Source: Thermofilaceae archaeon
GTDB lineage: Archaea > Thermoproteota > Thermoprotei > Thermofilales > Thermofilaceae
Length of the DNA: 64,000 nt
Reading direction: 5' to 3'
Assembly: GCA_038861545.1 (NCBI GenBank)
Contig: JAWCCZ010000001.1
Coordinates: 384,001-448,000 of the forward strand
Each line of letters opens with the position of its first letter. The first letter of the stretch is position 1. The notes under the pieces are model-generated. The model saw nothing but the letters and a program-made list of their open reading frames with translations. It was not told the DNA's origin and searched no databases. The translations under genes and the position numbers were made by a program. This document shows positions 1 to 64,000 of the stretch, piece after piece.

Positions 1-181
1 TTGCATTGAATTTTACTACACCGCTTTAGGTCTGTGAACTAAATACAGCGAATCAGTTTTTACTATAGCACGCGAAGCATGCTATAGCGAAAGCAGGGAT
101 ATCTATTGCTTTGGACCGAGCTAGCGGAGAGCGCTGTACATAGCGAAGCGTACATAAGGATCCTCTAAAATATATCAAACT

Positions 182-910
182 ATGTCCCTTAAATCTTTAA
201 AGGGGTGCTTTATTATTGTAGCTCACAGAGGGGCTAGCGGCTACGAGCCTGAGAACACGCTAAGGTCTGTACGTAAAGCCTTGGAAATGGGAGTGGACGC
301 GGTTGAGGTCGACGTGCGGTTAAGCAGAGACGGAGTGCCTGTTGTGATCCATGATGAGACTGTAGATAGGACGACTAATGGGAGCGGGCGCGTAAGCGAC
401 ATGACCTTGAAAGAGCTGAAACGCCTTGACGCGGGAGCGGGTGAGCAAATACCTTTACTGGAGGAGGTCTTAGAGGTTGTGAAGGGTCACGCGCCTCTTT
501 TCGCAGAAATTAAGGAGCTAGAGGTTGTTAAGCCATCACTTGGGGTAGTCAGAAAGAAGGAGATGCTAGATGACGTGCTTTTCATATCGTTTTACTCAGA
601 GGCTCTATCCGTACTGAGAGAGTTGGAGCCAGCCGCTCACTTAGGCCTTATTTACGCTAAACCTGATAACGGTATCGTAGGTGCGAGAAAACTGGGCTGC
701 GAGTTCGTTCTACCCTTCTACAGGCTCGCGACTGAGAAAGCTATAGCTTTGGCTCATCGCCTCAAGCTCGGCGTAGTAGCATGGACAGTAGACGAATTAG
801 AGACAGCGGTTGAGCTGAAGAAACACGGGGTGGACGGCGTTGCGAGCAATTACCCCGATAGGCTTTTCCCGCTGAGGGATACTAGCGTTGCGAGAAGGAG
901 AATAGGATAA
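182..910 (+). CDS. Glycerophosphodiester phosphodiesterase (GDPD family)
   Basis: AHRGASGYEPENT, VEVDVRLSRDGVPVVIHDETVDRTT and WTVD...GVDGVASNYP are hallmark GDPD motifs. Confidence 0.95.
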   Translation: MSLKSLKGCFIIVAHRGASGYEPENTLRSVRKALEMGVDAVEVDVRLSRDGVPVVIHDETVDRTTNGSGRVSDMTLKELKRLDAGAGEQIPLLEEVLEVVKGHAPLFAEIKELEVVKPSLGVVRKKEMLDDVLFISFYSEALSVLRELEPAAHLGLIYAKPDNGIVGARKLGCEFVLPFYRLATEKAIALAHRLKLGVVAWTVDELETAVELKKHGVDGVASNYPDRLFPLRDTSVARRRIG

Positions 911-923
911 ATTATTTTTCAGC

Positions 924-3896
924 CTAGTCGTAGAGTAATAGTTTCAAGCTTTTGAATCCGAATGGTCTCAATACGTATTCATCCGTCCAATGCATCTCAT
1001 CGTAAAACGTTTCGGGACCAGTCCATGAAGGATCTCCATCTTTGTAGTGAAGGGGGCCGAAAAAATTCCTCAAAGTGCCGACGAGTACAACCTTTACTTC
1101 GTTTGAGCCAGCCTTGACTAATCCTGTTAAATCTACTTTGTAAGGTGGTACGAAAACGGTGCCTGCTCTAGCCCCATTAACATGGACTTCGGCTACCGCG
1201 GCGCTCAACTCCTCGAACACAAGTACAGCCTTCCTCGGTTCGAAAGGTACGTGAAAGGTTTTCGCGAGCTCTACAACACCAGCGTAGAAGGGCAACCCCT
1301 CTTTACAGAGATCGGAGGAGTTAACAGTACCTTTACCCTCAACTATCCTAGAGGCCCCTCGAGCTCCTGTCTCAACAGCAAAATCTCCAATAACGTATAG
1401 CTGTTCTAACTCCGGTTCAATACCTACCGCTCCATGTACTTCAACTATGTTCATACCATACCGGAGCTGATTCGAGATTTGCGCCATACCGAAGCGGGGG
1501 TCAAACCACACACATTCCCAGTTCTTTATCACTCTTCCATTCACGAAGATATCGTACAGATGCGGCGTTTCAACAATTAGGTAGATGTCGTGTTCACTCG
1601 GGTTAATGAGGCACTCGAATTCAAAGCGGAGTGCGAATCGGGCTCCCACACCCCCGCTCGTTACCTCCCTTTGGGCTTTCCCTATCGGAACTATCTCGCT
1701 CCAGGAGTCTCCCTCAAGCCTATACCTGCAGTAATCCAGTACTAGTGCGTTCGGGCCAAGCTTCCTCAGCGCCCAACCCTCTTCATCCCCAGTGATCACA
1801 AGCGCAGGTTTCTGCTCGGTCTTCGTTTTCTTGCGAGGTACATTTGAGGATAGGGTAAGGAGGGTTGAGCCGACCGGCTCGAGATCTAGCTCTATCCACG
1901 TTCTTCCGTTTTTCAGCTGTGCCCCCAAATTTTCCGCTTTTCCGGAAAGCGCATCCCACAGTATTGGTTCCCACGATCCTTCGATGCCCACTTTGAGTGA
2001 ACGGGCTGAACTCCTATCGGTATTCGCTACGAAGAGGATGAAGCCACCGTCTACCTTCCTTAAGTGATAGAGAACCACCCCCTCTGGGTCTCCTTCGATG
2101 ACCACCGGTCGGGGAACTCCCTTGAGAGCCTCTTCAAGGACGCCGCGGTTGATGGATTGCGCGAACCTCGCGCGGTTAACAAGTTTCGCCAACTCATTCG
2201 AATGGTGACAATCAACCATCTCCGGGGCTTTTTCAGTGAACACCACAGTACCACCAGCTTCAATGAATTCTTCTAACAACTTTAACGTAGTTGAAGCGAG
2301 GGTGATGCAAGGCGGTATAATTACAGCGTCGTAGGAGGCTTCACCCACTCTAAGCCTAGAACCGTCAACGTAAGCATACTTGGCCATGATTATTTCGTCG
2401 CCGAGCTCGAAGTCCACGTGCAGGGCTATTAACTCCTTTAACAGGTTCCCGAGCTTCTCATCGAGCTCAGCGACGCGCTTTTCGGAGAGAGGTGTGTACA
2501 GGGCCCAGGCGCTGCCGATAGGGTGCAACACAAGCACGTTAGCGACGCGCGATCCCCTAGATAAAGCATAGCTAAGTCTAGCGAAATAATCTTCAACAAG
2601 TCTGTTGTAATTCCACCAGGGTTGCGCCCAGTGGAAATTTAGTCCATAGTCTTTCTTCCTCCTACCTCTGAGCGAGTACGGGACTAAGTGGTGATTAAGG
2701 AAGTTGACACCCAAAGCGTAGAGAAAATCCCCAATCCACTTCCTATCAGCAAACGTTGGGTAGTTTCCAGTACACCCGTAGGTCTCGCACAGCACCCGCG
2801 TTTTACCGAGCTGGTTCGCAACACTAGCTACCTGCTTCACTGTAAGTAGGCTATGCCAGATTTGGAAGCCCAGGTGGTCGATACCGGGTATATGCATATA
2901 CTCGTAATGCGGCATTACAGCGCCGCCACACCTCAATTGGCTCAACATAGTATCCTCAGCCAGGTAATGACCAGTAAACTTCAACCCTCTCTCTTCACAC
3001 CATTCGTAGATTTGCTTGGAAAAGGCTTCAACGAAGAGTAGCGTGACGGTTTTCCAAAAATCATACCGGGTTTTCAGGTAATCACCCACGTTAAAGAAGA
3101 GTTCTGGGAGGCGTAGTATAACATCGTATCCGTTTAACTCCCTAAATTTCTCCGGTAAATTGCTTGTCCAAGGTATCGAGAAAGGTGGGAACCTAGGGCC
3201 TCTCGGCGGTAACCTAGGGCGTAGGTGTGGCCTACTAGATTCAATGTTAGGTTCGTCGGTGAAAACCCCTGGGACAGTTTTGCCGAACTCGGCACGGAAT
3301 CTTTCATACGGTTTGTATGCAGCTTCAATGAAAGCTTTCACAGCTTTAGGGTCTAGTAGGTCAACATAGCTGAAACCCTCATACCAGGTATCACCAATAG
3401 GCGCAATGTACTCTAGGAATGTGAGGTAAAAAGGCGACTTCCCCGCTTCACCGGGTAAAGCTCGCTCATAGCCTATTGGAACCCCCCGCTCATCTAGTAG
3501 CAGCCGAAAAGTGGCTATAACTTCATCCCCAATAAAGCTCCTTTCCGAGACAACCATCACGAGCGCTTTAGCTCTCATCTCTGGCCCTAAAGCTGGAACC
3601 AGTCCACCAGCGAAACCTGAAGGCCACCGCAACTCATCGTACACCCAGACATAGGCTCCAAGCTTGCTAGCTTCATCGACTGCCGCCTCGAAAGACTTGA
3701 ACCATTCCTCAGCGAGAAATGGTGTAGCTAATCCCTCCCTTGCATGGAAGAAAGCCCCGCCAAAACCGGCCTCAGCCATTAAACGTACTTGCTTCCTAAC
3801 TTCATCAGGATCAAGGGCATCGTTTATCGACCAGAAAGGAGCTCCCCTGAACTCGGTTGGCGTTTTCTCAAATAAGGATCGATCTAGTATGCTCAC
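924..3896 (-). CDS. Glycoside hydrolase, GH106-like (alpha-L-rhamnosidase-like) with C-terminal beta-sandwich domains
   Basis: PFWSIN, WVYDELRWPSGFAGG, GVFTDEP, FTGHYLAE, PGIDHLG, LCETYG and GVNFLNHH motifs; 990 aa; no signal peptide. Confidence 0.8.
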   Translation of the reverse strand: MSILDRSLFEKTPTEFRGAPFWSINDALDPDEVRKQVRLMAEAGFGGAFFHAREGLATPFLAEEWFKSFEAAVDEASKLGAYVWVYDELRWPSGFAGGLVPALGPEMRAKALVMVVSERSFIGDEVIATFRLLLDERGVPIGYERALPGEAGKSPFYLTFLEYIAPIGDTWYEGFSYVDLLDPKAVKAFIEAAYKPYERFRAEFGKTVPGVFTDEPNIESSRPHLRPRLPPRGPRFPPFSIPWTSNLPEKFRELNGYDVILRLPELFFNVGDYLKTRYDFWKTVTLLFVEAFSKQIYEWCEERGLKFTGHYLAEDTMLSQLRCGGAVMPHYEYMHIPGIDHLGFQIWHSLLTVKQVASVANQLGKTRVLCETYGCTGNYPTFADRKWIGDFLYALGVNFLNHHLVPYSLRGRRKKDYGLNFHWAQPWWNYNRLVEDYFARLSYALSRGSRVANVLVLHPIGSAWALYTPLSEKRVAELDEKLGNLLKELIALHVDFELGDEIIMAKYAYVDGSRLRVGEASYDAVIIPPCITLASTTLKLLEEFIEAGGTVVFTEKAPEMVDCHHSNELAKLVNRARFAQSINRGVLEEALKGVPRPVVIEGDPEGVVLYHLRKVDGGFILFVANTDRSSARSLKVGIEGSWEPILWDALSGKAENLGAQLKNGRTWIELDLEPVGSTLLTLSSNVPRKKTKTEQKPALVITGDEEGWALRKLGPNALVLDYCRYRLEGDSWSEIVPIGKAQREVTSGGVGARFALRFEFECLINPSEHDIYLIVETPHLYDIFVNGRVIKNWECVWFDPRFGMAQISNQLRYGMNIVEVHGAVGIEPELEQLYVIGDFAVETGARGASRIVEGKGTVNSSDLCKEGLPFYAGVVELAKTFHVPFEPRKAVLVFEELSAAVAEVHVNGARAGTVFVPPYKVDLTGLVKAGSNEVKVVLVGTLRNFFGPLHYKDGDPSWTGPETFYDEMHWTDEYVLRPFGFKSLKLLLYD

Positions 3897-3977
3897 GTGA
3901 AAGCGTAGCTGTACTTGCTAAAATAGTTGACCTTCCTCAGCGGAATCGTCTTTAACCACTAAAGGTATACTAAGATT

Positions 3978-4541
3978 GTGTCAGGAAACATTAGCATCGG
4001 TTCTGAGAAACTAAGGGGTATAAATAGGTTGAAAGAATTGGCTATAAAGCTGGGAGCGGAGGACGCGGTCGAGCTACCGGCCGAGAAGATCATTGTAAGG
4101 GATTGGGTCCGATGGAAATGCAGGTTCGGGTGCGGAGAATACGGTCGAAGGTTGACTTGTCCGCCTTTCAGCCCCAGCCCAGAGGAGACCCGGAGAGTTC
4201 TCCGAGAGTATGGTTTATGCCTTTTAGTTAGGTTCGGCCCTTGCATCGAGGCGGGGTATGGGGAGGGGGTTAACATACATGAAGTTATGTTCGAGCTCGA
4301 ACGCACGGCTTTCCTTATGGGCTACTACCCAGCTTTCGCCTTAGCGAGCGGGCCTTGCCCCTACTGCGAGGAATGCGTTTTAAAGGAAGGTTTATGCAGG
4401 CACCCGGAGAAAGCCAGACCCTCGATGGAGGCTTGCGGCATCGATGTTTATGCTACCTCGAAAAACGCGGGTTATGATCTTAATGTAGTTACATCACGCA
4501 ATCAACGGCCAACTTTCTTCGGGCTTCTTCTCCTCGCATAA
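3978..4541 (+). CDS. DUF2284 Cys-rich metal-binding protein
   Basis: VRWKCRFGCGEYG..LTCPP, GPCPYCEEC, CRHPEKARPSMEACGIDV. Confidence 0.9.
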   Translation: MSGNISIGSEKLRGINRLKELAIKLGAEDAVELPAEKIIVRDWVRWKCRFGCGEYGRRLTCPPFSPSPEETRRVLREYGLCLLVRFGPCIEAGYGEGVNIHEVMFELERTAFLMGYYPAFALASGPCPYCEECVLKEGLCRHPEKARPSMEACGIDVYATSKNAGYDLNVVTSRNQRPTFFGLLLLA

Positions 4542-4577
4542 CGTCGATTCGACTTACTTTGACTATGTGTAGTGCAT

Positions 4578-5618
4578 TTGAGTAGCTTTATCCGAGAGCT
4601 AGATCACGGGATCTACTTCGACGAGGTTTACAGGAGGTGACTAGGTAAGTGTATCGGAGGTGCGGTAGGCGCGCAAGTAGAAGGTAGAAAACAGAAGTTC
4701 AACTTTACGGAGGAGGATGCTTTCTCCGAAAAGTGGCCGTCTAACGATGACTTAGGCCTGCAAGTGTTATAGCTACATGCGATTGAGGAGAGGGGTATTT
4801 ACTTGGTAAGCGGGGACTTTTTGATATTACTTCAACTAGTACAGCCGTTTCTTAAAGAACTATGCTAAAGGTATTGAACCGCCGCTATCTGGCTGGTTCA
4901 ACAACGATTACTTTAAAGAGTCGATAGGTTAAGCCTATTAGATCCGAGATTTGGGGCTTTTATCCGTCCTGGAAATCCGGGGCTCGCAACAGATTACGTC
5001 AAAAGAGATGCAGTGCTTGACTACTCTCAAGGCTCGGTGTGAGCAGAGTGGTTTTATGCAGCTACAGAAGCTGAAGTCTTTTTCGAGGATGGAGTGGAGA
5101 ACCTTGTTCAGTTAATGATTAACTGCAGGATTTGGGAGTCCTGATGCAACTTCGGTTTACCAGAACGTGGATTTTACACTCATAGCTCTCCTCTGAGTGA
5201 AAAGAATTTCAAAAAACCATGTTAAAGGCGTTGAATTGTGGATACGATACCGATTACACTTGCGCGACAGCCGGTGCGATTCTAGGGGATTCTTGGGGAA
5301 GGCGAGATTTCTGTTATCTTCTTCAGAATGTCTATGCGCTTTACAGTAAACAGGAATCGCTTGTAATCGGCGCCTCAGGTGAGGTTAAAGTTTGGCTTAA
5401 TAGTCAGGTTTTAGGGGATGGGCGCTCTAAAAGCTGTTTTTGGAACCTTAATGTACTGGTTCACCACGCACCTAGAGAAAGATATTAACACCCTGACAAT
5501 TAATATGTTAAGAAAACTCTAAAGCCAAAGCTTGGCTTAGATACATACGCTGAAAACTCAACGAAAGCGCTGGAGGTACTCAGTTTGGCAGGTAGATCTG
5601 GGAAGCTTCCTAGATTGA
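4578..5618 (+). pseudogene. Decayed ADP-ribosylglycohydrolase-family gene
   Basis: Reading from TTG 4578 gives YFDEVYRR*LGKCIGGAVGAQVEG...SNDDLGLQVL*LHAIEE. After frameshifts come GIEPPLSGWFNNDYFKES, PIRSEIWG and NCGYDTDYTCATAGAILG (ORF 5219-5488). These match the family motifs in the intact gene at 60927. The 3' end is approximate. Confidence 0.85.
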
Positions 5619-5819
5619 AACCAATCTTCACTGTATAGCACCTTAAATTGACAGCTACTGAGTCTGCAGTAGTTTTAACTATTTAAGGCTTAGATAAGTA
5701 AAGAAAATATAGGCTGTGACTAAACCTCGACAAAAGCAAGGTTGGTACTTCCATCTTCCGGACAGAAAAGTATGAAAAGTGTGGGGAATGCTCAGAGCTA
5801 ATTACCTAGCGCGTAAGCT

Positions 5820-8800
5820 TCAAGCTACTTCGATGAGCTCCCCGCCCCTACCTCGAGATAGCGCCCTAACGCCTGATTCTTTCGCAGCTTTCAGGGCTAA
5901 AGAACTTAGGCTCTTATCGTCAGAATTTATATAAACGATATCCACCTCTTGCAGCTTATCTTTCACCTCGTAGGGAACTTTTTCAAACTGAACCTGGCTA
6001 AGGGATCTAACCTCCAATGCCGCTCGGTAGCCAAGTCTCTTTAAAGACTGGTCAAGAATCTTTTTAAGCCGCTCTGAATCTTCTGGCGTGAACACTAGTA
6101 AGTAACGTGGAGAGAGAAGTGTTACAGCTTCCTTGACTAATTCTTGAGAGGAGCGGATGAAGAGGGCTACACGCCCACTTCTAGCACTCCACTGCAAGGC
6201 TAGCTCGCGTACGAGAGAAGCCACATCTCTTAAGCATTGATTTGCAAAAGATGTGAAAATCGTCACTACTCTCGAATGAAGTTCGACTGTATAGTACTTG
6301 TCGGTTTTCTTCACGGCGATGGTGTTGTAGGATTTAAAGGCCCTTCCTTCAACTTGAGCATACTCGAAGTAAACTTTATAGTTTCTACCTTGCTCGAAAC
6401 TTTCCTCAAAAACTTCAACATTAAAAACGCTGACTTTATGCGCCCGCATCTCTTCAAGCCTTGAAGCGACAAACTTAGTGAAGGATTCAGCTTCTTGGGA
6501 ATCCCTAATAACAACCGGTATAGTTGTTACTAGTTCAACCGCTCTTTCTGCATCCTCTCTTCCAACTACTTCACTCTCAGGAGTCCATCTCCGCTTTAAA
6601 GAGGGGACAGCCAGTAGCACGGCTCTCATAGCCGGCTGTAAAGAGCCGAAGATCGATATAACTATAGAGGCGAGCACGGAAAATACCGCAGATGGAAGAT
6701 CCACTTTAGCGTCGACGGGCACCTGCAAATTAAATACATGAAACATGCGGAAAACCGCTAAACCCAACATGTATCCGGTAACGCCGCCTGCAAAGCCTAC
6801 AATGCAAGCACCGGTTATAAACAACACCGATAATTGATCTGGAGTAGCGCCAAGCGTTGAAAGCGTGTAGACTTCTCTTCTTAACTCATAGACAAACCCA
6901 ATAAACGACAGGAAAAGCATGAGTAATGCTATCACCGCGGGGACCACCATTTCTCCACCTCGAATTTCCAGCCTCGTACCTGGATAATAGACGCGCACAA
7001 TTTCACCCGGTTCGGATACATACACAGTGTAGCCACCGAGAACGCTTAGGCTTTCAGCAAGTTCATCGCTTTGGAATCGGTCGCTTAACTCAACGTATAC
7101 CTTGTTAGTATTTGCCCCAAGGAGTAGTGAATCCATATAATTCACGACGATTGTGCTTTCTGGAGCGACTTTCGTGGCGCTCATGCCGAATACAACAGTG
7201 GGAATCAGATCTTCACCATCGAGGTCCTTCAGCTGGGAGAACTTTCTACTGTCGAACACTCCCACAATTGTGAACTCCACTCCCTGTATTGATATTACAT
7301 CACCAACGCTTTTCTCCGTGCGCTTGGCAACTAGGTCACTGACTATTACCTTCCCTCTATCGCAGACGTCTTCGACTGCGCCCGCTATTAGCGTGCCTTT
7401 TAGAAGTTCTAAAACCGGAGAACCTCTTGATACTCCTATTATCCCACTTATCGGTACGCCTTGCAGGGTTTCTATCGGATTCATTGGGAAAAGCGCCAAA
7501 GCGTTGGGTGCAACCCAAGTAACTCCTTCTCTACCACTAATGAAACCAAGGCCCAATGGGTTTAAAGGCCCTGCTGGGGAAAGGCCCCTAGCGATCAGAA
7601 AAGTCTTACCAAGGAATTGAGAAACCCATCCGGCTTCTTGGTAACTGAGTGAAGAATAAGCAGCGAACGACGTTAAACATGTAAGGCCCGCTGACACCGC
7701 TGTAACCATCAATAGCATTAAAGTGGCTCTAGCTCTTCTCTTAGAGAAGAAGTTAACCGCGAAGTTGAAAATCGAGGAAGCCAGTCCCTCAAGTGAAGCG
7801 CCACTGGCAGTGCGCACTCCCCTTACAGTTACTACTTTCACTACACCAAGCCCCACTAAGGTAAGGCCTGCCGCTGCCGTGGTTACCGCTGCGGCTTCTG
7901 AACTCACGGTCAGCCCAGGGGTCACGGAGTAAGCAGCTAGGGTTAAAGTCACAACTAGCGCTAGAAAGGCTGTTACTCTTTTCCCTTTTTCACTGAAGAA
8001 TAGGCAAGCCATCAAGAAGCTGGCTATACCGCCGACTACGAGAAGGAAAATCGTGTACCACGGAGAGGGTCCAGTGGCTATTCTAGCTAGACGTTCGGAT
8101 ATCTCCATTAGCAAGGTAAAAGCTAGTTTTTGGTCAATGCTTACCCTTAGTCTATCTCCCTCTTTAAGCTTCAACTGCTCTACTGCTTGCGAGATCAAAA
8201 TGTTAGTGGATCCTAGGTAGTAACCATTTTCCTCTAGTTTTCTGACATTAGCCGTTAAGTTGAGTATAACCCGCTGCAGGTTTTCATTATTAGACGCGAA
8301 TATTCGCTCTGCTATAGTTGCAATACGTAGCGTCTCGTTTAGGCGTGCCGCGACGTGTTCAATAATTGTACCCCGGAATCCATCGATCTCATAATGTACA
8401 GTTAGTTCTACCTCTCTATCTGGGGGTAGTATAATGGAATTAGACATAAAATACAGCTCAGAAGCATAAGCTCCTAAAGCTAGCTGCTCCTTTGGGGAGA
8501 GGATCCTAAACATACTGTTTTCGAGAATAGGGGTATAGTTAGTTTCAACCGTGAAAATTGGAAGCTCTCCACTTAAAGAGGGGAGCGTCTCTAGAATTAC
8601 TCTGCCACCATACTCAACAGGCCATTCAATCACGAGCCCTTGCGCTAAGGAGTTTTCGTCAAGAGATAGCACGTAAGGGACAAAGTTGACTTCTCTTGAA
8701 AATGGCCCTAAAACCGCGAAGCTCTTAAAACCGGAAGGTAAACTTATTTCTGCTTGAGCCCCTTTCACTTCTACAACCAGGAGCAATGGTACTTCCACGG

Positions 8801-9092
8801 TGAACTGCCGCCGCCCCGGGAATCTTGGAAACATTGTCCTCGTAACAGTTACATTTATAGCGAAAAACCCCTCTACAGGTTTAGTGAAAAGGATTTTAAT
8901 AGTCTGTTTAGAAGTATCAAGCTCTAAATTCTGAGTAGTGAAATTACCAGGGGAAGAATATAACTGAATATTGGGAGTTGCGTAGGCAAAGCTATCTGAG
9001 GTTAAATAATGTGAAACATTAGCTAAGAGAGCTGGTTGAAAAGATAGCACGACGATCAGCAGCAGGGCCTTCAATAGCCGGAAACTTAGCAT
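5820..9092 (-). CDS. Large MacB/FtsX-like permease-domain membrane protein with extra C-terminal Rossmann (CARF-like) domain
   Basis: Signal peptide and ectodomain, then a TM cluster, KRRARATLMLL (MacB TM1), an extracytoplasmic domain, and the FtsX signature VYELRREVYTLSTLGATPDQLSVLF followed by a cytoplasmic tail. Confidence 0.8.
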   Translation of the reverse strand: MLSFRLLKALLLIVVLSFQPALLANVSHYLTSDSFAYATPNIQLYSSPGNFTTQNLELDTSKQTIKILFTKPVEGFFAINVTVTRTMFPRFPGRRQFTVEVPLLLVVEVKGAQAEISLPSGFKSFAVLGPFSREVNFVPYVLSLDENSLAQGLVIEWPVEYGGRVILETLPSLSGELPIFTVETNYTPILENSMFRILSPKEQLALGAYASELYFMSNSIILPPDREVELTVHYEIDGFRGTIIEHVAARLNETLRIATIAERIFASNNENLQRVILNLTANVRKLEENGYYLGSTNILISQAVEQLKLKEGDRLRVSIDQKLAFTLLMEISERLARIATGPSPWYTIFLLVVGGIASFLMACLFFSEKGKRVTAFLALVVTLTLAAYSVTPGLTVSSEAAAVTTAAAGLTLVGLGVVKVVTVRGVRTASGASLEGLASSIFNFAVNFFSKRRARATLMLLMVTAVSAGLTCLTSFAAYSSLSYQEAGWVSQFLGKTFLIARGLSPAGPLNPLGLGFISGREGVTWVAPNALALFPMNPIETLQGVPISGIIGVSRGSPVLELLKGTLIAGAVEDVCDRGKVIVSDLVAKRTEKSVGDVISIQGVEFTIVGVFDSRKFSQLKDLDGEDLIPTVVFGMSATKVAPESTIVVNYMDSLLLGANTNKVYVELSDRFQSDELAESLSVLGGYTVYVSEPGEIVRVYYPGTRLEIRGGEMVVPAVIALLMLFLSFIGFVYELRREVYTLSTLGATPDQLSVLFITGACIVGFAGGVTGYMLGLAVFRMFHVFNLQVPVDAKVDLPSAVFSVLASIVISIFGSLQPAMRAVLLAVPSLKRRWTPESEVVGREDAERAVELVTTIPVVIRDSQEAESFTKFVASRLEEMRAHKVSVFNVEVFEESFEQGRNYKVYFEYAQVEGRAFKSYNTIAVKKTDKYYTVELHSRVVTIFTSFANQCLRDVASLVRELALQWSARSGRVALFIRSSQELVKEAVTLLSPRYLLVFTPEDSERLKKILDQSLKRLGYRAALEVRSLSQVQFEKVPYEVKDKLQEVDIVYINSDDKSLSSLALKAAKESGVRALSRGRGGELIEVA

Positions 9093-9179
9093 GCTAAGCT
9101 ACCCGAATCTCATTCTGAGAGAATCCTAATTAAGTTTTCTGTTATACTTAATTATCTTTGTATATTGTTTACTTATTAA

Positions 9180-10250
9180 CTATGAGCATTCCAAGTGAAG
9201 CTTAGAATGTTTCTCCAGTGCGTTAAGTAAGGCCTCAATGTTACTAAGTGGTACATCTTGGAGTATCTCTGCTGTAAATAGTAAACCCCCCCGTTTAAAA
9301 CCGAGTTCCTGTATTATTTTCTTGACCCGTATGTCTATCTCTTTGGGGGTGCCAAAAGGTAGGAGGCGTTGCCTATCTACATCAATATCGATAGCTACTT
9401 TCCCCTTTAAAACATTTTTAATTTCCTCTAACCTATTGATGTTTTCCTGTATGTTTAAAATATCAACGCCGGATGAAACAATATCTTCGACTATATTCAT
9501 CACGTATCCATCAGTATGCAGCCTAACTTTAGCTCCCTTACGTTTTGCTTCCGAGAATATTTTTTTGTAGCGTGGTAGAATGTATTGTCTAAATTTCTGA
9601 ATAGAATAAGGAAATCCTTTCTGAATACCGAGGTCATCTCCAAAGGAGACTACATCTACTCTCAGCTTCACCAGTTTTTTAACAACTTCAACATTATACT
9701 CTGTCACAATATCTATCAATTTTTCTAGTTGTGGAGGTTGTGTAACTAAATCTCTTAAAAAATTTAAATAACCTCTTAAATAGGTTAACCTAAGGAACAG
9801 GAAACCATGAGGCATAAAACCGATAGTTAACCCACCTAAGCTTCTAACATGATCTATAAAAGCTTCAACATCACTCCAGGGTATCGGGGGTTCCCCTTCC
9901 CTCGGTAATCCTAGTTCGGGATCTGGGATTTTTAGATCCTTCAACTTGCTCCAATCCTTTAGCGGAGCTTCCACTACGATGCCTTGCAAACCGTCAACTG
10001 CGTACTTCCATACGCACCCCCATTCATCCCTATACGTAGACGACGGCCTCGTGGGAGTATCGTAGTTGATCATACCCCTTTTAAACCCCGGGAAAATCAG
10101 TCTATGTTTTTCAACTATTTTCTCCAGTTTTTCGCGGTACCTCTTCCATGTGGGCAGCGGAATTGAAACAAAGCTAGGGATAAACCATGGATACTCAAAG
10201 TTTACAGCTTTTAGGTAGTTTTCTCTGAAAACCCTGAAGTCAACACCCAT
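9180..10250 (-). CDS. Uroporphyrinogen decarboxylase / MtaA-CmuA methyltransferase superfamily protein
   Basis: DEWGCVW, LRGYLNFLRDL, VSFGDDLG, LHTDG, DRQRLLPFGTPKEI, DVPLSNIEA. ATG 10250 is preferred over TTG 10271. Confidence 0.85.
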   Translation of the reverse strand: MGVDFRVFRENYLKAVNFEYPWFIPSFVSIPLPTWKRYREKLEKIVEKHRLIFPGFKRGMINYDTPTRPSSTYRDEWGCVWKYAVDGLQGIVVEAPLKDWSKLKDLKIPDPELGLPREGEPPIPWSDVEAFIDHVRSLGGLTIGFMPHGFLFLRLTYLRGYLNFLRDLVTQPPQLEKLIDIVTEYNVEVVKKLVKLRVDVVSFGDDLGIQKGFPYSIQKFRQYILPRYKKIFSEAKRKGAKVRLHTDGYVMNIVEDIVSSGVDILNIQENINRLEEIKNVLKGKVAIDIDVDRQRLLPFGTPKEIDIRVKKIIQELGFKRGGLLFTAEILQDVPLSNIEALLNALEKHSKLHLECS

Positions 10251-10394
10251 GGAAAGCCCTATGTTAATCAAGTTATTCTCGCTGATATATTTTGCCTTTT
10301 AGAATCAGAAGGGAAATAGTAGTAAGGTTCCAGCTCATTTAAATACTAAATGCGACTTGATATTTTATAAAAATAAAAATTATTAAATTTTTAT

Positions 10395-11876
10395 TTACTT
10401 TCTCCGACGTCTAAGCATCAGTAGAATTACCACGGCTATTACGGCAACCACACCTATTGACGCGTACATAGTTATAGGCACACCTTTTTCCATTAGTTCT
10501 GGTACCTCGGGATAGCTTGCCTCGATGTCCAGGGTTTCTATCAAGTAGCTGCCCCACTTATTCCAACCGATTCCTGGAGCCACTACCTGTATAATTAGGT
10601 AGTTGGCTCCCTTTACGGTGTGAACACCGCTACCTAAAATCACGAATTGATCCCGTGCAAGTCTTCTTTCCTCTCCATCGATGGTAGCTGTCTGATCTGC
10701 GGGCGAGAATACTATTGCTGTAGAAGGTGTGAAAAAGCGAACCTCCTGCCCAGGTCGCGAACCTATGAACGTGATACCATCGCCTATAAAGTCCTCAGTT
10801 ACTTCTCCACCGTATGTCTGCGCTGCGAGCACGGTTATATCCCCTGTGCTTTCTATTATCATGTCGAACCTGCCGATACCTAAAGGTAGGAACCAGTAAG
10901 CTTTCTGGGCTACATCTGTATCTGTAAATGAGTGCTCATTCATTACGCTAAGGTCGCTCGCCTTGTATACAGTAACCTTGCCCGCTTCTAAAGGCACGAC
11001 AACAAGAGCAGCGCTTCTACCGGTTTGCTGGTACGTTGCATGGTTGGGGAAGAAGAAAAGTTTGCCAACGTAGCCTCCAGTAATAGAAGGTACGTAAACG
11101 AACATCCCTAAAGCGGCGCTACATACTAACACGTCCCCTGTAGTTGTAAGCTCGAAGACGGAATCGTATCCCGCTGCAGCGCTAATACCGCCTTGCACCA
11201 CTCTGGATTGTATAATTGCGCGGGCGGTTCCCCTAGGGTCAACGGAACCGCTGGTTTCGAATTTGCCTACCCTATCTTTTAAACGCCATTCACTTTTTCC
11301 CAACGCTAAGAGGTAGAAGTTATGATGAACTAAATCCATAGAGTAACCGTACTGGTGAGTTGCTGGAGCCGGCATGAAAATGTAATGAGTGCCCCTAAAC
11401 CCCCCGTTTATGCTCGGATAAAACGTAGCTACTCCGGAAAACGGGTCGTCTTCGTAAGCGGCACTACCGCCGGTCAGTAATACGCCGACTCGCTTGTTTG
11501 AGACAACCTTGAAGTATATACCATACGACACGTAGAAAGTTGCCTTATCGAGCGCGTTAATCCGCGTGGAGTTTATCAGTAGCCCTGAAGTTATATCATA
11601 TATCTCTACCCTGGTATCGTCCTGATAAGCGACTATATCAAGGAGTGCATACCCGCCTGGAGGCGTGAAGTTAATTGCTTTCCCCCAAACTAGTTCAGCT
11701 AAGCTTGGCAGGTCGGTTGACGGAGGCACATAGCCGTAGTAAACATGCTGGTTAGCTTGAGCCGCGACTCTTTGAATAGGGGCTAGAAATGCTGGGAGAG
11801 AGGCTAGCATTAGAACTATAACCAGTAACTCCCTAGTAAGAAATCTTCTAAGTGAAAAAGCATTAAAAAATTTCAT
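10395..11876 (-). CDS. Secreted, C-terminally anchored beta-rich surface protein (IgGFc-binding-like)
   Basis: Likely start is ATG 11876 (MKFFNAF), followed by a signal peptide. DIVAYQDDTRVEIY and KVVSNKRVGVL resemble IgGFc-binding N-terminal repeats. The protein ends in a TM helix plus RRRRK. Confidence 0.7.
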   Translation of the reverse strand: MKFFNAFSLRRFLTRELLVIVLMLASLPAFLAPIQRVAAQANQHVYYGYVPPSTDLPSLAELVWGKAINFTPPGGYALLDIVAYQDDTRVEIYDITSGLLINSTRINALDKATFYVSYGIYFKVVSNKRVGVLLTGGSAAYEDDPFSGVATFYPSINGGFRGTHYIFMPAPATHQYGYSMDLVHHNFYLLALGKSEWRLKDRVGKFETSGSVDPRGTARAIIQSRVVQGGISAAAGYDSVFELTTTGDVLVCSAALGMFVYVPSITGGYVGKLFFFPNHATYQQTGRSAALVVVPLEAGKVTVYKASDLSVMNEHSFTDTDVAQKAYWFLPLGIGRFDMIIESTGDITVLAAQTYGGEVTEDFIGDGITFIGSRPGQEVRFFTPSTAIVFSPADQTATIDGEERRLARDQFVILGSGVHTVKGANYLIIQVVAPGIGWNKWGSYLIETLDIEASYPEVPELMEKGVPITMYASIGVVAVIAVVILLMLRRRRK

Positions 11877-11893
11877 ATTTTTATCCACCGCCC

Positions 11894-13903
11894 CTAGTAA
11901 GTGCCGAATACCATGTACCTCGCGATGTTGACTATACTCACCAGCACTATACCCAGTATCTCGCCCGCGATAATTCCAACCGCTACCGGAACGCCAACTT
12001 CCTCGTAAGCTTTCCTGCCCCCGACTTTCAGTAGAGCGTACTTTACTGCCCAGACGATTAAAGGAGTAAATGTCCCCACGTGCCATGTATAGAAGTCATG
12101 TAGGCCTAGCATGAAGCCCAGCGGCTCAAGCGGCCACCATGGGAACCTTAACCTTAAGAAGACTAAAGCGCCAGCGAGTAGGAAGCCTACTAGACCAGGT
12201 ATAGAGGCGATGCTGAGTCTCGGATTATAGAATCCAGCGTCTCCATCCCAGAAGTAATCCCATTCTTTAGCTACTGGTAATTCCATGAATCCCCACGCGT
12301 GTAACGCGATGAATGTTAACGGTATTGCGATGACAGCCGTTATTATACTCCCTATAACCAGTAGTTTGTAGACAGTGTCAGCTCTAACGCCAGCCATCTG
12401 CGCGACCTTAAAGCTATCCATTGCACCCATCATCGTTGAGTAGTAGGGGCCGTAGGTATCGCATCCTGTGCCCCACCTGCATGTATGCGAAATTATGAAG
12501 AGCTTACCAGCAGGGTACTGAGGAGCGGCTGGCAGGGTATCTCCCACGAAGGGTTTCCAGTAGTAAGCGCCTCTCAGGAACGTGACGTTAGCAGTGTAAG
12601 CCCTAGCCCTTGTCAACACAACTACCTGAAGCCAAATAACGAATAATCCTAGGATAGCATCCTGAGGTTCTACGTTGGAAGCGATGAAGAGGGCGATTAA
12701 GCCTACTGCACCGAGTAGAACTAGAAGGTATGCCAGCCGGTATGATACTTCGCCCTCCGCGGATTTACCACCAGAAGTTGTTAACTTAAATGTTTGTGCA
12801 AAGTATTTCCAGTTAACTAGGATGAAGAATACTAGGATGCCGAGCGCCATGCCGGCAGAGATTACTTCAAAGTAGAATGGTTCACCGTAGTATATCATCC
12901 ACCACTTGCTCCACTGGCCGACCGTATATATACCCGTATAGTACCCGAAGTAGGACATTATCTGGGGCAGTAACGTGGTGAACACTAGGTGCGCGAACCA
13001 CATCGAGAACAGAGCATCCAGGGGGACGAGGAAGAAGAATGCATAGCGAAGCGGGTCTGTAGAGAACACTACGACTTGAGCTAGGCTCGACTGGAGCACA
13101 GGATATGCCTGGGTCATCTGGAACTGGCCAGTGGACCATGATAGGTAGTTCGGGCTCGTCAGCCATCCGTAAAAGTCCGGCAATCCCGGATAAGCTGAGT
13201 AAATCATGTAGGGTACGTAGAAAAGCACACCAAGCAGAAAAGCAATCTTAAAGTACTTCTTGAACTTGGTTGGGCTCGGCGTTAAAGCAGCCTCGGCAAT
13301 AAGCCATCCTTGCGCGTGTGGGAACGGCAGCACCTCTATCTCAACCCATAGTCTTCGAAAAACTCCGGCCCATCCTAGGAAGAAAGCTGCAGTAACGACG
13401 TACCAGAAGACGTACGTGCCAATTACAGGCATCCACTCATTGGCATACACAGAGAATAAGTTGTTAAGCGAGTTTCGGTAGAACATGCCCCTAACTGCAT
13501 CTGCCGACGGCATCCATATCATCGGTAGAGCATAACCGTGTGTCTCTGCTGTGGCAACCCGTATATTAAAGAGGGCTGCAGGTGTAGTATAGAAGCCTTT
13601 GAATACCGTGTACCAAGTAGCTATACCGGTCCCTATATAGATGAGGCAAAACATCTGTCTATCAATTTTCAACAGCCCTCTCTCCATGAGGAGCATCATT
13701 ATCGCGGCAACAGACCAGGGTAACGCGATTGCGCATAGAAGCCCGCCGGAGGGGCCGATGTTAATTCCTCCCGTACCCCAGGCGGCTGGCAGGAACAGGG
13801 TTTCAATAGTTATTAATGCCGATAGTAGAGCGGTGTAAACAATTACTACAAGCCATTGCTTGCTCGTTAAAACCCGGATTTCCTCACTTTTTGTCGCCAT
13901 CAC
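11894..13903 (-). CDS. OPT-like / DUF6785-type multipass membrane protein
   Basis: About 16-18 hydrophobic segments; FRRLWVEIEVLPFPHAQ motif; C-terminal LRLRFPWWPLEPLGF...KYALLKVGGRKAYE typical of DUF6784/6785 proteins. Confidence 0.75.
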   Translation of the reverse strand: MMATKSEEIRVLTSKQWLVVIVYTALLSALITIETLFLPAAWGTGGINIGPSGGLLCAIALPWSVAAIMMLLMERGLLKIDRQMFCLIYIGTGIATWYTVFKGFYTTPAALFNIRVATAETHGYALPMIWMPSADAVRGMFYRNSLNNLFSVYANEWMPVIGTYVFWYVVTAAFFLGWAGVFRRLWVEIEVLPFPHAQGWLIAEAALTPSPTKFKKYFKIAFLLGVLFYVPYMIYSAYPGLPDFYGWLTSPNYLSWSTGQFQMTQAYPVLQSSLAQVVVFSTDPLRYAFFFLVPLDALFSMWFAHLVFTTLLPQIMSYFGYYTGIYTVGQWSKWWMIYYGEPFYFEVISAGMALGILVFFILVNWKYFAQTFKLTTSGGKSAEGEVSYRLAYLLVLLGAVGLIALFIASNVEPQDAILGLFVIWLQVVVLTRARAYTANVTFLRGAYYWKPFVGDTLPAAPQYPAGKLFIISHTCRWGTGCDTYGPYYSTMMGAMDSFKVAQMAGVRADTVYKLLVIGSIITAVIAIPLTFIALHAWGFMELPVAKEWDYFWDGDAGFYNPRLSIASIPGLVGFLLAGALVFLRLRFPWWPLEPLGFMLGLHDFYTWHVGTFTPLIVWAVKYALLKVGGRKAYEEVGVPVAVGIIAGEILGIVLVSIVNIARYMVFGTY

Positions 13904-13919
13904 GCATTTTCAACGAAGC

Positions 13920-14020
13920 TTAATTTAAATTTTACGCATAGGTTTAAAAAGGGTATGAAATAGGCGAATCTTATTTATCTTTCTGTTGATTAGTATAAAA
14001 AGAGGAGAGAAAGCTTTAAA
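13920..14020. promoter_or_regulatory. Divergent archaeal promoter region with two TATA boxes
   Basis: ATTTAAAT at 13923-13930 lies about 25 nt upstream of minus-strand ATG 13900. A purine-rich stretch plus TTTAAA at 14015-14020 lies 26 nt upstream of ATG 14046. Confidence 0.6.
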
Positions 14021-14045
14021 GCGTATCCAGTTGTCGAGTGCTTGC

Positions 14046-17000
14046 ATGAACCTTAGAGTTAGCGGTAGGGAAAAGAAATCAATTCTAAGTGAAACCCTCG
14101 TACCTGCGGCACTAATGCTATTACTTACAGCTACTCCGATTCTAAATCCTCTAACCGCGGCTCAACCCACGCTAACTCCTACCCCTCACGGATTTGAGAA
14201 AATAATAGTTCATTTTAACAAGAGTTTATTTATTGAAGATGTTCAAGCTCTTTCGAAAAGCTCTAGGTTTACAGGCTATCCGGGTTTCTTTGAAGCGGCT
14301 AACTATATCGCAGATGTTTTTAAGGGAGCTGGTATTGCGCCATTAGGTAAAGATTACTTTGAATGGTTTGAGGTGACCGTACCTATTACGGGAGATTCCT
14401 GGATATCTGTAGAGGACGGCTTGAAGGTAGCCGTATACCCGCTGTACCCCAACCTTGTGAATCCGAGCCCATATAGAAGCGACGATTGGGATTACCTAGT
14501 TTATGTAGGGAAAGGCGAGCTTGAAGACTTTAACGGGAAAAATGTCTCAGGGAAATTCGTGTTAATGAATTTCGCCTGCGGGTGGAACTACTACTATGCA
14601 TTAATGCTCGGCGCTAAGGGAGTGGTTTTTGTGCCGGAATCGTCAGACGCTGTTACCAGACCAGAAGCCGACCAAAAGCTGACTCTTGTTCCAGTATATT
14701 TCCCCAAGCTGTACATGCCGCTTGAAAGAGAAGGGATTCAGCTGCTCGAGTTGGCGAAAAAAGCTGGTGATACTGGTATTAAGGTAAAAATCTTTTCTCA
14801 GATGCGGTGGGACTCAGTAAAGGTACCGAATGTCGTCGGTTTTATTAAGGGGAAAAATCCAGCAAAATCCAATAAAGTTGTTGTTATAGCGAGTTACTAT
14901 GACTCTTACTCGGTTGTCCCCTCGCTTTCCTTTGGTGCTGAGGATGCTTTAGGGATAGCTACTCTGTTACAATTTGCCAGGTTCCTAGCTGAAAACCCGC
15001 CAGAATACTCAGTGGCTTTAGTAGCTTTAGCCGGTCATTACCAAGCTCTCTGGGGAGCGAGAGAATTTGTAGAACGCCGTTTCGACGATGGGAGGGAGTA
15101 TGTTGCATTCGCCTCCATAGATTTGTCGAGCGAATCCGATCAGGTCGGAATTTATGTCCTCGGCTCGGCCTACTCTTATAGATACGCTGATATTCTAGTC
15201 AGGCGGTACACTTGGCTGGTCAGCAGAGCTTTTGGTCCTTGGTTAGCCGAAATACGGATGTTACTGGGAAGTAAATTTGGAGAAAACTTTGTCGATGGAG
15301 TTTTAGCAAGCTATCCCGGCTATATAAGGTCAGTACCAATGTACGAACCATACCGTTACGGGTTCTTACCTTCTTCTGCAGTCTTCCCATCCCATAATTG
15401 GTATCTTGCATCTCAAGTATACCTTTTCGATTCAGAACCCTTTACATTAGCAATGTACGGTGGAGGCTTCACATTTAGAACCACTAACGCCTTTAAAACT
15501 CGCCGCTGGACTCCCGCCGACAGGCTGGATTATGTGAATTTTGAAAATGTGTGGCCACAGGCTTACTTTATCCACTGCATACTTTGGGCAATGTTAAATG
15601 AAGATATCAACCTGCCAACTTCAAAGGAGAGGCTTCGCGACGATTGGGGGTACGTGACGTTGCGAGTCAAAGTTACAACCTATAACATGCTTACATCGTA
15701 CTGGGATACTATTAATTTTACGGAAAAACCAGAGTTGAAGGGTAAGCTTATAGCTTATGTAACTAGTGGTGGGCTCAGAATAGCCCAGAAAGTCAGCGAT
15801 GATGGTACAGTTACAATACACGGCTTAAAACCATACGCCGGAGGTGGAGTTGACATTTTCGCTATTGAGGATAACGGAAAGATTACTTGGACCACGGATG
15901 TCGGTGTATGGCAAGCTCCGGGATGGAAGGGTATACCTTTAACTACTCATCCTCATGAGAAGTTAATAGCGATCTTCGAGTGCGCTAGTATATTCATACC
16001 TTTCGTCTTCCAACCGACAGATTTTAGGACTCTATCCCTTACCTCGATCAATGATGCTAGGGCACACAGTCCTATGATTCGGCAGAACAGTTTGCAGACC
16101 GACATGTTCGCTATGGCGTTTGTTCAGCCAGGTGTTCCAGCCGAAGTAACTTTCACCATAGGGACTGGATTACCAAGCATAGTTCTGAATAATGCTTCGC
16201 CAGCAAAACCTGAGGGGTTCGGTTATACTTTGAACAAAGGCGAGCAAATTGTTTTAACCCCATTAGATGCTTTCAAAAACCTTTATACAATTGTTGACAA
16301 CAGGTACAATAATATAAAGAGCAGAAATGTTATAATACCTACAATTGAATTTTACGCTAACGCAACCCTCAAGCTGAAGAGCGAATTCGAGAAAATGCTC
16401 GAAGAGAGAAACTACTCCAAAGCTTTTGGTGCATGCCTCTTCGCCTGGGCCGCGCTTATCAACTGGTATAACACTGTTATGAGCGCAATAGGGCAAGTAA
16501 TTACATCGATTGCAGTTTTCTTCCTTATTTCATTACTATTCGCGCTCTTGTTTGAGCGGCTTGCTTTTAAGGCAGAGGGTAGCCGGAGACTATTCACCCT
16601 GCTACTTATCTTAGTGGTTGCAAATGCCGTACTTTATACACTTCACCCCGCCTACCACATAGCTACCAACTGGACAATCGTGCTACTTACAGTCACTTTC
16701 CTAGCATTTAACATCATCATGCTTTATATAGCTATCATGAATGCTTATTCAGCAGCTAAAATAATTCGAGAATCTAGAGTTGGTAAACACTTTGTTGAAG
16801 TCAGTCGAAGCGGATTAATGGTTGAAAGCATGACTCTTGCGATCGAAAACATAAAGAAAAGGAAACTGAGGACAATCTTAATCTTGGTTGCAACGACCGC
16901 GATCACGTTCGCTATGATTTCGCTCGCGTCGGTAACTTCTTCACCTGTAATGCTTCCTCAAGGTGTAAATACAACTCGGATGCCGGACTTTGAAGGTTTA

Positions 17001-18521
17001 CTAATTAGGGCCTACCCATGGGATCAATTGAACTTCCTTACCTACGAAATGTATAACAATTACCTAGAAGGTAAATGTTACATAGCCCCTAGAGCATTCT
17101 TATACCCTCCACCCTTACTGGTGGCTATGCCGGGTGTAACTACCGGGCTTCTCTACTTAGGTTTCAGCCCACAGCTAAAAACGCAGATCTACGGTATGCT
17201 TGTTTTATCTCCTAATGAAGTTAACGTATCCGGGTTAGATAGGTTAATAGTTAGGGGTAGGTGGTTTAGCGAGGGCGATGTATATGCCGTGATACTCACG
17301 GAGTCGGTTTCATCCAGCTTAAGCCAAGAGCTGGGTAGACCGATCGACGCGGGGTCAACCATAAAATTATGGGGTCTAGAGCTTCGGGTAGTCGGCATAA
17401 TCAGTGACCGCGTTGCAAACTTTACAAACCCGGACGGTGAACCAGTAACTCCCATAGACCCTCAATCCCCCGTAGCAACTCCTCTCCACTTATCCGCAAG
17501 GAATATAATGGTAATCCCGTATTCGCTGTACAGGCTAATAGCTGTACCTCCAACAGTTACCAATATCGCCGTAAAACCTCTCAATGAACGGCAGTTAATC
17601 GAGTTGAAGGGTTTACTTCCTTCAATAGTATCCTACCCGATTTACTTACACTGGGGCGGGGAACTGAGAGCTTGGGTTATGAGGCAGTGGGTTAGTGCGA
17701 TAGGTTTCGAGTTTATAATAATTCCAGCCATTTTAGCAGCTGCATCCATACTGGACTTAATGCTCGCCTCTGTTTACGAGCGGAGAAGGGAGTTGTATGT
17801 TTTCACGGCCGTCGGCATGGCGCCATCTCATGTCACAACCGTTTTCTTAACTGAAGCATTAACCTACGTAGTACCAGCAGTATTCTTTGGATACGTAACA
17901 GGAATTCTAGCTACTAATGCTATGTTAGCTGTGGGTGCATTTCCAAGCGGGCTTTACCCCAACTTTACTTCGTTAGCGATACTAGTTGTTGTAGGTCTCT
18001 GCACTTTACTTGTCGTAGTTGCAGCTTACTATCCGTCAACCTTAGCCAGCAGGCTTGCTATTCCATCTCATGTGAGAAGGTGGTTATCCGCTGAGAAAGG
18101 CCCTGCAGGGGATGAGTGGAGGATAACGTACCCATTAATCCTTTCTTCGGCGGGAGAAGTCTACGGCTTTATGAATTTCTTAAGTGAGTACATGAGGGCT
18201 CTTGAGTTGAGAGAGAGCGCCTTCTTCGCGGAAAAAATAGAAATATCTGAAGAGGAGAAGGGTGGAGACCACGTTATCCGGTTGCACGCGCACTGCAGAT
18301 TTGCGCCCTATGATCTGGGTATAAGGAGTGACATATTAATCACAGCCATCAGGAAGAAGGATGCAAGCAATTACGTCTTTGACGCTCTAATCAAGCGTGT
18401 GGAGGGCTACTGGCAGGCTTGGAGGGGCACAGCACTTACAGTCGCGGGTGATCTTCGGAAGGAGATAATAGCATGGAGGGCTTTAAGCCCTGAAGAAAGG
18501 AAGAAGTACACGCCCAGATAG
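14046..18521 (+). CDS. Giant membrane protein: PA/M28 peptidase-like ectodomain fused to MacB/FtsX permease domain
   Basis: SRFTGYPG..AANYI, PA-type LVYVGKGELEDFNGKNVSGKFVLM, NVVGFIKG..VVIASYYDS and GAEDALGIATLL, followed by KRKLRTILIL and VYERRRELYVFTAVGMAPSHV. ATG 14046 is preferred to TTG 13986 from TATA spacing. Confidence 0.85.
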   Translation: MNLRVSGREKKSILSETLVPAALMLLLTATPILNPLTAAQPTLTPTPHGFEKIIVHFNKSLFIEDVQALSKSSRFTGYPGFFEAANYIADVFKGAGIAPLGKDYFEWFEVTVPITGDSWISVEDGLKVAVYPLYPNLVNPSPYRSDDWDYLVYVGKGELEDFNGKNVSGKFVLMNFACGWNYYYALMLGAKGVVFVPESSDAVTRPEADQKLTLVPVYFPKLYMPLEREGIQLLELAKKAGDTGIKVKIFSQMRWDSVKVPNVVGFIKGKNPAKSNKVVVIASYYDSYSVVPSLSFGAEDALGIATLLQFARFLAENPPEYSVALVALAGHYQALWGAREFVERRFDDGREYVAFASIDLSSESDQVGIYVLGSAYSYRYADILVRRYTWLVSRAFGPWLAEIRMLLGSKFGENFVDGVLASYPGYIRSVPMYEPYRYGFLPSSAVFPSHNWYLASQVYLFDSEPFTLAMYGGGFTFRTTNAFKTRRWTPADRLDYVNFENVWPQAYFIHCILWAMLNEDINLPTSKERLRDDWGYVTLRVKVTTYNMLTSYWDTINFTEKPELKGKLIAYVTSGGLRIAQKVSDDGTVTIHGLKPYAGGGVDIFAIEDNGKITWTTDVGVWQAPGWKGIPLTTHPHEKLIAIFECASIFIPFVFQPTDFRTLSLTSINDARAHSPMIRQNSLQTDMFAMAFVQPGVPAEVTFTIGTGLPSIVLNNASPAKPEGFGYTLNKGEQIVLTPLDAFKNLYTIVDNRYNNIKSRNVIIPTIEFYANATLKLKSEFEKMLEERNYSKAFGACLFAWAALINWYNTVMSAIGQVITSIAVFFLISLLFALLFERLAFKAEGSRRLFTLLLILVVANAVLYTLHPAYHIATNWTIVLLTVTFLAFNIIMLYIAIMNAYSAAKIIRESRVGKHFVEVSRSGLMVESMTLAIENIKKRKLRTILILVATTAITFAMISLASVTSSPVMLPQGVNTTRMPDFEGLLIRAYPWDQLNFLTYEMYNNYLEGKCYIAPRAFLYPPPLLVAMPGVTTGLLYLGFSPQLKTQIYGMLVLSPNEVNVSGLDRLIVRGRWFSEGDVYAVILTESVSSSLSQELGRPIDAGSTIKLWGLELRVVGIISDRVANFTNPDGEPVTPIDPQSPVATPLHLSARNIMVIPYSLYRLIAVPPTVTNIAVKPLNERQLIELKGLLPSIVSYPIYLHWGGELRAWVMRQWVSAIGFEFIIIPAILAAASILDLMLASVYERRRELYVFTAVGMAPSHVTTVFLTEALTYVVPAVFFGYVTGILATNAMLAVGAFPSGLYPNFTSLAILVVVGLCTLLVVVAAYYPSTLASRLAIPSHVRRWLSAEKGPAGDEWRITYPLILSSAGEVYGFMNFLSEYMRALELRESAFFAEKIEISEEEKGGDHVIRLHAHCRFAPYDLGIRSDILITAIRKKDASNYVFDALIKRVEGYWQAWRGTALTVAGDLRKEIIAWRALSPEERKKYTPR

Positions 18522-18523
18522 GG

Positions 18524-20476
18524 GTGAATCATATGGGAAGTCCGTTGGTTACAGCTCAGAGTAAGGCTTTAACCAGTAAGGTCGTTTTAATGTTCCTGTT
18601 CTCTGCACTTGTACTACAGCCTCTCGTAGTTTACTACTACCTGTTGACTAACAGCTACTACGCTTTCTCGTACTGGATAACCGTACTTTTATTTGCGGAA
18701 ATTGCCAGCTTAGCTAGAGCTGACTTCACCAGCAGGGAACTGTATCTCGTTCTTACGTTTCAGCCTGTCGCTTTTGCCTATTCTCTGTTTTTCATCAACT
18801 TTATTAGGAACATGTACTTCGCTTACAGTGAACCTTCCAAATACTTCGGGATCGCCCAGCACGTGCCTAGCTGGTGGGTCCCTCCAGAAAACGTGGTACA
18901 ATCCATTTACCTGTCTAAACTACTTTTCTTCGAACCAGCATGGGCACTACCGATAGGGTTATCACTTGCCTTCCTAGCGTTGACTGTGTTAACTGATGTT
19001 TCGCTAGGTTACTTAAGTTACACCATATTCGTAGTCGAAGAGAAGCTCGAGTTCCCATTTGCTCGAGCCTCTGTAGCTATGGTTGAAACCCTAGCGTCTA
19101 GAGATCCGAACTATTTAAGGACTCTATTCGCATCCTGCATTATAGGCATACTACTCAACATAGGCTTAAAGTTCCTACCCTACATAATGTCAGTATTTAT
19201 GTTAGGAGGAGTGTTCGTCGCTGTCGGAACTCCTTTCTACGGTTACGACTTTACCCCCTACCTCGATTACATACTACCCGGCGCCGGGTTTGTTTTAGTA
19301 ACAGATCCCTTAGCTTTTGTAAGCGGTTTCCTTATTCCCCCAGCAGTGGCTGTGGTTCAGTTCCTAGCATCATTTCTCCTCTACTTCGTTGGAACTCACA
19401 TGATAACTCGCTTTAAACTTTGGCCTGAAGAAAGCCTATGGACAACAGGCTGGGGGTATTGGACGCTACAGTACAGATCTATGATATACTTCTACGTATC
19501 GTTTTTCATCGGGCTAAGCTTAGCCGCCATGTTAATCCCCCTGGCTGTTAACCCAACTCCTCTAAAGCGGGCATTTAAAGCGCTTGGCAAAGCTGGGGGG
19601 AAAGGCTTCTCAGCTAAGATGTTACTAGGGGTTTTCTTCGTTTCATCTATCTCGATGACCATGCTATCCTGGGCGTTAACCGACTTCTCCTTCCCAGTGT
19701 ATATTTTACTTTTATTAATAGTCGGCGGGACTTTCTTTGCAACTTATATAGCAACGGCATCCGCAGGTGTTACTGTTTTCGGTACAAATGTCCCATACTT
19801 AAGAGAGTTGTCGATATACTTCTCCGGCTACCAAGGCAAGGAGATATGGTTCGTCCCGCTTCCAGCCACCCTTTCCAGTGCTCCTGTGGGAACGATCGGC
19901 GTGACCCTAGCTTCTCCCTTGGGGGGGTCATCAGTTGCACAAGCCTTGCTTCAAGCTGATGTACTGGGAGTTGAGCATAGGGAGTTTTTCAAAGCTTATG
20001 CGATACTGGTGTTGGTAAGCATAGTCAGCGGCTTTTTCTTGACTAACTTGTTCTGGTACATTTCGCCTATACCCTCAAGTGCTTACCCATATACAATAAC
20101 AGGATGGCCTGTTGACGCGTTGAGCTGGGCTAGGATGATGGTCTGGGTGTGGAGTGGTTACCTTTTCAGACCTATCTGGATCGCTGCGGGCTTCGCTGTG
20201 GGAACTGCCTTGTACGCAGCAGCCAATTTCGTTCTGCGAGCACCGTATCTCCTGATAGTGGCGATAACGGGAGCTGGTATGGGTATACCATGGGCTTTCT
20301 CGCAGATGATAGGTTCCATTATTGGAAGGCGAGCCTTAAGGTCGGCGTTGGGAGAAAACTGGGGCAGGTACTTGTATTTGTTAGTCACCGGCATTTTCCT
20401 CGGAGATGCCATCATGGAAACGATGAGGATACTGTTGATAGTGCTGGCTAGATCACAATGGCTACTGCCGTTCTAA
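18524..20476 (+). CDS. OPT-superfamily-like multipass membrane protein
   Basis: About 16 TM segments; FVVEEKLEFPFARAS motif shared with OPT-like proteins and with the 11894 gene; starts 2 nt after the FtsX gene. Confidence 0.75.
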   Translation: MNHMGSPLVTAQSKALTSKVVLMFLFSALVLQPLVVYYYLLTNSYYAFSYWITVLLFAEIASLARADFTSRELYLVLTFQPVAFAYSLFFINFIRNMYFAYSEPSKYFGIAQHVPSWWVPPENVVQSIYLSKLLFFEPAWALPIGLSLAFLALTVLTDVSLGYLSYTIFVVEEKLEFPFARASVAMVETLASRDPNYLRTLFASCIIGILLNIGLKFLPYIMSVFMLGGVFVAVGTPFYGYDFTPYLDYILPGAGFVLVTDPLAFVSGFLIPPAVAVVQFLASFLLYFVGTHMITRFKLWPEESLWTTGWGYWTLQYRSMIYFYVSFFIGLSLAAMLIPLAVNPTPLKRAFKALGKAGGKGFSAKMLLGVFFVSSISMTMLSWALTDFSFPVYILLLLIVGGTFFATYIATASAGVTVFGTNVPYLRELSIYFSGYQGKEIWFVPLPATLSSAPVGTIGVTLASPLGGSSVAQALLQADVLGVEHREFFKAYAILVLVSIVSGFFLTNLFWYISPIPSSAYPYTITGWPVDALSWARMMVWVWSGYLFRPIWIAAGFAVGTALYAAANFVLRAPYLLIVAITGAGMGIPWAFSQMIGSIIGRRALRSALGENWGRYLYLLVTGIFLGDAIMETMRILLIVLARSQWLLPF

Positions 20477-20492
20477 AGATAGGTAAGGCGAA

Positions 20493-22889
20493 ATGCCCAG
20501 CGGGCAGATCAGCAAGAGTACATGGAATCGCAATGACAAATCATTACTGTCTAACAGGAAGTTTATAACGGTTTTAACCTTATTTTCTATAACTGCTCTA
20601 TCCCTCTTTTCGGTTAGAACAGTAGCCGTCGGTGGCGAGATAGCTGGTTGGGATCACTCCTTTCACTACACTAATGCATACCTGATATACTACTTCTTCT
20701 TGCCAGATGGTAGCCCGCTGGGTTATGATCCTTGGCACATGTTAGGCTGGAGCCCGAACCTCTACTACAATTTAGGGACTTCGCTTTTCGTCACGTTATC
20801 CTACAGCTTTCTATCACCACTGTTGGATATGAAATCAGTCTACAGCCTATGCGTCGCGCTCAGTTACGCGCTTCTAGCTCCAGCGACGTTTATTCTAGTG
20901 TACGCAATGACCGGGTCGTACACCACCGGCCTCATAGCTGCTCTCATCAGCGTTGCAGTCTTCGACGAAGAAGATTCATGGATATCGGCAGGGTGGAGGC
21001 AGGTTCACTATATAGCTATGTGGCCCCAACGGTGGGGGATCGTTACAGGTATCTCAGCCCTAGGTTTGTTTATACTCGCTTTACGCTATAAGCGAGCCGG
21101 TGTGTGGGAATTTCTCCTGGCCTCCTTAGCTGCTCTCCTGCTAGCTTGGGCGACTCTTTCGCACGTTGTAATGGGTGCGGCCACCCTTATCCTAATGTTA
21201 GTGGCCGCTGTTTTCAAGCTAGCCGAGGACATAATAGTTAGAGGAAAGAGGGAAGCATTAAACCATATTTACTTGCTGTTATTCACAATTATGCTTTCCT
21301 TTGGTTTAATGGCATTCTGGGCTGTTCCGTTACTGGAGACCAACCAAGAGTTTCACGGGTTGTATACGCTTACATGGGAGCTCGGAGTTGGAGTTATAGG
21401 TACGATAACTTCCTCCTACCCATTCTATTTTAACTTACTTGTACCATTAGGGCCAGCTCTTTCTCTTTTTAAACAGCGGGAGAAAAAAGCATCAATCTGG
21501 GCTTTGTACGCAGGTTGGCTTTTATTCACACTTACAGTTCTCTTCGCGTCAAGGGTAATACCCGGCAACATGATAGGTTCGCTCAGCATCTACACTATGC
21601 TTTTAGCCCTAGCTCTTTATTTGAAAACCCGAGGCGGTTTAGCCCATATTTTACTTCCTACATCGGCTACTCTGCTGCTGTGGTTGGCTACTGGACCTAG
21701 CACATACGTGGTTAACCTCTTAGGCTTACCGCTAGACCTGAGAAAGCTCCCACTCGTAGAATGGTTGGGTTACGGTAAGTTCGCAGGTTACGCCAGGTAT
21801 ATTTTCTTAGCTTACTACTCAGTTACGGTCTCCAGCTTAGCATCTTGGGCGGTGGATCACTTGAAAAGTGAGAGCGACTCTAGAACCCCCGAGTTGCGAA
21901 CGGTGGCGCTCCTCCTTCTTTCTCTTATCGTGGCAGGGTTTCTAGGACCAGTTTTACAGAGTTTCCCTAAAAACACCGATTTACTGGGTTCTTCTGAAAG
22001 TAAAAAGTTCTGGCTCATCGAAGAATTTCCGCTTTACCAGAACGTAAGTCTGTTCGTAAACTCGCTCAGCTTGCTAGGGATCGAGGATAACACGTACTTG
22101 CTTGTCCAGGATCTAAGCGACAACTTCGCCGACTGGAGCACTTTCTGTCACAACCATTTCGTATACGAGTTCCCGTTGTACATCGGGAAACCAGTAATCG
22201 GCGGGATTGTTTGGACAAGGTACGTCACCCAGCCTATCTCAACTACCGAATACTCTAGGATGTTTTCAATGGATAATGCCTACTGGGCTGAAAATATCGA
22301 GATATTTTATTCGCAGCTGAAAGAACTCGGCATCTCCTATGTTGCCGTGTTTGATTCACGATTAAAAGATTCCTTGAAAAAAAGCGATCTCTTTGAAGAA
22401 GTCCTCTCAATCCCCCCTTACACGCTGTTTAGAACTAGAGAGTTCAACCAAATAGTAACCATCAACTCGTCCAGTGCACGTATTGAGAACGTTGTTATTC
22501 GACCAAACCTTATCCGCTTTACGATTAGAGCTAAGCCGATGGAGGTTTACCGAGTTAAAATAAAGTTGGTAGCTTTCCCTCGCTGGGTTGTAACAACGCA
22601 GCCGGAGGCTTTTTTCCTCAAGATCTTGACGTACAACCCCTGCATAGTTGAGGAAACCTCTCGAGCGTGGGGGTATCCAGTCGGTTCGAAAATACCATTC
22701 TTCGACCTGTTGATAGTTCCAGCGTCAGAAGCTACGACAGTTGAATTGAGGTACAATCCACACACCATCGGCGACTGGATTACGACCCTAGCGCTACTTG
22801 TAGTAAGTGCAGCTGTAATTACCTTTTTGGCGTCGCGGCCAGTATTCTTTAAACTTTTCATTAGAAGGCTCTCCAAACAGCAGTACTAA
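20493..22889 (+). CDS. GT-C-fold-like membrane protein (6-pyruvoyl-tetrahydropterin synthase-related / YfhO-like)
   Basis: GWDHSFHY and PWHMLGWSPNLYYNLG in the first external loop; about 13 TMs, a soluble external domain and a terminal TM, as in GT-C glycosyltransferases. Confidence 0.6.
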   Translation: MPSGQISKSTWNRNDKSLLSNRKFITVLTLFSITALSLFSVRTVAVGGEIAGWDHSFHYTNAYLIYYFFLPDGSPLGYDPWHMLGWSPNLYYNLGTSLFVTLSYSFLSPLLDMKSVYSLCVALSYALLAPATFILVYAMTGSYTTGLIAALISVAVFDEEDSWISAGWRQVHYIAMWPQRWGIVTGISALGLFILALRYKRAGVWEFLLASLAALLLAWATLSHVVMGAATLILMLVAAVFKLAEDIIVRGKREALNHIYLLLFTIMLSFGLMAFWAVPLLETNQEFHGLYTLTWELGVGVIGTITSSYPFYFNLLVPLGPALSLFKQREKKASIWALYAGWLLFTLTVLFASRVIPGNMIGSLSIYTMLLALALYLKTRGGLAHILLPTSATLLLWLATGPSTYVVNLLGLPLDLRKLPLVEWLGYGKFAGYARYIFLAYYSVTVSSLASWAVDHLKSESDSRTPELRTVALLLLSLIVAGFLGPVLQSFPKNTDLLGSSESKKFWLIEEFPLYQNVSLFVNSLSLLGIEDNTYLLVQDLSDNFADWSTFCHNHFVYEFPLYIGKPVIGGIVWTRYVTQPISTTEYSRMFSMDNAYWAENIEIFYSQLKELGISYVAVFDSRLKDSLKKSDLFEEVLSIPPYTLFRTREFNQIVTINSSSARIENVVIRPNLIRFTIRAKPMEVYRVKIKLVAFPRWVVTTQPEAFFLKILTYNPCIVEETSRAWGYPVGSKIPFFDLLIVPASEATTVELRYNPHTIGDWITTLALLVVSAAVITFLASRPVFFKLFIRRLSKQQY

Positions 22890-22983
22890 TTTAGAAGGAA
22901 GATTGAATGCAGTCCATGACATGTCTTCTTGGGTATTTTTAACGTTAGTCTTTTTCCCTCCTGCAAAGCGATAGGGGGGCGGG

Positions 22984-24564
22984 ATGCTTTTTAAGGATCT
23001 TGCCGAGCTGGCGAGGAAACTAGAGGGACTAAAAAGCAGAACTGAAAAGGTAAGTATTCTAGCGCAAACTCTGCGCGGCCTTTCGCCGGAGGAGGGGGAA
23101 GTCGCGATCCGCCTATTGACCGGTAGGGTATTCCCCGAGTATTCTGAAGCAAATTTAGGGGTTGGGTGGAGCCTGTTAAGCACAGCATATAGAAATGTAA
23201 AAGGGTCGCCTGCGCTTTTTCTAAGGCAGCTAACGGTCAACGATGTATATAAACGCTTATCCGAGATAGCAGAAGCCACCGGCGAAGATTCTCGAAAAAG
23301 GAAGCTAAGGTTGCTTCAAGCTTTGCTCGCCAACATGGATAAACTGGAGTTCGAGTACTTCATAAGATTCATAACTGGGGAACCGAGGATCGGGGCAAAT
23401 GAGGGCATAGTTCTCGAAGCCTTGGCTAAAGTTGCTAACGTGGATTATGACACTGTACGTAGAGCATACATGTTCACAGGGGACCTAGGTGATTTGACTA
23501 AAAGTATTTTAGAGGGCGCGAGACTTGAAGAAATTACGCTCCAGCTTTTTCGGCCTGTAAGACCAATGCTAGCCGAGATGGCTAGCGATGTTAGACGGGC
23601 TTTAAAAGAGTGTGGCGGGCAGGCTGCTCTCGAATTCAAGTACGACGGTATAAGAATTCAAGTCCATAAGAGAGGGAAAGAAGTAAGACTTTTCACGAGA
23701 AGGCTTAGCAATGTAACTCACAGTTTGCCGGATGTGGTAAACCAGGTTACCGAGCACGTCCATGCGGAAGAAGCAGTTCTCGATTCTGAGGCTATAAGCT
23801 TCCAAGACGGCAAACCTCTCCGATTTCAAGATCTTGTCAGAAGGGTTAGGAGGAAAAATGATGTCTGGTCAATGATAAAGGAGATGCCCTTCGCCATTAA
23901 AGTGTTTGACTTAATCTACTTAGATGGCAGAGTTTTTGTCAATGAAGCCTACGAGGCCCGATGGGAAAGGCTATTAGAGAAAGTTGACCAGGAAATATTG
24001 ATAGAAAGGATCGTTACCAGTGATGTAGAAGAAGCTGAGAAATTTTACAGGGAAAGTGTTGAGAAGGGTAATGAAGGTCTCGTAGTAAAAAACCTTCGTT
24101 CTCCCTATACTCCCGGAGTAAGAGGTAGGTACTGGTTTAAGGTAAAGCCGGCTGAAACTATTGACCTAGTTATAGTAGGCGCTGAGCGCGGTCATGGACG
24201 CAGAAGTAGGTGGTACAGCGACTATTACCTAGCGGTTTTAGACGTGAAACGGGGGGAGTATCTCGTAGTGGGTAAAACTTTCAAAGGATTAACAGACGTC
24301 GAGTTTGAAGAGGTTACACGCAAGCTTTCCGAGCTTAAAGTAAGGGACGAGGGCTGGAGGATATGGGTTAAGCCCACGATGGTGGTTGAAGTTGCATTTA
24401 ACGAAATTCAGCGAAGCCCAAAATATCGATCCGGCTTCGCGCTTCGCTTCGCCCGTATCTTGCGCTTCAGACCTGATAAATCACCGCAAGATATAGCTAC
24501 TTTAGAGGATGTTAAAAAAATGTATGAGGACCAATTTAAGCGAAGGGCTCGAGTCTCCTTTTAA
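22984..24564 (+). CDS. lig: ATP-dependent DNA ligase (LigB-like)
   Basis: Motif I EFKYDGIRIQVHK, EGLVVK, WFKVK, DLVIVGA, and OB-domain VVEVAFNEIQRSPKY..GFALRFARI. Confidence 0.95.
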   Translation: MLFKDLAELARKLEGLKSRTEKVSILAQTLRGLSPEEGEVAIRLLTGRVFPEYSEANLGVGWSLLSTAYRNVKGSPALFLRQLTVNDVYKRLSEIAEATGEDSRKRKLRLLQALLANMDKLEFEYFIRFITGEPRIGANEGIVLEALAKVANVDYDTVRRAYMFTGDLGDLTKSILEGARLEEITLQLFRPVRPMLAEMASDVRRALKECGGQAALEFKYDGIRIQVHKRGKEVRLFTRRLSNVTHSLPDVVNQVTEHVHAEEAVLDSEAISFQDGKPLRFQDLVRRVRRKNDVWSMIKEMPFAIKVFDLIYLDGRVFVNEAYEARWERLLEKVDQEILIERIVTSDVEEAEKFYRESVEKGNEGLVVKNLRSPYTPGVRGRYWFKVKPAETIDLVIVGAERGHGRRSRWYSDYYLAVLDVKRGEYLVVGKTFKGLTDVEFEEVTRKLSELKVRDEGWRIWVKPTMVVEVAFNEIQRSPKYRSGFALRFARILRFRPDKSPQDIATLEDVKKMYEDQFKRRARVSF

Positions 24565-25328
24565 GGAGCTTCGCTCCGTTCATCCTCCAGCGCTTTTTTC
24601 AATTCGTCTCTGAGTTTCTCCTGCGTCTTTTTTAATTCTTCTAATTTTCCCATAAGCTCTTGAAGGACTGGTCTGATACTTTCAACACCTTTATGGGCTA
24701 GGAAGGCAACCGCCTCGCTTCTGCTCTTGAATACGCCTGCCTCTACAAGCGCGTCAGTTACATCTAAATCGCCCTGCGGTAACCTAACCGAGACTACGTA
24801 CGAGGGGCCTATGATAGACTCGCCTTTCAAAGCTTTATCCAACTTTTTCATTGCTTCATCCAAACTCTTCATAGCCACACCTATGCTCTTTTCAATAACC
24901 CTGCTAACTTCCTCCCCTATATTCTCAAATCCTCTATCTAGGTGAACCACACTAGCCTCTACCCTAGTCGGTCTCGCTTGCCGTGCAAGATCCCTAACAC
25001 TGTCAAGGAAATCTTCTACAGTATCACTCCACTTTTCAAAAAACTCGTCTACGCTCTCTCTTAACTCCTCCAGTTCGCTCCTTTCACCGGGATTCATTTT
25101 TAACCACGCTTCTCTAATAGAGCCCCGGATTTCGAGTCGCGATTCTAGTAATCGTCTCCTAAAATCGTGGAGTTTTCTTCTAAGATCCGTAACCTGCTCT
25201 ATCTGTTTTTCTTCTCCACTTAGTATTTTTCTCTCAAGTGTTTTTAGTTCTTCATTTAGATCATTTAGAGTCTTAGAGAATTCCGCATCTAGTTCCTTCA
25301 ATTTAGACCTAATATTTTCTATTGACAT
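24561..25328 (-). CDS. Coiled-coil protein with C-terminal ribbon-helix-helix domain
   Basis: Heptad-rich helical N-terminus; YVVSVRLPQGDLDVTDALVEAGVFKSRSEAV is a CopG/RHH pattern. Its stop codon overlaps that of lig (TTAA). Confidence 0.75.
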   Translation of the reverse strand: MSIENIRSKLKELDAEFSKTLNDLNEELKTLERKILSGEEKQIEQVTDLRRKLHDFRRRLLESRLEIRGSIREAWLKMNPGERSELEELRESVDEFFEKWSDTVEDFLDSVRDLARQARPTRVEASVVHLDRGFENIGEEVSRVIEKSIGVAMKSLDEAMKKLDKALKGESIIGPSYVVSVRLPQGDLDVTDALVEAGVFKSRSEAVAFLAHKGVESIRPVLQELMGKLEELKKTQEKLRDELKKALEDERSEAP

Positions 25329-25338
25329 ACCGATTCTA

Positions 25339-25441
25339 TGTAAGTTACAACATTTTTTAAAGTTTTCTCACATATCATGGTATGCTCCACCCCATGCGCG
25401 CCTAGAAGTCGTAAACATTTTACAATGCCTAGTAACTTACT
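25339..25441. promoter_or_regulatory. Cluster of GTAA-n-TTAC palindromes, candidate operator
   Basis: TGTAAGTTACA 25339-25349, GTAAACATTTTAC 25411-25423 and AGTAACTTACT 25431-25441, all upstream of the RHH gene. Confidence 0.4.
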
Positions 25442-27713
25442 CCTCAAGTATTACGTCGGCCTGAGTTAAGAAGAGACGACGCGAGGCCACTTCCAAAGTT
25501 TTTCCTACTACTTTCAACTGACCCTCCAAGACTGTATCCTCTGCATGCCTAGCTACAATCACTCTATACTCTCCAGGCTCTACAACAAGCCTTGCATTTC
25601 TATCGTAAAAGGCGAGTAGTTCAATAGGAAGCTTGAAAGTGACCTGCACTCTCTTACCCGGTTCTATCGTTATGCGTTTAAAGCCTCTGAGTTCCCTTAC
25701 CGGTCTAGTAACGCTTGAGCGTTTTTTGGTAATATACAGCTGAACCACTTCATCGCCTTTAATTTCACCTATATTCTCTACAGTTACAGAAACTTCAACA
25801 GTATTTCCGTTTTCGATTACTTCCGGTTTAATCCGCAAATCACTGTACTTGAATTTCGTATAGCTCAATCCGAAGCCGAGTGGGAATAAAGGCTTTGAAT
25901 CTAGTTCTACATAGGGGTTAAAGGAAGCCCCCCTCCTGTAGTAATATACCGGTATCTGGCCCGCTTCCTTAGGCACCGAAATCGGTAACCTACCACCCGG
26001 GCTGTAAATTCCGAATATTATCTCGGCTAATGCTAACCCTCCTTCTTCACCAGGGTACCAGGCCTCAATTAGAGCATTCAATCTCTCTAGGATATCGGGT
26101 GGCAGCGATATAGGCCTTCCATTCACCAGAACCAGCACCGTTGCTTTACCGAGCGAAAGTATCCTCCGAAGCAGTTCCTCCTGGACTCCTGGTAACCCTA
26201 AGCTTACCCTATCCACCCCTTCCCCCGACGAGAGTTCAGGGTTGGATAGCCAGAAGCCACCGGAGCGTTCTCCCATGACAGCTATCACAACGTCCGCGTT
26301 TTGGGAAACTTTCAAAGCTTCCTCGAAGCCATCTGTTCGATGGGAGCGGACACTGCAACCCTCGGCATAGGATACTTTAGTCCCAGGTGGAGCTAAGCTC
26401 TTTAGCCCCTCGAGTACTGAGGTTACTTTGACCGTGGGTTCGGGTAAACCCACATGCGCTGCATAGTGGTAGTCTCCTAAAAGCGCTGTTCCACTGGCGG
26501 CGTTAGGGCCTATAACAGCTACATTTCTAACATGTTTTCTAAGTGGAAGGATCCCGTCATTCTTGAGTAACACGATCGATTCCCTGGCGGCTTCTCGAGC
26601 CAAGTTCCTAGCTTCATGGGTGTCAAGCGTCTCTGGCACTTCTTCATTTACGTACGGGTTCTCAAATAACCCGAGCAAGAACTTCAAGGTAAGGACTCTT
26701 TCGACAGCCCTGTCTATGTCATTTGCCGAAACTAAGCCTTCATGCACGCCGTCGATAAGGCGTAAATAACAGTCAGGATGAGGCAGCTCTATATCTACTC
26801 CCGCTTCAAGCGCCTGAATAGCTGCATCTAAATCCCTTTCCGCAACTCGATGTGCAGTTTCAAGTTGACGAACCGCAAAGTAGTCTGAAACAACTATCCC
26901 CTTAAAACCCCATTCACCCCTTAAAAGATCTGTAAGAAGCCAGCGGTTTGCATGACAAGGCACACCATCGATTTCATGGTAAGCAGGCATAACCGATAAC
27001 GCACCAGCCTCCTTTACGGCCGCTTCAAAGGGGAAGAGGAATACCTCTCGGAGTTCTCGGATACCTACCTGTACTCGAGCAGTATTTCTCCCTCCTTCAG
27101 GAAAACCGTGAGCAGCAAAGTGTTTAAGGGTTGCAACAATACCCTTACGCAAATCGTCGGACTGCAAGCCCATTACATATGCAACGCCCATTGCTGCAAC
27201 CAAGTAGGGATCCTCACCATAAGTTTCTTCGGTCCTCCCCCAACGAGGATCCCTGCATACATCAAGGACGGGCGCTAAGCATTGGTTTGTGCCCACAAGC
27301 CTAGCTTGCCTTCTAATTTCATCTGCTACCCTGAAGACCAGCTCAGGATTCCATGTGCTGGCTAAACCTATAGCTTGAGGGAAGCAAGTTGCCGTGCTAG
27401 CCATTAAACCCGCGAGCGATTCCTCGTGTACTATAGCTGGTATGTGGTGCGGTGTCTCCTCGACTAGGAACCATTGAATATCGTTTACAAGCTTGGCCGC
27501 TTCTCTAGGTCTTAGAGCTAACCTGCTACCAGATACTCTGGTAATCTCCCCTATTCCATACTTTAACACTTCTAGAGCTTTCGCTTTTGAGAAACTTTTC
27601 CCTTCAACTAGAGCTTCTACCGGAAGCGAGACAAGTTGAGCCACTTTTTCTTCGAGGCTCATCTCCGAGAGGAGGCTTCTTACCCTCCTCTCCACCCCCT
27701 CTCCATGCGTCAC
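25437..27713 (-). CDS. GH3 beta-glucosidase/xylosidase (cytoplasmic)
   Basis: LEEKVAQL, RDPRWGRTEETYGEDP, LKHFAAHG, GIVVSDY nucleophile motif, and a C-terminal FnIII domain with ELRGFKRI. Confidence 0.95.
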   Translation of the reverse strand: MTHGEGVERRVRSLLSEMSLEEKVAQLVSLPVEALVEGKSFSKAKALEVLKYGIGEITRVSGSRLALRPREAAKLVNDIQWFLVEETPHHIPAIVHEESLAGLMASTATCFPQAIGLASTWNPELVFRVADEIRRQARLVGTNQCLAPVLDVCRDPRWGRTEETYGEDPYLVAAMGVAYVMGLQSDDLRKGIVATLKHFAAHGFPEGGRNTARVQVGIRELREVFLFPFEAAVKEAGALSVMPAYHEIDGVPCHANRWLLTDLLRGEWGFKGIVVSDYFAVRQLETAHRVAERDLDAAIQALEAGVDIELPHPDCYLRLIDGVHEGLVSANDIDRAVERVLTLKFLLGLFENPYVNEEVPETLDTHEARNLAREAARESIVLLKNDGILPLRKHVRNVAVIGPNAASGTALLGDYHYAAHVGLPEPTVKVTSVLEGLKSLAPPGTKVSYAEGCSVRSHRTDGFEEALKVSQNADVVIAVMGERSGGFWLSNPELSSGEGVDRVSLGLPGVQEELLRRILSLGKATVLVLVNGRPISLPPDILERLNALIEAWYPGEEGGLALAEIIFGIYSPGGRLPISVPKEAGQIPVYYYRRGASFNPYVELDSKPLFPLGFGLSYTKFKYSDLRIKPEVIENGNTVEVSVTVENIGEIKGDEVVQLYITKKRSSVTRPVRELRGFKRITIEPGKRVQVTFKLPIELLAFYDRNARLVVEPGEYRVIVARHAEDTVLEGQLKVVGKTLEVASRRLFLTQADVILEE

Positions 27714-27737
27714 ATAGGGTAGCCGTATCTCAGATAT

Positions 27738-28706
27738 TTATCGGTTAGCTCTCTTTTTAGCCGTTAAATACACGAATATTGTTGCGGCGATTACGGTGAC
27801 AGCCACGAATGCTAGTAGAGTGTATAGGAGCGCAGACCCTGCTCTTTTCTCGCCGACTTCTTGGAGGCTTAACTCGCTTATTATCTTCGACTTCAGCTCA
27901 TTGAGCGGTGCGCCAGCTGATAACTCTCCATAAATCAATGCAAGTTTTTCAACACCGGATGAAGGCGTATTAGAGTAGGGTAGCAGGTACACGATAAACC
28001 TGACCGTCTGTCCGGCTGACAACGTAAATTGTTGGGCTATCCAATTCCTTAGAGAGTAAACGCTTCCACCCCACTCTCTTTCATCGTCTATGCTAACCGG
28101 CATCCCCTGCGGCCAAGCATCAGAGATCACCGAAAAAATTAACCCGTTTTCTTCATCTACCGGAACTACATAACCGATTGCCTCATTCATCCAAGTGAGC
28201 TGGAATTCCCCAGGTACACTTTCTTCCCTAAGCCTTACAGGGATCAAACTTCCATTCATTAAGGCGATGTACACGTTTTTACCCGAAAATCGGTTTATAG
28301 GTAGCTGAAGGGTCCACGAAAGGCCAGAGAAGCTTGAGTCCGAGACTACGGTGAAATTAATCTCTAGAAGGGATTCAGCAAGCCCTAGCCAGTACTTAAC
28401 TTTTGGTCTAATTTCTGCGTACTCGCACCTAGCATAACATTCTAATTCAACTTCGGTTTCAGATCCCGTAGGGCCAGATACTAGCCTCCACTCACTTTGA
28501 GAGCTACAAGCGCTAACCCAGCTCCAACCTGGCCCCCAGTTCATCAAGCTGCCAGTACCCACGCTAATCCCCTCTTTACTGAGGCCGAGAACCCCTCTAT
28601 TGGATATATTGAAGGTTAAGGGTCCAACTTCATAGTTAGGTTGGGCTGGGGCAGATGCCGCTACAACCACGAAAAATAAAAGTAGAAGTTCCCATGCGCG
28701 TTCCAC
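27738..28706 (-). CDS. Secreted protein with C-terminal membrane anchor, aromatic-rich beta ectodomain
   Basis: N-terminal signal (LLLLFFVVVAASA), Trp-rich body, terminal TM plus KKRANR. Confidence 0.7.
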   Translation of the reverse strand: MERAWELLLLFFVVVAASAPAQPNYEVGPLTFNISNRGVLGLSKEGISVGTGSLMNWGPGWSWVSACSSQSEWRLVSGPTGSETEVELECYARCEYAEIRPKVKYWLGLAESLLEINFTVVSDSSFSGLSWTLQLPINRFSGKNVYIALMNGSLIPVRLREESVPGEFQLTWMNEAIGYVVPVDEENGLIFSVISDAWPQGMPVSIDDEREWGGSVYSLRNWIAQQFTLSAGQTVRFIVYLLPYSNTPSSGVEKLALIYGELSAGAPLNELKSKIISELSLQEVGEKRAGSALLYTLLAFVAVTVIAATIFVYLTAKKRANR

Positions 28707-28736
28707 AACAGCTTTAGCAATGCATGCCTATAAAAG

Positions 28737-31562
28737 TTAAGCTGACTTTATGCGCGATTTTTTCCACTCTACGTAATGCAGTAGATCGTCCCGCAGTGAG
28801 GTTAGGAAATCTTTAACGCAAGCTTTGTGATCAACCGTCCACTCTCCGGTCGAGGAGTAGGCTACGGCTTTTACCGTTTCCCCGGGATCCCTTGGCAGGT
28901 AAATACGAGTCAGGTAAACAGCCGCTCTCTCAGACCTAAAGCTAACAACCGCTTCTATCTCGCTCACATGTTGATCTTGCTTTTTCACACGTACGTCCAG
29001 GTATATCGGACCCCAGCCGATTGGAGGAGGCCTGTTGCAAAGCGATTTAACATACTCAGCGAAGAGGTCTTCGTCCCCAGTTATGCGAAGCGGTATACTG
29101 GTCTCAGCCATATCCTCCATCAAATTAACTTCAGCTTTCTTCCTTAGCATTAACCGGCTAGGTACAACCCTTAAAGCCGCTTCTCTAGCCGGGATTAAGC
29201 TACCCACGAGGGAAGGGATTACAGCTACTAAGATACTAGTAACCATAGGACTGAAAACGTGCGGTTTAAGCTGCACAACTTTCGCCGGAATTGATACTTG
29301 GAGGAATTCTCCCAACAGGTAGCCAACAACTCCCCCAAGCACACCGTAGCTTAAACCTTCGACGATAACCATAGCCGAAATCATACCAGGGCTAGCGCCT
29401 AGAGCACTGGCTGTCGAATACTCCCTTCTCCTTTCATGCATGGAGCCCAGCAGCGATACAGCTACGGTTAAGGAAGCTATAGCGACAACCACGGTGAACT
29501 CAGGTATCCCTGCTAACTGCTGGAATTCGCCGACGATTAACATGCATTGGGTTACACTACCGTCCCCTGAGCAGACGCGGTAGGACTCGTAGACATAAGT
29601 TGTCACCTGAGCCCCTCCCACTGCAGACATGTTCCCGCTCCATACGTAGCTCATCCTCACAAGCCTCTCGGCAGCTTCCGGAGGCGGTGTACCGACTAAG
29701 ATAACCCTGTACACTTGAGACCCCTCGGGGGCGAGATCCATATCACCTAGCAGAACGTACCCGCCGACTTCATCTAATTGAACGCCGTCAACCAACTTTG
29801 GGATAGACAACGCGTTAAACACGTCGAGAACGGGAACGGTTTTCCCATTCACTTTGATAATATCTCCCTTGTTGAACCCAAGTCTTCTAGCTAACTCCTC
29901 CGAGACAGCAACCCCCTCAAGATCAGAAGCGTTTGCCGTAACCATTGCCGCGAATAGCTTAGAGCCCCCATATTCCACCACAACCCTGCCTACAGCTACA
30001 GTGTAGAGCCCTTCAACCCAGTCCAGGCTTGCCAGCCATTTAATCTCGGCTTCTGTAAATGGAGTATACTTTTCCTCGATTATGACTTCGTTAGCTTGAT
30101 CCATTCCTCTAAATATAATCCTCTGAATAGTAGCATGACGGCTAAAACTTAACCCTTTGAACTCAGAGGTATGGCTTTCTTCCCTGATTACTGTGTTTGT
30201 CCCTATAGCTAGGAAAGCACTTGCAACCGCTGTAACAACAGCTATGGTTAAAATTGTCAGTATAGATCTTAACTTTCTACTCTTCATGCTTTTAACCGAG
30301 TACCAGAAGAAGTCGCTGACCGCTGTTCCTTTCGCTGAAAGCACAACCATTGATACGACTGCGAGCGATAAAGCAGCCGTGAAAATAGAGAGAGTCATCG
30401 TGGAGGGAGACGCGGCTCTTAACACGTCAGGGTTAAGGAATTGCAAAGCCATTCGAGCGTAGGGTAGAAGTGCCACTTCAAGCACAGTTAAACTAGCAAA
30501 AGCCATTAAACTTGTAGCTCCCTTTCTTCTCTCTACGAGTTGGCCAATTATCGAGGAAAGGAAGAACGTGAAAGTTAATAAAAACAAGAAAGCCGGTACG
30601 CTGTCGCTTTTTATCTGGCTTAGAGTGTCTAGAGCAGAGCCAGCTTTTGAAAGGCTTTTGGCTAAAAGCTCGTTAGCAACTCCGAGCTCCCCGAGTTTCA
30701 AAGCGTCCTCGCTTTGTTTTAAAAGCTCTACAGCGAATTCGAGATCACTAGTATAAGCCCTTGCATCGAAGCCTGCTTTGGATAACAGGTTTTCTTCGTA
30801 AGTTATATGCCTTTCAAGTCCTTCTCGGACGCTTTTAATAGTTAAGTAAGCAAGGCTGACGTTCCCATCATCGCATGAAATACTGCATGTTAACCCCAAC
30901 CCTCTATCGAAATCCCTCCAGGCAATACCGTAGGTTGATACTCTACCCAGTAGCTTGCCTACAGCGGCAGAAGCATCAATCGTTAGTGGTACTTGTATGG
31001 AAGATGAAACCGGAAGCACAAGAGGGTAATAGTAGTAACCCTCCATTTCTACTAATCTTAGACCGTACCGCCATCGGCTTATAGTGGATAGCCCGACACC
31101 TTCGATTGTTTCATTAACATTTATTAGAAGTAAACAAGCTTTCCCCACCTCGATTTCAAGGTTAAAGCCCTCAGCCGTGCTAGCTGGTATCACGTTTAAG
31201 ATAGCCGAAAAAGATCCGAGCCCTGTAAGGGTATACGTGATCTCGTTGCTAGATCTGAAGGTTACCCACTCACCACTCCAGATCGCCTCGTTAACTCCTT
31301 TGGCGCGTAGCGCTACAAAATTACCGTCAAAGCGCACGGCCAAAATGGTGCTACTCCCTACACCATCGATACTGCATAGGCCATTACTCAGCTTACAAGA
31401 GACCTCGTAGCGGTTTCCTTTTTCATCTAGAGTTAGATAAAGAGTAGAGTTCAGAGCCCCCTTTTCACCAGTTACCTTTACTAGGAGAACCTCCGGTGCA
31501 GCGGCTACAATTACGGACGCCCACACAGCTATTATAAATGCCGAAGCGGGTTTACATGCCAT
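28737..31562 (-). CDS. Large MacB/FtsX-like permease-domain membrane protein (third paralogue)
   Basis: KSRKLRSILTILTIAVV and MHERRREYSTASALGASPGMI; same architecture as the 5820 and 14046 genes. Confidence 0.8.
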   Translation of the reverse strand: MACKPASAFIIAVWASVIVAAAPEVLLVKVTGEKGALNSTLYLTLDEKGNRYEVSCKLSNGLCSIDGVGSSTILAVRFDGNFVALRAKGVNEAIWSGEWVTFRSSNEITYTLTGLGSFSAILNVIPASTAEGFNLEIEVGKACLLLINVNETIEGVGLSTISRWRYGLRLVEMEGYYYYPLVLPVSSSIQVPLTIDASAAVGKLLGRVSTYGIAWRDFDRGLGLTCSISCDDGNVSLAYLTIKSVREGLERHITYEENLLSKAGFDARAYTSDLEFAVELLKQSEDALKLGELGVANELLAKSLSKAGSALDTLSQIKSDSVPAFLFLLTFTFFLSSIIGQLVERRKGATSLMAFASLTVLEVALLPYARMALQFLNPDVLRAASPSTMTLSIFTAALSLAVVSMVVLSAKGTAVSDFFWYSVKSMKSRKLRSILTILTIAVVTAVASAFLAIGTNTVIREESHTSEFKGLSFSRHATIQRIIFRGMDQANEVIIEEKYTPFTEAEIKWLASLDWVEGLYTVAVGRVVVEYGGSKLFAAMVTANASDLEGVAVSEELARRLGFNKGDIIKVNGKTVPVLDVFNALSIPKLVDGVQLDEVGGYVLLGDMDLAPEGSQVYRVILVGTPPPEAAERLVRMSYVWSGNMSAVGGAQVTTYVYESYRVCSGDGSVTQCMLIVGEFQQLAGIPEFTVVVAIASLTVAVSLLGSMHERRREYSTASALGASPGMISAMVIVEGLSYGVLGGVVGYLLGEFLQVSIPAKVVQLKPHVFSPMVTSILVAVIPSLVGSLIPAREAALRVVPSRLMLRKKAEVNLMEDMAETSIPLRITGDEDLFAEYVKSLCNRPPPIGWGPIYLDVRVKKQDQHVSEIEAVVSFRSERAAVYLTRIYLPRDPGETVKAVAYSSTGEWTVDHKACVKDFLTSLRDDLLHYVEWKKSRIKSA

Positions 31563-31677
31563 TATAATTCACAAGCCTACTAAGGGGTTCTCAGGTTAAT
31601 AACATTACCCATTCAATTAAATATCTTCTGAACAATGTTACCTTAATACCTTTATGCAGCGGGGTAGAGTGCGCCTG

Positions 31678-32334
31678 TTAATTGCTCCCCCAGTCTTCTC
31701 CGTTGGTTAAGTACAAGTCGCTTAGCCTCGCGATTAGTAACTTCTTAGAACGCGATCGGCTCCTCGTTTTAATACTTACACTAAAGGGCATTTCCAAATC
31801 CTTGGGGGTGTACTCCAAGCAGCCCGTCGTTATGTATCCACCGTTTGCCTCGACGTAGAGTCGCACACATTTACCCTCAACTAAAAAGTACCTTATGCCA
31901 CCATTCGACACCCAAGCCAAAGCCCCCTCCTTTTCGAAAACGCGTGCATTTTCAGTAAAAGGTCCTACGATAGCTTTTAATCCCTCAGACCTGCTAGCTT
32001 CAAGCTTTACAAGCCCGTCACCGTAACGCCATTCATGGATCCTAGCGGATAAGTTTGCAGGACCTGAAAGCCTTAAGCGGACGCCAAACGAATACCTAGT
32101 TTTAGAGGGGTTAAAGTACCTAGGATACGAATTCGATTTCCAAATTAGACGGAGATCCTGTATATCGTCAGGCCATCGAGGCCAGCAATCAGTAACAGCC
32201 AAGCCATCTCGTAATTCAATGATTAGCTCCGTTCCTCTAAACGGTTTAGTAGAAGTAAGGTAAATTATCGCACTTCGGAATACCCTTTCCTCTGCATCAA
32301 CTTCAACTACAACCTTAACCTTCATCACAGTCAA
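31678..32334 (-). CDS. Hypothetical protein (beta-rich)
   Basis: 218-aa ORF filling the gap with no competing ORF; no family recognised. Confidence 0.6.
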   Translation of the reverse strand: MTVMKVKVVVEVDAEERVFRSAIIYLTSTKPFRGTELIIELRDGLAVTDCWPRWPDDIQDLRLIWKSNSYPRYFNPSKTRYSFGVRLRLSGPANLSARIHEWRYGDGLVKLEASRSEGLKAIVGPFTENARVFEKEGALAWVSNGGIRYFLVEGKCVRLYVEANGGYITTGCLEYTPKDLEMPFSVSIKTRSRSRSKKLLIARLSDLYLTNGEDWGSN

Positions 32335-32633
32335 ATGAATCTGGCAACGCCACGTTATATACGCTCCTTCCTAGGCTAGCGTATTCGGTTAGGAACTCTA
32401 AAGGCTCACCCAGTAGATTCACTCAAAATTAATCTCCATTAAACATTCCCCATACAATTAGCGAAGAAAATTAAAAATGACAATTACGCTGAGCACTGAC
32501 CTGTGCGTTACGTGATCCTACATAGCTTGGAGTTCCTGTTACTGCATTGAAAGTGAATCTTACGAATCTACCCTGTAGATTAAAATCCATGTAGTGGCGA
32601 GTTGTTTCCCGTAAGGTTTTATAACAATCCCGG

Positions 32634-33104
32634 TTGTTGAGTTACATGGCTCCATCAAGCTGCGAAATAGGGAAGAACCCAACTGGGCTTAGAGAAGAAC
32701 TCCTTAAAGCATTCATAGAAGCTCTTGCCGATCTCAAGACAATTACAATAGGTTTAGCGAAGATCACTTGGGAGAAGGCTGCAGAGGTTGTAATAGCCGA
32801 TTTGGGTATACCGCGTCTACCGGATCCAGCTGAAGGGCTTAAGAACTTTATTTCCAGCTTCGGGGAATCCGTCGAAGTCGAAACCGGCGAAGAAGTGGAG
32901 GTCGTAGTTAAATCCCCTTGCTTTTTCTCGCTAAAAAACTGTGCAGAGCTGTGTCCTCTACCACACGTGTCTGCCGTTTACCTGAAAACCCTTTCCTCCG
33001 AGGAATGGGTACCTAGGCGCGCAGGTAAGGCTTTCGTGGAAATGGTTCAAGGTGGCTGTAAATTCAGACTTGTTAAAATCGGCTCAAGTTTTTCTCGCGA
33101 ATAG
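32634..33104 (+). CDS. Hypothetical protein, V4R/HNOX-associated-like Cys pattern
   Basis: VEVVVKSPCFF..CAELCPLP..GGCKFRL. TTTTATAA box at about 32617-32624, so the start may be ATG 32646. Confidence 0.6.
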   Translation: MLSYMAPSSCEIGKNPTGLREELLKAFIEALADLKTITIGLAKITWEKAAEVVIADLGIPRLPDPAEGLKNFISSFGESVEVETGEEVEVVVKSPCFFSLKNCAELCPLPHVSAVYLKTLSSEEWVPRRAGKAFVEMVQGGCKFRLVKIGSSFSRE

Positions 33105-33181
33105 TTGATTGCTAAACGCCTGTAGAGCAAGCCTATTCCCTGATGAGCAAACTTATTGGGAAGCTGGTCGTAGTAGCCTTG

Positions 33182-33976
33182 ATGAAAGTATTCGTCATGA
33201 CCGATCTAGAGGGGGCTACAGGAGTTGCAGGAACATGGGAGGATTTTAACCCTGGAGGACGCCTTCACGAAGAGGCTAGGCGAATGTTAACGAGGGACGT
33301 TAATGCGGCTGTTGAGGGCGCGTTCAGAGGAGGAGCAGATGAAGTAGTGGTGCTGGATGGCCATGGAGCAGCTTTCAGCATATTGCTTGAGGACTTAAAC
33401 CCTGAGGCTAAACTTATCAGGGGTAGAAGGGTTTTAGAAATGGAGGGACTTGACGAAAGCTTTGACGCGGTCCTAGCTGTGGGGGCTCACGCTATGGCTG
33501 GTACCCCATTCGCTCTTCTCTGTCATACTCTCTCGCATACAGCAATTCAAGAAATAAAGGTTAACGGGTTACTCGTTGGTGAAGTAGGTTTATGGGCTTT
33601 AATAGCCGGATATTACGGCGTACCTTTTGCGATGGTTGCAGGGGATGCTACGGCGGTCGAGGAGGCTAAGAGATTAGTGAAACGGGTTGAAGGGGTCGCT
33701 GTTAAAAGAGCTACAAGCATGTACGCTGCTGAATGCTTGCACCCATCTATTACATATAAGATGATTGCAGGGTCTGCTGAGAATGCTTTGAAAAAATGCT
33801 CTAAGAATGAGCTAAAACCCTATACTTTAGAGGGGGAAGTGTTAATGGAGGTTACATACATTCTTCCCTCCACAGCTGAGAGAGTAGCTACACGGTTTGG
33901 GGTGCAAAAGCTGGATGGAAAAACCGTAGCGTACAAGGGAAATAACATTTTAGAGTGTTTAGGCATGCTGCTATGA
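33182..33976 (+). CDS. D-aminopeptidase, peptidase family M55
   Basis: MKVFVMTDLEGATGV, VVVLDGHG, VGAHAMAG..LCHT, GEVGL, VAGD. Confidence 0.95.
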   Translation: MKVFVMTDLEGATGVAGTWEDFNPGGRLHEEARRMLTRDVNAAVEGAFRGGADEVVVLDGHGAAFSILLEDLNPEAKLIRGRRVLEMEGLDESFDAVLAVGAHAMAGTPFALLCHTLSHTAIQEIKVNGLLVGEVGLWALIAGYYGVPFAMVAGDATAVEEAKRLVKRVEGVAVKRATSMYAAECLHPSITYKMIAGSAENALKKCSKNELKPYTLEGEVLMEVTYILPSTAERVATRFGVQKLDGKTVAYKGNNILECLGMLL

Positions 33977-34377
33977 ATCAAATTGAAAGTATCTGGAAGT
34001 CTCGAAGCTACTGTCTGAGCTGCAGCCTTTGCTGTAAGAATACAGAGATGGTGCTAACTCCTAGCGATATTGAAAGGATTGGAGAACACGGCTTTAAGAA
34101 GGAAGACTTTATTGAGATCGTGGATGGCTTTTTCAAGCTGAAGAATGTTGAAGGGCACTGTGTTTTCCTTAGAGAGGGTCGCTGTATGATCTACAGTTAC
34201 CGGCCAATCGGGTGCTCGCTTTACCCAATAGTGATAGAAGTGGATACTGGCGACATCACCCTTGATTACGAGTGTCCACTAGCAGCGACAACAACTCTCG
34301 AGGAGTTTAGTAAGGCGCGTAGATTCGCGCAGCTTATACTAGAAGAGCTCTCGCTTGCAAGGAATTATCGCAAATGA
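33973..34377 (+). CDS. YkgJ-family CxxCxxCC cysteine-cluster protein
   Basis: CLSCSLCC, CVFL..GRCMIYSYRPIGCSLYP; ATGA overlap with the upstream stop. Confidence 0.9.
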   Translation: MNQIESIWKSRSYCLSCSLCCKNTEMVLTPSDIERIGEHGFKKEDFIEIVDGFFKLKNVEGHCVFLREGRCMIYSYRPIGCSLYPIVIEVDTGDITLDYECPLAATTTLEEFSKARRFAQLILEELSLARNYRK

Positions 34378-34383
34378 TGAGCT

Positions 34384-34593
34384 CTATATGGTTTTCTTTT
34401 CTCCCTTATAACGAGTCCTTTGTAACATTCGCCAGCGCGTTACCGCGATCAGTAAAGCAGTTGCTACAGCAGCAGCAAAGGCCATGAGCGCAAATCTAAA
34501 GGACCAGCTTTCTAAGTCTACGGGGATTGTATCCAATTTAGCTAGTAGCTGAGCCCAGTCACTGATTACAGCTAGGAACCTTGCTCTTCTCAT
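34384..34593 (-). CDS. Small single-pass membrane protein
   Basis: 69 aa, one hydrophobic helix followed by a basic tail; directly downstream of ribK. Confidence 0.45.
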   Translation of the reverse strand: MRRARFLAVISDWAQLLAKLDTIPVDLESWSFRFALMAFAAAVATALLIAVTRWRMLQRTRYKGEKKTI

Positions 34594-34600
34594 CGAGGGG

Positions 34601-35293
34601 TTATTTATGCGCCCTTGAAAAATCTGAGCTTAGTAGGACTTCAACCCTTACAATATCCCCATCCTTCAATGCTAGCATTTCTCTAAGGCATACTTTAGAT
34701 ACTAGTTCTAGAACATCAGGTCCGTAAACTGTCTTATCCGGTATGACAATGCCCGCCTCTATCGACCTATTTATAATAGCTCTGAATACCTTCGCCCCGC
34801 AGAAGTTTCTATCTTCTCTCGAGATAGGTGGTATCCTTAAGCAGTCATAGCTTTCAAGCAGCTTTCTCTTAGTAATGGATTCTGGATCGAGCCTCAGGTT
34901 TAGCGTACCCGGGTATGGCTCGAAACCAAGTAATCGACGAAACCAATCCTTGTACTCGTCCAGCGAGGTGTATAGTTCTCCCTCACCTAAACCGCTGAAG
35001 ACTTTACCGTTAAGTATCAAGCGTCTTACGCCTTTGATACACGAAGAGAGAATGCCTAAAAGGGAGCTTAATTCACCTATAGCCTTAGGTGTCAACACAT
35101 AACGTCCTCTTTTACTTTTCGGTGTTACTTCAACGTAACCTAGCTCAATGCTTTCCCGTAACCATTTATTTAACGTCCAAGCAGAGATTTCTAAGTTAGA
35201 AGCAATAAGGGTTTTTTCAATCTTAACGGGAGAACGGGCACAACCCTGCTTAGCTAGCTCGAGTAACAATGCAAGCAACTCGTAGCGCTTCAT
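34601..35293 (-). CDS. ribK: CTP-dependent riboflavin kinase with N-terminal wHTH
   Basis: GKVFSGLGEG, LGFEPYPGTLNL, LELVS..LREMLALKDGD. Confidence 0.93.
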   Translation of the reverse strand: MKRYELLALLLELAKQGCARSPVKIEKTLIASNLEISAWTLNKWLRESIELGYVEVTPKSKRGRYVLTPKAIGELSSLLGILSSCIKGVRRLILNGKVFSGLGEGELYTSLDEYKDWFRRLLGFEPYPGTLNLRLDPESITKRKLLESYDCLRIPPISREDRNFCGAKVFRAIINRSIEAGIVIPDKTVYGPDVLELVSKVCLREMLALKDGDIVRVEVLLSSDFSRAHK

Positions 35294-35436
35294 AATGCGT
35301 TAAATTGTTCAGCTTCACATAAATAAATTTGCCTTGAGGCTTTAACTCCCTTTTTAATAAACAGAGCTTGAATTTTCGTGGAAAGGTAAATAACGTTAAG
35401 ACGATAACGCTAAATGCTTTCGATTAAAGTCTTTGT

Positions 35437-35979
35437 ATGGAGGCTTCAATTATTCGCTTAAAGCCAGTGAACGTTGAAGGATGGTTAGTCATGGAGTTAC
35501 AAAATTATCTTAAAAACTCATTTAGCGTGAAAGTTACTATCGAAAGAGACGTTAGCATAAGCAGTTTGCAGGCGTATTACGATGAAGAAAGAGGTCAGAT
35601 ACGAGCTGATCTCCTCCTAGAAGATCTTTCAAAATACACACAACCTATATCACTAGTGATAATCGACGCCGACGCGTACGTGCCAAGGCTTAACTTCATT
35701 TTCGGCATAGCTAAGCCAGAATGGGGTGGCGCTGTCTTTCTGGCAAGGCTTAGACCTGAGTATTACGATGTACCATCTGATAAAGAACTACTTCTCTCTC
35801 GCTTCATCAAAGAATCGATCCATGAGCTTGGGCATGCTTTCGGCCTTGATCACTGCAGAAATGTGAGCTGCGTAATGAGGTTCAGCAACTCTATCTACGA
35901 AGTTGATGCGAAAACTCATCGCTTCTGTGTCCAGTGCAGCCGACGGTTACAAATCTTTCATCCGGGGCTTTTACGGTAG
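35437..35979 (+). CDS. amzA: Archaemetzincin (peptidase M54)
   Basis: LNFIFGIA and KESIHELGHAFGLDHC..CVMRFSNS..EVD.K..FC..C. Confidence 0.93.
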   Translation: MEASIIRLKPVNVEGWLVMELQNYLKNSFSVKVTIERDVSISSLQAYYDEERGQIRADLLLEDLSKYTQPISLVIIDADAYVPRLNFIFGIAKPEWGGAVFLARLRPEYYDVPSDKELLLSRFIKESIHELGHAFGLDHCRNVSCVMRFSNSIYEVDAKTHRFCVQCSRRLQIFHPGLLR

Positions 35980-36750
35980 CTTGAGTGTTTCCCTAAACTT
36001 TTCCCTAGCCCTTCTCCGCCCTAGCACAAACATATATGAGGTGAAAACCGAGGATGCAGCTACGGCGGCACAAATATAGCTGAAGCCAGTAATTCCTTTC
36101 GATGAAAAAGTTAAGTAAAAGGGTAGCAGGACTGTAAGGAGGGCGGCTGTTACCGCGAGCAACAGAGCGAGAATGCTTTCAGCTATTAACCAGCCCATTA
36201 AGCTGGGCCTTGAGTTTAAAGAGAAGCCGGTTCCCACATCGACTATTAACGCTGTTTTTGGAGCTCCAATAGTAACTGCTACAAAGATAAGGTCCCCAAT
36301 ACTGCCTAAAATGTTCCAGAAAAACATACCTGCTACTAAGAGCTGGAGTGAATTTCCGCTCAGCAAACTGAGAATAGCTAAGAGAGGGGTAAGGAAAACT
36401 AATGGAGCCAAAGCGATTAGGCGCCATTTACCCAGCGGTATGGGCTCCGGTGACCTGAAGCCTAAACCCACGGCTAGCAGCTTTTTCTCAGTATAGAAAA
36501 ACACACTCACCTTCCCGGACCCGGCTATTTTAGCGGTTACCACGTGAAACAACTCATGTGCAGGAATTAAAGGGATCGCTGAGAGAATAAGCAGTAAAAC
36601 CCCCTGCTGCGAGAGGACATTCTCCGCCAACGCTGTAACTAAGTGTAGCGCGAGTGGTATTAGCAAGAGAGTTAACGCCAATATATACTCCGATATCTCC
36701 TTGATGTTAACTTTATACGAGATTTGGTCGTAGTTGCTTCCCAAATTCAC
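35971..36750 (-). CDS. DUF3267 / zincin-like membrane metalloprotease
   Basis: HELFH in a TM context, IALAP, NILGSIGDL. Confidence 0.75.
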   Translation of the reverse strand: MNLGSNYDQISYKVNIKEISEYILALTLLLIPLALHLVTALAENVLSQQGVLLLILSAIPLIPAHELFHVVTAKIAGSGKVSVFFYTEKKLLAVGLGFRSPEPIPLGKWRLIALAPLVFLTPLLAILSLLSGNSLQLLVAGMFFWNILGSIGDLIFVAVTIGAPKTALIVDVGTGFSLNSRPSLMGWLIAESILALLLAVTAALLTVLLPFYLTFSSKGITGFSYICAAVAASSVFTSYMFVLGRRRAREKFRETLKLP

Positions 36751-36776
36751 GATCAGATAGCTAAAAATATCTTGAA

Positions 36777-37676
36777 GTGTTTTTCGCCCCCATCCCTGTG
36801 GAAAGCATAGCTAATGCACTCATAAAGCTTTACCTCCCAGCCGCTCTCGGGATATTTTTTTCTCGAGCAGCTAAGCCTGGTGAAGAGTTCTTCCGCTTAC
36901 TCTCTAAAGCGTTGCTGTACTCCTTCCTTCCCCTGCTACTATTTACATCGATTTACGGTGCTAACCCGCTCGAGCTCGCTGCAGGTTTCACTCAAATAAC
37001 TGTTGCAGTAGCAGTAAATGTTGTAACTTCTGCAACTTTCTCCTACATTTTGACAAGGGATTTGGAGATCGTACAGCTTTCAGTCTACGTGAACGCCGGT
37101 TATCTTCCAATACCGATAGCTTATACGCTGTGGGGTTCCTCGGCTCTACCTCTTGTCGGTTTCTACATACTTTTCAATGCTTCGCTGGGCTACTTGCTAG
37201 CTCCTGTACTCATTAAAGGTGATCTTCAATCCGGATTAAAAGAAATGGTCAAGTTTCCCCCACTCTATGCGATTCTAGCCGGTCTACTTGTGTCGCTGAT
37301 GGGTGTAGAATTTCCGAGCTTCATAGAAGAAGCGGTAAAAGATGTTAGTAATGTGACACCCTACCTGGCCCTTTTTACATTAGGTGCTCAAGTTTCGCAT
37401 GCTGGTTTCAAAGTTGACGGTAAAACGGCAAAGTTGGCCTTGGTGAGGTTCTTTATAGCCCCGCTAGTAGTCTGGCTGTCAGCTCCTCTTTACCTAATAC
37501 CCTCTAACCTATCTTACAAGGTCGCGCTGCTGGAGTCTTGCATGCCTCCAGCGGTCACGAATGTAGTTCTCTCCAGCGTTTACTCCACCGAGCCCGGGAA
37601 AACTGTTAGAACTGTTTTCTCGCTTACTCTAATGTCTATGCTGATTGTACCGGCAGTTATGGTTTTGCTAAGTTAA
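36777..37676 (+). CDS. AEC (auxin efflux carrier) family transporter
   Basis: LPLLLF, NAGYLPIPI, PPLYAI, LALFTLG, RFFIAP, MPPAV. Confidence 0.92.
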   Translation: MFFAPIPVESIANALIKLYLPAALGIFFSRAAKPGEEFFRLLSKALLYSFLPLLLFTSIYGANPLELAAGFTQITVAVAVNVVTSATFSYILTRDLEIVQLSVYVNAGYLPIPIAYTLWGSSALPLVGFYILFNASLGYLLAPVLIKGDLQSGLKEMVKFPPLYAILAGLLVSLMGVEFPSFIEEAVKDVSNVTPYLALFTLGAQVSHAGFKVDGKTAKLALVRFFIAPLVVWLSAPLYLIPSNLSYKVALLESCMPPAVTNVVLSSVYSTEPGKTVRTVFSLTLMSMLIVPAVMVLLS

Positions 37677-37718
37677 CATCAGCGCTACTTTTAACTTTAC
37701 CCTACGCTAGCCGAGTAT

Positions 37719-38519
37719 GTGGGTCTAGCACCGGGATCCAAGGCGATTGTAATTTCCGTGGGTAACGAGCTTTTGATCGGCAAGGTTGTTAACACTAATT
37801 TCAGTTGGCTGGGCTCTAAGTTAACCGAGCTAGGTTTTAGAGTGGATAGGGGAATAGTTGTTCCGGACGACTTGGAAGTAATATCTTGGGCTTTTAGAAC
37901 TGCGGTTGACGCCGGCGCCAAGGTCGTGATCGCGACCGGGGGTCTTGGACCGACTTTCGATGATATGACGTCTGAAGGGTTAGCAAGGGCCATGGGTGTA
38001 GAGATGGAATTGAATGACGATGCGTTGGAAATGATCAGAAGGAAGTACGGAGGTGAGCTCACTGAGAGTAGGACAAAGATGGCTAAGATGCCTAGAGGTG
38101 CGAAGCCGATCGCGAACCCAGTAGGTACGGCACCCGGAGTTGAAGTTGAGTGGCGTGGGTCTATGTTTTTCCTCCTTCCCGGGGTTCCGTCAGAAATGAT
38201 GGCTATGTTTGAAGAAAATATTAAACCAAAGCTTATCCAGCGGGTACGGACTTTAAAGAGAGCCGAGTCTCTTCTCCGCTCCATTGGCTTACCCGAGTCT
38301 CTAGCTGCACCGGTCGTGGAGAATGCTGCGAAAATAGGGGAGTATACGTATGTAAAGAGCCACCCTAAGGGCTCGGAGACGGGTAAGCCCATTCTAGAAC
38401 TACATGTAACGGCGTATGGGGTTAGCGAAGAGGAAGCTTTAAACAAGCTTGAAGAAGTTATAAACTATCTATTTAGGGAACTAAGCAGTAGGGGGGCTCA
38501 AGTTTATAGAATCGGCTAG
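37719..38519 (+). CDS. CinA-like molybdopterin-binding domain protein
   Basis: VGNELLIGKVVNTN, TGGLGPTFDDMT, NPVGTAPG, LPGVPSEM; lacks the C-terminal PncC domain. Confidence 0.92.
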   Translation: MGLAPGSKAIVISVGNELLIGKVVNTNFSWLGSKLTELGFRVDRGIVVPDDLEVISWAFRTAVDAGAKVVIATGGLGPTFDDMTSEGLARAMGVEMELNDDALEMIRRKYGGELTESRTKMAKMPRGAKPIANPVGTAPGVEVEWRGSMFFLLPGVPSEMMAMFEENIKPKLIQRVRTLKRAESLLRSIGLPESLAAPVVENAAKIGEYTYVKSHPKGSETGKPILELHVTAYGVSEEEALNKLEEVINYLFRELSSRGAQVYRIG

Positions 38520-38530
38520 CGGTAAGGGGT

Positions 38531-39571
38531 ATGAAGGTCTGGTTGGATGCTCTAACCCCCAAGCAGGGTAGACTTATTGCAAGTCTGGCTAACGTGCTTA
38601 AGGAAGACGGATATGAAGTACTGGTCACGTGCCGAGATTATGAGTGCACGTACTTTTCGATTAAACTGTATGGCTTAGAGCCGGTGGTAGTCGGCATACA
38701 CGGTGGATCCACGAATTTGGGTAAGCTCGTAGCCGATGGGGAAAGAATACTTGCATTATCAAGGCTTGTGGATTCCTTTAAGCCACATGTTTTGATCTCC
38801 TATCCGAATCCTTCAGCAAGTAGAGTTGCTTTCGGTTTGGGCTCAAAGTACGTAGCTTTTAACGATACTCCTCATGCTGTAGCTGCCAACAGGTTAGCCC
38901 TACCTCTATGCGACGCGCTAGTAGCTTCGGAGGCGTTGCAAGGCGATTTCGACAGTTTCCTGCTACCCGGTACGCGGGTTACATACTACAAAGGTGTCGA
39001 TGAAGCTATCTGGGTTAAACGGTTTATTCCTAAAGGGATCACAGCTCGAGGGCTCAACTTAGAGGAAAGGCGCTATGTTATAGTAAGGCCCGAGGAGTAC
39101 AAGGCGGCTTATTACTCGTGGGAGGGATGGAGTTGGCTTGAACTATGCGAAGAGCTTAAAAGAAAAGGGTTCAGCGTTGTGGTACTCCCAAGGTATGAGG
39201 AGCAGCGGTTAGCGGCTCTAAAACGGGGTTTCACAGTCCCCTCATCCTGCATCGATGGAATGGATTTAACATACTACGCTGCAGCTGTTGTGACAGGGGG
39301 TGGGACGATGGCTCGGGAAGCTGCACTTCTTGGCGTACCCTCCTACTATATGTTCCCCTTAGAGCTGAAGGTCAGCAACCTTGTCTCAGCGATAGGCTTC
39401 CCTTTAAAGAGATGGAGGGGGAGCCCACGCGAACTGGCAGAAGAGATAGCGAGCATAGAGATTAGTGAAATCGAGGAATCTATTCTTAAAGCCAAAAGTT
39501 TGCTGGATAAAATAGAGACGCCTGAAAAAATTCTAGCTGGGATTTTAACAGATCTTTTAGGCTCAAACTAA
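38531..39571 (+). CDS. DUF354 GT-B-like protein
   Basis: KVWLDALTPKQ, NDTPHA, GVDE, VRPEE..AAY, GGGTMAREAALLGVP. Confidence 0.92.
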   Translation: MKVWLDALTPKQGRLIASLANVLKEDGYEVLVTCRDYECTYFSIKLYGLEPVVVGIHGGSTNLGKLVADGERILALSRLVDSFKPHVLISYPNPSASRVAFGLGSKYVAFNDTPHAVAANRLALPLCDALVASEALQGDFDSFLLPGTRVTYYKGVDEAIWVKRFIPKGITARGLNLEERRYVIVRPEEYKAAYYSWEGWSWLELCEELKRKGFSVVVLPRYEEQRLAALKRGFTVPSSCIDGMDLTYYAAAVVTGGGTMAREAALLGVPSYYMFPLELKVSNLVSAIGFPLKRWRGSPRELAEEIASIEISEIEESILKAKSLLDKIETPEKILAGILTDLLGSN

Positions 39572-40633
39572 CAGCTCGCGCGGGAGCTTTACCTCAACTT
39601 CTTTGCCTTTACTGGCTGATTCATAGATAGTTTCAAGGATAAACTGCTCTATAACGATCTCGCGCGGATCTATCGGAGGAGGTCCACCTTTTCTTACAGC
39701 TTCGACAAAGGCTTTTACTTTCTCCCTATAGGTGTCAACTTGAGGTAACATAAGCGTAGTCGTAGTCATGTAACCCCACTCATCTCTGTAAACTTCTAAG
39801 GGGGACAGCTTTAAACCACCCTTGGTACCAAGGAAGAAAGCCGACCCAATGCTGTTTGAATGCATCGCCCAAGATTCTTTCAGGACTACCGAGCAGCCCC
39901 CCTCCAGTCTGATGAACGCGACAGCGAAGTCCTCAACTTCAAAATCCTCTGGGTTCCAGCTCCATCCGCATTCAACAACGGAGTTTTTCTGAGGGCCGAT
40001 TGCAGCTTCAACGGCTGCTGACACGCTTACGGGGCGGGGAAATCCCAAGATATGCATTGCATTATCGATTGCATAACAGCCTAAGTCAAGTACAACTCCA
40101 CCACCGGCTAACTCGCGTTTCAAGAATGTGGCTGAACCTGGTATACCCCTCCTTCTCCCACCCAGGGTTGCTTCGCAATAGTATATTTTACCTAGCGAAC
40201 CCGAAGCTACGATTCTTTTAGCTGCAACAATTTCAGGAGACCATCTGCTCTGGAAACCGACCATTAGAATTCTTCCACTCTCCTTAGCTGCCTTCCACAT
40301 TTCCAGCGCGTCAGCGGCTCTTGAAGCCATAGGTTTTTCAACATGCACATGAATCCCCTTTCTAAGAGCCTCGATAGTTGGTTTGGCATGGACCCCGTGC
40401 GGAGTACACACGCTTACAGCATCAAGCTGGACGCTTTGAAGCATTCTTGAATAATCAGTGAAAACATTCTTCTCTGGTACACCCCATCTCTTTGCAAAGT
40501 CAATAGCCCTTTTCTCATCGATATCAGCTACGGCTATGAGCTCCACATCTGGCAGCTCTTTATAGTATCGCGCGTGGATGTTAGCTATTCCTCCAGTGCC
40601 TATAATACCCACCTTAACGCAATCTTCCTTCAC
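39563..40633 (-). CDS. Gfo/Idh/MocA oxidoreductase
   Basis: GIIGTGGIA, VCTPHGVH, HVHVEKPMA, GGGVVLDLGCY. Confidence 0.95.
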   Translation of the reverse strand: MKEDCVKVGIIGTGGIANIHARYYKELPDVELIAVADIDEKRAIDFAKRWGVPEKNVFTDYSRMLQSVQLDAVSVCTPHGVHAKPTIEALRKGIHVHVEKPMASRAADALEMWKAAKESGRILMVGFQSRWSPEIVAAKRIVASGSLGKIYYCEATLGGRRRGIPGSATFLKRELAGGGVVLDLGCYAIDNAMHILGFPRPVSVSAAVEAAIGPQKNSVVECGWSWNPEDFEVEDFAVAFIRLEGGCSVVLKESWAMHSNSIGSAFFLGTKGGLKLSPLEVYRDEWGYMTTTTLMLPQVDTYREKVKAFVEAVRKGGPPPIDPREIVIEQFILETIYESASKGKEVEVKLPRELLV

Positions 40634-40772
40634 AGAATGAATCGCTAAATTCTCCGGTAATAATGCATACCCTTTGTAAAACCTTAAAATAGAATATTAT
40701 TTTTAAGTTCTCTATATTTACCACAATTTCGTCTCTATTGTTTTCTTAAGAGCTTAAATTATACTGTGATTT

Positions 40773-41858
40773 TTAACTGTCTTTTATTGCCGCGTAATCC
40801 TCGTAAGTCAGCTCCTTACCTCCGCGTTTAAGCAGAACGTATACAGCTAAAGCTATAATTATGGCAGCTACAGCTAATGCTACTAGCACTGGTAGGGTTA
40901 TCCGCAGTTGCGTAGCTGGTGGTTTTACCTTATCATTCTCGGAAAGGGAGGCCTCTGTCCTGCCGAGGAGCTTACTTCCGGAATAAAGTTCAACTTCAAC
41001 TGGAACGTTTATACTAGGGAATAATAATTCTCTTTCACCATCTAGTGGAAGGTAGACTTTTCTAGCCTGCTCGAAATCTTCGGAGAAAGCCCTTATGTAA
41101 ACATAGCCCCCAACATTATCTAGGTTCCTGACTTTTACGTGAAGCCCCTCTTTTCCAACCCACGCACCGGTTATCTCAGCGGTGATCTCTGGTGGTTCTC
41201 CCAAGTATTTAAAGCCCGGGATAGAAAGTGTAAATACGTAAAAGTCGGGCGCCTCCAACTCATTGAAGTTAACCCATCTTAGTAAGCTGCCTGTCTTCGT
41301 CTCGGGTCCATGAGCAAACGGGGGTTCCCAGCGATAGTCTTGGACCTCAACGTTTTCGAAGTAGAGTTCTAGCACGTCTATCCAACTTCGAGGATCAGCG
41401 CTGGTAAAGCTGTCCCTGATTTTTACTTCAAACAAACTGTTATTGAGTGATCTAACGTAATTGCTCGTGTTAAGATAAGCTTCAACTCTCAGCAAGTAAG
41501 CCCCCCTGAACTCTGTTAGCTGTCCGGTGTTAGCTACATCGCAGAGCACAGTCTCGTCTTCTCTCCTCTCCATTCTAGCGGTAACCCTGTACTTAAGAAG
41601 CCTAGGGTTATCCGTGAGCATCATGACCATCTGGTTAGTCATCTCTTCGGAGCCTTCGATTAGGTCCGACTCAACCTCTTTTTCTCCCACGAGACTAACG
41701 CCGTTGATAGAAAACGGGTGAAGCTTTGCCTCGATTTCAACTATTCCGCTTTCTTTGAAAGTTACCTTGAAGTTGAGCGCGATCCAGTATGGGGGTTGCG
41801 CGTAAACCGTAAATGACGCGGCAATTAGTACGCACAAAGCTAGTATAACAGCTCTCAC
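40773..41858 (-). CDS. Secreted protein with C-terminal membrane anchor
   Basis: Signal peptide ending VYA, beta-rich body, terminal TM plus KRGGK; 4-nt overlap with the transglutaminase gene. Confidence 0.75.
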   Translation of the reverse strand: MRAVILALCVLIAASFTVYAQPPYWIALNFKVTFKESGIVEIEAKLHPFSINGVSLVGEKEVESDLIEGSEEMTNQMVMMLTDNPRLLKYRVTARMERREDETVLCDVANTGQLTEFRGAYLLRVEAYLNTSNYVRSLNNSLFEVKIRDSFTSADPRSWIDVLELYFENVEVQDYRWEPPFAHGPETKTGSLLRWVNFNELEAPDFYVFTLSIPGFKYLGEPPEITAEITGAWVGKEGLHVKVRNLDNVGGYVYIRAFSEDFEQARKVYLPLDGERELLFPSINVPVEVELYSGSKLLGRTEASLSENDKVKPPATQLRITLPVLVALAVAAIIIALAVYVLLKRGGKELTYEDYAAIKDS

Positions 41859-42847
41859 TGTTCCTCCCCCTCGAACGTGTAATCGACATACTGCAACGTT
41901 AAGTAGCTTGGAATACAGCTGCTCGACAAGCCCGACCCGTAGTATTTCGTTTCCTCAACGCCTAGAATTATGTGCCTAGCGCTGTAGACTCCTACATTCG
42001 GCTGTAAACCGTCGAGCATGTCTACATCTACCCATCCGAAGGGAATCACGTAAACCTGAGGCCATATATGCCCACCCCAGTGCTCCAGTATTCTGTCTCC
42101 CTCGAGCTCCATCGTCGTCATGTTTAGCCAATAGGTATCATGGTAGCTTTCCAGCAATAACCCGTACGCGGTTCGAGCCGGTAGCCCTAGGATCCTAGCC
42201 ATGGTCACGTACACGTCTGCCACCTCCACGCAATCGCCGGTGATGGAGTAATCCCACCACCAGGAGACGGCGTGGTCGCTGCCCAACCGTCCGAAGTTCA
42301 CCTTATAGTTAACTTTCTGTACAACCCATTCGGCCAGCTTTCTCGCGATTTCGAGCGGCCTATCCGCAAACGCGGTTTTATATGCTAACTCAATGAGTGT
42401 GCTGTTATAAATGTTCCAGTATCCTGTGGAAGACGTATACTTTCTTACGAGATCCAAGGGGGGCCATTCCCCCGAATGCATTTCCTCGTTTATAGAGTAA
42501 GCCTTAACTTCGACAACATAAGTCGCGTTAATCCAAACCCGTGCACCTGGCTCCGCAGCGATTTGAACAACCGTGTACACATTACCGTCATCGTCTCTCA
42601 GGAATTGGATAGGCTGAGGACTCATTGAAACCACTCTGCTGGTTTGAAAAGTAGTGTTTTGGGGCAACGAAACGTAAACGTAGTCAGTGACTGTGAAATT
42701 ATTACTATTTACCAGGAGGAAGCGCGCCCTAATTTGGTAAATAACCGTTGTTTTAACAGTATGGGTTTCAACTGCCGTCGGAGAGCACGCTAGTGGAAAT
42801 AGGAAACTAACCACAACGATGCCTGAAATCAGCACAGATATTTTCAT
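41855..42847 (-). CDS. Secreted transglutaminase-like protein
   Basis: GDCVEVADVYVTMARILGLPAR, HIWPQVYV and GWVDVD give a Cys-His-Asp triad. Likely start is MKISVL at 42847 (the ORF is open to 42937). Confidence 0.88.
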   Translation of the reverse strand: MKISVLISGIVVVSFLFPLACSPTAVETHTVKTTVIYQIRARFLLVNSNNFTVTDYVYVSLPQNTTFQTSRVVSMSPQPIQFLRDDDGNVYTVVQIAAEPGARVWINATYVVEVKAYSINEEMHSGEWPPLDLVRKYTSSTGYWNIYNSTLIELAYKTAFADRPLEIARKLAEWVVQKVNYKVNFGRLGSDHAVSWWWDYSITGDCVEVADVYVTMARILGLPARTAYGLLLESYHDTYWLNMTTMELEGDRILEHWGGHIWPQVYVIPFGWVDVDMLDGLQPNVGVYSARHIILGVEETKYYGSGLSSSCIPSYLTLQYVDYTFEGEEQ

Positions 42848-42994
42848 CAGTATCTTCTCGATGATAGGTTTAACTGCAATATATTTTTGATGCACTCTTG
42901 GTTCGCAATTAACGACTAGGCTAGGTAGCGGAGACATAAACCCCGGTGAAATCCATAAATGCCGTAAATTCTTAGTTGAAAAAAGGTCCTCGCG

Positions 42995-44011
42995 TTAAGC
43001 CTGGAACGCTTTCAGCTTCAATGCATCACCGATGAAGAGTTCCTCCCACCTATGGCAAGCAACTAGATGAGACTTTGCCGCCTCGGCTAGTTCCGGTTCT
43101 TCTGTTCTGCATTTTTCCTTTGCGTACGGGCATCTAGGGTGGAAGCGGCAACCCGGAGGCGGGTTGATTGGACTTGCCACTTCTCCCTCGAGAGTTACTT
43201 TCACTCTGTTTCTCTTCTTGGGGTCTGGGAGTGGTACAGAGGAGAAGAGGGCCGCTGTGTAGGGGTGCAGAGGTGTAGCGAATAGCTCTTTTCGGGGAGC
43301 TACTTCAACGAGCTTACCCAAGTACATAACTCCTACGCAGTCGCTCATATACTCTACAACCAAAATGTTATGGGAGATGAACAAGTAGGTTAGCGAATAC
43401 TTTGATTGAAGCTCCTTGAGGAGCCTCAAGATTCTGGCCTGAACAGATACATCTAAGGATGACGTGGGCTCGTCTAGGATCAGGAATTTAGGACGCAAGG
43501 CTAAGGCTCTCGCAATAGCAACGCGTTGCCTTTGACCCCCGCTCAGCTCGTGCGGGTACCTATCTAAATACTCGGTTCCTAAGCCCACCTCGCCTAGGGC
43601 TTCCACAACCTTCTCTTTAACTTCCGAATCGTTTAGATTGAAGTGGAATTTTACTGGTTCACCGACGATTTCCCTTATCCGCATGCGTGGGTGTAACGAA
43701 GTGTAAGGATCTTGGAAAACTATCTGCATATGCCGCCTAAGCTCACGCAATTTTTCCCCGTTTAACGCGGTTACATCGATACTATCGAAGTGTATTCTGC
43801 CGTTGTCGGGCTCTACAAGGCGGAGAACAACTCTGGCTAAAGTGGACTTACCGCAGCCGGATTCGCCGACAAGGCCAAAGGTGCTTCCTTTCTCGATACT
43901 GAACGTCACTCCATCGACGGCTTTCAAGTAGCCAATTACTCTACGGAAGATGCCAGCTTTTACTGGATAATACTTTCGTAGCTGTTCAACTTTGACAAGC
44001 TCGTTCGGCAT
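42995..44011 (-). CDS. dppF: Dpp/Opp ABC transporter ATPase
   Basis: GESGCGKST, LSGGQRQR, LILDEPTS, and the oligo-HPY C-terminus PPPGCRFHPRC. Confidence 0.95.
   Translation of the reverse strand: MPNELVKVEQLRKYYPVKAGIFRRVIGYLKAVDGVTFSIEKGSTFGLVGESGCGKSTLARVVLRLVEPDNGRIHFDSIDVTALNGEKLRELRRHMQIVFQDPYTSLHPRMRIREIVGEPVKFHFNLNDSEVKEKVVEALGEVGLGTEYLDRYPHELSGGQRQRVAIARALALRPKFLILDEPTSSLDVSVQARILRLLKELQSKYSLTYLFISHNILVVEYMSDCVGVMYLGKLVEVAPRKELFATPLHPYTAALFSSVPLPDPKKRNRVKVTLEGEVASPINPPPGCRFHPRCPYAKEKCRTEEPELAEAAKSHLVACHRWEELFIGDALKLKAFQA
43090..43165. repeat. 76-bp exact direct repeat, copy 1 (copy 2 at 44078-44153)
   Basis: GTTCCGGTTCTTCTGTTCTGCATTTTTCCTTTGCGTACGGGCATCTAGGGTGGAAGCGGCAACCCGGAGGCGGGTT is identical in dppF and dppD. 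Confidence 0.95.
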
Positions 44012-44987
44012 GTAAGCTCACCTTCTCCGAACTGTACAGGTGGCAAACTACAACCCTGCCCGGCTTAACTTCAATGGGTTCCGGTTCTTCTGTTCTGCAT
44101 TTTTCCTTTGCGTACGGGCATCTAGGGTGGAAGCGGCAACCCGGAGGCGGGTTCTCCAGGTTGGGGGGTTCACCATCGATTCCTCGCAAGCTTTCCCCAG
44201 CTTTCGGTATGGCTGAAAGGAGCCCTTCACTGTAAGGGTGTAAAGGCTCTTCGAACACTTCATATACGTCTCCGATTTCAGCTATCTTTCCCGCGTACAT
44301 CACAACGAGCCTATCGCTTACTTCTGCCGCTACTCCCAAGTCATGGGTTATGAATAGCGCTGTGGTGTTAAACTGTTTAACCATCCTGTTAATTAATTCT
44401 AAAATTTGAGCTTGAACGCTAACATCTAACGCGGAAGTCGGCTCATCAGCTATTAGAAGCTTCGGCTTGAGGAGAAGCGCCATAGCTATCATCACGCGCT
44501 GGGCCATGCCTCCGCTCAGCTCGTGCGGGTACCTATCTAATAGGTTATCAGCATCCGGCAGGCCAACCTTGTTCAGCATCTCGATTACAGCCTTATATGC
44601 TTCATCCCCAGAAGCCCTGGTGTGAGCCTCTATAGCCTCCCTTAGCTGGAAACCTATCGTTAAAAGAGGGTTAAGCGCAGCTTTCGGCTCTTGGAAAATC
44701 ATTGCTATTTCCTTTCCTCTAATACTGCACATCTCCATTTCACTCAGCTTTAGAAGGTTCAGACCATTGTAGAAGACAGCGCCTTTGACTGTACACGTGT
44801 CGGAGGGGAGGAGCCGCATGACAGCTAGCGCGACTGTGCTTTTCCCTGAGCCCGTTTCTCCCACCAAGCTCACTATTTCGCCACTTTTCAACGAGAAAGA
44901 AACTCTCTCCAAGGCTCGTATAACGCCATTCCTAGATCGATAGTGGACAGTTAAAGAGTCTACCCTAAGCAGAACATCGTTTCTCAT
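43986..44987 (-). CDS. dppD: Dpp/Opp ABC transporter ATPase
   Basis: GETGSGKST, LSGGMAQR, LIADEPTS; start ATG 44987 overlaps the dppC stop. Confidence 0.95.
   Translation of the reverse strand: MRNDVLLRVDSLTVHYRSRNGVIRALERVSFSLKSGEIVSLVGETGSGKSTVALAVMRLLPSDTCTVKGAVFYNGLNLLKLSEMEMCSIRGKEIAMIFQEPKAALNPLLTIGFQLREAIEAHTRASGDEAYKAVIEMLNKVGLPDADNLLDRYPHELSGGMAQRVMIAMALLLKPKLLIADEPTSALDVSVQAQILELINRMVKQFNTTALFITHDLGVAAEVSDRLVVMYAGKIAEIGDVYEVFEEPLHPYSEGLLSAIPKAGESLRGIDGEPPNLENPPPGCRFHPRCPYAKEKCRTEEPEPIEVKPGRVVVCHLYSSEKVSLHAERACQS
44078..44153. repeat. 76-bp exact direct repeat, copy 2
   Basis: Identical to 43090-43165. Confidence 0.95.
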
Positions 44988-45829
44988 TTCAGCTTCACCT
45001 CTAATACATCTCGTAAGGAGTCGCCCAGCAGGTTGAAACCTAAGGCGGAAGCCATAATGGCTAAACCCGGGAGAGTAGATACCCACCAGTGCGTAGCTAT
45101 GTAAAGTCTACCCTCGCTGACCATAAGCCCCCACTCAGGTGTTGGTGGAGCGGCTCCAAGTCCAAGGAACCCGAGCCCCGCGTTAAGCAGCACAACTCCC
45201 CCAAAGTCCAGAGTGGCTTGGACGATTACTGCGTGCGCTACCATCGGTAAAACGTGTTTGAGTATTATGCGAGCATCGTTTAGGCCAAGCGCCTTAGCGG
45301 CTTCTATGTAAACTTCTCCTTTCACCTGCAAAGTGCAGGCCCGAACCAGCCTAGCGTAAACCGGCCATGAAACAACCGCTATAGCCAGCATGGCGTTTAA
45401 AAGGCCGGGTCCTATAGCAGCGCCTACAGCCATAGCGAGTATCAACCGGGGGAATGCGAAGAACACGTCGGTTACTCGCATTAAAGTCTCATCTACTAAT
45501 CCACCGAAATATCCGGCTGTGAGCCCCAGCAGAAGCCCAAGCGTAGCAGATAGTGAAATAACTAGGATCGCAGCCGCTAGTGATATCCTGCAGCCGTAGA
45601 GTATCCTACTCAGAATATCTCTGCCTAGGTGATCCGTCCCTAGAGGGTACTTCGCGCTTGGCGGCTGCAGCCGGTCGCTCATTACTTGTTTATAAGGGTC
45701 GTAGGGCGCCAGCAGAGGTCCTATAGCGGCTAGTAAGCAGATGCTTAGAATTATCGCAGAACCGACTATTCCTCCTGGGTTTGACATAACCTTCCGCGTA
45801 ACGTTCAACAATCCTGTAAGGGAAGCCAT
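44984..45829 (-). CDS. dppC: Dpp/Opp ABC permease
   Basis: LGTDHLGRDILSRILYG, YIEAAKALG (EAA motif), PTPEWG. Confidence 0.95.
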   Translation of the reverse strand: MASLTGLLNVTRKVMSNPGGIVGSAIILSICLLAAIGPLLAPYDPYKQVMSDRLQPPSAKYPLGTDHLGRDILSRILYGCRISLAAAILVISLSATLGLLLGLTAGYFGGLVDETLMRVTDVFFAFPRLILAMAVGAAIGPGLLNAMLAIAVVSWPVYARLVRACTLQVKGEVYIEAAKALGLNDARIILKHVLPMVAHAVIVQATLDFGGVVLLNAGLGFLGLGAAPPTPEWGLMVSEGRLYIATHWWVSTLPGLAIMASALGFNLLGDSLRDVLEVKLK

Positions 45830-45833
45830 CCTA

Positions 45834-46853
45834 TCACCCGTATCTGATGCGCGGATCTAAGTACGCGTAAACTAAGTCGACTGCCAGGTTGGTGAGCGAG
45901 TAGATGATAGCTACAAATATTGTAACACCGGTTACAGCCATGTAATCTAGGCAGAGGAACGCGTTAGTCGAGTACCTGCCTAATCCTGACCATGCGAATA
46001 TTGTTTCCGTCATCACAGCACCCTCCAGTAAACCGCCGTAAGTTACGCCGATTACGGTCACTACCGGTACCATAGCGTTTCTTAGTACATGCCTTAATAC
46101 GAGAAGCCTCTCAATAAGGCCTTTAGCTCTAGCAGCCCTAACGTGTTCGCCCCCCAGCACCTCCAAGGTGCTTGACCTAGTTATGCGGGCAATCCCGGCA
46201 GCGGCATTCCATCCTAAAACGGTGGCCGGCATAATTAAATGGCTCAGCGAGTTGAGAAAGGCATCAAGCCTTCCGGCTATTAAGCTGTCAACAGTCATCA
46301 TACCAGTAACTCTTGGAGGGGGTGGGATGCTGGTATCTAACCTCCCAGGACCAGGTAGCCAGCCTAGGCGGTGGTAGAACACCATCAGCATCAGTAAACC
46401 AAGCCAGAATACAGGCATAGAGGAACCGATGGTCACGAACACGCGGACAGCCTGGTCCAGCCAAGACCCCCTTTTAAGCGCCGAGAGAACACCTAAAGGT
46501 ACACCTAAGCCCACACTTACCAGAAGCGCTGCTGTAGCCAGCTCGACGGTCGCTGGGAAGAATTCAAGCAAATCTTGGGTAACAGGCCTTCCAGTTCTGA
46601 TAGACCTACCGAGGTCTCCTCGAAGCACTCCCAGCGTATAATCGGCGAACTGTTCGTAGATAGGTTTGTCGAACCCCCACTCGCGCCTGATCTTATCCAC
46701 GAGCTCGGGAGGTGCCTGGGGGCCGAGGATAGCCCCTACGGGGTCGGCCGGTATGACGCGAGAAACGATGAACGTCAATACCAGAGCACCGAACAGAACG
46801 GGGAAAGCAAGGATTAACCTTCGAACAATATACGCACTTAAACTCATGAGCAT
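45834..46853 (-). CDS. dppB: Dpp/Opp ABC permease
   Basis: YIVRRL, GDLGRS, FPATVEL, ARAKGL, ETIFAWSGLG, LDPRIRY. Confidence 0.95.
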   Translation of the reverse strand: MLMSLSAYIVRRLILAFPVLFGALVLTFIVSRVIPADPVGAILGPQAPPELVDKIRREWGFDKPIYEQFADYTLGVLRGDLGRSIRTGRPVTQDLLEFFPATVELATAALLVSVGLGVPLGVLSALKRGSWLDQAVRVFVTIGSSMPVFWLGLLMLMVFYHRLGWLPGPGRLDTSIPPPPRVTGMMTVDSLIAGRLDAFLNSLSHLIMPATVLGWNAAAGIARITRSSTLEVLGGEHVRAARAKGLIERLLVLRHVLRNAMVPVVTVIGVTYGGLLEGAVMTETIFAWSGLGRYSTNAFLCLDYMAVTGVTIFVAIIYSLTNLAVDLVYAYLDPRIRYG

Positions 46854-46886
46854 CCACCAGGAAAAAAGGTTAAAGATAAGAGGGGG

Positions 46887-48521
46887 TCATCCATAGACTT
46901 TCTCTTTATAGACCCTCCATAGATCCGGAAGCAGTGACATCGGATCTAGGGTGAACCCCTCTACCCAAGTCCTCAAAGCCAGTATTTCAACGTTTTGATA
47001 TAGAATAGCATAGGGACCCTTATCTACCACATACTCCGTTAGCTCCTTGTATAACGCCAGCCTTTTCTCCCAATTCATTTCCTGCGCTGCCATTTCAGTT
47101 AAGTTAGCCGCGTAGTCATCGTACCAAACGTTGCGCCATGCAAGCTGCCTAGCACGATAGTTTGCGAAAGGTTTAGCTAAAGCGTCAGGGTCTGGGTAAT
47201 CAGCTCCCCATCCAGCCAAAATAAGCTGATGCGCTTGTTGCCTGTATATTTTATACATCTCAGCTGATGTGATTAAGCGGAGGTTGACTTTAATCCCGAT
47301 TTCCTCCAAGTTCTCCTTAATTATCGCGGCTATATCCCTAGCCGGGTACGCTGTAGACGCCAGCATCTCCACTTCAAAGCCGTTCGGGTATCCGGCCTCT
47401 GCTAATAATTGTTTAGCTTTTCCTAGGTCCCTGTAATAAGGCATAAGCGGGTTGTAGCCGGGTATACCTTTATCAATGAACGTTTGAAGCGGCGTCGCTT
47501 GATCCCCTAAGAATCTGAGGATAGCCTCGTAATCGATAGCCCACCTGACCGCATCCCTTACTCTCTCGTCCTTAAAAGGCTCAAAGTTGACGTTCATGGC
47601 TAAATACTCTTTCGTGAAGACGGGAGATGTAGCTATTCTGATCCCTACGACATCTCTAACCCTCCCGACAAGCTCTGTAGTAAGCCCCCACGCTATATCG
47701 ATGTCGCCCCTTTCCAGCATGAGAACTCGGTTAATAGGCTCAGCTACATGCTTGATAACTATGCGTTTCACTCGAGGCTTCTCCCTCCAATAGTTCTCGT
47801 TAGCAATTAGAACAACCTCCGCTTCTCTCTCCCATTTCTCCAGTATGAATGGTCCAGAGCCCGCGGAGTGATCCTTTAACCATTCACTGCCCATGTCACC
47901 CTCTTTCTCATTGGCTAGAACTACGCTCGGGTTAACAACTCCGCTAGTCGTGAAAGCTAAGCACGAGAGGAATATTTGAGGTGCGACTTTTTGACCTAGC
48001 TTGATGTGGATAGTGTAATCATCAACCTTTTCAATACTATCCTCAGTTATACCGAACTGTGTAATCAGCCATGATGGTGTCTTAGCCAGCTTAACTACCC
48101 TCTTCAGGGAAAATGCAACGGCGTCGGCGTTAAGGGGAGATCCGTCGGCGAACGTTACTCCTTTCCTTATACGGAAAATCCATGTAAGGCCGTCGGCGCT
48201 AACCTCCCACGATTCAGCTATCTCAGGAGTTACCTCCATCTGTCCAGTCGAAGGGTTCCATGAGAGCTCCACCAATTTATCGTACAGCTGGTTCACGATC
48301 ATACATCCCTCCAGTTCGTATGCTTCAGCAGGGTCTAGTGATATTATCACGGAGATATCAGTACCCATCACCAACGTGTCGGGGTCGGTCAAAGGTTTCA
48401 GCTGCGGGGCTTGAAGGCGTGTCAAGAAGTAGGCCCAAGATGCAGCTAAGAGAATTAAAGTTACAAAAATAATAATCATGTACATACTAATTTTCCTTGA
48501 AGTACTACGGGGTTTATCCAT
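46887..48521 (-). CDS. dppA: Family 5 solute-binding protein, N-terminally anchored
   Basis: SLDPA, AESWEVSADGLTWIFRIRKGVTFADG, GSGPF, VRDAVRWAID, WGADYPDPD. Confidence 0.93.
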   Translation of the reverse strand: MDKPRSTSRKISMYMIIIFVTLILLAASWAYFLTRLQAPQLKPLTDPDTLVMGTDISVIISLDPAEAYELEGCMIVNQLYDKLVELSWNPSTGQMEVTPEIAESWEVSADGLTWIFRIRKGVTFADGSPLNADAVAFSLKRVVKLAKTPSWLITQFGITEDSIEKVDDYTIHIKLGQKVAPQIFLSCLAFTTSGVVNPSVVLANEKEGDMGSEWLKDHSAGSGPFILEKWEREAEVVLIANENYWREKPRVKRIVIKHVAEPINRVLMLERGDIDIAWGLTTELVGRVRDVVGIRIATSPVFTKEYLAMNVNFEPFKDERVRDAVRWAIDYEAILRFLGDQATPLQTFIDKGIPGYNPLMPYYRDLGKAKQLLAEAGYPNGFEVEMLASTAYPARDIAAIIKENLEEIGIKVNLRLITSAEMYKIYRQQAHQLILAGWGADYPDPDALAKPFANYRARQLAWRNVWYDDYAANLTEMAAQEMNWEKRLALYKELTEYVVDKGPYAILYQNVEILALRTWVEGFTLDPMSLLPDLWRVYKEKVYG

Positions 48522-48858
48522 TCTAACCGTAGGGTAATACAGGTGGCCTATTTAAACATTTTTCATCTTTAAGGATAGCGTTTAAGCTGAATTTCGGTAA
48601 ATGTTAAAGATCAAGCTTACGTAAATCTCGCCTTTAAGAGCGATAACTTGCTCCGGGCAGCGTACCAGGCGCTCGAAAAGTTCCCATCATCTACTTTTCT
48701 TATGCAACAGGTGGAGCCTTCACACCAGCTAGCCGTATTTCTCATACTTTCTACTATAGCCATACCAGCAGAATACTGAATTCATATTCTATTGGTATAG
48801 ACCTGGAAAGGAAAAAGTGAAATCCCAGCCTGTACCATAGAAGTTTTCAGAGGCTTAA

Positions 48859-49617
48859 ATGCCAGCTACTACTCGGATAAACAGCAGCTTCAAGGTTGAA
48901 GATACAAGATCCTGGGTGTTAGCTGCACCTAGGCTGCGTCTAGCTAGGCTATGGCTTGCCGAGAAGCTGGCAGAGTTAGCTGACAGGTTAGAGGGTGTGA
49001 TGCTACCGTACTCATTCGAATTAATGCAGCATGTAAGGAGCTACGTTAAAGGGTCGATACGCTGGGAAGAGCTGATACAAGCTGCGGTAAGCCTCGGGTT
49101 GACGAACGTAAACTCCTGGGTTTACATCGAAGAACCCCTCCTAAGGATGCTGAGGACTTTAAACACGCAAGGGATTTCCCTGAAAATAAAGTGCTACGGG
49201 CCAAGCGTAAGAGAGGAAGCAGAACTCACATGGGAGTTGTTGAAGCTGCTAATCAACGCGAGGCTTAGAAGCGTTATCGACTTAGAGGCTTGGAGGAGAG
49301 TCCTACCGTCTTTACCGGTGCCCGTTGAGGAAGGTTACGCAACGGTAACTTCGAGGAAAGTTGAAGGAGGCAACGTGCTACACTGGCACCACCCCTTCCC
49401 GCCGAGCGAGGAGATCACAGCGGATAGCTTAACTCTAGAGTCCCTAAAGGAGTACATCGATTACTTGTTCAAGTACGTTATGTTGTCGAGTAATGTCGAT
49501 GAAGCTTACCTGAAATGGCTAGAGAGCCGCGAAGGGCAGAGCGAGAGGTTACAACAATTACGGTCTCTAGCTGAATCGCTTGGTATAACGCGCTATAACT
49601 CAGGAGTCTCTGCCTGA
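48859..49617 (+). CDS. Hypothetical protein
   Basis: 252-aa ORF with normal composition, upstream of nep1; no family recognised. Confidence 0.7.
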   Translation: MPATTRINSSFKVEDTRSWVLAAPRLRLARLWLAEKLAELADRLEGVMLPYSFELMQHVRSYVKGSIRWEELIQAAVSLGLTNVNSWVYIEEPLLRMLRTLNTQGISLKIKCYGPSVREEAELTWELLKLLINARLRSVIDLEAWRRVLPSLPVPVEEGYATVTSRKVEGGNVLHWHHPFPPSEEITADSLTLESLKEYIDYLFKYVMLSSNVDEAYLKWLESREGQSERLQQLRSLAESLGITRYNSGVSA

Positions 49618-49720
49618 GTGATCAATGCTGGCCTTTCAGCGAAAGGTGTGTCAAACTGAGTGCTTTTGCTTAGCTATGGAAGAGCATTTTAAATAAGAGA
49701 ATAGTGAGGTTGCGAGAACC

Positions 49721-50407
49721 TTGGATAAGCTTCACTTAGTATTCGTAGAAGCTGGCCTCGAGCTAACGCCTAAAGAGCTTTGGAGGCACCCGGCGGTAAG
49801 GAAATCAGCTGAGCGAAGGGGAAAGAGGCCCAGCGAAATACTGCTTGACGTATCGTTTCACCGCCCCGCGATGCTGAGCCTGAAGGATGCAGAGAAGAGG
49901 GGGCGTCCGGACATAGCTCACTTCTGTGCTCTACTAGCGCTAGGCTCGCTTCTTAACAAGTTCAGCCTACTTACACTGCACCTGCACACTTATGAAAATA
50001 AGGTCATTGAAGTCGCCCCACGGACGAGATTACCGAGGAATTACAACAGATTTGTAAGCTTGATAGAACAGCTACTCGTGGAAGGCAGCGTTCCCCCGAA
50101 CTCCGACGAGCCGCTTCTAAGAGCCAAGCCAGTAGAGCTCAAGGAGTTAATTAACCGGTTAAAGCCTAGCAAGGTTTTCCTACTAAGCGAAAAAGGGGTT
50201 AGGATGAGGGCTGACGAGCTGGCTAAGAAGATTGTTGGGGAAAGAGGGCCAGCTGTACTCATAGGTTGTTTCCAAGCCGGTGATTTCCGGAGCACGGTAT
50301 ACGAGCTAGCTCACGAAGTTGTAGCTATTTCGCAACTACCCCTCGACGCGTGGAACGTTACAGCTAAAGTGCTATCTTCTGTGGAGGACGTTCTAGGATT
50401 GCTTTGA
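49721..50407 (+). CDS. nep1: 16S rRNA pseudouridine N1-methyltransferase Nep1/Emg1
   Basis: LLDVSFH, KRGRPDIAH, RLPRNYNRF..L.EQLL, IGCFQAGDF. Confidence 0.95.
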   Translation: MDKLHLVFVEAGLELTPKELWRHPAVRKSAERRGKRPSEILLDVSFHRPAMLSLKDAEKRGRPDIAHFCALLALGSLLNKFSLLTLHLHTYENKVIEVAPRTRLPRNYNRFVSLIEQLLVEGSVPPNSDEPLLRAKPVELKELINRLKPSKVFLLSEKGVRMRADELAKKIVGERGPAVLIGCFQAGDFRSTVYELAHEVVAISQLPLDAWNVTAKVLSSVEDVLGLL

Positions 50408-50436
50408 GAACTGGCGTTAAAACAAAATCGGTTTTC

Positions 50437-52179
50437 CTACTCGATTTTGTAAACCAAGTGGGAGTGGGGCATCAGCGCTGTTTGGAAAATAGTCCTATTC
50501 TCTTCTCTAATAGTGTAGACGAATTCTCTAAAGTACCTTTCAGCTCTTGGCAAAGCATTACTCAGCTTCGCATCCCTCTTTTTAACCACGATCTCAAGTC
50601 GAGTTGCGTGAGGTAGGAAGGACTTAACGATAAAGGTTCTGTTATCGTATAGGAAGAGGCAAATCTTGCTAGGGGAGTCAAGCACGACTTCAAATTCCCT
50701 CATGAATATTTCACGCATAACCCGGAGAACCTCTTTCGGTAAGTGGTACAAGTCGCTGAAATTATCTGGAACAGAAAGCACGTAAATCGTTCCCTCATCG
50801 TATCGAGCTTGGAGTAAAAGCGGGTATCCGTTTGAACCGCTCAGCCCGGAGACTAGCTCCCACGCATCATTAGTATAGTACTTTAACTCAGGCACAACTA
50901 TTTCTCTGCGTGCTCTGTAGCTGTCCATGAAAAGCATGAATTCCTTTACCGGTATTTTTCTCTCAGTGCAGTCGATTTCGACGATATCCTTGAATCCGTG
51001 ATCCTGCAACGCTTTGAGTAAGCCTGAAGTTACGATCAGGGTCTTCCCCCCGCGCAGGTAGTCTTTGATTTTACCGATAATTTTGGGATCGTGGCACGCG
51101 GATTCGGCTAAAAACACTGTACCGCTGTTTTCGGGGAATCGGGGGGTAAGATCCAAGGGAATGCCTAGCATTCCAATGTAGTTGTGAATAAAGTCCTCAC
51201 CGCTCGAGTTGAAGGGCTTGTAGCTGGGCACACCCACTGGAGCGCCTAGCTTACCCATGAAGAGATCCGTTTCCTCGAAGGCCGTACCTGCCGTTGGAGC
51301 AACATAGCTCACGTATTTTTCCGAACCATCGTCCATCTTTACGGTCTCGAAAAGCGAGCCCCAGCAGTAGAGCGTAATTTCCCTAGGTTTGGCGAACAAA
51401 GTGAGCTGTATTTGCTCCACCCACCTGTCAAGGTGCCCCCTAGCGTACGGATCAACCCAGCCTCCCTCGTTTCTACTGGGACCCGCGTTTTCCAGGTACC
51501 TCATTATAAGATAGCTTTGGTACTCCTGAAGGTGCTGCTGCGTGTACTTTGGGTCCCTCGTTTCCGTACCGGTGTAAATGCTATCGAAGATCTTCGTTTC
51601 AACGTCCAGGTTGTATCCTAGGGCTTGGTAATGCTCGTACCAGTTCGGGTACTTGATGATGAGCTTCAATTTCGGATTGACGGACTTAGCTGGCTTAATT
51701 ATGTAATCCCTAGCCACTTCCTCCAGCCTCCTTAAGCGGTACTCTGTCCAGCTCAGATCTCCTTTAGCCTCCGTGCAGAGCCTGCACCTGCAGTTCGTAA
51801 AGAACCAGTCATCCAGGATTATCTCATCGAAGACTTCGGCGGTGAATAAGACTATATTCTTAAGCATTTCCAGCTCCTGCGGATTAGTATAGCAGAAGGT
51901 CCGGGACAATCCCCCTTCTCTCCTAACGAATGCGATACCCCCTGAAGCTTTTATGCCCTTTTTCTCGAAGAAATCCTTTATATTGAGTAAATCACCTTTC
52001 TTCGGTATCAGGTCGTCCCTATACGTTTCTAAGTATACCTTCTTAAATTTAATATACTTGTTGATGAACCTATAAGTTTCTTCAAGCCACTTGTTATCAG
52101 CCATCTGTAACACATCGCGAACTTGACAGTAGATAGCTACACTAAAATTTCGGTAACCTTCTTCCATGTTCCCCGCCAC
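50437..52179 (-). CDS. Uncharacterised glycoside-hydrolase-like protein (TIM barrel + GATase-like + beta domain, inferred)
   Basis: VYLETYR, FDEIILDDWFFTNCRC..C, IIKYPNWYE, YTGTETRDP, GGWVD; divergent from the GH78 gene. Confidence 0.55.
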   Translation of the reverse strand: MAGNMEEGYRNFSVAIYCQVRDVLQMADNKWLEETYRFINKYIKFKKVYLETYRDDLIPKKGDLLNIKDFFEKKGIKASGGIAFVRREGGLSRTFCYTNPQELEMLKNIVLFTAEVFDEIILDDWFFTNCRCRLCTEAKGDLSWTEYRLRRLEEVARDYIIKPAKSVNPKLKLIIKYPNWYEHYQALGYNLDVETKIFDSIYTGTETRDPKYTQQHLQEYQSYLIMRYLENAGPSRNEGGWVDPYARGHLDRWVEQIQLTLFAKPREITLYCWGSLFETVKMDDGSEKYVSYVAPTAGTAFEETDLFMGKLGAPVGVPSYKPFNSSGEDFIHNYIGMLGIPLDLTPRFPENSGTVFLAESACHDPKIIGKIKDYLRGGKTLIVTSGLLKALQDHGFKDIVEIDCTERKIPVKEFMLFMDSYRARREIVVPELKYYTNDAWELVSGLSGSNGYPLLLQARYDEGTIYVLSVPDNFSDLYHLPKEVLRVMREIFMREFEVVLDSPSKICLFLYDNRTFIVKSFLPHATRLEIVVKKRDAKLSNALPRAERYFREFVYTIREENRTIFQTALMPHSHLVYKIE

Positions 52180-52199
52180 TTGGCATCAACTCCTAAAAA

Positions 52200-52304
52200 T
52201 GGGTATCTGTTATCAGTTTGAGTATCTGAAGTAATTTAAACATGGGTTTATGGAAAACTACTCTAAGCAAACTTCAGTACTCATATATATGACCCAAATA
52301 CTCA
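52200..52304. promoter_or_regulatory. Divergent promoter with inverted and direct TGAGTA/TACTCA repeats
   Basis: TGAGTATCTGAAGT 52219-52232 and ACTTCAGTACTCA 52271-52283 form an inverted repeat with a 1-nt indel; a further TACTCA is at 52299. Confidence 0.45.
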
Positions 52305-52311
52305 TAGCTTT

Positions 52312-54945
52312 GTGGAAAGCATTCCTCCACCTTATGGCTTAAGGTGCGAGTTCGCCGTCGATCCCATCGGCGTTGACCCGGAATCCAAGCTCCGTTTCTC
52401 TTGGTTTCTTCAACACCCTAAGAGGGGTGAGAGGCAAAAATGTTTTCGAGTTATTATAGCTAGCTCTCGAGAGCTAGCAAAAAACGCTATCGGGGATGTG
52501 TGGGACTCCGGCATTGTCAGAAGCGAGAATAACTTCACCGTTTACTCAGGACCACCCTTAGAGAGTAGTAAGGAGTACTTCTGGAGGGTCATGTGGTGGG
52601 ACTCGCAGGGCAACGCTAGCGAGTGGAGCCACATAGCTGGTTTCATCACCGCTTTGCGCCAAGCAGATTGGCGCGCCAGCTGGATTTCGGGAGGTAAACT
52701 TCTAAGAAAAGAGTTCGAGTTATCAGCGCCTGTAAGAAAGGCGATTGTACATGTAACAGGTTTAGGTTATTACGAGCTCAGGATTAACGGTAAGAAAGTA
52801 GGTGACCGCGTTCTCGATCCCCCATGGACTGACTATAATAAGCGAGTGCTGTACGCGACTTACGACGTGACAGAGTACTTGAAGTTTTGGGGAAACGCAA
52901 TAGGCATTATGCTAGGGCGGAGCCGCTACATAAAAGTTTACGGCTACGATGAGATTATGAAAGCTATAATGCAGATGCACGTGGAACTAGTGAATGGCGA
53001 TGTAGTAGACATCATCACTGATGGTACTTGGAAAGTCGCTGATGGTCCGATAGTTGAAGACGATATATACAACGGGGAAGTATACGATGCTACGCGCGAA
53101 GAAAAGGGTTGGGATCAACCAGGCTTCGACGAAAGCGGTTGGAGACCTGCAACAGTAGTTTCTCATCCAGGCAAGCTTGTCCCCAGCGGGGCTTTTCCCT
53201 CGATAAGGAGGCTTGGATACCTTAAAGCAAGGAAAATCCTTAACCCTGCACGAGGGGTTTACATTTTCGACTTCGGTCAGAATATAACCGGTTGGGTGAA
53301 GCTTAGGGTCTCCGGCCCTAGGGGCGTTAGAGTTCAGCTAAGGTACGCTGAGCTTATCGATCAAAATGGTAACCTGAACACTAAAAATCTACGTGGCGCG
53401 AGAGCGACCGACATTTATATAGCTAGAGGTGAGGGTGAGGAAGTTTACGAGCCCAGGTTCACCTATCATGGTTTTAGGTACGTTGAGGTAACTGGCTACC
53501 CAGGAACTCCTCAACCGGATTCATTAGAAGCAGTTATTGTGCACAGCGATGTCGAGCCAGTAGGAGGTATAATGACATCCTGCGACCTAGTTAACAGTAT
53601 TCACAGCTTAGTCGTCTGGTCCTTGAAGTCCAACCTAATGTCTATACCAACCGACTGCCCTCAGCGGGATGAGAGACACGGCTGGGGAGGAGATGCCCAG
53701 CTGACGGCTGAGGCAGCTATCCTGAACTTTTGGATGCCTGGCTTTTACGAAAAATGGTTGGAGGATTGGGCTGACGCACAGCTTGAGGATGGCAGTTTGC
53801 CTGACGTGGTACCGCCTTACTGGAGGTTATATCCGGCTGATCCAGCTTGGGGTGAAGCGTATGTGCTTATCCCCTGGCTACTTTATCTGTACTACGGCGA
53901 TGAGAGCAATATAGCTAAACATTATGAGAGGATAAAGCGTTGGGTTGAATTCCTGCTTTCAAAAACTGAAGGCTTTATCCTGAAATTCAGTAAGTACAAA
54001 GATTGGTGCCCACCTAGGCATATCTGGGCGGTCGAGATTCCAGGGGAGTTAGTATCCACATGGGTGTTATACAACGACCTAGTTACTTTAAGCTTGATGG
54101 CTAAGGTTCTAGGCAGGGTTGAGGAAGCCGAGAAGTATATGAAGCTAGCCATATCAGTTAAAGAGGCCTTTAATAGAGAGTTTCTCCGCGAGGAGCAAGG
54201 TAGAGATGGTAAGCTGAAGGTCTACTATGTATCTCCCGACTGTCAAACTTGCAACACGCTCCCCCTGGCTTCGAGGATTATCCCCCAAGAAAAGGCTGCA
54301 GCTGTGTTCGACACATTGAAGTGGGATGTAGAAGTGGAGAAAGACCTTCACCTAAACACAGGAATTATTGGAACTAAGTTCCTGCTTCCAGTGTTATCCG
54401 ATTACGGTAGACCAGATCTAGCATATGCAGTTTCAACCCAAACTAGCTACCCGAGCTGGGGTTACATGATCCGAGAAGGCGCGACAACCTTGTGGGAAAG
54501 ATGGGAGCTCTTAACCGGCAGTGCGATGAATTCTCATAATCATCACATGTTCGGCACTGTGGACATATATTTTTACCAGTACCTTGCGGGGATAAAGCCC
54601 TCTAAACCTGGCTTTAAGGAGTTTATAGTTAAGCCGGATCCAGTGGGCCCTGAACTGGTTTCCGCTACTGTTATGTCCGCTAAAGGTTCTATAGATGTTA
54701 TGCTAGGTAGGGAACTCCATAGGTTGTTATTACAAGTCAAAGTACCTATCGGCTCTACCGCGGTGGTGTATGTGCCGTTTCACGGAATGCGTAACCCCGA
54801 AGTAAGGGAAGGGGGTATAACAGTCTGGAGTAAAGGATCACCTGCGAAGCTGCCTGAAGGTATCGAGCTCGTATGGTGTGAAGGGGAATACATAACTTTC
54901 CGAGTGGGGTCTGGCTCTTACAGCTTTGAGGTCGTTGAAGCTTAG
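52312..54945 (+). CDS. GH78 alpha-L-rhamnosidase
   Basis: GLGYYELRING, DFGQN, PRFTYHGFRYVEV, IPTDCPQRDERHGWGGD, GATTLWERW, NSHNHHMFG. Confidence 0.95.
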   Translation: MESIPPPYGLRCEFAVDPIGVDPESKLRFSWFLQHPKRGERQKCFRVIIASSRELAKNAIGDVWDSGIVRSENNFTVYSGPPLESSKEYFWRVMWWDSQGNASEWSHIAGFITALRQADWRASWISGGKLLRKEFELSAPVRKAIVHVTGLGYYELRINGKKVGDRVLDPPWTDYNKRVLYATYDVTEYLKFWGNAIGIMLGRSRYIKVYGYDEIMKAIMQMHVELVNGDVVDIITDGTWKVADGPIVEDDIYNGEVYDATREEKGWDQPGFDESGWRPATVVSHPGKLVPSGAFPSIRRLGYLKARKILNPARGVYIFDFGQNITGWVKLRVSGPRGVRVQLRYAELIDQNGNLNTKNLRGARATDIYIARGEGEEVYEPRFTYHGFRYVEVTGYPGTPQPDSLEAVIVHSDVEPVGGIMTSCDLVNSIHSLVVWSLKSNLMSIPTDCPQRDERHGWGGDAQLTAEAAILNFWMPGFYEKWLEDWADAQLEDGSLPDVVPPYWRLYPADPAWGEAYVLIPWLLYLYYGDESNIAKHYERIKRWVEFLLSKTEGFILKFSKYKDWCPPRHIWAVEIPGELVSTWVLYNDLVTLSLMAKVLGRVEEAEKYMKLAISVKEAFNREFLREEQGRDGKLKVYYVSPDCQTCNTLPLASRIIPQEKAAAVFDTLKWDVEVEKDLHLNTGIIGTKFLLPVLSDYGRPDLAYAVSTQTSYPSWGYMIREGATTLWERWELLTGSAMNSHNHHMFGTVDIYFYQYLAGIKPSKPGFKEFIVKPDPVGPELVSATVMSAKGSIDVMLGRELHRLLLQVKVPIGSTAVVYVPFHGMRNPEVREGGITVWSKGSPAKLPEGIELVWCEGEYITFRVGSGSYSFEVVEA

Positions 54946-55117
54946 CATGCTTGCGAACAGTGTTAAGCCAGCATGGGTCTGCGATGGTTGAGCTTCTGTG
55001 GGCTGCGTTGCCATATTTTCAAAAATTAATTTATAGGATGCTAAAAACGCCAATGGATTTGTTACGCAGATTACTGTTCAGCGATTTTTAGAAGTTTCAG
55101 GTTTACTTTCCCAGGGT

Positions 55118-55133
55118 TAAAAACCTTTAAATG
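55118..55133 (+). promoter_or_regulatory. BRE/TATA of the SPFH operon
   Basis: TAAAAACCTTTAAATG about 25 nt upstream of ATG 55156. Confidence 0.6.
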
Positions 55134-55155
55134 CTGCCAGTGAAGTTAAGCTCTT

Positions 55156-55689
55156 ATGAGTGAGATCGTAAAGAGGTATGAGGAGAAAAGGAGTCTATCA
55201 GAGAAAATAGCCTCATACATACCTGGCTATAGGGGTTATAAGCAGAAAGAGGTTAGAAGGGAGGCTGATAAGCTAGTCCGAGACTTCATGGTTAGGAAAC
55301 TCTCGGAAGCCAGAGGCCACTTGAAAGACGCTACAAGGTCTGTAGCTGAGGCTGAAGCCGCACAGCTCTATAAACTGCTAAACAGGGTATCAGCGGTAAT
55401 GGATAGAGTGATAAACAAGATCGAGCACGCGGATTACGGGTACTCGGGTTTATTCGACCTAGTTAAGGTGAGAGAGGAGGAGCTAGATAAGCTACTGGAG
55501 TACGATCATGGCCTCCTGAGTAGATGCGAGGAAATCGTAAACATTGCCGCAGAGGTAAGCGGAACGGCGGCTGCAGGTAGTTTCGACGTACTACCAGGTA
55601 AGCTGAAGCAGCTTGAACTGAAGCTTCAGGAGCTTCAGAAAATGTTTGCTTCAAGGGAAGAGATTATAACGTCTGTAAGAGGTGGTTAA
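55156..55689 (+). CDS. Conserved all-helical hypothetical protein, first gene of SPFH operon
   Basis: IPGYRGYKQKEVRREADKLVR, HADYGYSGLFD..K.REEELDKLLEYD; amphipathic helices. Confidence 0.8.
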   Translation: MSEIVKRYEEKRSLSEKIASYIPGYRGYKQKEVRREADKLVRDFMVRKLSEARGHLKDATRSVAEAEAAQLYKLLNRVSAVMDRVINKIEHADYGYSGLFDLVKVREEELDKLLEYDHGLLSRCEEIVNIAAEVSGTAAAGSFDVLPGKLKQLELKLQELQKMFASREEIITSVRGG

Positions 55690-55691
55690 AG

Positions 55692-56741
55692 ATGCCACAG
55701 GTAATCGAATGGATTGGGGCCTCCGAGGGCGATATTGTATGGAGATACCCTAAGGAGGAGATAACCTGGGGCGCGCAGTTAATCGTTCACGAGTACGAAG
55801 CCGCGATATTCTTCAGGGATGGTAAAGCTTACGATGTTTTCGGGCCGGGTAGGCATACGCTGACGACGATGAACCTACCTCTGTTAACCCCTGTTCTTTC
55901 CCGAGTAGCAGGCTATGATAAAGTACCGTTTAGAGCAGCTGTGATATTCGTCTCGACGAAGCAGTTTAAAGGTTTATTTGGTGGGAGCGCGCAGACCGTT
56001 GAGCTAGCGCCTTTAAAGTTCTATGGCGCATTCTGGTTTAAGGTGGAGGATCCGAAAACCTTTGTGATGGAAGTTGTCGGAGGGCAAAACGCTTACACAA
56101 CAGACGCGGTTAACAGCTTCCTTAGGGGTTACATGAACGAGAGGCTAATCACTCAGCTTTCAAAGTACGATCTAGTGACTGTATTCACGAAGTTAGAAGA
56201 AGTTTCCTTTAAAGTCAAGGCAGCGATCGACGAGGAGTTTAGAAGAATCGGCGTCGACCTCATTGATTTAAAGTTTGAGGGCATAGATACGACTCCCGAG
56301 TACAGAGATAGGTTGTTCTGGATTAAACAGACCGGAGGGGCTGCCCAGCAGGTTCTAGCAATGGATACGTTGAAGACCGCCGCGGAGTCTTTAAGCAAGT
56401 CCCCTGGAGCTGGAGTCGGAGCTGGAGTAGTGCTTTTACCCCAGATAATGCAGCAAGCCGCCGCTCCTCCACCAATGATAGTATGCCCGAACTGCAAGGC
56501 GCAGGCCCCCTCTACGAGTAAGTTCTGCCCGAACTGTGGCGCATCGCTTCAACCTCCTCCACCGCAGCCTCCAGGCACTGTTACATGCCCGAAGTGCGGT
56601 ACGCAAAACCCGAACACAGCTAAATTCTGCATGAGCTGCGGATCGCCGCTGCAACCGCAGCGAACTAGCTGCCCGCAGTGCGGCAGTGAGGTACCCTCAG
56701 GCGCGAAGTTCTGCCCGAACTGCGGAGCCAAAATCTCCTAG
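55692..56741 (+). CDS. SPFH/band-7 (YdjI-like) protein with three C-terminal zinc ribbons
   Basis: IVWRYP, QLIVHEYEAAIFFRDGK..FGPGRHTLTT.NLP; three CxxC-x10-CxxC units; GGTGG SD-like sequence upstream. Confidence 0.92.
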   Translation: MPQVIEWIGASEGDIVWRYPKEEITWGAQLIVHEYEAAIFFRDGKAYDVFGPGRHTLTTMNLPLLTPVLSRVAGYDKVPFRAAVIFVSTKQFKGLFGGSAQTVELAPLKFYGAFWFKVEDPKTFVMEVVGGQNAYTTDAVNSFLRGYMNERLITQLSKYDLVTVFTKLEEVSFKVKAAIDEEFRRIGVDLIDLKFEGIDTTPEYRDRLFWIKQTGGAAQQVLAMDTLKTAAESLSKSPGAGVGAGVVLLPQIMQQAAAPPPMIVCPNCKAQAPSTSKFCPNCGASLQPPPPQPPGTVTCPKCGTQNPNTAKFCMSCGSPLQPQRTSCPQCGSEVPSGAKFCPNCGAKIS

Positions 56742-57074
56742 ATGAACTATATGTCGAAGCAGAACTATGGGGGTTTGGCGCTAGCTGTAATAACGGCGTC
56801 TATTGGAGCAATAGGCGTGCTGATATCCATAGGGTACCTAGCTCTATACGTGTTGGCCTCCATCCCGCTGCTTGCTTTAGGGATCTATACTTTAGCTTTC
56901 ACAGCCATAGCTGACGATAAAAGGTATTATATTCTCTGGGGCTCCCTTATGACGGGGCTGGGCACCGCGCTTGCCATGGAAACAGTAACCGGCAACCTCC
57001 TGCTAAACCTCAGCATCCTCCTCATGGTTTCAGCTTTAATAGGAGTTCTGCTCGCCTTTAAAAATGGTAAATGA
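56742..57074 (+). CDS. Small 4-TM membrane protein
   Basis: 110 aa, four hydrophobic segments, translationally coupled on both sides. Confidence 0.75.
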   Translation: MNYMSKQNYGGLALAVITASIGAIGVLISIGYLALYVLASIPLLALGIYTLAFTAIADDKRYYILWGSLMTGLGTALAMETVTGNLLLNLSILLMVSALIGVLLAFKNGK

Positions 57075-58024
57075 TGTCGGAGACTATATTTAAATGCTCT
57101 AACTGCGGCGGTCCCCTAAATTATACTCCGGAGACTATCGCTTGCGTATGCGAGTACTGCGGGACAGTTAACTGGTTCGGCGAAGGTAGGTTTGATATCT
57201 TCATCCTGCCTACTAGGACTAGGAACGAGGTAATTAATGCTTTTTGGAGCAGAATGAGGAACGACCCCGATATGAGGAGGGTTTACCAGGATATAGAGCT
57301 CATTGAGGTTCAAGGCTTCTATGTGCCAATACTAGTGGGGGAGGTTTTGGTAAAGGGTGAGTGGACTGGTTTCAAAAGGGTTGTCGAAAAGAAAGGTAAA
57401 TCCTATGTTACTAGAACCGTGACGAAAAGCGGATCCTTTAACAATACTATGAGGCTCACGGTTGAGGCTAGGAGGAGTGCTGCTGAGTACGGCTTGCTCG
57501 AGCTAGTCGAACAGGCTCGGTCGGTTCAGAACGCGTATCCGCTCAACTCCATCGACTGGAAGACTGTTAAGCTACCCGTGCTGAACACCGAAATACTACC
57601 AGAGGAGGCCATAGACGAGCTCAAAGATATAGCCGAGGATTCGATGAGACAGAGCATACGCACCTCGCAGGGTTTAGACGGCTTCTACTACTATCGCTGC
57701 GATACAGAGTTGAAAAGATACTGGATCCTGTTAGCGCCTTTATGGTGCCTAGTTTACAAGTATAGGGGAGGGATGTTCAGAGCTAGCATCTCCGGCTATA
57801 ACCTTCAGTTCCTAAAGGTTTCAGAACCCGTTTTCCTAGGCCAGAGGATCATCTACCTCGTGGGCGGCGCCCTAGCCTCCATTGCTGGTGCAGTGATTCC
57901 CGCGTTAGCATCATCAGGGGATAACTTGGAGTTTCCGATAGGCATAATATTGCTCGCAGCCATAGCTGGAGCATACCTATCCGGTAAATCCATTAGTGAC
58001 GTGAGGGAGGAAGCATGGAAGTAG
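57071..58024 (+). CDS. Zinc-ribbon protein with two C-terminal TMs (YdjG-like)
   Basis: CSNCGG..CEYCG, FYVP, LAPLW..YKYRG; TM hairpin at the end. Confidence 0.75.
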   Translation: MMSETIFKCSNCGGPLNYTPETIACVCEYCGTVNWFGEGRFDIFILPTRTRNEVINAFWSRMRNDPDMRRVYQDIELIEVQGFYVPILVGEVLVKGEWTGFKRVVEKKGKSYVTRTVTKSGSFNNTMRLTVEARRSAAEYGLLELVEQARSVQNAYPLNSIDWKTVKLPVLNTEILPEEAIDELKDIAEDSMRQSIRTSQGLDGFYYYRCDTELKRYWILLAPLWCLVYKYRGGMFRASISGYNLQFLKVSEPVFLGQRIIYLVGGALASIAGAVIPALASSGDNLEFPIGIILLAAIAGAYLSGKSISDVREEAWK

Positions 58025-58935
58025 GCTTTAAGCAGATAACTTGCCCCAGCTGCAACGCCCAGCTTAAGGTCCCACTCGCTGTCTCCGTGGTGGTTTGCCC
58101 CTACTGTGGGTATACGTTCGAGGTCTCCAGCGGGAAGAAGCTGGCGTACTACATGTTTCCCATTTATGTTGACAGCCCAACGGCATGGCGGGTAATGATG
58201 CAATTCATTATTAGAAGGTACGGAGTACCTGAAGACTTTACGGTCGAAGCTAACCCGCGCTTCTCAGAGCTTCACTTTGTGCCTTACTACGTTTTCAAGT
58301 GCAGAGCCAGCTCCTACTGCATTTACTCAAATAGAAGCGCCAGCTACTTGGAAACAGCTGATTATCCTATACCGGCAGCGTGGACCGGGACATGGATCGA
58401 TAAGCACCTCGACAACTTCTCGTTTTCAGTTAGGGGTAAAAGCTTTTTCGACCCTAGGCAGGCTCAGAAAGGCAAGCTCCACATGCCGACGGTAAGGTAC
58501 GAAGAAGCTTACAGAGCAGCTTACCAACTCATCGAGAAGCGCGCGCTGAAAGAAGCGAGAGAGAGCTGCAGCGGTGCAGCCAGGTCCGAAAACATCGAAG
58601 TCGGCTTCATCGGGCTCACACATTACCCATTCTGGCTTATGGAATATATATACAAGGGCGAAGTTTACAGAGCTCTTCTAGACGCGTCGAGCGGTAAGGT
58701 CCTTTACGTTGAGTATCCATTAAGGGCAAAGGCAAGGGCAATGATGCTAACAGCCTCAGCTGTCATCATCGGACTGGGCGTAGCTTCAGGGCTCATAGTC
58801 TCGATCGCGGTTTCTCCACTCGGACTTATAGGCGGCGTTATTACCTCTGCAGCAACCGCTTTCCCGTTACTGACGAAAGCCTTTAGGTCCAGGGCTAGGG
58901 GGTCGGAGGCTATAATCCACAGAAGCGTGCGCTAA
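58015..58935 (+). CDS. Zinc-ribbon protein with two C-terminal TMs, paralogue of upstream gene
   Basis: CPSCNA..CPYCG, HFVPYY, HYPFW..YIYKG..Y..LLDASSGKV; TM hairpin. Confidence 0.75.
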   Translation: MEVGFKQITCPSCNAQLKVPLAVSVVVCPYCGYTFEVSSGKKLAYYMFPIYVDSPTAWRVMMQFIIRRYGVPEDFTVEANPRFSELHFVPYYVFKCRASSYCIYSNRSASYLETADYPIPAAWTGTWIDKHLDNFSFSVRGKSFFDPRQAQKGKLHMPTVRYEEAYRAAYQLIEKRALKEARESCSGAARSENIEVGFIGLTHYPFWLMEYIYKGEVYRALLDASSGKVLYVEYPLRAKARAMMLTASAVIIGLGVASGLIVSIAVSPLGLIGGVITSAATAFPLLTKAFRSRARGSEAIIHRSVR

Positions 58936-58943
58936 TAAGCAGG

Positions 58944-59655
58944 TTGAAAATGGTTAAAATTTACGTGGGAACTTCGGGATGGCTTTACGGCTGGAATGAA
59001 GGAGGGGGTCTCGAATGGTATGTTTCCCACTCGGGTTTAAACGCTATCGAGCTAAACGCGTCTTTCTACAGATTCCCATTCCCAGCTCAAGTTAAGTCTT
59101 GGGTTAAAAGGGGGGGGAGGCTTAAGGTGGTCTATTAAGGTGCATCGGTCGATTACCCACCTGAGAAAGCTGGGTTCTGAAGCCTTGAAGACATGGGAGC
59201 GCTTCAGAGAGCTTTTCAAGCCTATGGATCACTTGGTGGATTTTTACCTTTTCCAGCTGCCTCCAAACTTCTCTGCAACGAACAGTAACTTTAACCGGAT
59301 AAGGGAATTCGCCTCCTTCACCGGTTTAAGGTGGAGAATGGCTGTAGAGTTCAGGCATGAGTCATGGTTTTCAGCGGAGTCCGCGGAGCTTTGCCGGGAA
59401 ATAGAAGCGACATTCGTATCTGTTGACGCGCCGATAGCTAGGTGGATTGCCTCCAGCAACGGGATCGTATACCTGCGCGTACATGGCAGGGACTCATGGT
59501 ATGCTTACGACTACAGCGAGGATGAGCTTAGGGACCTAGCCAGGAGAACAGCTAAACTTACTCCTGAAAAAATCTATGTTTTCTTCAATAACAACCACTG
59601 GATGCTTGGGAACGCCAGGGTTATGCGAACATTGTTACACGAAACGCTCCGCTAA
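58944..59655 (+). pseudogene. DUF72 family gene split by a frameshift in a G8 tract
   Basis: The 5' part has YVGTSGW..IELNASFYRFP and the 3' part has KVHRSITH, LFQLPP, AVEFRHESW, YLRVHGR and VFFNN. Deleting one G at 59110-59117 joins them as KRGGGLRWSIKVHRSITH. Confidence 0.85.
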
Positions 59656-59699
59656 GCAAAGCGGCTAAGGCGCCTGAGGAATAACACTACAGAATTTAA

Positions 59700-60818
59700 A
59701 TGTGTGCCGCGGGCTCAAAAGTTCGAAAACTTGATTATTCCACGGTTCTACTTGCTTCAATTGAACTAGAATTCTTATATAATACTTTATTAAAGCAATC
59801 TACTATGCCCTCAGAGTCCATAGTTTCAAAATTAAGTGGTACATCCTTGTCTTACAGACATTATTTGGTTTCCTCTCTTTGGAGCAAAGAAGCTAGGGAT
59901 ACTCTTAAATCAATTAGGGATCTAAACTCTTATGTTTCTTGGAGAATCCGTAATATTTTAAATGAAAGTGGAATTGACAAGGAGTTATCCAAGAAACCTT
60001 TTCATGAATTTGCAGACGTTAACTTAGCTAAACTCGTCCATGATGTCATGATTAGCGCAGGCTACGCTGAAGGCATTGAAGAGAGATTGAACTGGTTGAG
60101 TCAGCCGGGGTCAGAGCCAACCATAGAAACCATGTTTTTGGCCGAGTTAAAGCCGGCAATCAATAAAACACTAGAAACACTGCCGGATGCTTTACGCAAC
60201 GGGGAGAGACCGCTACTGCGCGCTGATAGGCAAAGCGATTTGATGGGCGTTATTTCTCAATTATGGGATCCGAGGAAAAACCGCCTGTTCAGCGAGAATT
60301 TCGTTTTATGGTCTGGTGTATACAACCTTCCGAAAGAATCCGTTATAGTCGACGCGTTAGCTAAGTTAGGCATTTTAACTTTCCAGCTACTTCGGTTAAC
60401 TGAATGCCGAGTGGTAGCCGTCGACCCTTCCCCTGTAAATATCGGGATCGTGGAGGGCTTTGCGGAAATCCTCGGCGCAACTGAAAGATTAGAGGCGCGC
60501 CTTGGAAACCCAGAAGAGCTCGATAAAATAGCCGGCGAGGCGGACCTCATCGTATCCTTTAACGCTCTACCTTGGGTATCATCCCCCCTCGCGATGCTCA
60601 GAGCAATGCGTCAAGTATCCTCGGCAGCCCTAGTATTCCAGCCGACGTACGATAACCTCACGGGTAAGCTACTCAACGTAATAGACTATCTCCTAGGGTC
60701 TACGCTCTACCCAACCGCGAGTCAATTGCGCGAAATGTTCAAAAACACCGGTTGGCAGGTGGCGAAGGAGACGGTCTTTGCTGCCTACATGGCAATACTA
60801 GAGAAATCTCAGCAATGA
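59700..60818 (+). CDS. Class I SAM-dependent methyltransferase-fold protein (divergent)
   Basis: VIVDALAKLGILT, VVAVDPSP, ADLIVSFNALPWV, LREMFKNTGW. Confidence 0.7.
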   Translation: MCAAGSKVRKLDYSTVLLASIELEFLYNTLLKQSTMPSESIVSKLSGTSLSYRHYLVSSLWSKEARDTLKSIRDLNSYVSWRIRNILNESGIDKELSKKPFHEFADVNLAKLVHDVMISAGYAEGIEERLNWLSQPGSEPTIETMFLAELKPAINKTLETLPDALRNGERPLLRADRQSDLMGVISQLWDPRKNRLFSENFVLWSGVYNLPKESVIVDALAKLGILTFQLLRLTECRVVAVDPSPVNIGIVEGFAEILGATERLEARLGNPEELDKIAGEADLIVSFNALPWVSSPLAMLRAMRQVSSAALVFQPTYDNLTGKLLNVIDYLLGSTLYPTASQLREMFKNTGWQVAKETVFAAYMAILEKSQQ

Positions 60819-60926
60819 ACGCTCGCTATTTACGGGTAGAAACTCGTTCTCCTTAGTTTTCTGAACACAGGTTACAGTCCACGTGGAAAGCTCAAAAATA
60901 TATTCGAGATAGGCGAAGCTTTCTCC

Positions 60927-62234
60927 ATGACTTTAGAGCTCAGATTAGCGGATCTTCGGGAGATACTGCTGCAAGAGGTTGTAGAAAGATGCGAGGAGGG
61001 TTATGATCTCGACGTGGAGGAGTGGCAGGCTAGCATACGCGGAGCCAAAGAAGCAACCGAGCTTGCAGAAATCTACCGCAAGTTGCAAGACCTTCCCATG
61101 AGGAAGGGGTTCAGCTACCGAGAACCAAGCGACCTTAAGGGGATCTTAATGGAACGGTCAGCTTGCCTTCCGAAGTTAGAGGTAAGGCTGAGCTCTGGTC
61201 AGCTGTACGATAAAGTACTGGGGGCCTGGCTTGGAAGGATCGCCGGCTGCATGCTCGGAAAGCCAGTCGAAGGATGGAAGAGAGAGTGGATAAGGGATGC
61301 CTTAAAGAAAGCTGGCGAGTACCCTTTAAAGGGGCCGTATTTTCCATCAGACGTTTTCCACGGTTTAAGCGGAGAGCAACTCGCTTATGTTTCCAGCTTG
61401 AGTAGGGAGGGGATTAGACGGGCAGAAAGGGACGACGACCTCGACTACACGGTTCTAAATTTAATGGTGTACGAGGCTAAGGGGCCATCCTTCACGAGCG
61501 AAGACGTAGCGGAAGCCTGGCTCAACTTCCTTCCCTACTGCCAGACGTACACGGCTGAGAGGGCAGCGTACCGGAACTTAGTTATTGGTTTAAAGCCGCC
61601 TGAAACCGCTGTGTTCCTGAACCCCTACCGTGAGTGGATCGGAGCCCAGATACGCGCTGACTTATGGGGTTATGTTTCGCCCGGTAACCCCGACAGGGCG
61701 GCCGAGCTCGCATACAGAGATGCTAGATTATCCCATACGAAAAACGGGATCTACGGCGAAATGTACTTTGCCGCAGCTATAGCGTTAGCGTATGCGGTTG
61801 AGGAGCCCGAAGCCTTAGTGAGGGGTGCTTTAAACGTGATACCGGCTCAGAGCAGGTTAGCCGAAGCGGTAAATTACACGCTCAATCTCTGGAGGAGTGG
61901 AATATACTGGGAGGAAGCCATTGATAAAGTACTTGAGAAACATAGGTCTTATCATCCGGTGCACACAATTAATAACGCGGCTATAGTCGTGGCAGCCCTG
62001 CTGTGGGGTGAGGGCGATTTCGCGCAAACCATCGCGTACGCCGTTACGGCGGGTCTCGACACGGACTGCAACGGCGCAACCGCTGGCAGCATTATCGGCT
62101 TAATGAAGGGGGCTAGCCGCTTGCCGGAGAAGTGGGTTAAACCCCTGAATAACACGCTGGTATCAGGGTTAAGCGGAGTCGGCGTGGTCTCGATAAGTGA
62201 GTTGGCCGAGCGAACAGTGCATGTTATTCAGTAA
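60927..62234 (+). CDS. ADP-ribosylglycohydrolase family protein
   Basis: GAWLGRIAGCMLGKPVEG, RDDDLDY, YTAE, EWIGAQIRAD, SHTKNG, GLDTDCNGATAGSI. Confidence 0.92.
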   Translation: MTLELRLADLREILLQEVVERCEEGYDLDVEEWQASIRGAKEATELAEIYRKLQDLPMRKGFSYREPSDLKGILMERSACLPKLEVRLSSGQLYDKVLGAWLGRIAGCMLGKPVEGWKREWIRDALKKAGEYPLKGPYFPSDVFHGLSGEQLAYVSSLSREGIRRAERDDDLDYTVLNLMVYEAKGPSFTSEDVAEAWLNFLPYCQTYTAERAAYRNLVIGLKPPETAVFLNPYREWIGAQIRADLWGYVSPGNPDRAAELAYRDARLSHTKNGIYGEMYFAAAIALAYAVEEPEALVRGALNVIPAQSRLAEAVNYTLNLWRSGIYWEEAIDKVLEKHRSYHPVHTINNAAIVVAALLWGEGDFAQTIAYAVTAGLDTDCNGATAGSIIGLMKGASRLPEKWVKPLNNTLVSGLSGVGVVSISELAERTVHVIQ

Positions 62235-62362
62235 CGTTTTTCTTTCTTCATGATGGGTTTCAACCGTTGCTCTTATGGCTTAAACTGGTTCCTCACAATT
62301 CTCTTCTTCATAGATCTAACGCGCTACGAGTGGACTTATTAACCGGGTCGCGGCTATTACCT

Positions 62363-64000
62363 GTGACGGGGCTGAGGCTTTCCACCGTGCTCGCGGTTCT
62401 GGTAATAGCTATTTTAAGTCTGTACTCTTGGCTACTCTTAAATACCATGAAGCCCGCTGGGAGGGGCGTGGAGGGTCAGAGAGAGATCAAGCCCACGAGC
62501 CTTGAGGAAATTCTAGGAAGCCTTACGCTAGAAGAGAAGGCCAGCCTCGTCGTGGGTTGGGGGTGGTCTAGAAGAGTTCCCGGCTCGGCCGGGGAGACAA
62601 GACCCGTTCGAATTACCTCGATGGTCACTGCCGACGGCCCCTCGGGTATAAGGATTGAGGCTACGAAAGAGCAGAAGTGGTACGCAACCGCTTTTCCAGT
62701 ACCCACAATGCTCGCCTCAACATGGAACCCTGAGCTTGTAGAGGCTGTAGGCAGGGCGATGGGGGAAGAGGCTAGAGAGTACGGCGTCGACATATTCCTA
62801 GCTCCCGGACTGAATCTACACCGCCACCCGCTCTGCGGTAGGAACTTTGAGTATTTTTCCGAAGACCCGCTACTGAGCGGGAAAATAGGAGCAGCATACG
62901 TTAAAGGCGTCCAGTCAACAGGCGTAGGTGCTACGCCTAAACACTTTGTAGCTAATGAGCAGGAAATTAACCGAGTTGTAGTTGATACGATCGTTTCCGA
63001 GCGAGCGTTACGGGAAATCTACTTGAAACCTTTCGAGATAGTGATTAAGGAGGCTAGACCTTGGGCCGTGATGAGCGCTTACAATAAACTAAACGGCAAG
63101 TACTGCTCGCAGAACGAGTGGTTGCTCACGAAAGTGTTAAGAGAGGAATGGGGTTTCGATGGCATAGTGATGAGCGATTGGGGAGCTGGAGACAATCCGG
63201 TCGAGCAGATTAAAGCCGGTAACGACTTGATAATGCCCGGTAACGATCAGATAGTTTCGACTCTCCTTCAAGCTGCTAGAAAGGGAGAGCTAAACGAGCT
63301 CGATCTCAACAGAAGCGTTGAGAGGATAGTGAAGGTTGCTGAAAACTCGTTACCCTACAAAGGGTATAACTACTCTAACAACCCGGATCTCGAATCACAC
63401 GCCAAGCTAGCCTATGAGGCCGCAGCTGAAGGCGTAGTCCTGCTTAAGAATTCGAATATGACTTTGCCTCTGAAGCCCAGTGCTAGCTTAGCAGTATTCG
63501 GAACAGGGCAGGTTGAGACCCTGAAAGGCGGTATGGGTAGTGGTCACACTCACCCTAGGTACGTCGTCACAGTACTCCAGGGCTTAAGGGAACGAGGTTT
63601 TAGGGTGGATGAAGAGCTATCCTCTATTTATGAGAGGTACGTTATTGAGAAGAGAGGTAAAGAATTTCTCGAGAAACTATTCTACGAAGAAGCGTACCCT
63701 GAGCCTCTGCTGCAAGATATTGTAAGCGAAGATCAAGTAAGGGAATTCGCTGAGCGTAACGACGCGGCGGTAATCGTTGTTACGAGGATTTCCGGTGAAG
63801 GCTGGGACAGGCGGCTCGATAAAGGCGACTTCTACTTAAGCGACAGCGAGCGGCGCCTCATAGAAACAGTATCCAGGTTTTTCCACGCTAAAGGGAAAAA
63901 GGTTATCGTCGTGCTTAACATCTGCGGGCCTATCGAAGTCGTCAGCTGGCGAGACCTTGTCGATGCTATAGTTCTCATATGGTTGCCCGGACAGGAGGCC
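62363..64000 (+). CDS. GH3 beta-glucosidase with N-terminal membrane anchor (partial, runs off window; absent from ORF track)
   Basis: Open frame LSTVLAVLVIAILSLYSWLLLNTMKP..LTLEEKASLV..ADGPSGIR..HRHPLCGRNFEYFSEDP..KHFVANEQE..GIVMSDW..WLPGQEA. Start GTG 62363 is tentative; ATG 62447 is an alternative. Confidence 0.9.
   Translation, partial: MTGLRLSTVLAVLVIAILSLYSWLLLNTMKPAGRGVEGQREIKPTSLEEILGSLTLEEKASLVVGWGWSRRVPGSAGETRPVRITSMVTADGPSGIRIEATKEQKWYATAFPVPTMLASTWNPELVEAVGRAMGEEAREYGVDIFLAPGLNLHRHPLCGRNFEYFSEDPLLSGKIGAAYVKGVQSTGVGATPKHFVANEQEINRVVVDTIVSERALREIYLKPFEIVIKEARPWAVMSAYNKLNGKYCSQNEWLLTKVLREEWGFDGIVMSDWGAGDNPVEQIKAGNDLIMPGNDQIVSTLLQAARKGELNELDLNRSVERIVKVAENSLPYKGYNYSNNPDLESHAKLAYEAAAEGVVLLKNSNMTLPLKPSASLAVFGTGQVETLKGGMGSGHTHPRYVVTVLQGLRERGFRVDEELSSIYERYVIEKRGKEFLEKLFYEEAYPEPLLQDIVSEDQVREFAERNDAAVIVVTRISGEGWDRRLDKGDFYLSDSERRLIETVSRFFHAKGKKVIVVLNICGPIEVVSWRDLVDAIVLIWLPGQEA

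Follow-up and report, generated by a model that had tools for sequence, protein, structure and literature searches.

The type VII ABC (MacB) superfamily includes MacB, LolCDE, FtsEX, HrtBA, YbbAP, YtrEF, and BceAB, which have the FtsX Pfam domain in common and possess four membrane helices, the first two of which (TM1 and TM2) are separated by a large extracytoplasmic domain. FtsEX acts on EnvC, an inactive LytM protein. OPT/Yellow-Stripe-like transporters (PF03169), exemplified by barley Yellow Stripe 1 (HvYS1), belong to a family of secondary carriers whose characterized members are importers. The PA-domain M28 aminopeptidases have an inactive relative in the transferrin receptor. In Bacteroidota, polysaccharide utilization loci (PULs) encode a surface receptor and transporter pair (SusC/SusD) in many divergent copies per genome.

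Here, we describe a locus from a 64,000-nucleotide stretch of Thermofilaceae archaeon DNA (the window), whose giant FtsX protein shares with the type VII ABC superfamily the FtsX domain, the four-helix layout, and a co-occurring LolD-like ATPase family. Unlike these systems, the giant FtsX has no ATPase gene in cis, three extra N-terminal membrane helices, and a cytoplasmic tail domain of 140–260 residues, is tied by conserved gene linkage to two OPT-fold permeases, and reaches as many as 11 copies in a genome of 1.6 Mb, for which there is a candidate common motor. It also differs in the 800-residue pseudo-M28/PA ectodomain fused ahead of the FtsX module, which has the PA + M28 domain order of the aminopeptidases (2ek8) but is joined to a membrane permease. 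The two permeases resemble OPT/Yellow-Stripe carriers in fold, whereas in their genomic setting they differ in always being paired divergent paralogs beside an FtsX protein. The likeness to PULs lies in the many divergent copies and in some glycoside hydrolases near the locus, but there is no homology to SusC/SusD, no outer membrane, and the energy coupling is different. A literature search found no paper on such a module, in agreement with the original prediction that it had not been characterized.

Gene content and expression of the locus

An ORF check recovered all seven genes of the original prediction, with exact gaps of 2 and 16 nt in the right arm, and its domain calls were upheld in Pfam searches (Table 1); the 650-, 798-, and 563-aa proteins are without any Pfam match. 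Of the glycoside hydrolase genes named as neighbors, those for GH106 and GH3 border the locus, whereas the GH78 gene is located 30 kb away (52312-54945); a second GH3 gene also lies at a distance in the window.

Table 1. Features of the locus and of candidate ATPase genes elsewhere in the genome. Positions are those of the window unless a contig is given.
Feature	Position	Strand	Length and remarks
GH106	924-3896		flanks locus
FtsX1090 gene	5820-9092	-	1090 aa
URO-D-family gene	9180-10271	-	363 aa
Ectoprotein gene, longest ORF	10395-12086	-	563 aa
Ectoprotein gene from internal Met	10395..11876	-	about 493 aa
DUF6785/DUF6784 gene	11894-13903	-	669 aa; OPT-fold permease A of triad
Divergent intergenic region	13904..14045	.	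AT-rich, TATA-like boxes (sequence read directly)
Giant FtsX gene	13986-18521	+	1511 aa from TTG; 1491 aa from ATG at 14046
PA + M28-like ectodomain of giant FtsX	14232..15140	+	remodeled metal site, predicted pseudo-peptidase
3-helix membrane bundle + MacB-type module of giant FtsX	16443..18056	+	
C-terminal cytoplasmic alpha/beta domain of giant FtsX	18105..18518	+	about 140 aa
650-aa protein gene	18524-20476	+	OPT-fold permease B of triad
798-aa polytopic protein gene	20493-22889	+	GT-C-like (lead)
GH3	25437-27713		flanks locus
Third large FtsX gene	28737-31562	-	941 aa; Pfam FtsX 3.7e-14; just beyond the originally predicted locus
Orphan LolD-type ATPase	G000:C5:60848-61594		
Second LolD-type ATPase	G000:C3:20764-21492		beside 238-aa ectodomain-less FtsX

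In a metatranscriptome, 83 strand-consistent reads map to the ectoprotein and DUF6785 genes (minus strand), which are co-expressed, and to the giant FtsX gene (plus strand), with the switch of strand at the intergenic region. There are almost no reads on the 650- and 798-aa genes, the few being of the wrong strand, and none on the FtsX1090 gene.

The FtsX1090 protein matches FtsX (3.8e-11) and MacB_PCD (1.5e-6) in Pfam and represents a separate subfamily, with a longer cytoplasmic tail and without the M28 domain. Its alignment to the giant FtsX is confined to the 3TM-FtsX core (22 per cent over 608 columns, E = 1e-14), and its closest paralog is a 714-aa protein at G000:C1:255369. In the 363-aa protein, the URO-D match (3.4e-21) covers only the C-terminal half, and BLASTP detected eight further URO-D-like ORFs in the genome. 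The 798-aa protein, of which no paralog was found in the genome, has structural look-alikes in the PTPS_related, YfhO, and DUF6541 clusters of the atlas (TM 0.68–0.71); its designation as GT-C-like is retained as a lead drawn solely from these look-alikes.

The translated ectoprotein has a signal peptide, a beta-rich body, and a C-terminal anchor. It probably starts at the internal Met, which gives it a length similar to that of its 478–496-aa homologs, and it is probably a beta-propeller, as a profile built from nine sequences gives a weak match to designed 8-bladed propellers (6g6o, E = 1.6e-5). Its homologs adjoin the module at five loci (L001, L039, L040, L043, and, in five copies, L045), and this C-anchored protein is a frequent accessory of the module.

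The giant FtsX protein and its OPT-fold partners

The giant FtsX gene probably starts at the ATG. Its 1511-aa translation matches FtsX (3.5e-11) and Peptidase_M28 (1.4e-10) in Pfam, with MacB_PCD narrowly below the cut-off (24.3 vs 27 bits), and five full-length paralogs with 25–31 per cent identity are encoded in the genome. In a phmmer search, the PA-M28 ectodomain retrieved the aminopeptidase 2ek8 as its top match (E = 4.4e-8, about 300 residues). However, all 24 family members have GH[YW]Q or GYYE in place of the catalytic and metal-ligand Glu-Glu pair, and 13 of them lack the first His ligand (His in 11, Tyr in 12, Ser in 1). Because the Glu-Glu pair is missing throughout, the M28 domain is, judging from its sequence, not a working aminopeptidase.

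The ectodomain is followed by the extra 3-helix bundle and by a C-terminal permease module of the MacB/LolC type, which consists of TM1, an extracytoplasmic core domain, and TM2-4. An AF2 model of this membrane part (pLDDT 81.6) has as its best Foldseek matches the MacB structure 5lil (E = 6.8e-12) and 9rlc (2.5e-11), and LolCDE, 5xu1, YtrEF, HrtBA, YbbAP, and BceAB follow 5lil among 49 matches with E ≤ 1e-3. Past TM2, an ER-x-REI stretch is near-invariant among 22 sequences, at a position that in MacB is the NBD-coupling helix region. The C-terminal cytoplasmic domain is modeled as four long strands and two helices, and it has neither a Pfam match nor a Walker A motif; the sole lead is 3tfz (ZhuI, helix-grip fold), at rank 50 in Foldseek (E = 1.8e-3).

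The 669-aa protein matches DUF6784 (3.2e-14) and DUF6785 (2.1e-10) in Pfam, whereas the 650-aa protein has no Pfam match, and hence none to OPT, even at E ≤ 10; only one of the 24 members of its family matches Pfam OPT (8.6e-9). Nevertheless, Foldseek on an AF2 model of the 650-aa protein (pLDDT 85.1, pTM 0.84) retrieved only HvYS1 (7wst/7wsr; E = 1e-7 and 1e-6, TM 0.65–0.71, 13 per cent identity), the next match being already at E = 0.16. In an hhalign comparison, the 669-aa protein and the 650-aa family align over 618 columns (probability 99.9, E = 4.9e-32), with the V-x-x-E-x-L-x-F-P motif that had been noticed in both proteins in register. Its conserved E-x-L-x-F-P part resembles the OPT signature L-x-[FY]-P-S-G. 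The two proteins are full-length homologs with a Yellow-Stripe/OPT fold, which bears out their description as OPT-like.

A triad conserved across Thermoproteota

The locus had been interpreted as two symmetric arms, each with one FtsX and one OPT gene. The genetic link between giant FtsX and OPT-fold genes is indeed conserved, but the unit is not the arm: conservation delineates a triad of the DUF6785, giant FtsX, and 650-aa genes that spans the divergent promoter. The giant FtsX gene and a homolog of the 650-aa gene are adjacent at all six places in the 1.63-Mb genome, and a DUF6785 gene adjoins the giant FtsX gene at four of them. Because the copies on contigs C6 and C2 carry the three genes on one strand, in the order DUF6785-FtsX-650, the divergent layout in the window represents an operon that has been rearranged locally. 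In total, the genome contains 11 large FtsX ORFs, including the third one in the window.

The 650-aa family is present in 64 of 401 Thermoproteota genomes, and in 28 of 30 loci from these genomes a giant FtsX gene lies within 1.5 kb of the family gene. At 20 wider foreign loci, the cluster includes a giant FtsX gene in 17 cases and the 20-kb stretch a DUF6785 gene in 18. The linkage survives rearrangements of order and strand and extends over many Thermoproteota families, including records titled Bathyarchaeia and Brockarchaeota. An exception is genome G098, whose sole 1581-aa giant FtsX is encoded 700 kb from its sole 650-aa match. A search for FtsX-OPT fusion proteins found none, which is a weak negative.

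The FtsX1090, URO-D, and GT-C-like genes, in contrast, which had been counted as parts of the system, are jointly syntenic only in a single further genus of the archaeon's family (locus L039). Individually, the GT-C-like gene is syntenic in L039 only, the URO-D gene is found in the module stretch of L039 and L053 only, and in genus g77 (L047 and L050) the OPT-like pair has relatives of the FtsX1090 subtype at a distance of two genes. We infer that these three genes are lineage-specific passengers or accessories.

A candidate motor in trans and the possible function of the module

As originally reported, there is no ATPase in cis: no ORF of at least 100 aa in positions 1-36700 of the window has a Walker A motif, and the closest ABC_tran genes are Opp-type (42995-45086). 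The absence of an ATPase is probably not, however, a property of the machine. The genome encodes three LolD/MacB-type ATPases, one of which is an orphan of the kind that the original prediction had suggested searching for, and the orphan's family retains all ABC motifs. By a hand tally of the 401 genomes, 81 have both the ATPase and the large FtsX family, 4 have only FtsX, 4 have only the ATPase, and 312 have neither, where the thresholds (high identity and E ≤ 1e-94 for the ATPase, E ≤ 1e-30 for large FtsX; 85 genomes each) were set after the bimodal score distributions had been seen and the counts include related genomes. The genomes with large FtsX only (G384, G320, G249, and G157) are 70–94 per cent complete; those with the ATPase only are G394, G079, G199, and G240. 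Within family f1, genera g1, g3, and g4 have both, whereas six near-complete g2 genomes have neither, and families f14 and f37 contain similar contrasts.

Matches to the small, ectodomain-less FtsX (E ≤ 1e-28) were obtained in 76 genomes, every one of which belongs to the union of the ATPase and large-FtsX genomes, and in at least 12 of them its gene is directly next to a LolD-type match. In genera g55 (two genomes) and g77 (six genomes), where every genome has a single 650-aa match, the genes for the small FtsX, the LolD ATPase(s), a large FtsX, and the OPT-like pair lie within 12–18 kb. Because of this clustering and the near-perfect co-occurrence, the view of an ATPase-less machine is probably wrong, and a motor common to the copies probably acts in trans, from genes at other places in the genome. 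A complex prediction for the FtsX module and the orphan ATPase gave weak support, with a score of 0.41 against 0.00 for the best control, although such a textbook-like pair may succeed through memorization by the predictor. Against a motor in trans, the small FtsX and its adjacent ATPase might make up a transporter of their own, and the conserved neighbor of the orphan ATPase, which at 6 of the 15 loci inspected is the housekeeping ATPase RLI, says nothing about membranes.

The original prediction had envisaged an analog of a PUL that imports glycans. In a truly ATPase-less complex of this kind, FtsX would be a passive scaffold or anchor for the large receptor ectodomain, and proton-coupled OPT-fold carriers would be responsible for all transport. 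We regard this as unlikely. It agrees with the lack of an ATPase gene both inside the locus and up to 20 kb away, with the lack of a LolD-type ATPase in the 20-kb stretch of 16 of the 20 foreign loci, and with the established nature of OPT proteins as secondary carriers, but it is at odds with the co-occurrence of both the LolD-type ATPase and the small FtsX with large FtsX, with the motor genes clustered in g55 and g77, with the conserved ER-x-REI stretch, and with the fact that all solved structural neighbors of the FtsX module work with an ATPase. As for glycans, the GH106 and GH3 genes flank the locus, with GH78 and the second GH3 further off, and some neighbors of other copies are sugar-related. 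Yet the 107 neighbor proteins (20 of 24 module loci) include no constant enzyme or regulator partner, neither a glycoside hydrolase nor any other family, and have only a mild flavor of sugar metabolism (three GFO/IDH/MocA, three xylose-isomerase-like TIM, two TrmB, and one GH38).

It is rather unlikely, too, that the module maintains the envelope or exports, by ATP-driven extraction, handover, or activation of cell-surface material (for example, the C-anchored propeller proteins, lipid-linked glycans, or parts of the S-layer), with export or flipping by the OPT-fold proteins and with the GT-C-like enzyme acting on the outer face. All characterized structural neighbors (MacB, LolCDE, FtsEX-type systems, HrtBA, and BceAB) do operate in the outward direction or inside the envelope, and no importer is among them; the pseudo-enzyme head also recalls the action of FtsEX on EnvC; the recurrent ectoproteins and the GT-C-like gene that follows after 16 nt, with synteny in L039, also fit. 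However, among 26 module loci examined, the GT-C-like gene is present in 2 (the window and L039) and ectoproteins in 6, the characterized OPT-family members are importers, and six to eleven divergent paralogs per small genome would better fit substrate diversity. That the genes are mere neighbors with unrelated functions is very improbable: there is no positive evidence for it, even though the FtsX1090, URO-D, and GT-C-like genes lack conserved linkage to the triad beyond one family, and for the triad itself it is contradicted by its six places in the genome and its conservation in many families despite rearrangements.

The explanation that we prefer, and to which we give a little better than an even chance as a whole, is a conserved module of a giant FtsX with a pseudo-peptidase head and two paralogous OPT-fold permeases, in which transport is coupled to the ectodomain and powered in trans. 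The conserved pair of LolD-type ATPases, the orphan and the one on contig C3, would drive the module, probably together with the 238-aa FtsX, and would serve all 11 large FtsX proteins of the genome as one common motor. Powered by ATP, the FtsX module would pass its movement on to the ectodomain by mechanotransmission, as in MacB, LolCDE, and FtsEX, so that the ectodomain may bind or release an extracellular ligand, which the OPT-fold pair would carry across the membrane, with import of oligomers as the most likely direction.

Conserved module of a giant FtsX protein and two permeases

All seven ORFs of the original prediction are present, with gaps of 2 and 16 nt in the right arm, and Pfam supports its calls of FtsX (1090 and 1511 aa), Peptidase_M28 (1511 aa) and URO-D (363 aa). 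The genome (1.63 Mb in 12 contigs, 92 per cent complete; the window is C1:384001-448000) contains 13 FtsX-domain matches, of which 11 are in ORFs of 714–1540 aa, and only two of its FtsX-domain genes adjoin an ABC ATPase. The giant FtsX protein has five full-length paralogues among the genome's own ORFs (BLASTP). At six of six copies, a paralogue of the 650-aa permease is encoded directly beside the giant FtsX, and a DUF6785 protein gene adjoins four of the six. On contigs C6 and C2, the order is DUF6785–FtsX–650, with all genes on one strand. In one of the four, the DUF6785 gene carries a single in-frame TGA that divides it into ORFs of 173 and 490 aa and could reflect a pseudogene, a sequencing error or a recoded stop.

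The 650-aa family was found in 64 of 401 Thermoproteota genomes and 26 of 161 genera. A giant FtsX gene lies within the 1.5-kb flanks of 28 of 30 loci (the window being one of the 30), and the two misses share one family. Among 20 wider stretches from other genomes, the cluster includes a giant FtsX in 17, and a DUF6785 protein is present in 18 of the stretches, with varying order and strand; these stretches are not independent, as the same genus or genome is represented in L041/L042, L047/L050, L048/L049, L054/L055 and L045/L057. From the adjacencies within the genome, in the 401-genome loci and in the foreign stretches, we infer that selection acts on the triad spanning the divergent promoter (the two permeases and the giant FtsX), to which the ectoprotein is often added as an accessory. 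The whole arrangement of the window is repeated only in L039, a locus from another genus of the same family (FtsX1090, URO-D, ectoprotein and DUF6785 on one side; giant FtsX, 650-aa and 798-aa proteins on the other). Two symmetric arms, each with its own FtsX/OPT pair, had been proposed originally; we rejected this arrangement, from which the pattern conserved among the paralogues and in the foreign stretches differs.

In genus g77 (L047, L050), the FtsX encoded two genes from the OPT-like pair is 1057–1072 aa long and belongs to the FtsX1090/714 subtype rather than to the giants; this subtype may also serve such pairs. One genome, G372, has three copies of the module within 40 kb (L045, G372:C6:66000-85900, and L057, G372:C6:86000-105900), the first of them surrounded by five paralogous genes for C-anchored ectoproteins.

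Features of the window and related genes elsewhere in the genome (positions are those of the window unless a contig is named)
Feature	Position	Strand	Remark
Region with possible gene remnant	4542-5819		1.3 kb
89-aa ORF	5219-5488		
FtsX1090, 1090 aa	5820-9092	-	second large FtsX, other subfamily
URO-D protein, 363 aa	9180-10271	-	
Ectoprotein ORF, 563 aa	10395-12086	-	
DUF6785/DUF6784 permease, 669 aa	11894-13903	-	
Giant FtsX, 1511 aa	13986-18521	+	
650-aa permease	18524-20476	+	
798-aa protein	20493-22889	+	GT-C-like
322-aa protein	27738-28706	-	without known family; comes after 941-aa FtsX
Third large FtsX, 941 aa	28737-31562	-	6 kb right of locus
Opp-type ABC importer region	40773-48521	-	SBP_bac_5, two permeases, two ATPases
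Opp-type genes, ABC ATPases nearest to locus	42995-45086		
ADP-ribosylglycohydrolase-family gene	60927-62234		intact
DUF6785 gene with in-frame TGA	C1:247455-249563		L003 11456-13564
LolD/MacB-type ATPase 1			adjoins ordinary 390-aa FtsX
LolD/MacB-type ATPase 2	C3:20764-21492		adjoins 238-aa FtsX with 4-5 helices and no ectodomain
LolD/MacB-type ATPase 3, orphan	C5:60848-61594		71 per cent identity to C3 copy; next to RLI gene
Orphan ATPase with RLI/ABCE1 gene	C5:58607-61594		L074

About 5 per cent of the hot-spring metatranscriptome run X4 yielded 83 reads at 95 per cent identity or higher. The reads are strand-consistent, with depths of 1.2–5.3 on the ectoprotein and DUF6785 genes and 0.24–0.98 on the giant FtsX gene; none fall on the FtsX1090 or URO-D genes and almost none on the genes of the 650- and 798-aa proteins. 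Therefore, the left arm does not form a single transcription unit with FtsX1090. Runs X2 and X3, in which the organism's presence is not established, gave zero reads.

The 563-aa ectoprotein ORF probably starts at an internal Met: the resulting product of about 493 aa has a signal peptide and a C-terminal anchor, and its homologues are 478–496 aa long. These homologues recur in L001, L039, L040, L043 and L045 (five copies), and their profile weakly matches designed beta-propellers. For the 798-aa protein, the Atlas look-alikes are PTPS_related, YfhO and DUF6541 clusters (TM 0.68–0.71 to the Atlas model), and we treat its GT-C-like character as a lead only.

The original prediction likened the locus to a polysaccharide utilization locus, with glycan as the probable polymer given the nearby glycoside hydrolase genes. 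GH106 and GH3 do flank it on either side, and GH78 is 30 kb away. We surveyed 107 neighbouring proteins from 20 of 24 module loci (the near-duplicates L042, L049, L050 and L055 were dropped) and found no constant partner by Pfam, with no family in more than four proteins: ABC_tran in four; xylose-isomerase-like TIM, GFO/IDH/MocA and HAD in three each; URO-D, TrmB and MFS in two each; and GH38 in one. This is a mild sugar-metabolism flavour, with nothing resembling a polysaccharide utilization locus, and the analogy is weakly supported by this context. Close homologues are in records titled Thermofilaceae, Bathyarchaeia, Brockarchaeota and Thermoprotei, and a search for related loci with a closer alignment (A3) returned 14 named records, which are archaeal only.

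Nine URO-D-like ORFs were found in the genome by BLASTP, the window's own included, and several lie within about 5–12 kb of module copies (C6:26114, C2:227733, C7:6127 and the one in the window). The neighbours of the module also include one MTTB-family methyltransferase; together, the URO-D proteins and MTTB hint at methyltransferase-type rather than haem-pathway roles. In L053 (G292:C45:37000-56900), a URO-D-like gene is located between the giant FtsX and DUF6785 genes, and a gene for a 580-aa double-NBD ABC protein is directly upstream of the 650-aa homologue.

Elsewhere in the window, no OPT-like gene adjoins that of the 941-aa FtsX, and the 322-aa protein has three relatives elsewhere in the genome (BLASTP). 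The Opp-type importer genes are followed on the same strand by genes for a transglutaminase-like protein and a 361-aa protein without a family. tRNA and Rfam scans of the window gave no matches. The 1.3-kb region left of FtsX1090 has no ORF longer than 89 aa, and that ORF, in our reading, resembles the C-terminal part of an ADP-ribosylglycohydrolase; the region may be the remnant of a gene.

Predicted architecture of the permeases and the giant FtsX protein

The 669-aa protein scores above the cut-offs of both DUF6784 (53.3 bits; cut-off 26.4) and DUF6785 (40.2 bits; cut-off 25). Neither permease reaches the threshold of the OPT profile (PF03169), and Pfam returns nothing at all for the 650-, 798- and 563-aa proteins, even at E ≤ 10; a Pfam OPT match (8.6e-9) does occur in 1 of 24 members of the 650-aa family. 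Because pairwise BLASTP of the 650- and 669-aa proteins gave only a non-significant E-value of 0.016 over 111 residues, profiles were needed to establish their homology. When alignments of the 650-aa family (A1, 24 sequences) and the DUF6785/6784 family (A2, 19 sequences) were compared in hhalign, they matched end-to-end (probability 99.9; E-value 4.9e-32; 618 columns), and the E-x-L-x-F-P motif originally noticed in both permeases is in register in this comparison. The AlphaFold2 model of the 650-aa protein (pLDDT 85.1, pTM 0.84) has barley Yellow Stripe 1 as its only significant PDB neighbour (7wst and 7wsr; E-values 1.1e-7 and 1.4e-6; TM 0.65–0.71), with the next best match at E 0.16. A protein-atlas lead for the 650-aa protein also points toward the OPT fold. 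Based on these lines of evidence, both permeases are predicted to be divergent, paralogous proteins of the OPT/YSL fold, the 669-aa protein through its hhalign link to the 650-aa family.

The A1 and A2 profiles yielded no relevant match when searched against PDB sequences. Among 1.84 billion proteins, the 650-aa family comprises 748 clusters at 50 per cent identity (E ≤ 1e-3), or 300 at E ≤ 1e-30. None of its best 150 representatives is longer than 700 aa, and no FtsX–OPT fusion was seen among the longer candidates from searches with the 650-aa protein and A2, which is weak evidence.

The FtsX domain (PF02687; cut-off 25.5 bits) is recognized in both the 1090-aa (43.5 bits) and the 1511-aa protein (43.7 bits). 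MacB_PCD is recognized in the former (29.1 bits) and falls below the 27-bit cut-off in the giant (24.3 bits). The two proteins have only the 3TM-FtsX core in common (22 per cent identity over 608 columns).

The N-terminal part of the giant matches the PA-domain M28 aminopeptidase 2ek8 (E-value 4.4e-8). In this alignment, a His is replaced by Tyr and Glu-Glu by His-Tyr, and the last His is outside the aligned region. The Glu-Glu catalytic/ligand pair is absent from all 24 family members examined, which have GH[YW]Q or GYYE instead, and the position of the first His ligand is occupied by His in 11 of them, by Tyr in 12 and by Ser in one. The full M28 set of co-catalytic zinc ligands (His, Asp, Glu, Asp/Glu, His) and catalytic Glu is not retained, and the sequences identify the M28 head as a conserved pseudo-peptidase.

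In the model of the giant's C-terminal 692 residues (pLDDT 81.6), three extra membrane helices precede a MacB-type module with four helices (TM1, a mixed alpha/beta extracytoplasmic domain, and TM2–4), which is followed, on the cytoplasmic side, by an alpha/beta domain about 140 residues long. Foldseek returned 49 matches at E ≤ 1e-3, among them MacB (5lil; E-value 6.8e-12), LolCDE, 5xu1, YtrEF, HrtBA, YbbAP and BceAB, all of which are ATPase-partnered; MacB, LolC/E, HrtB, YtrF and YbbP align over 440–490 columns. An ER-x-REI stretch behind TM2, in the region that we take to be the NBD-coupling helix in MacB, is nearly invariant among 22 giants. The tail domain has no ATPase motifs, and its sole structural lead is the helix-grip protein 3tfz (E-value 1.8e-3).

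A putative motor encoded in trans

The original prediction held that the system has no ATPase. This is correct for the locus, where no cognate ABC ATPase is fused or adjacent and no ORF of at least 100 aa in window positions 1–36700 has a Walker A motif; for the system as a whole it is probably not, since a LolD subfamily is co-distributed with the large FtsX proteins. ABC ATPases occur in 9 of the 20 foreign stretches, inconsistently and in four different kinds. The suggested genome-wide check for an orphan uncovered three LolD/MacB-type ATPases, one of them orphaned; among NCBIfam models they match LolD, MacB, DevA and FtsE best, in each case without reaching the equivalog cut-off. The family of the orphan has kept Walker A, Q-loop, signature, Walker B and H-loop. 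Its gene adjoins RLI/ABCE1 in six of the loci examined, the one in this genome plus L079, L080, L082, L085 and L087, which represent several families.

We searched the 401 genomes with the orphan ATPase and with a profile of the giant's C-terminal part (A4). The best scores are bimodal (ATPase, ≤4e-94 versus ≥3e-84; FtsX, ≤3e-34 versus ≥1e-21). By hand tally, both are present in 81 genomes, only the large FtsX in four (G157, G249, G320, G384), only the ATPase in four (G394, G079, G199, G240) and neither in 312; the thresholds were set after the bimodal scores had been seen and the genomes are related, so these counts do not amount to a probability. The association also holds within families: f1 has both in g1, g3 and g4 and neither in six near-complete g2 genomes; in f14, both are found in g55 only; and in f37, both occur in g77 but not in g91 or g142. 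At E ≤ 1e-28, 76 genomes have the small FtsX, in ORFs of about 200 aa; every one of these genomes belongs to the large-FtsX/ATPase union, and by coordinates the small FtsX ends 19–82 bases from a LolD-type match in at least 12 genomes.

Linked versions occur in two genera, each with one 650-aa match per genome. In g55 (G046, G198), a stretch of about 12–14 kb contains two LolD genes together with the genes for the small and giant FtsX, DUF6785 and the 650-aa protein; in six g77 genomes, a LolD gene, the OPT-like pair and one small and one large FtsX gene share a stretch of about 18 kb. In multi-copy genomes, this one among them, the motor genes are unlinked. A complex predicted between the orphan ATPase and the FtsX module weakly supports their pairing (score 0.41; best control, 0.00), and a pair this similar to complexes of known structure may score from the predictor's memory of them; the runs agree on at least 78 per cent of contacts, with partner pLDDT of at least 79. 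On balance, we favour the view that one motor, encoded in trans and shared among the FtsX proteins, probably drives them with ATP.

Possible mechanism and significance

We regard the module as a type VII ABC system whose partners are unprecedented and whose motor is putatively encoded in trans. Its most likely mechanism would be ATP-driven mechanotransmission from the FtsX module to a ligand-binding pseudo-peptidase head, which would serve a heterodimeric pair of OPT-fold permeases; by inference as to both direction and substrate, the pair would import an extracellular oligomer. The main rival is an outward-acting or envelope-maintenance role, because every characterized type VII system acts in this way. 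To our knowledge, type VII ABC systems are known solely as outward- or envelope-acting machines with their own ATPase, and OPT-family proteins solely as stand-alone secondary carriers; we know of no organism in which a type VII ABC engine is coupled to OPT-fold transport. A more elaborate and tentative scheme, which we consider rather improbable, is a modular hybrid transporter: one shared motor, the small FtsX plus a pair of LolD-type ATPases encoded elsewhere, would dock successively or simultaneously with as many as 11 interchangeable giant FtsX heads, each with its own pseudo-enzyme receptor domain and OPT-fold pair, and ATP-driven mechanotransmission would gate or load the secondary carriers.

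As originally stated, the module appears to be uncharacterized: no publication on it was found, and nothing in the literature found names DUF6785 or DUF6784. New here, besides the expression data, are the count of six copies for a single genome, the joint distribution of three families (large FtsX, small FtsX and the LolD subfamily) across Thermoproteota, and the two archaeal genera in which the module is single-copy and clustered.

A conserved genetic lock that ties OPT-fold proteins to a type VII ABC system would mean an undescribed coupling of ATP-driven extracytoplasmic work to carrier-type transport, and would provide the first functional context for DUF6785/DUF6784 and for a large family of 'hypothetical' proteins. 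A motor shared in trans would be missed by neighbourhood-based annotation, which would explain the orphaned look of these FtsX proteins. The module is present in six copies in a 1.6-Mb genome and extends across uncultured Thermoproteota of hot springs. These organisms are presumed to live on polymers, and the module may therefore be a major, at present invisible, component of how they acquire nutrients or of their envelope biology.
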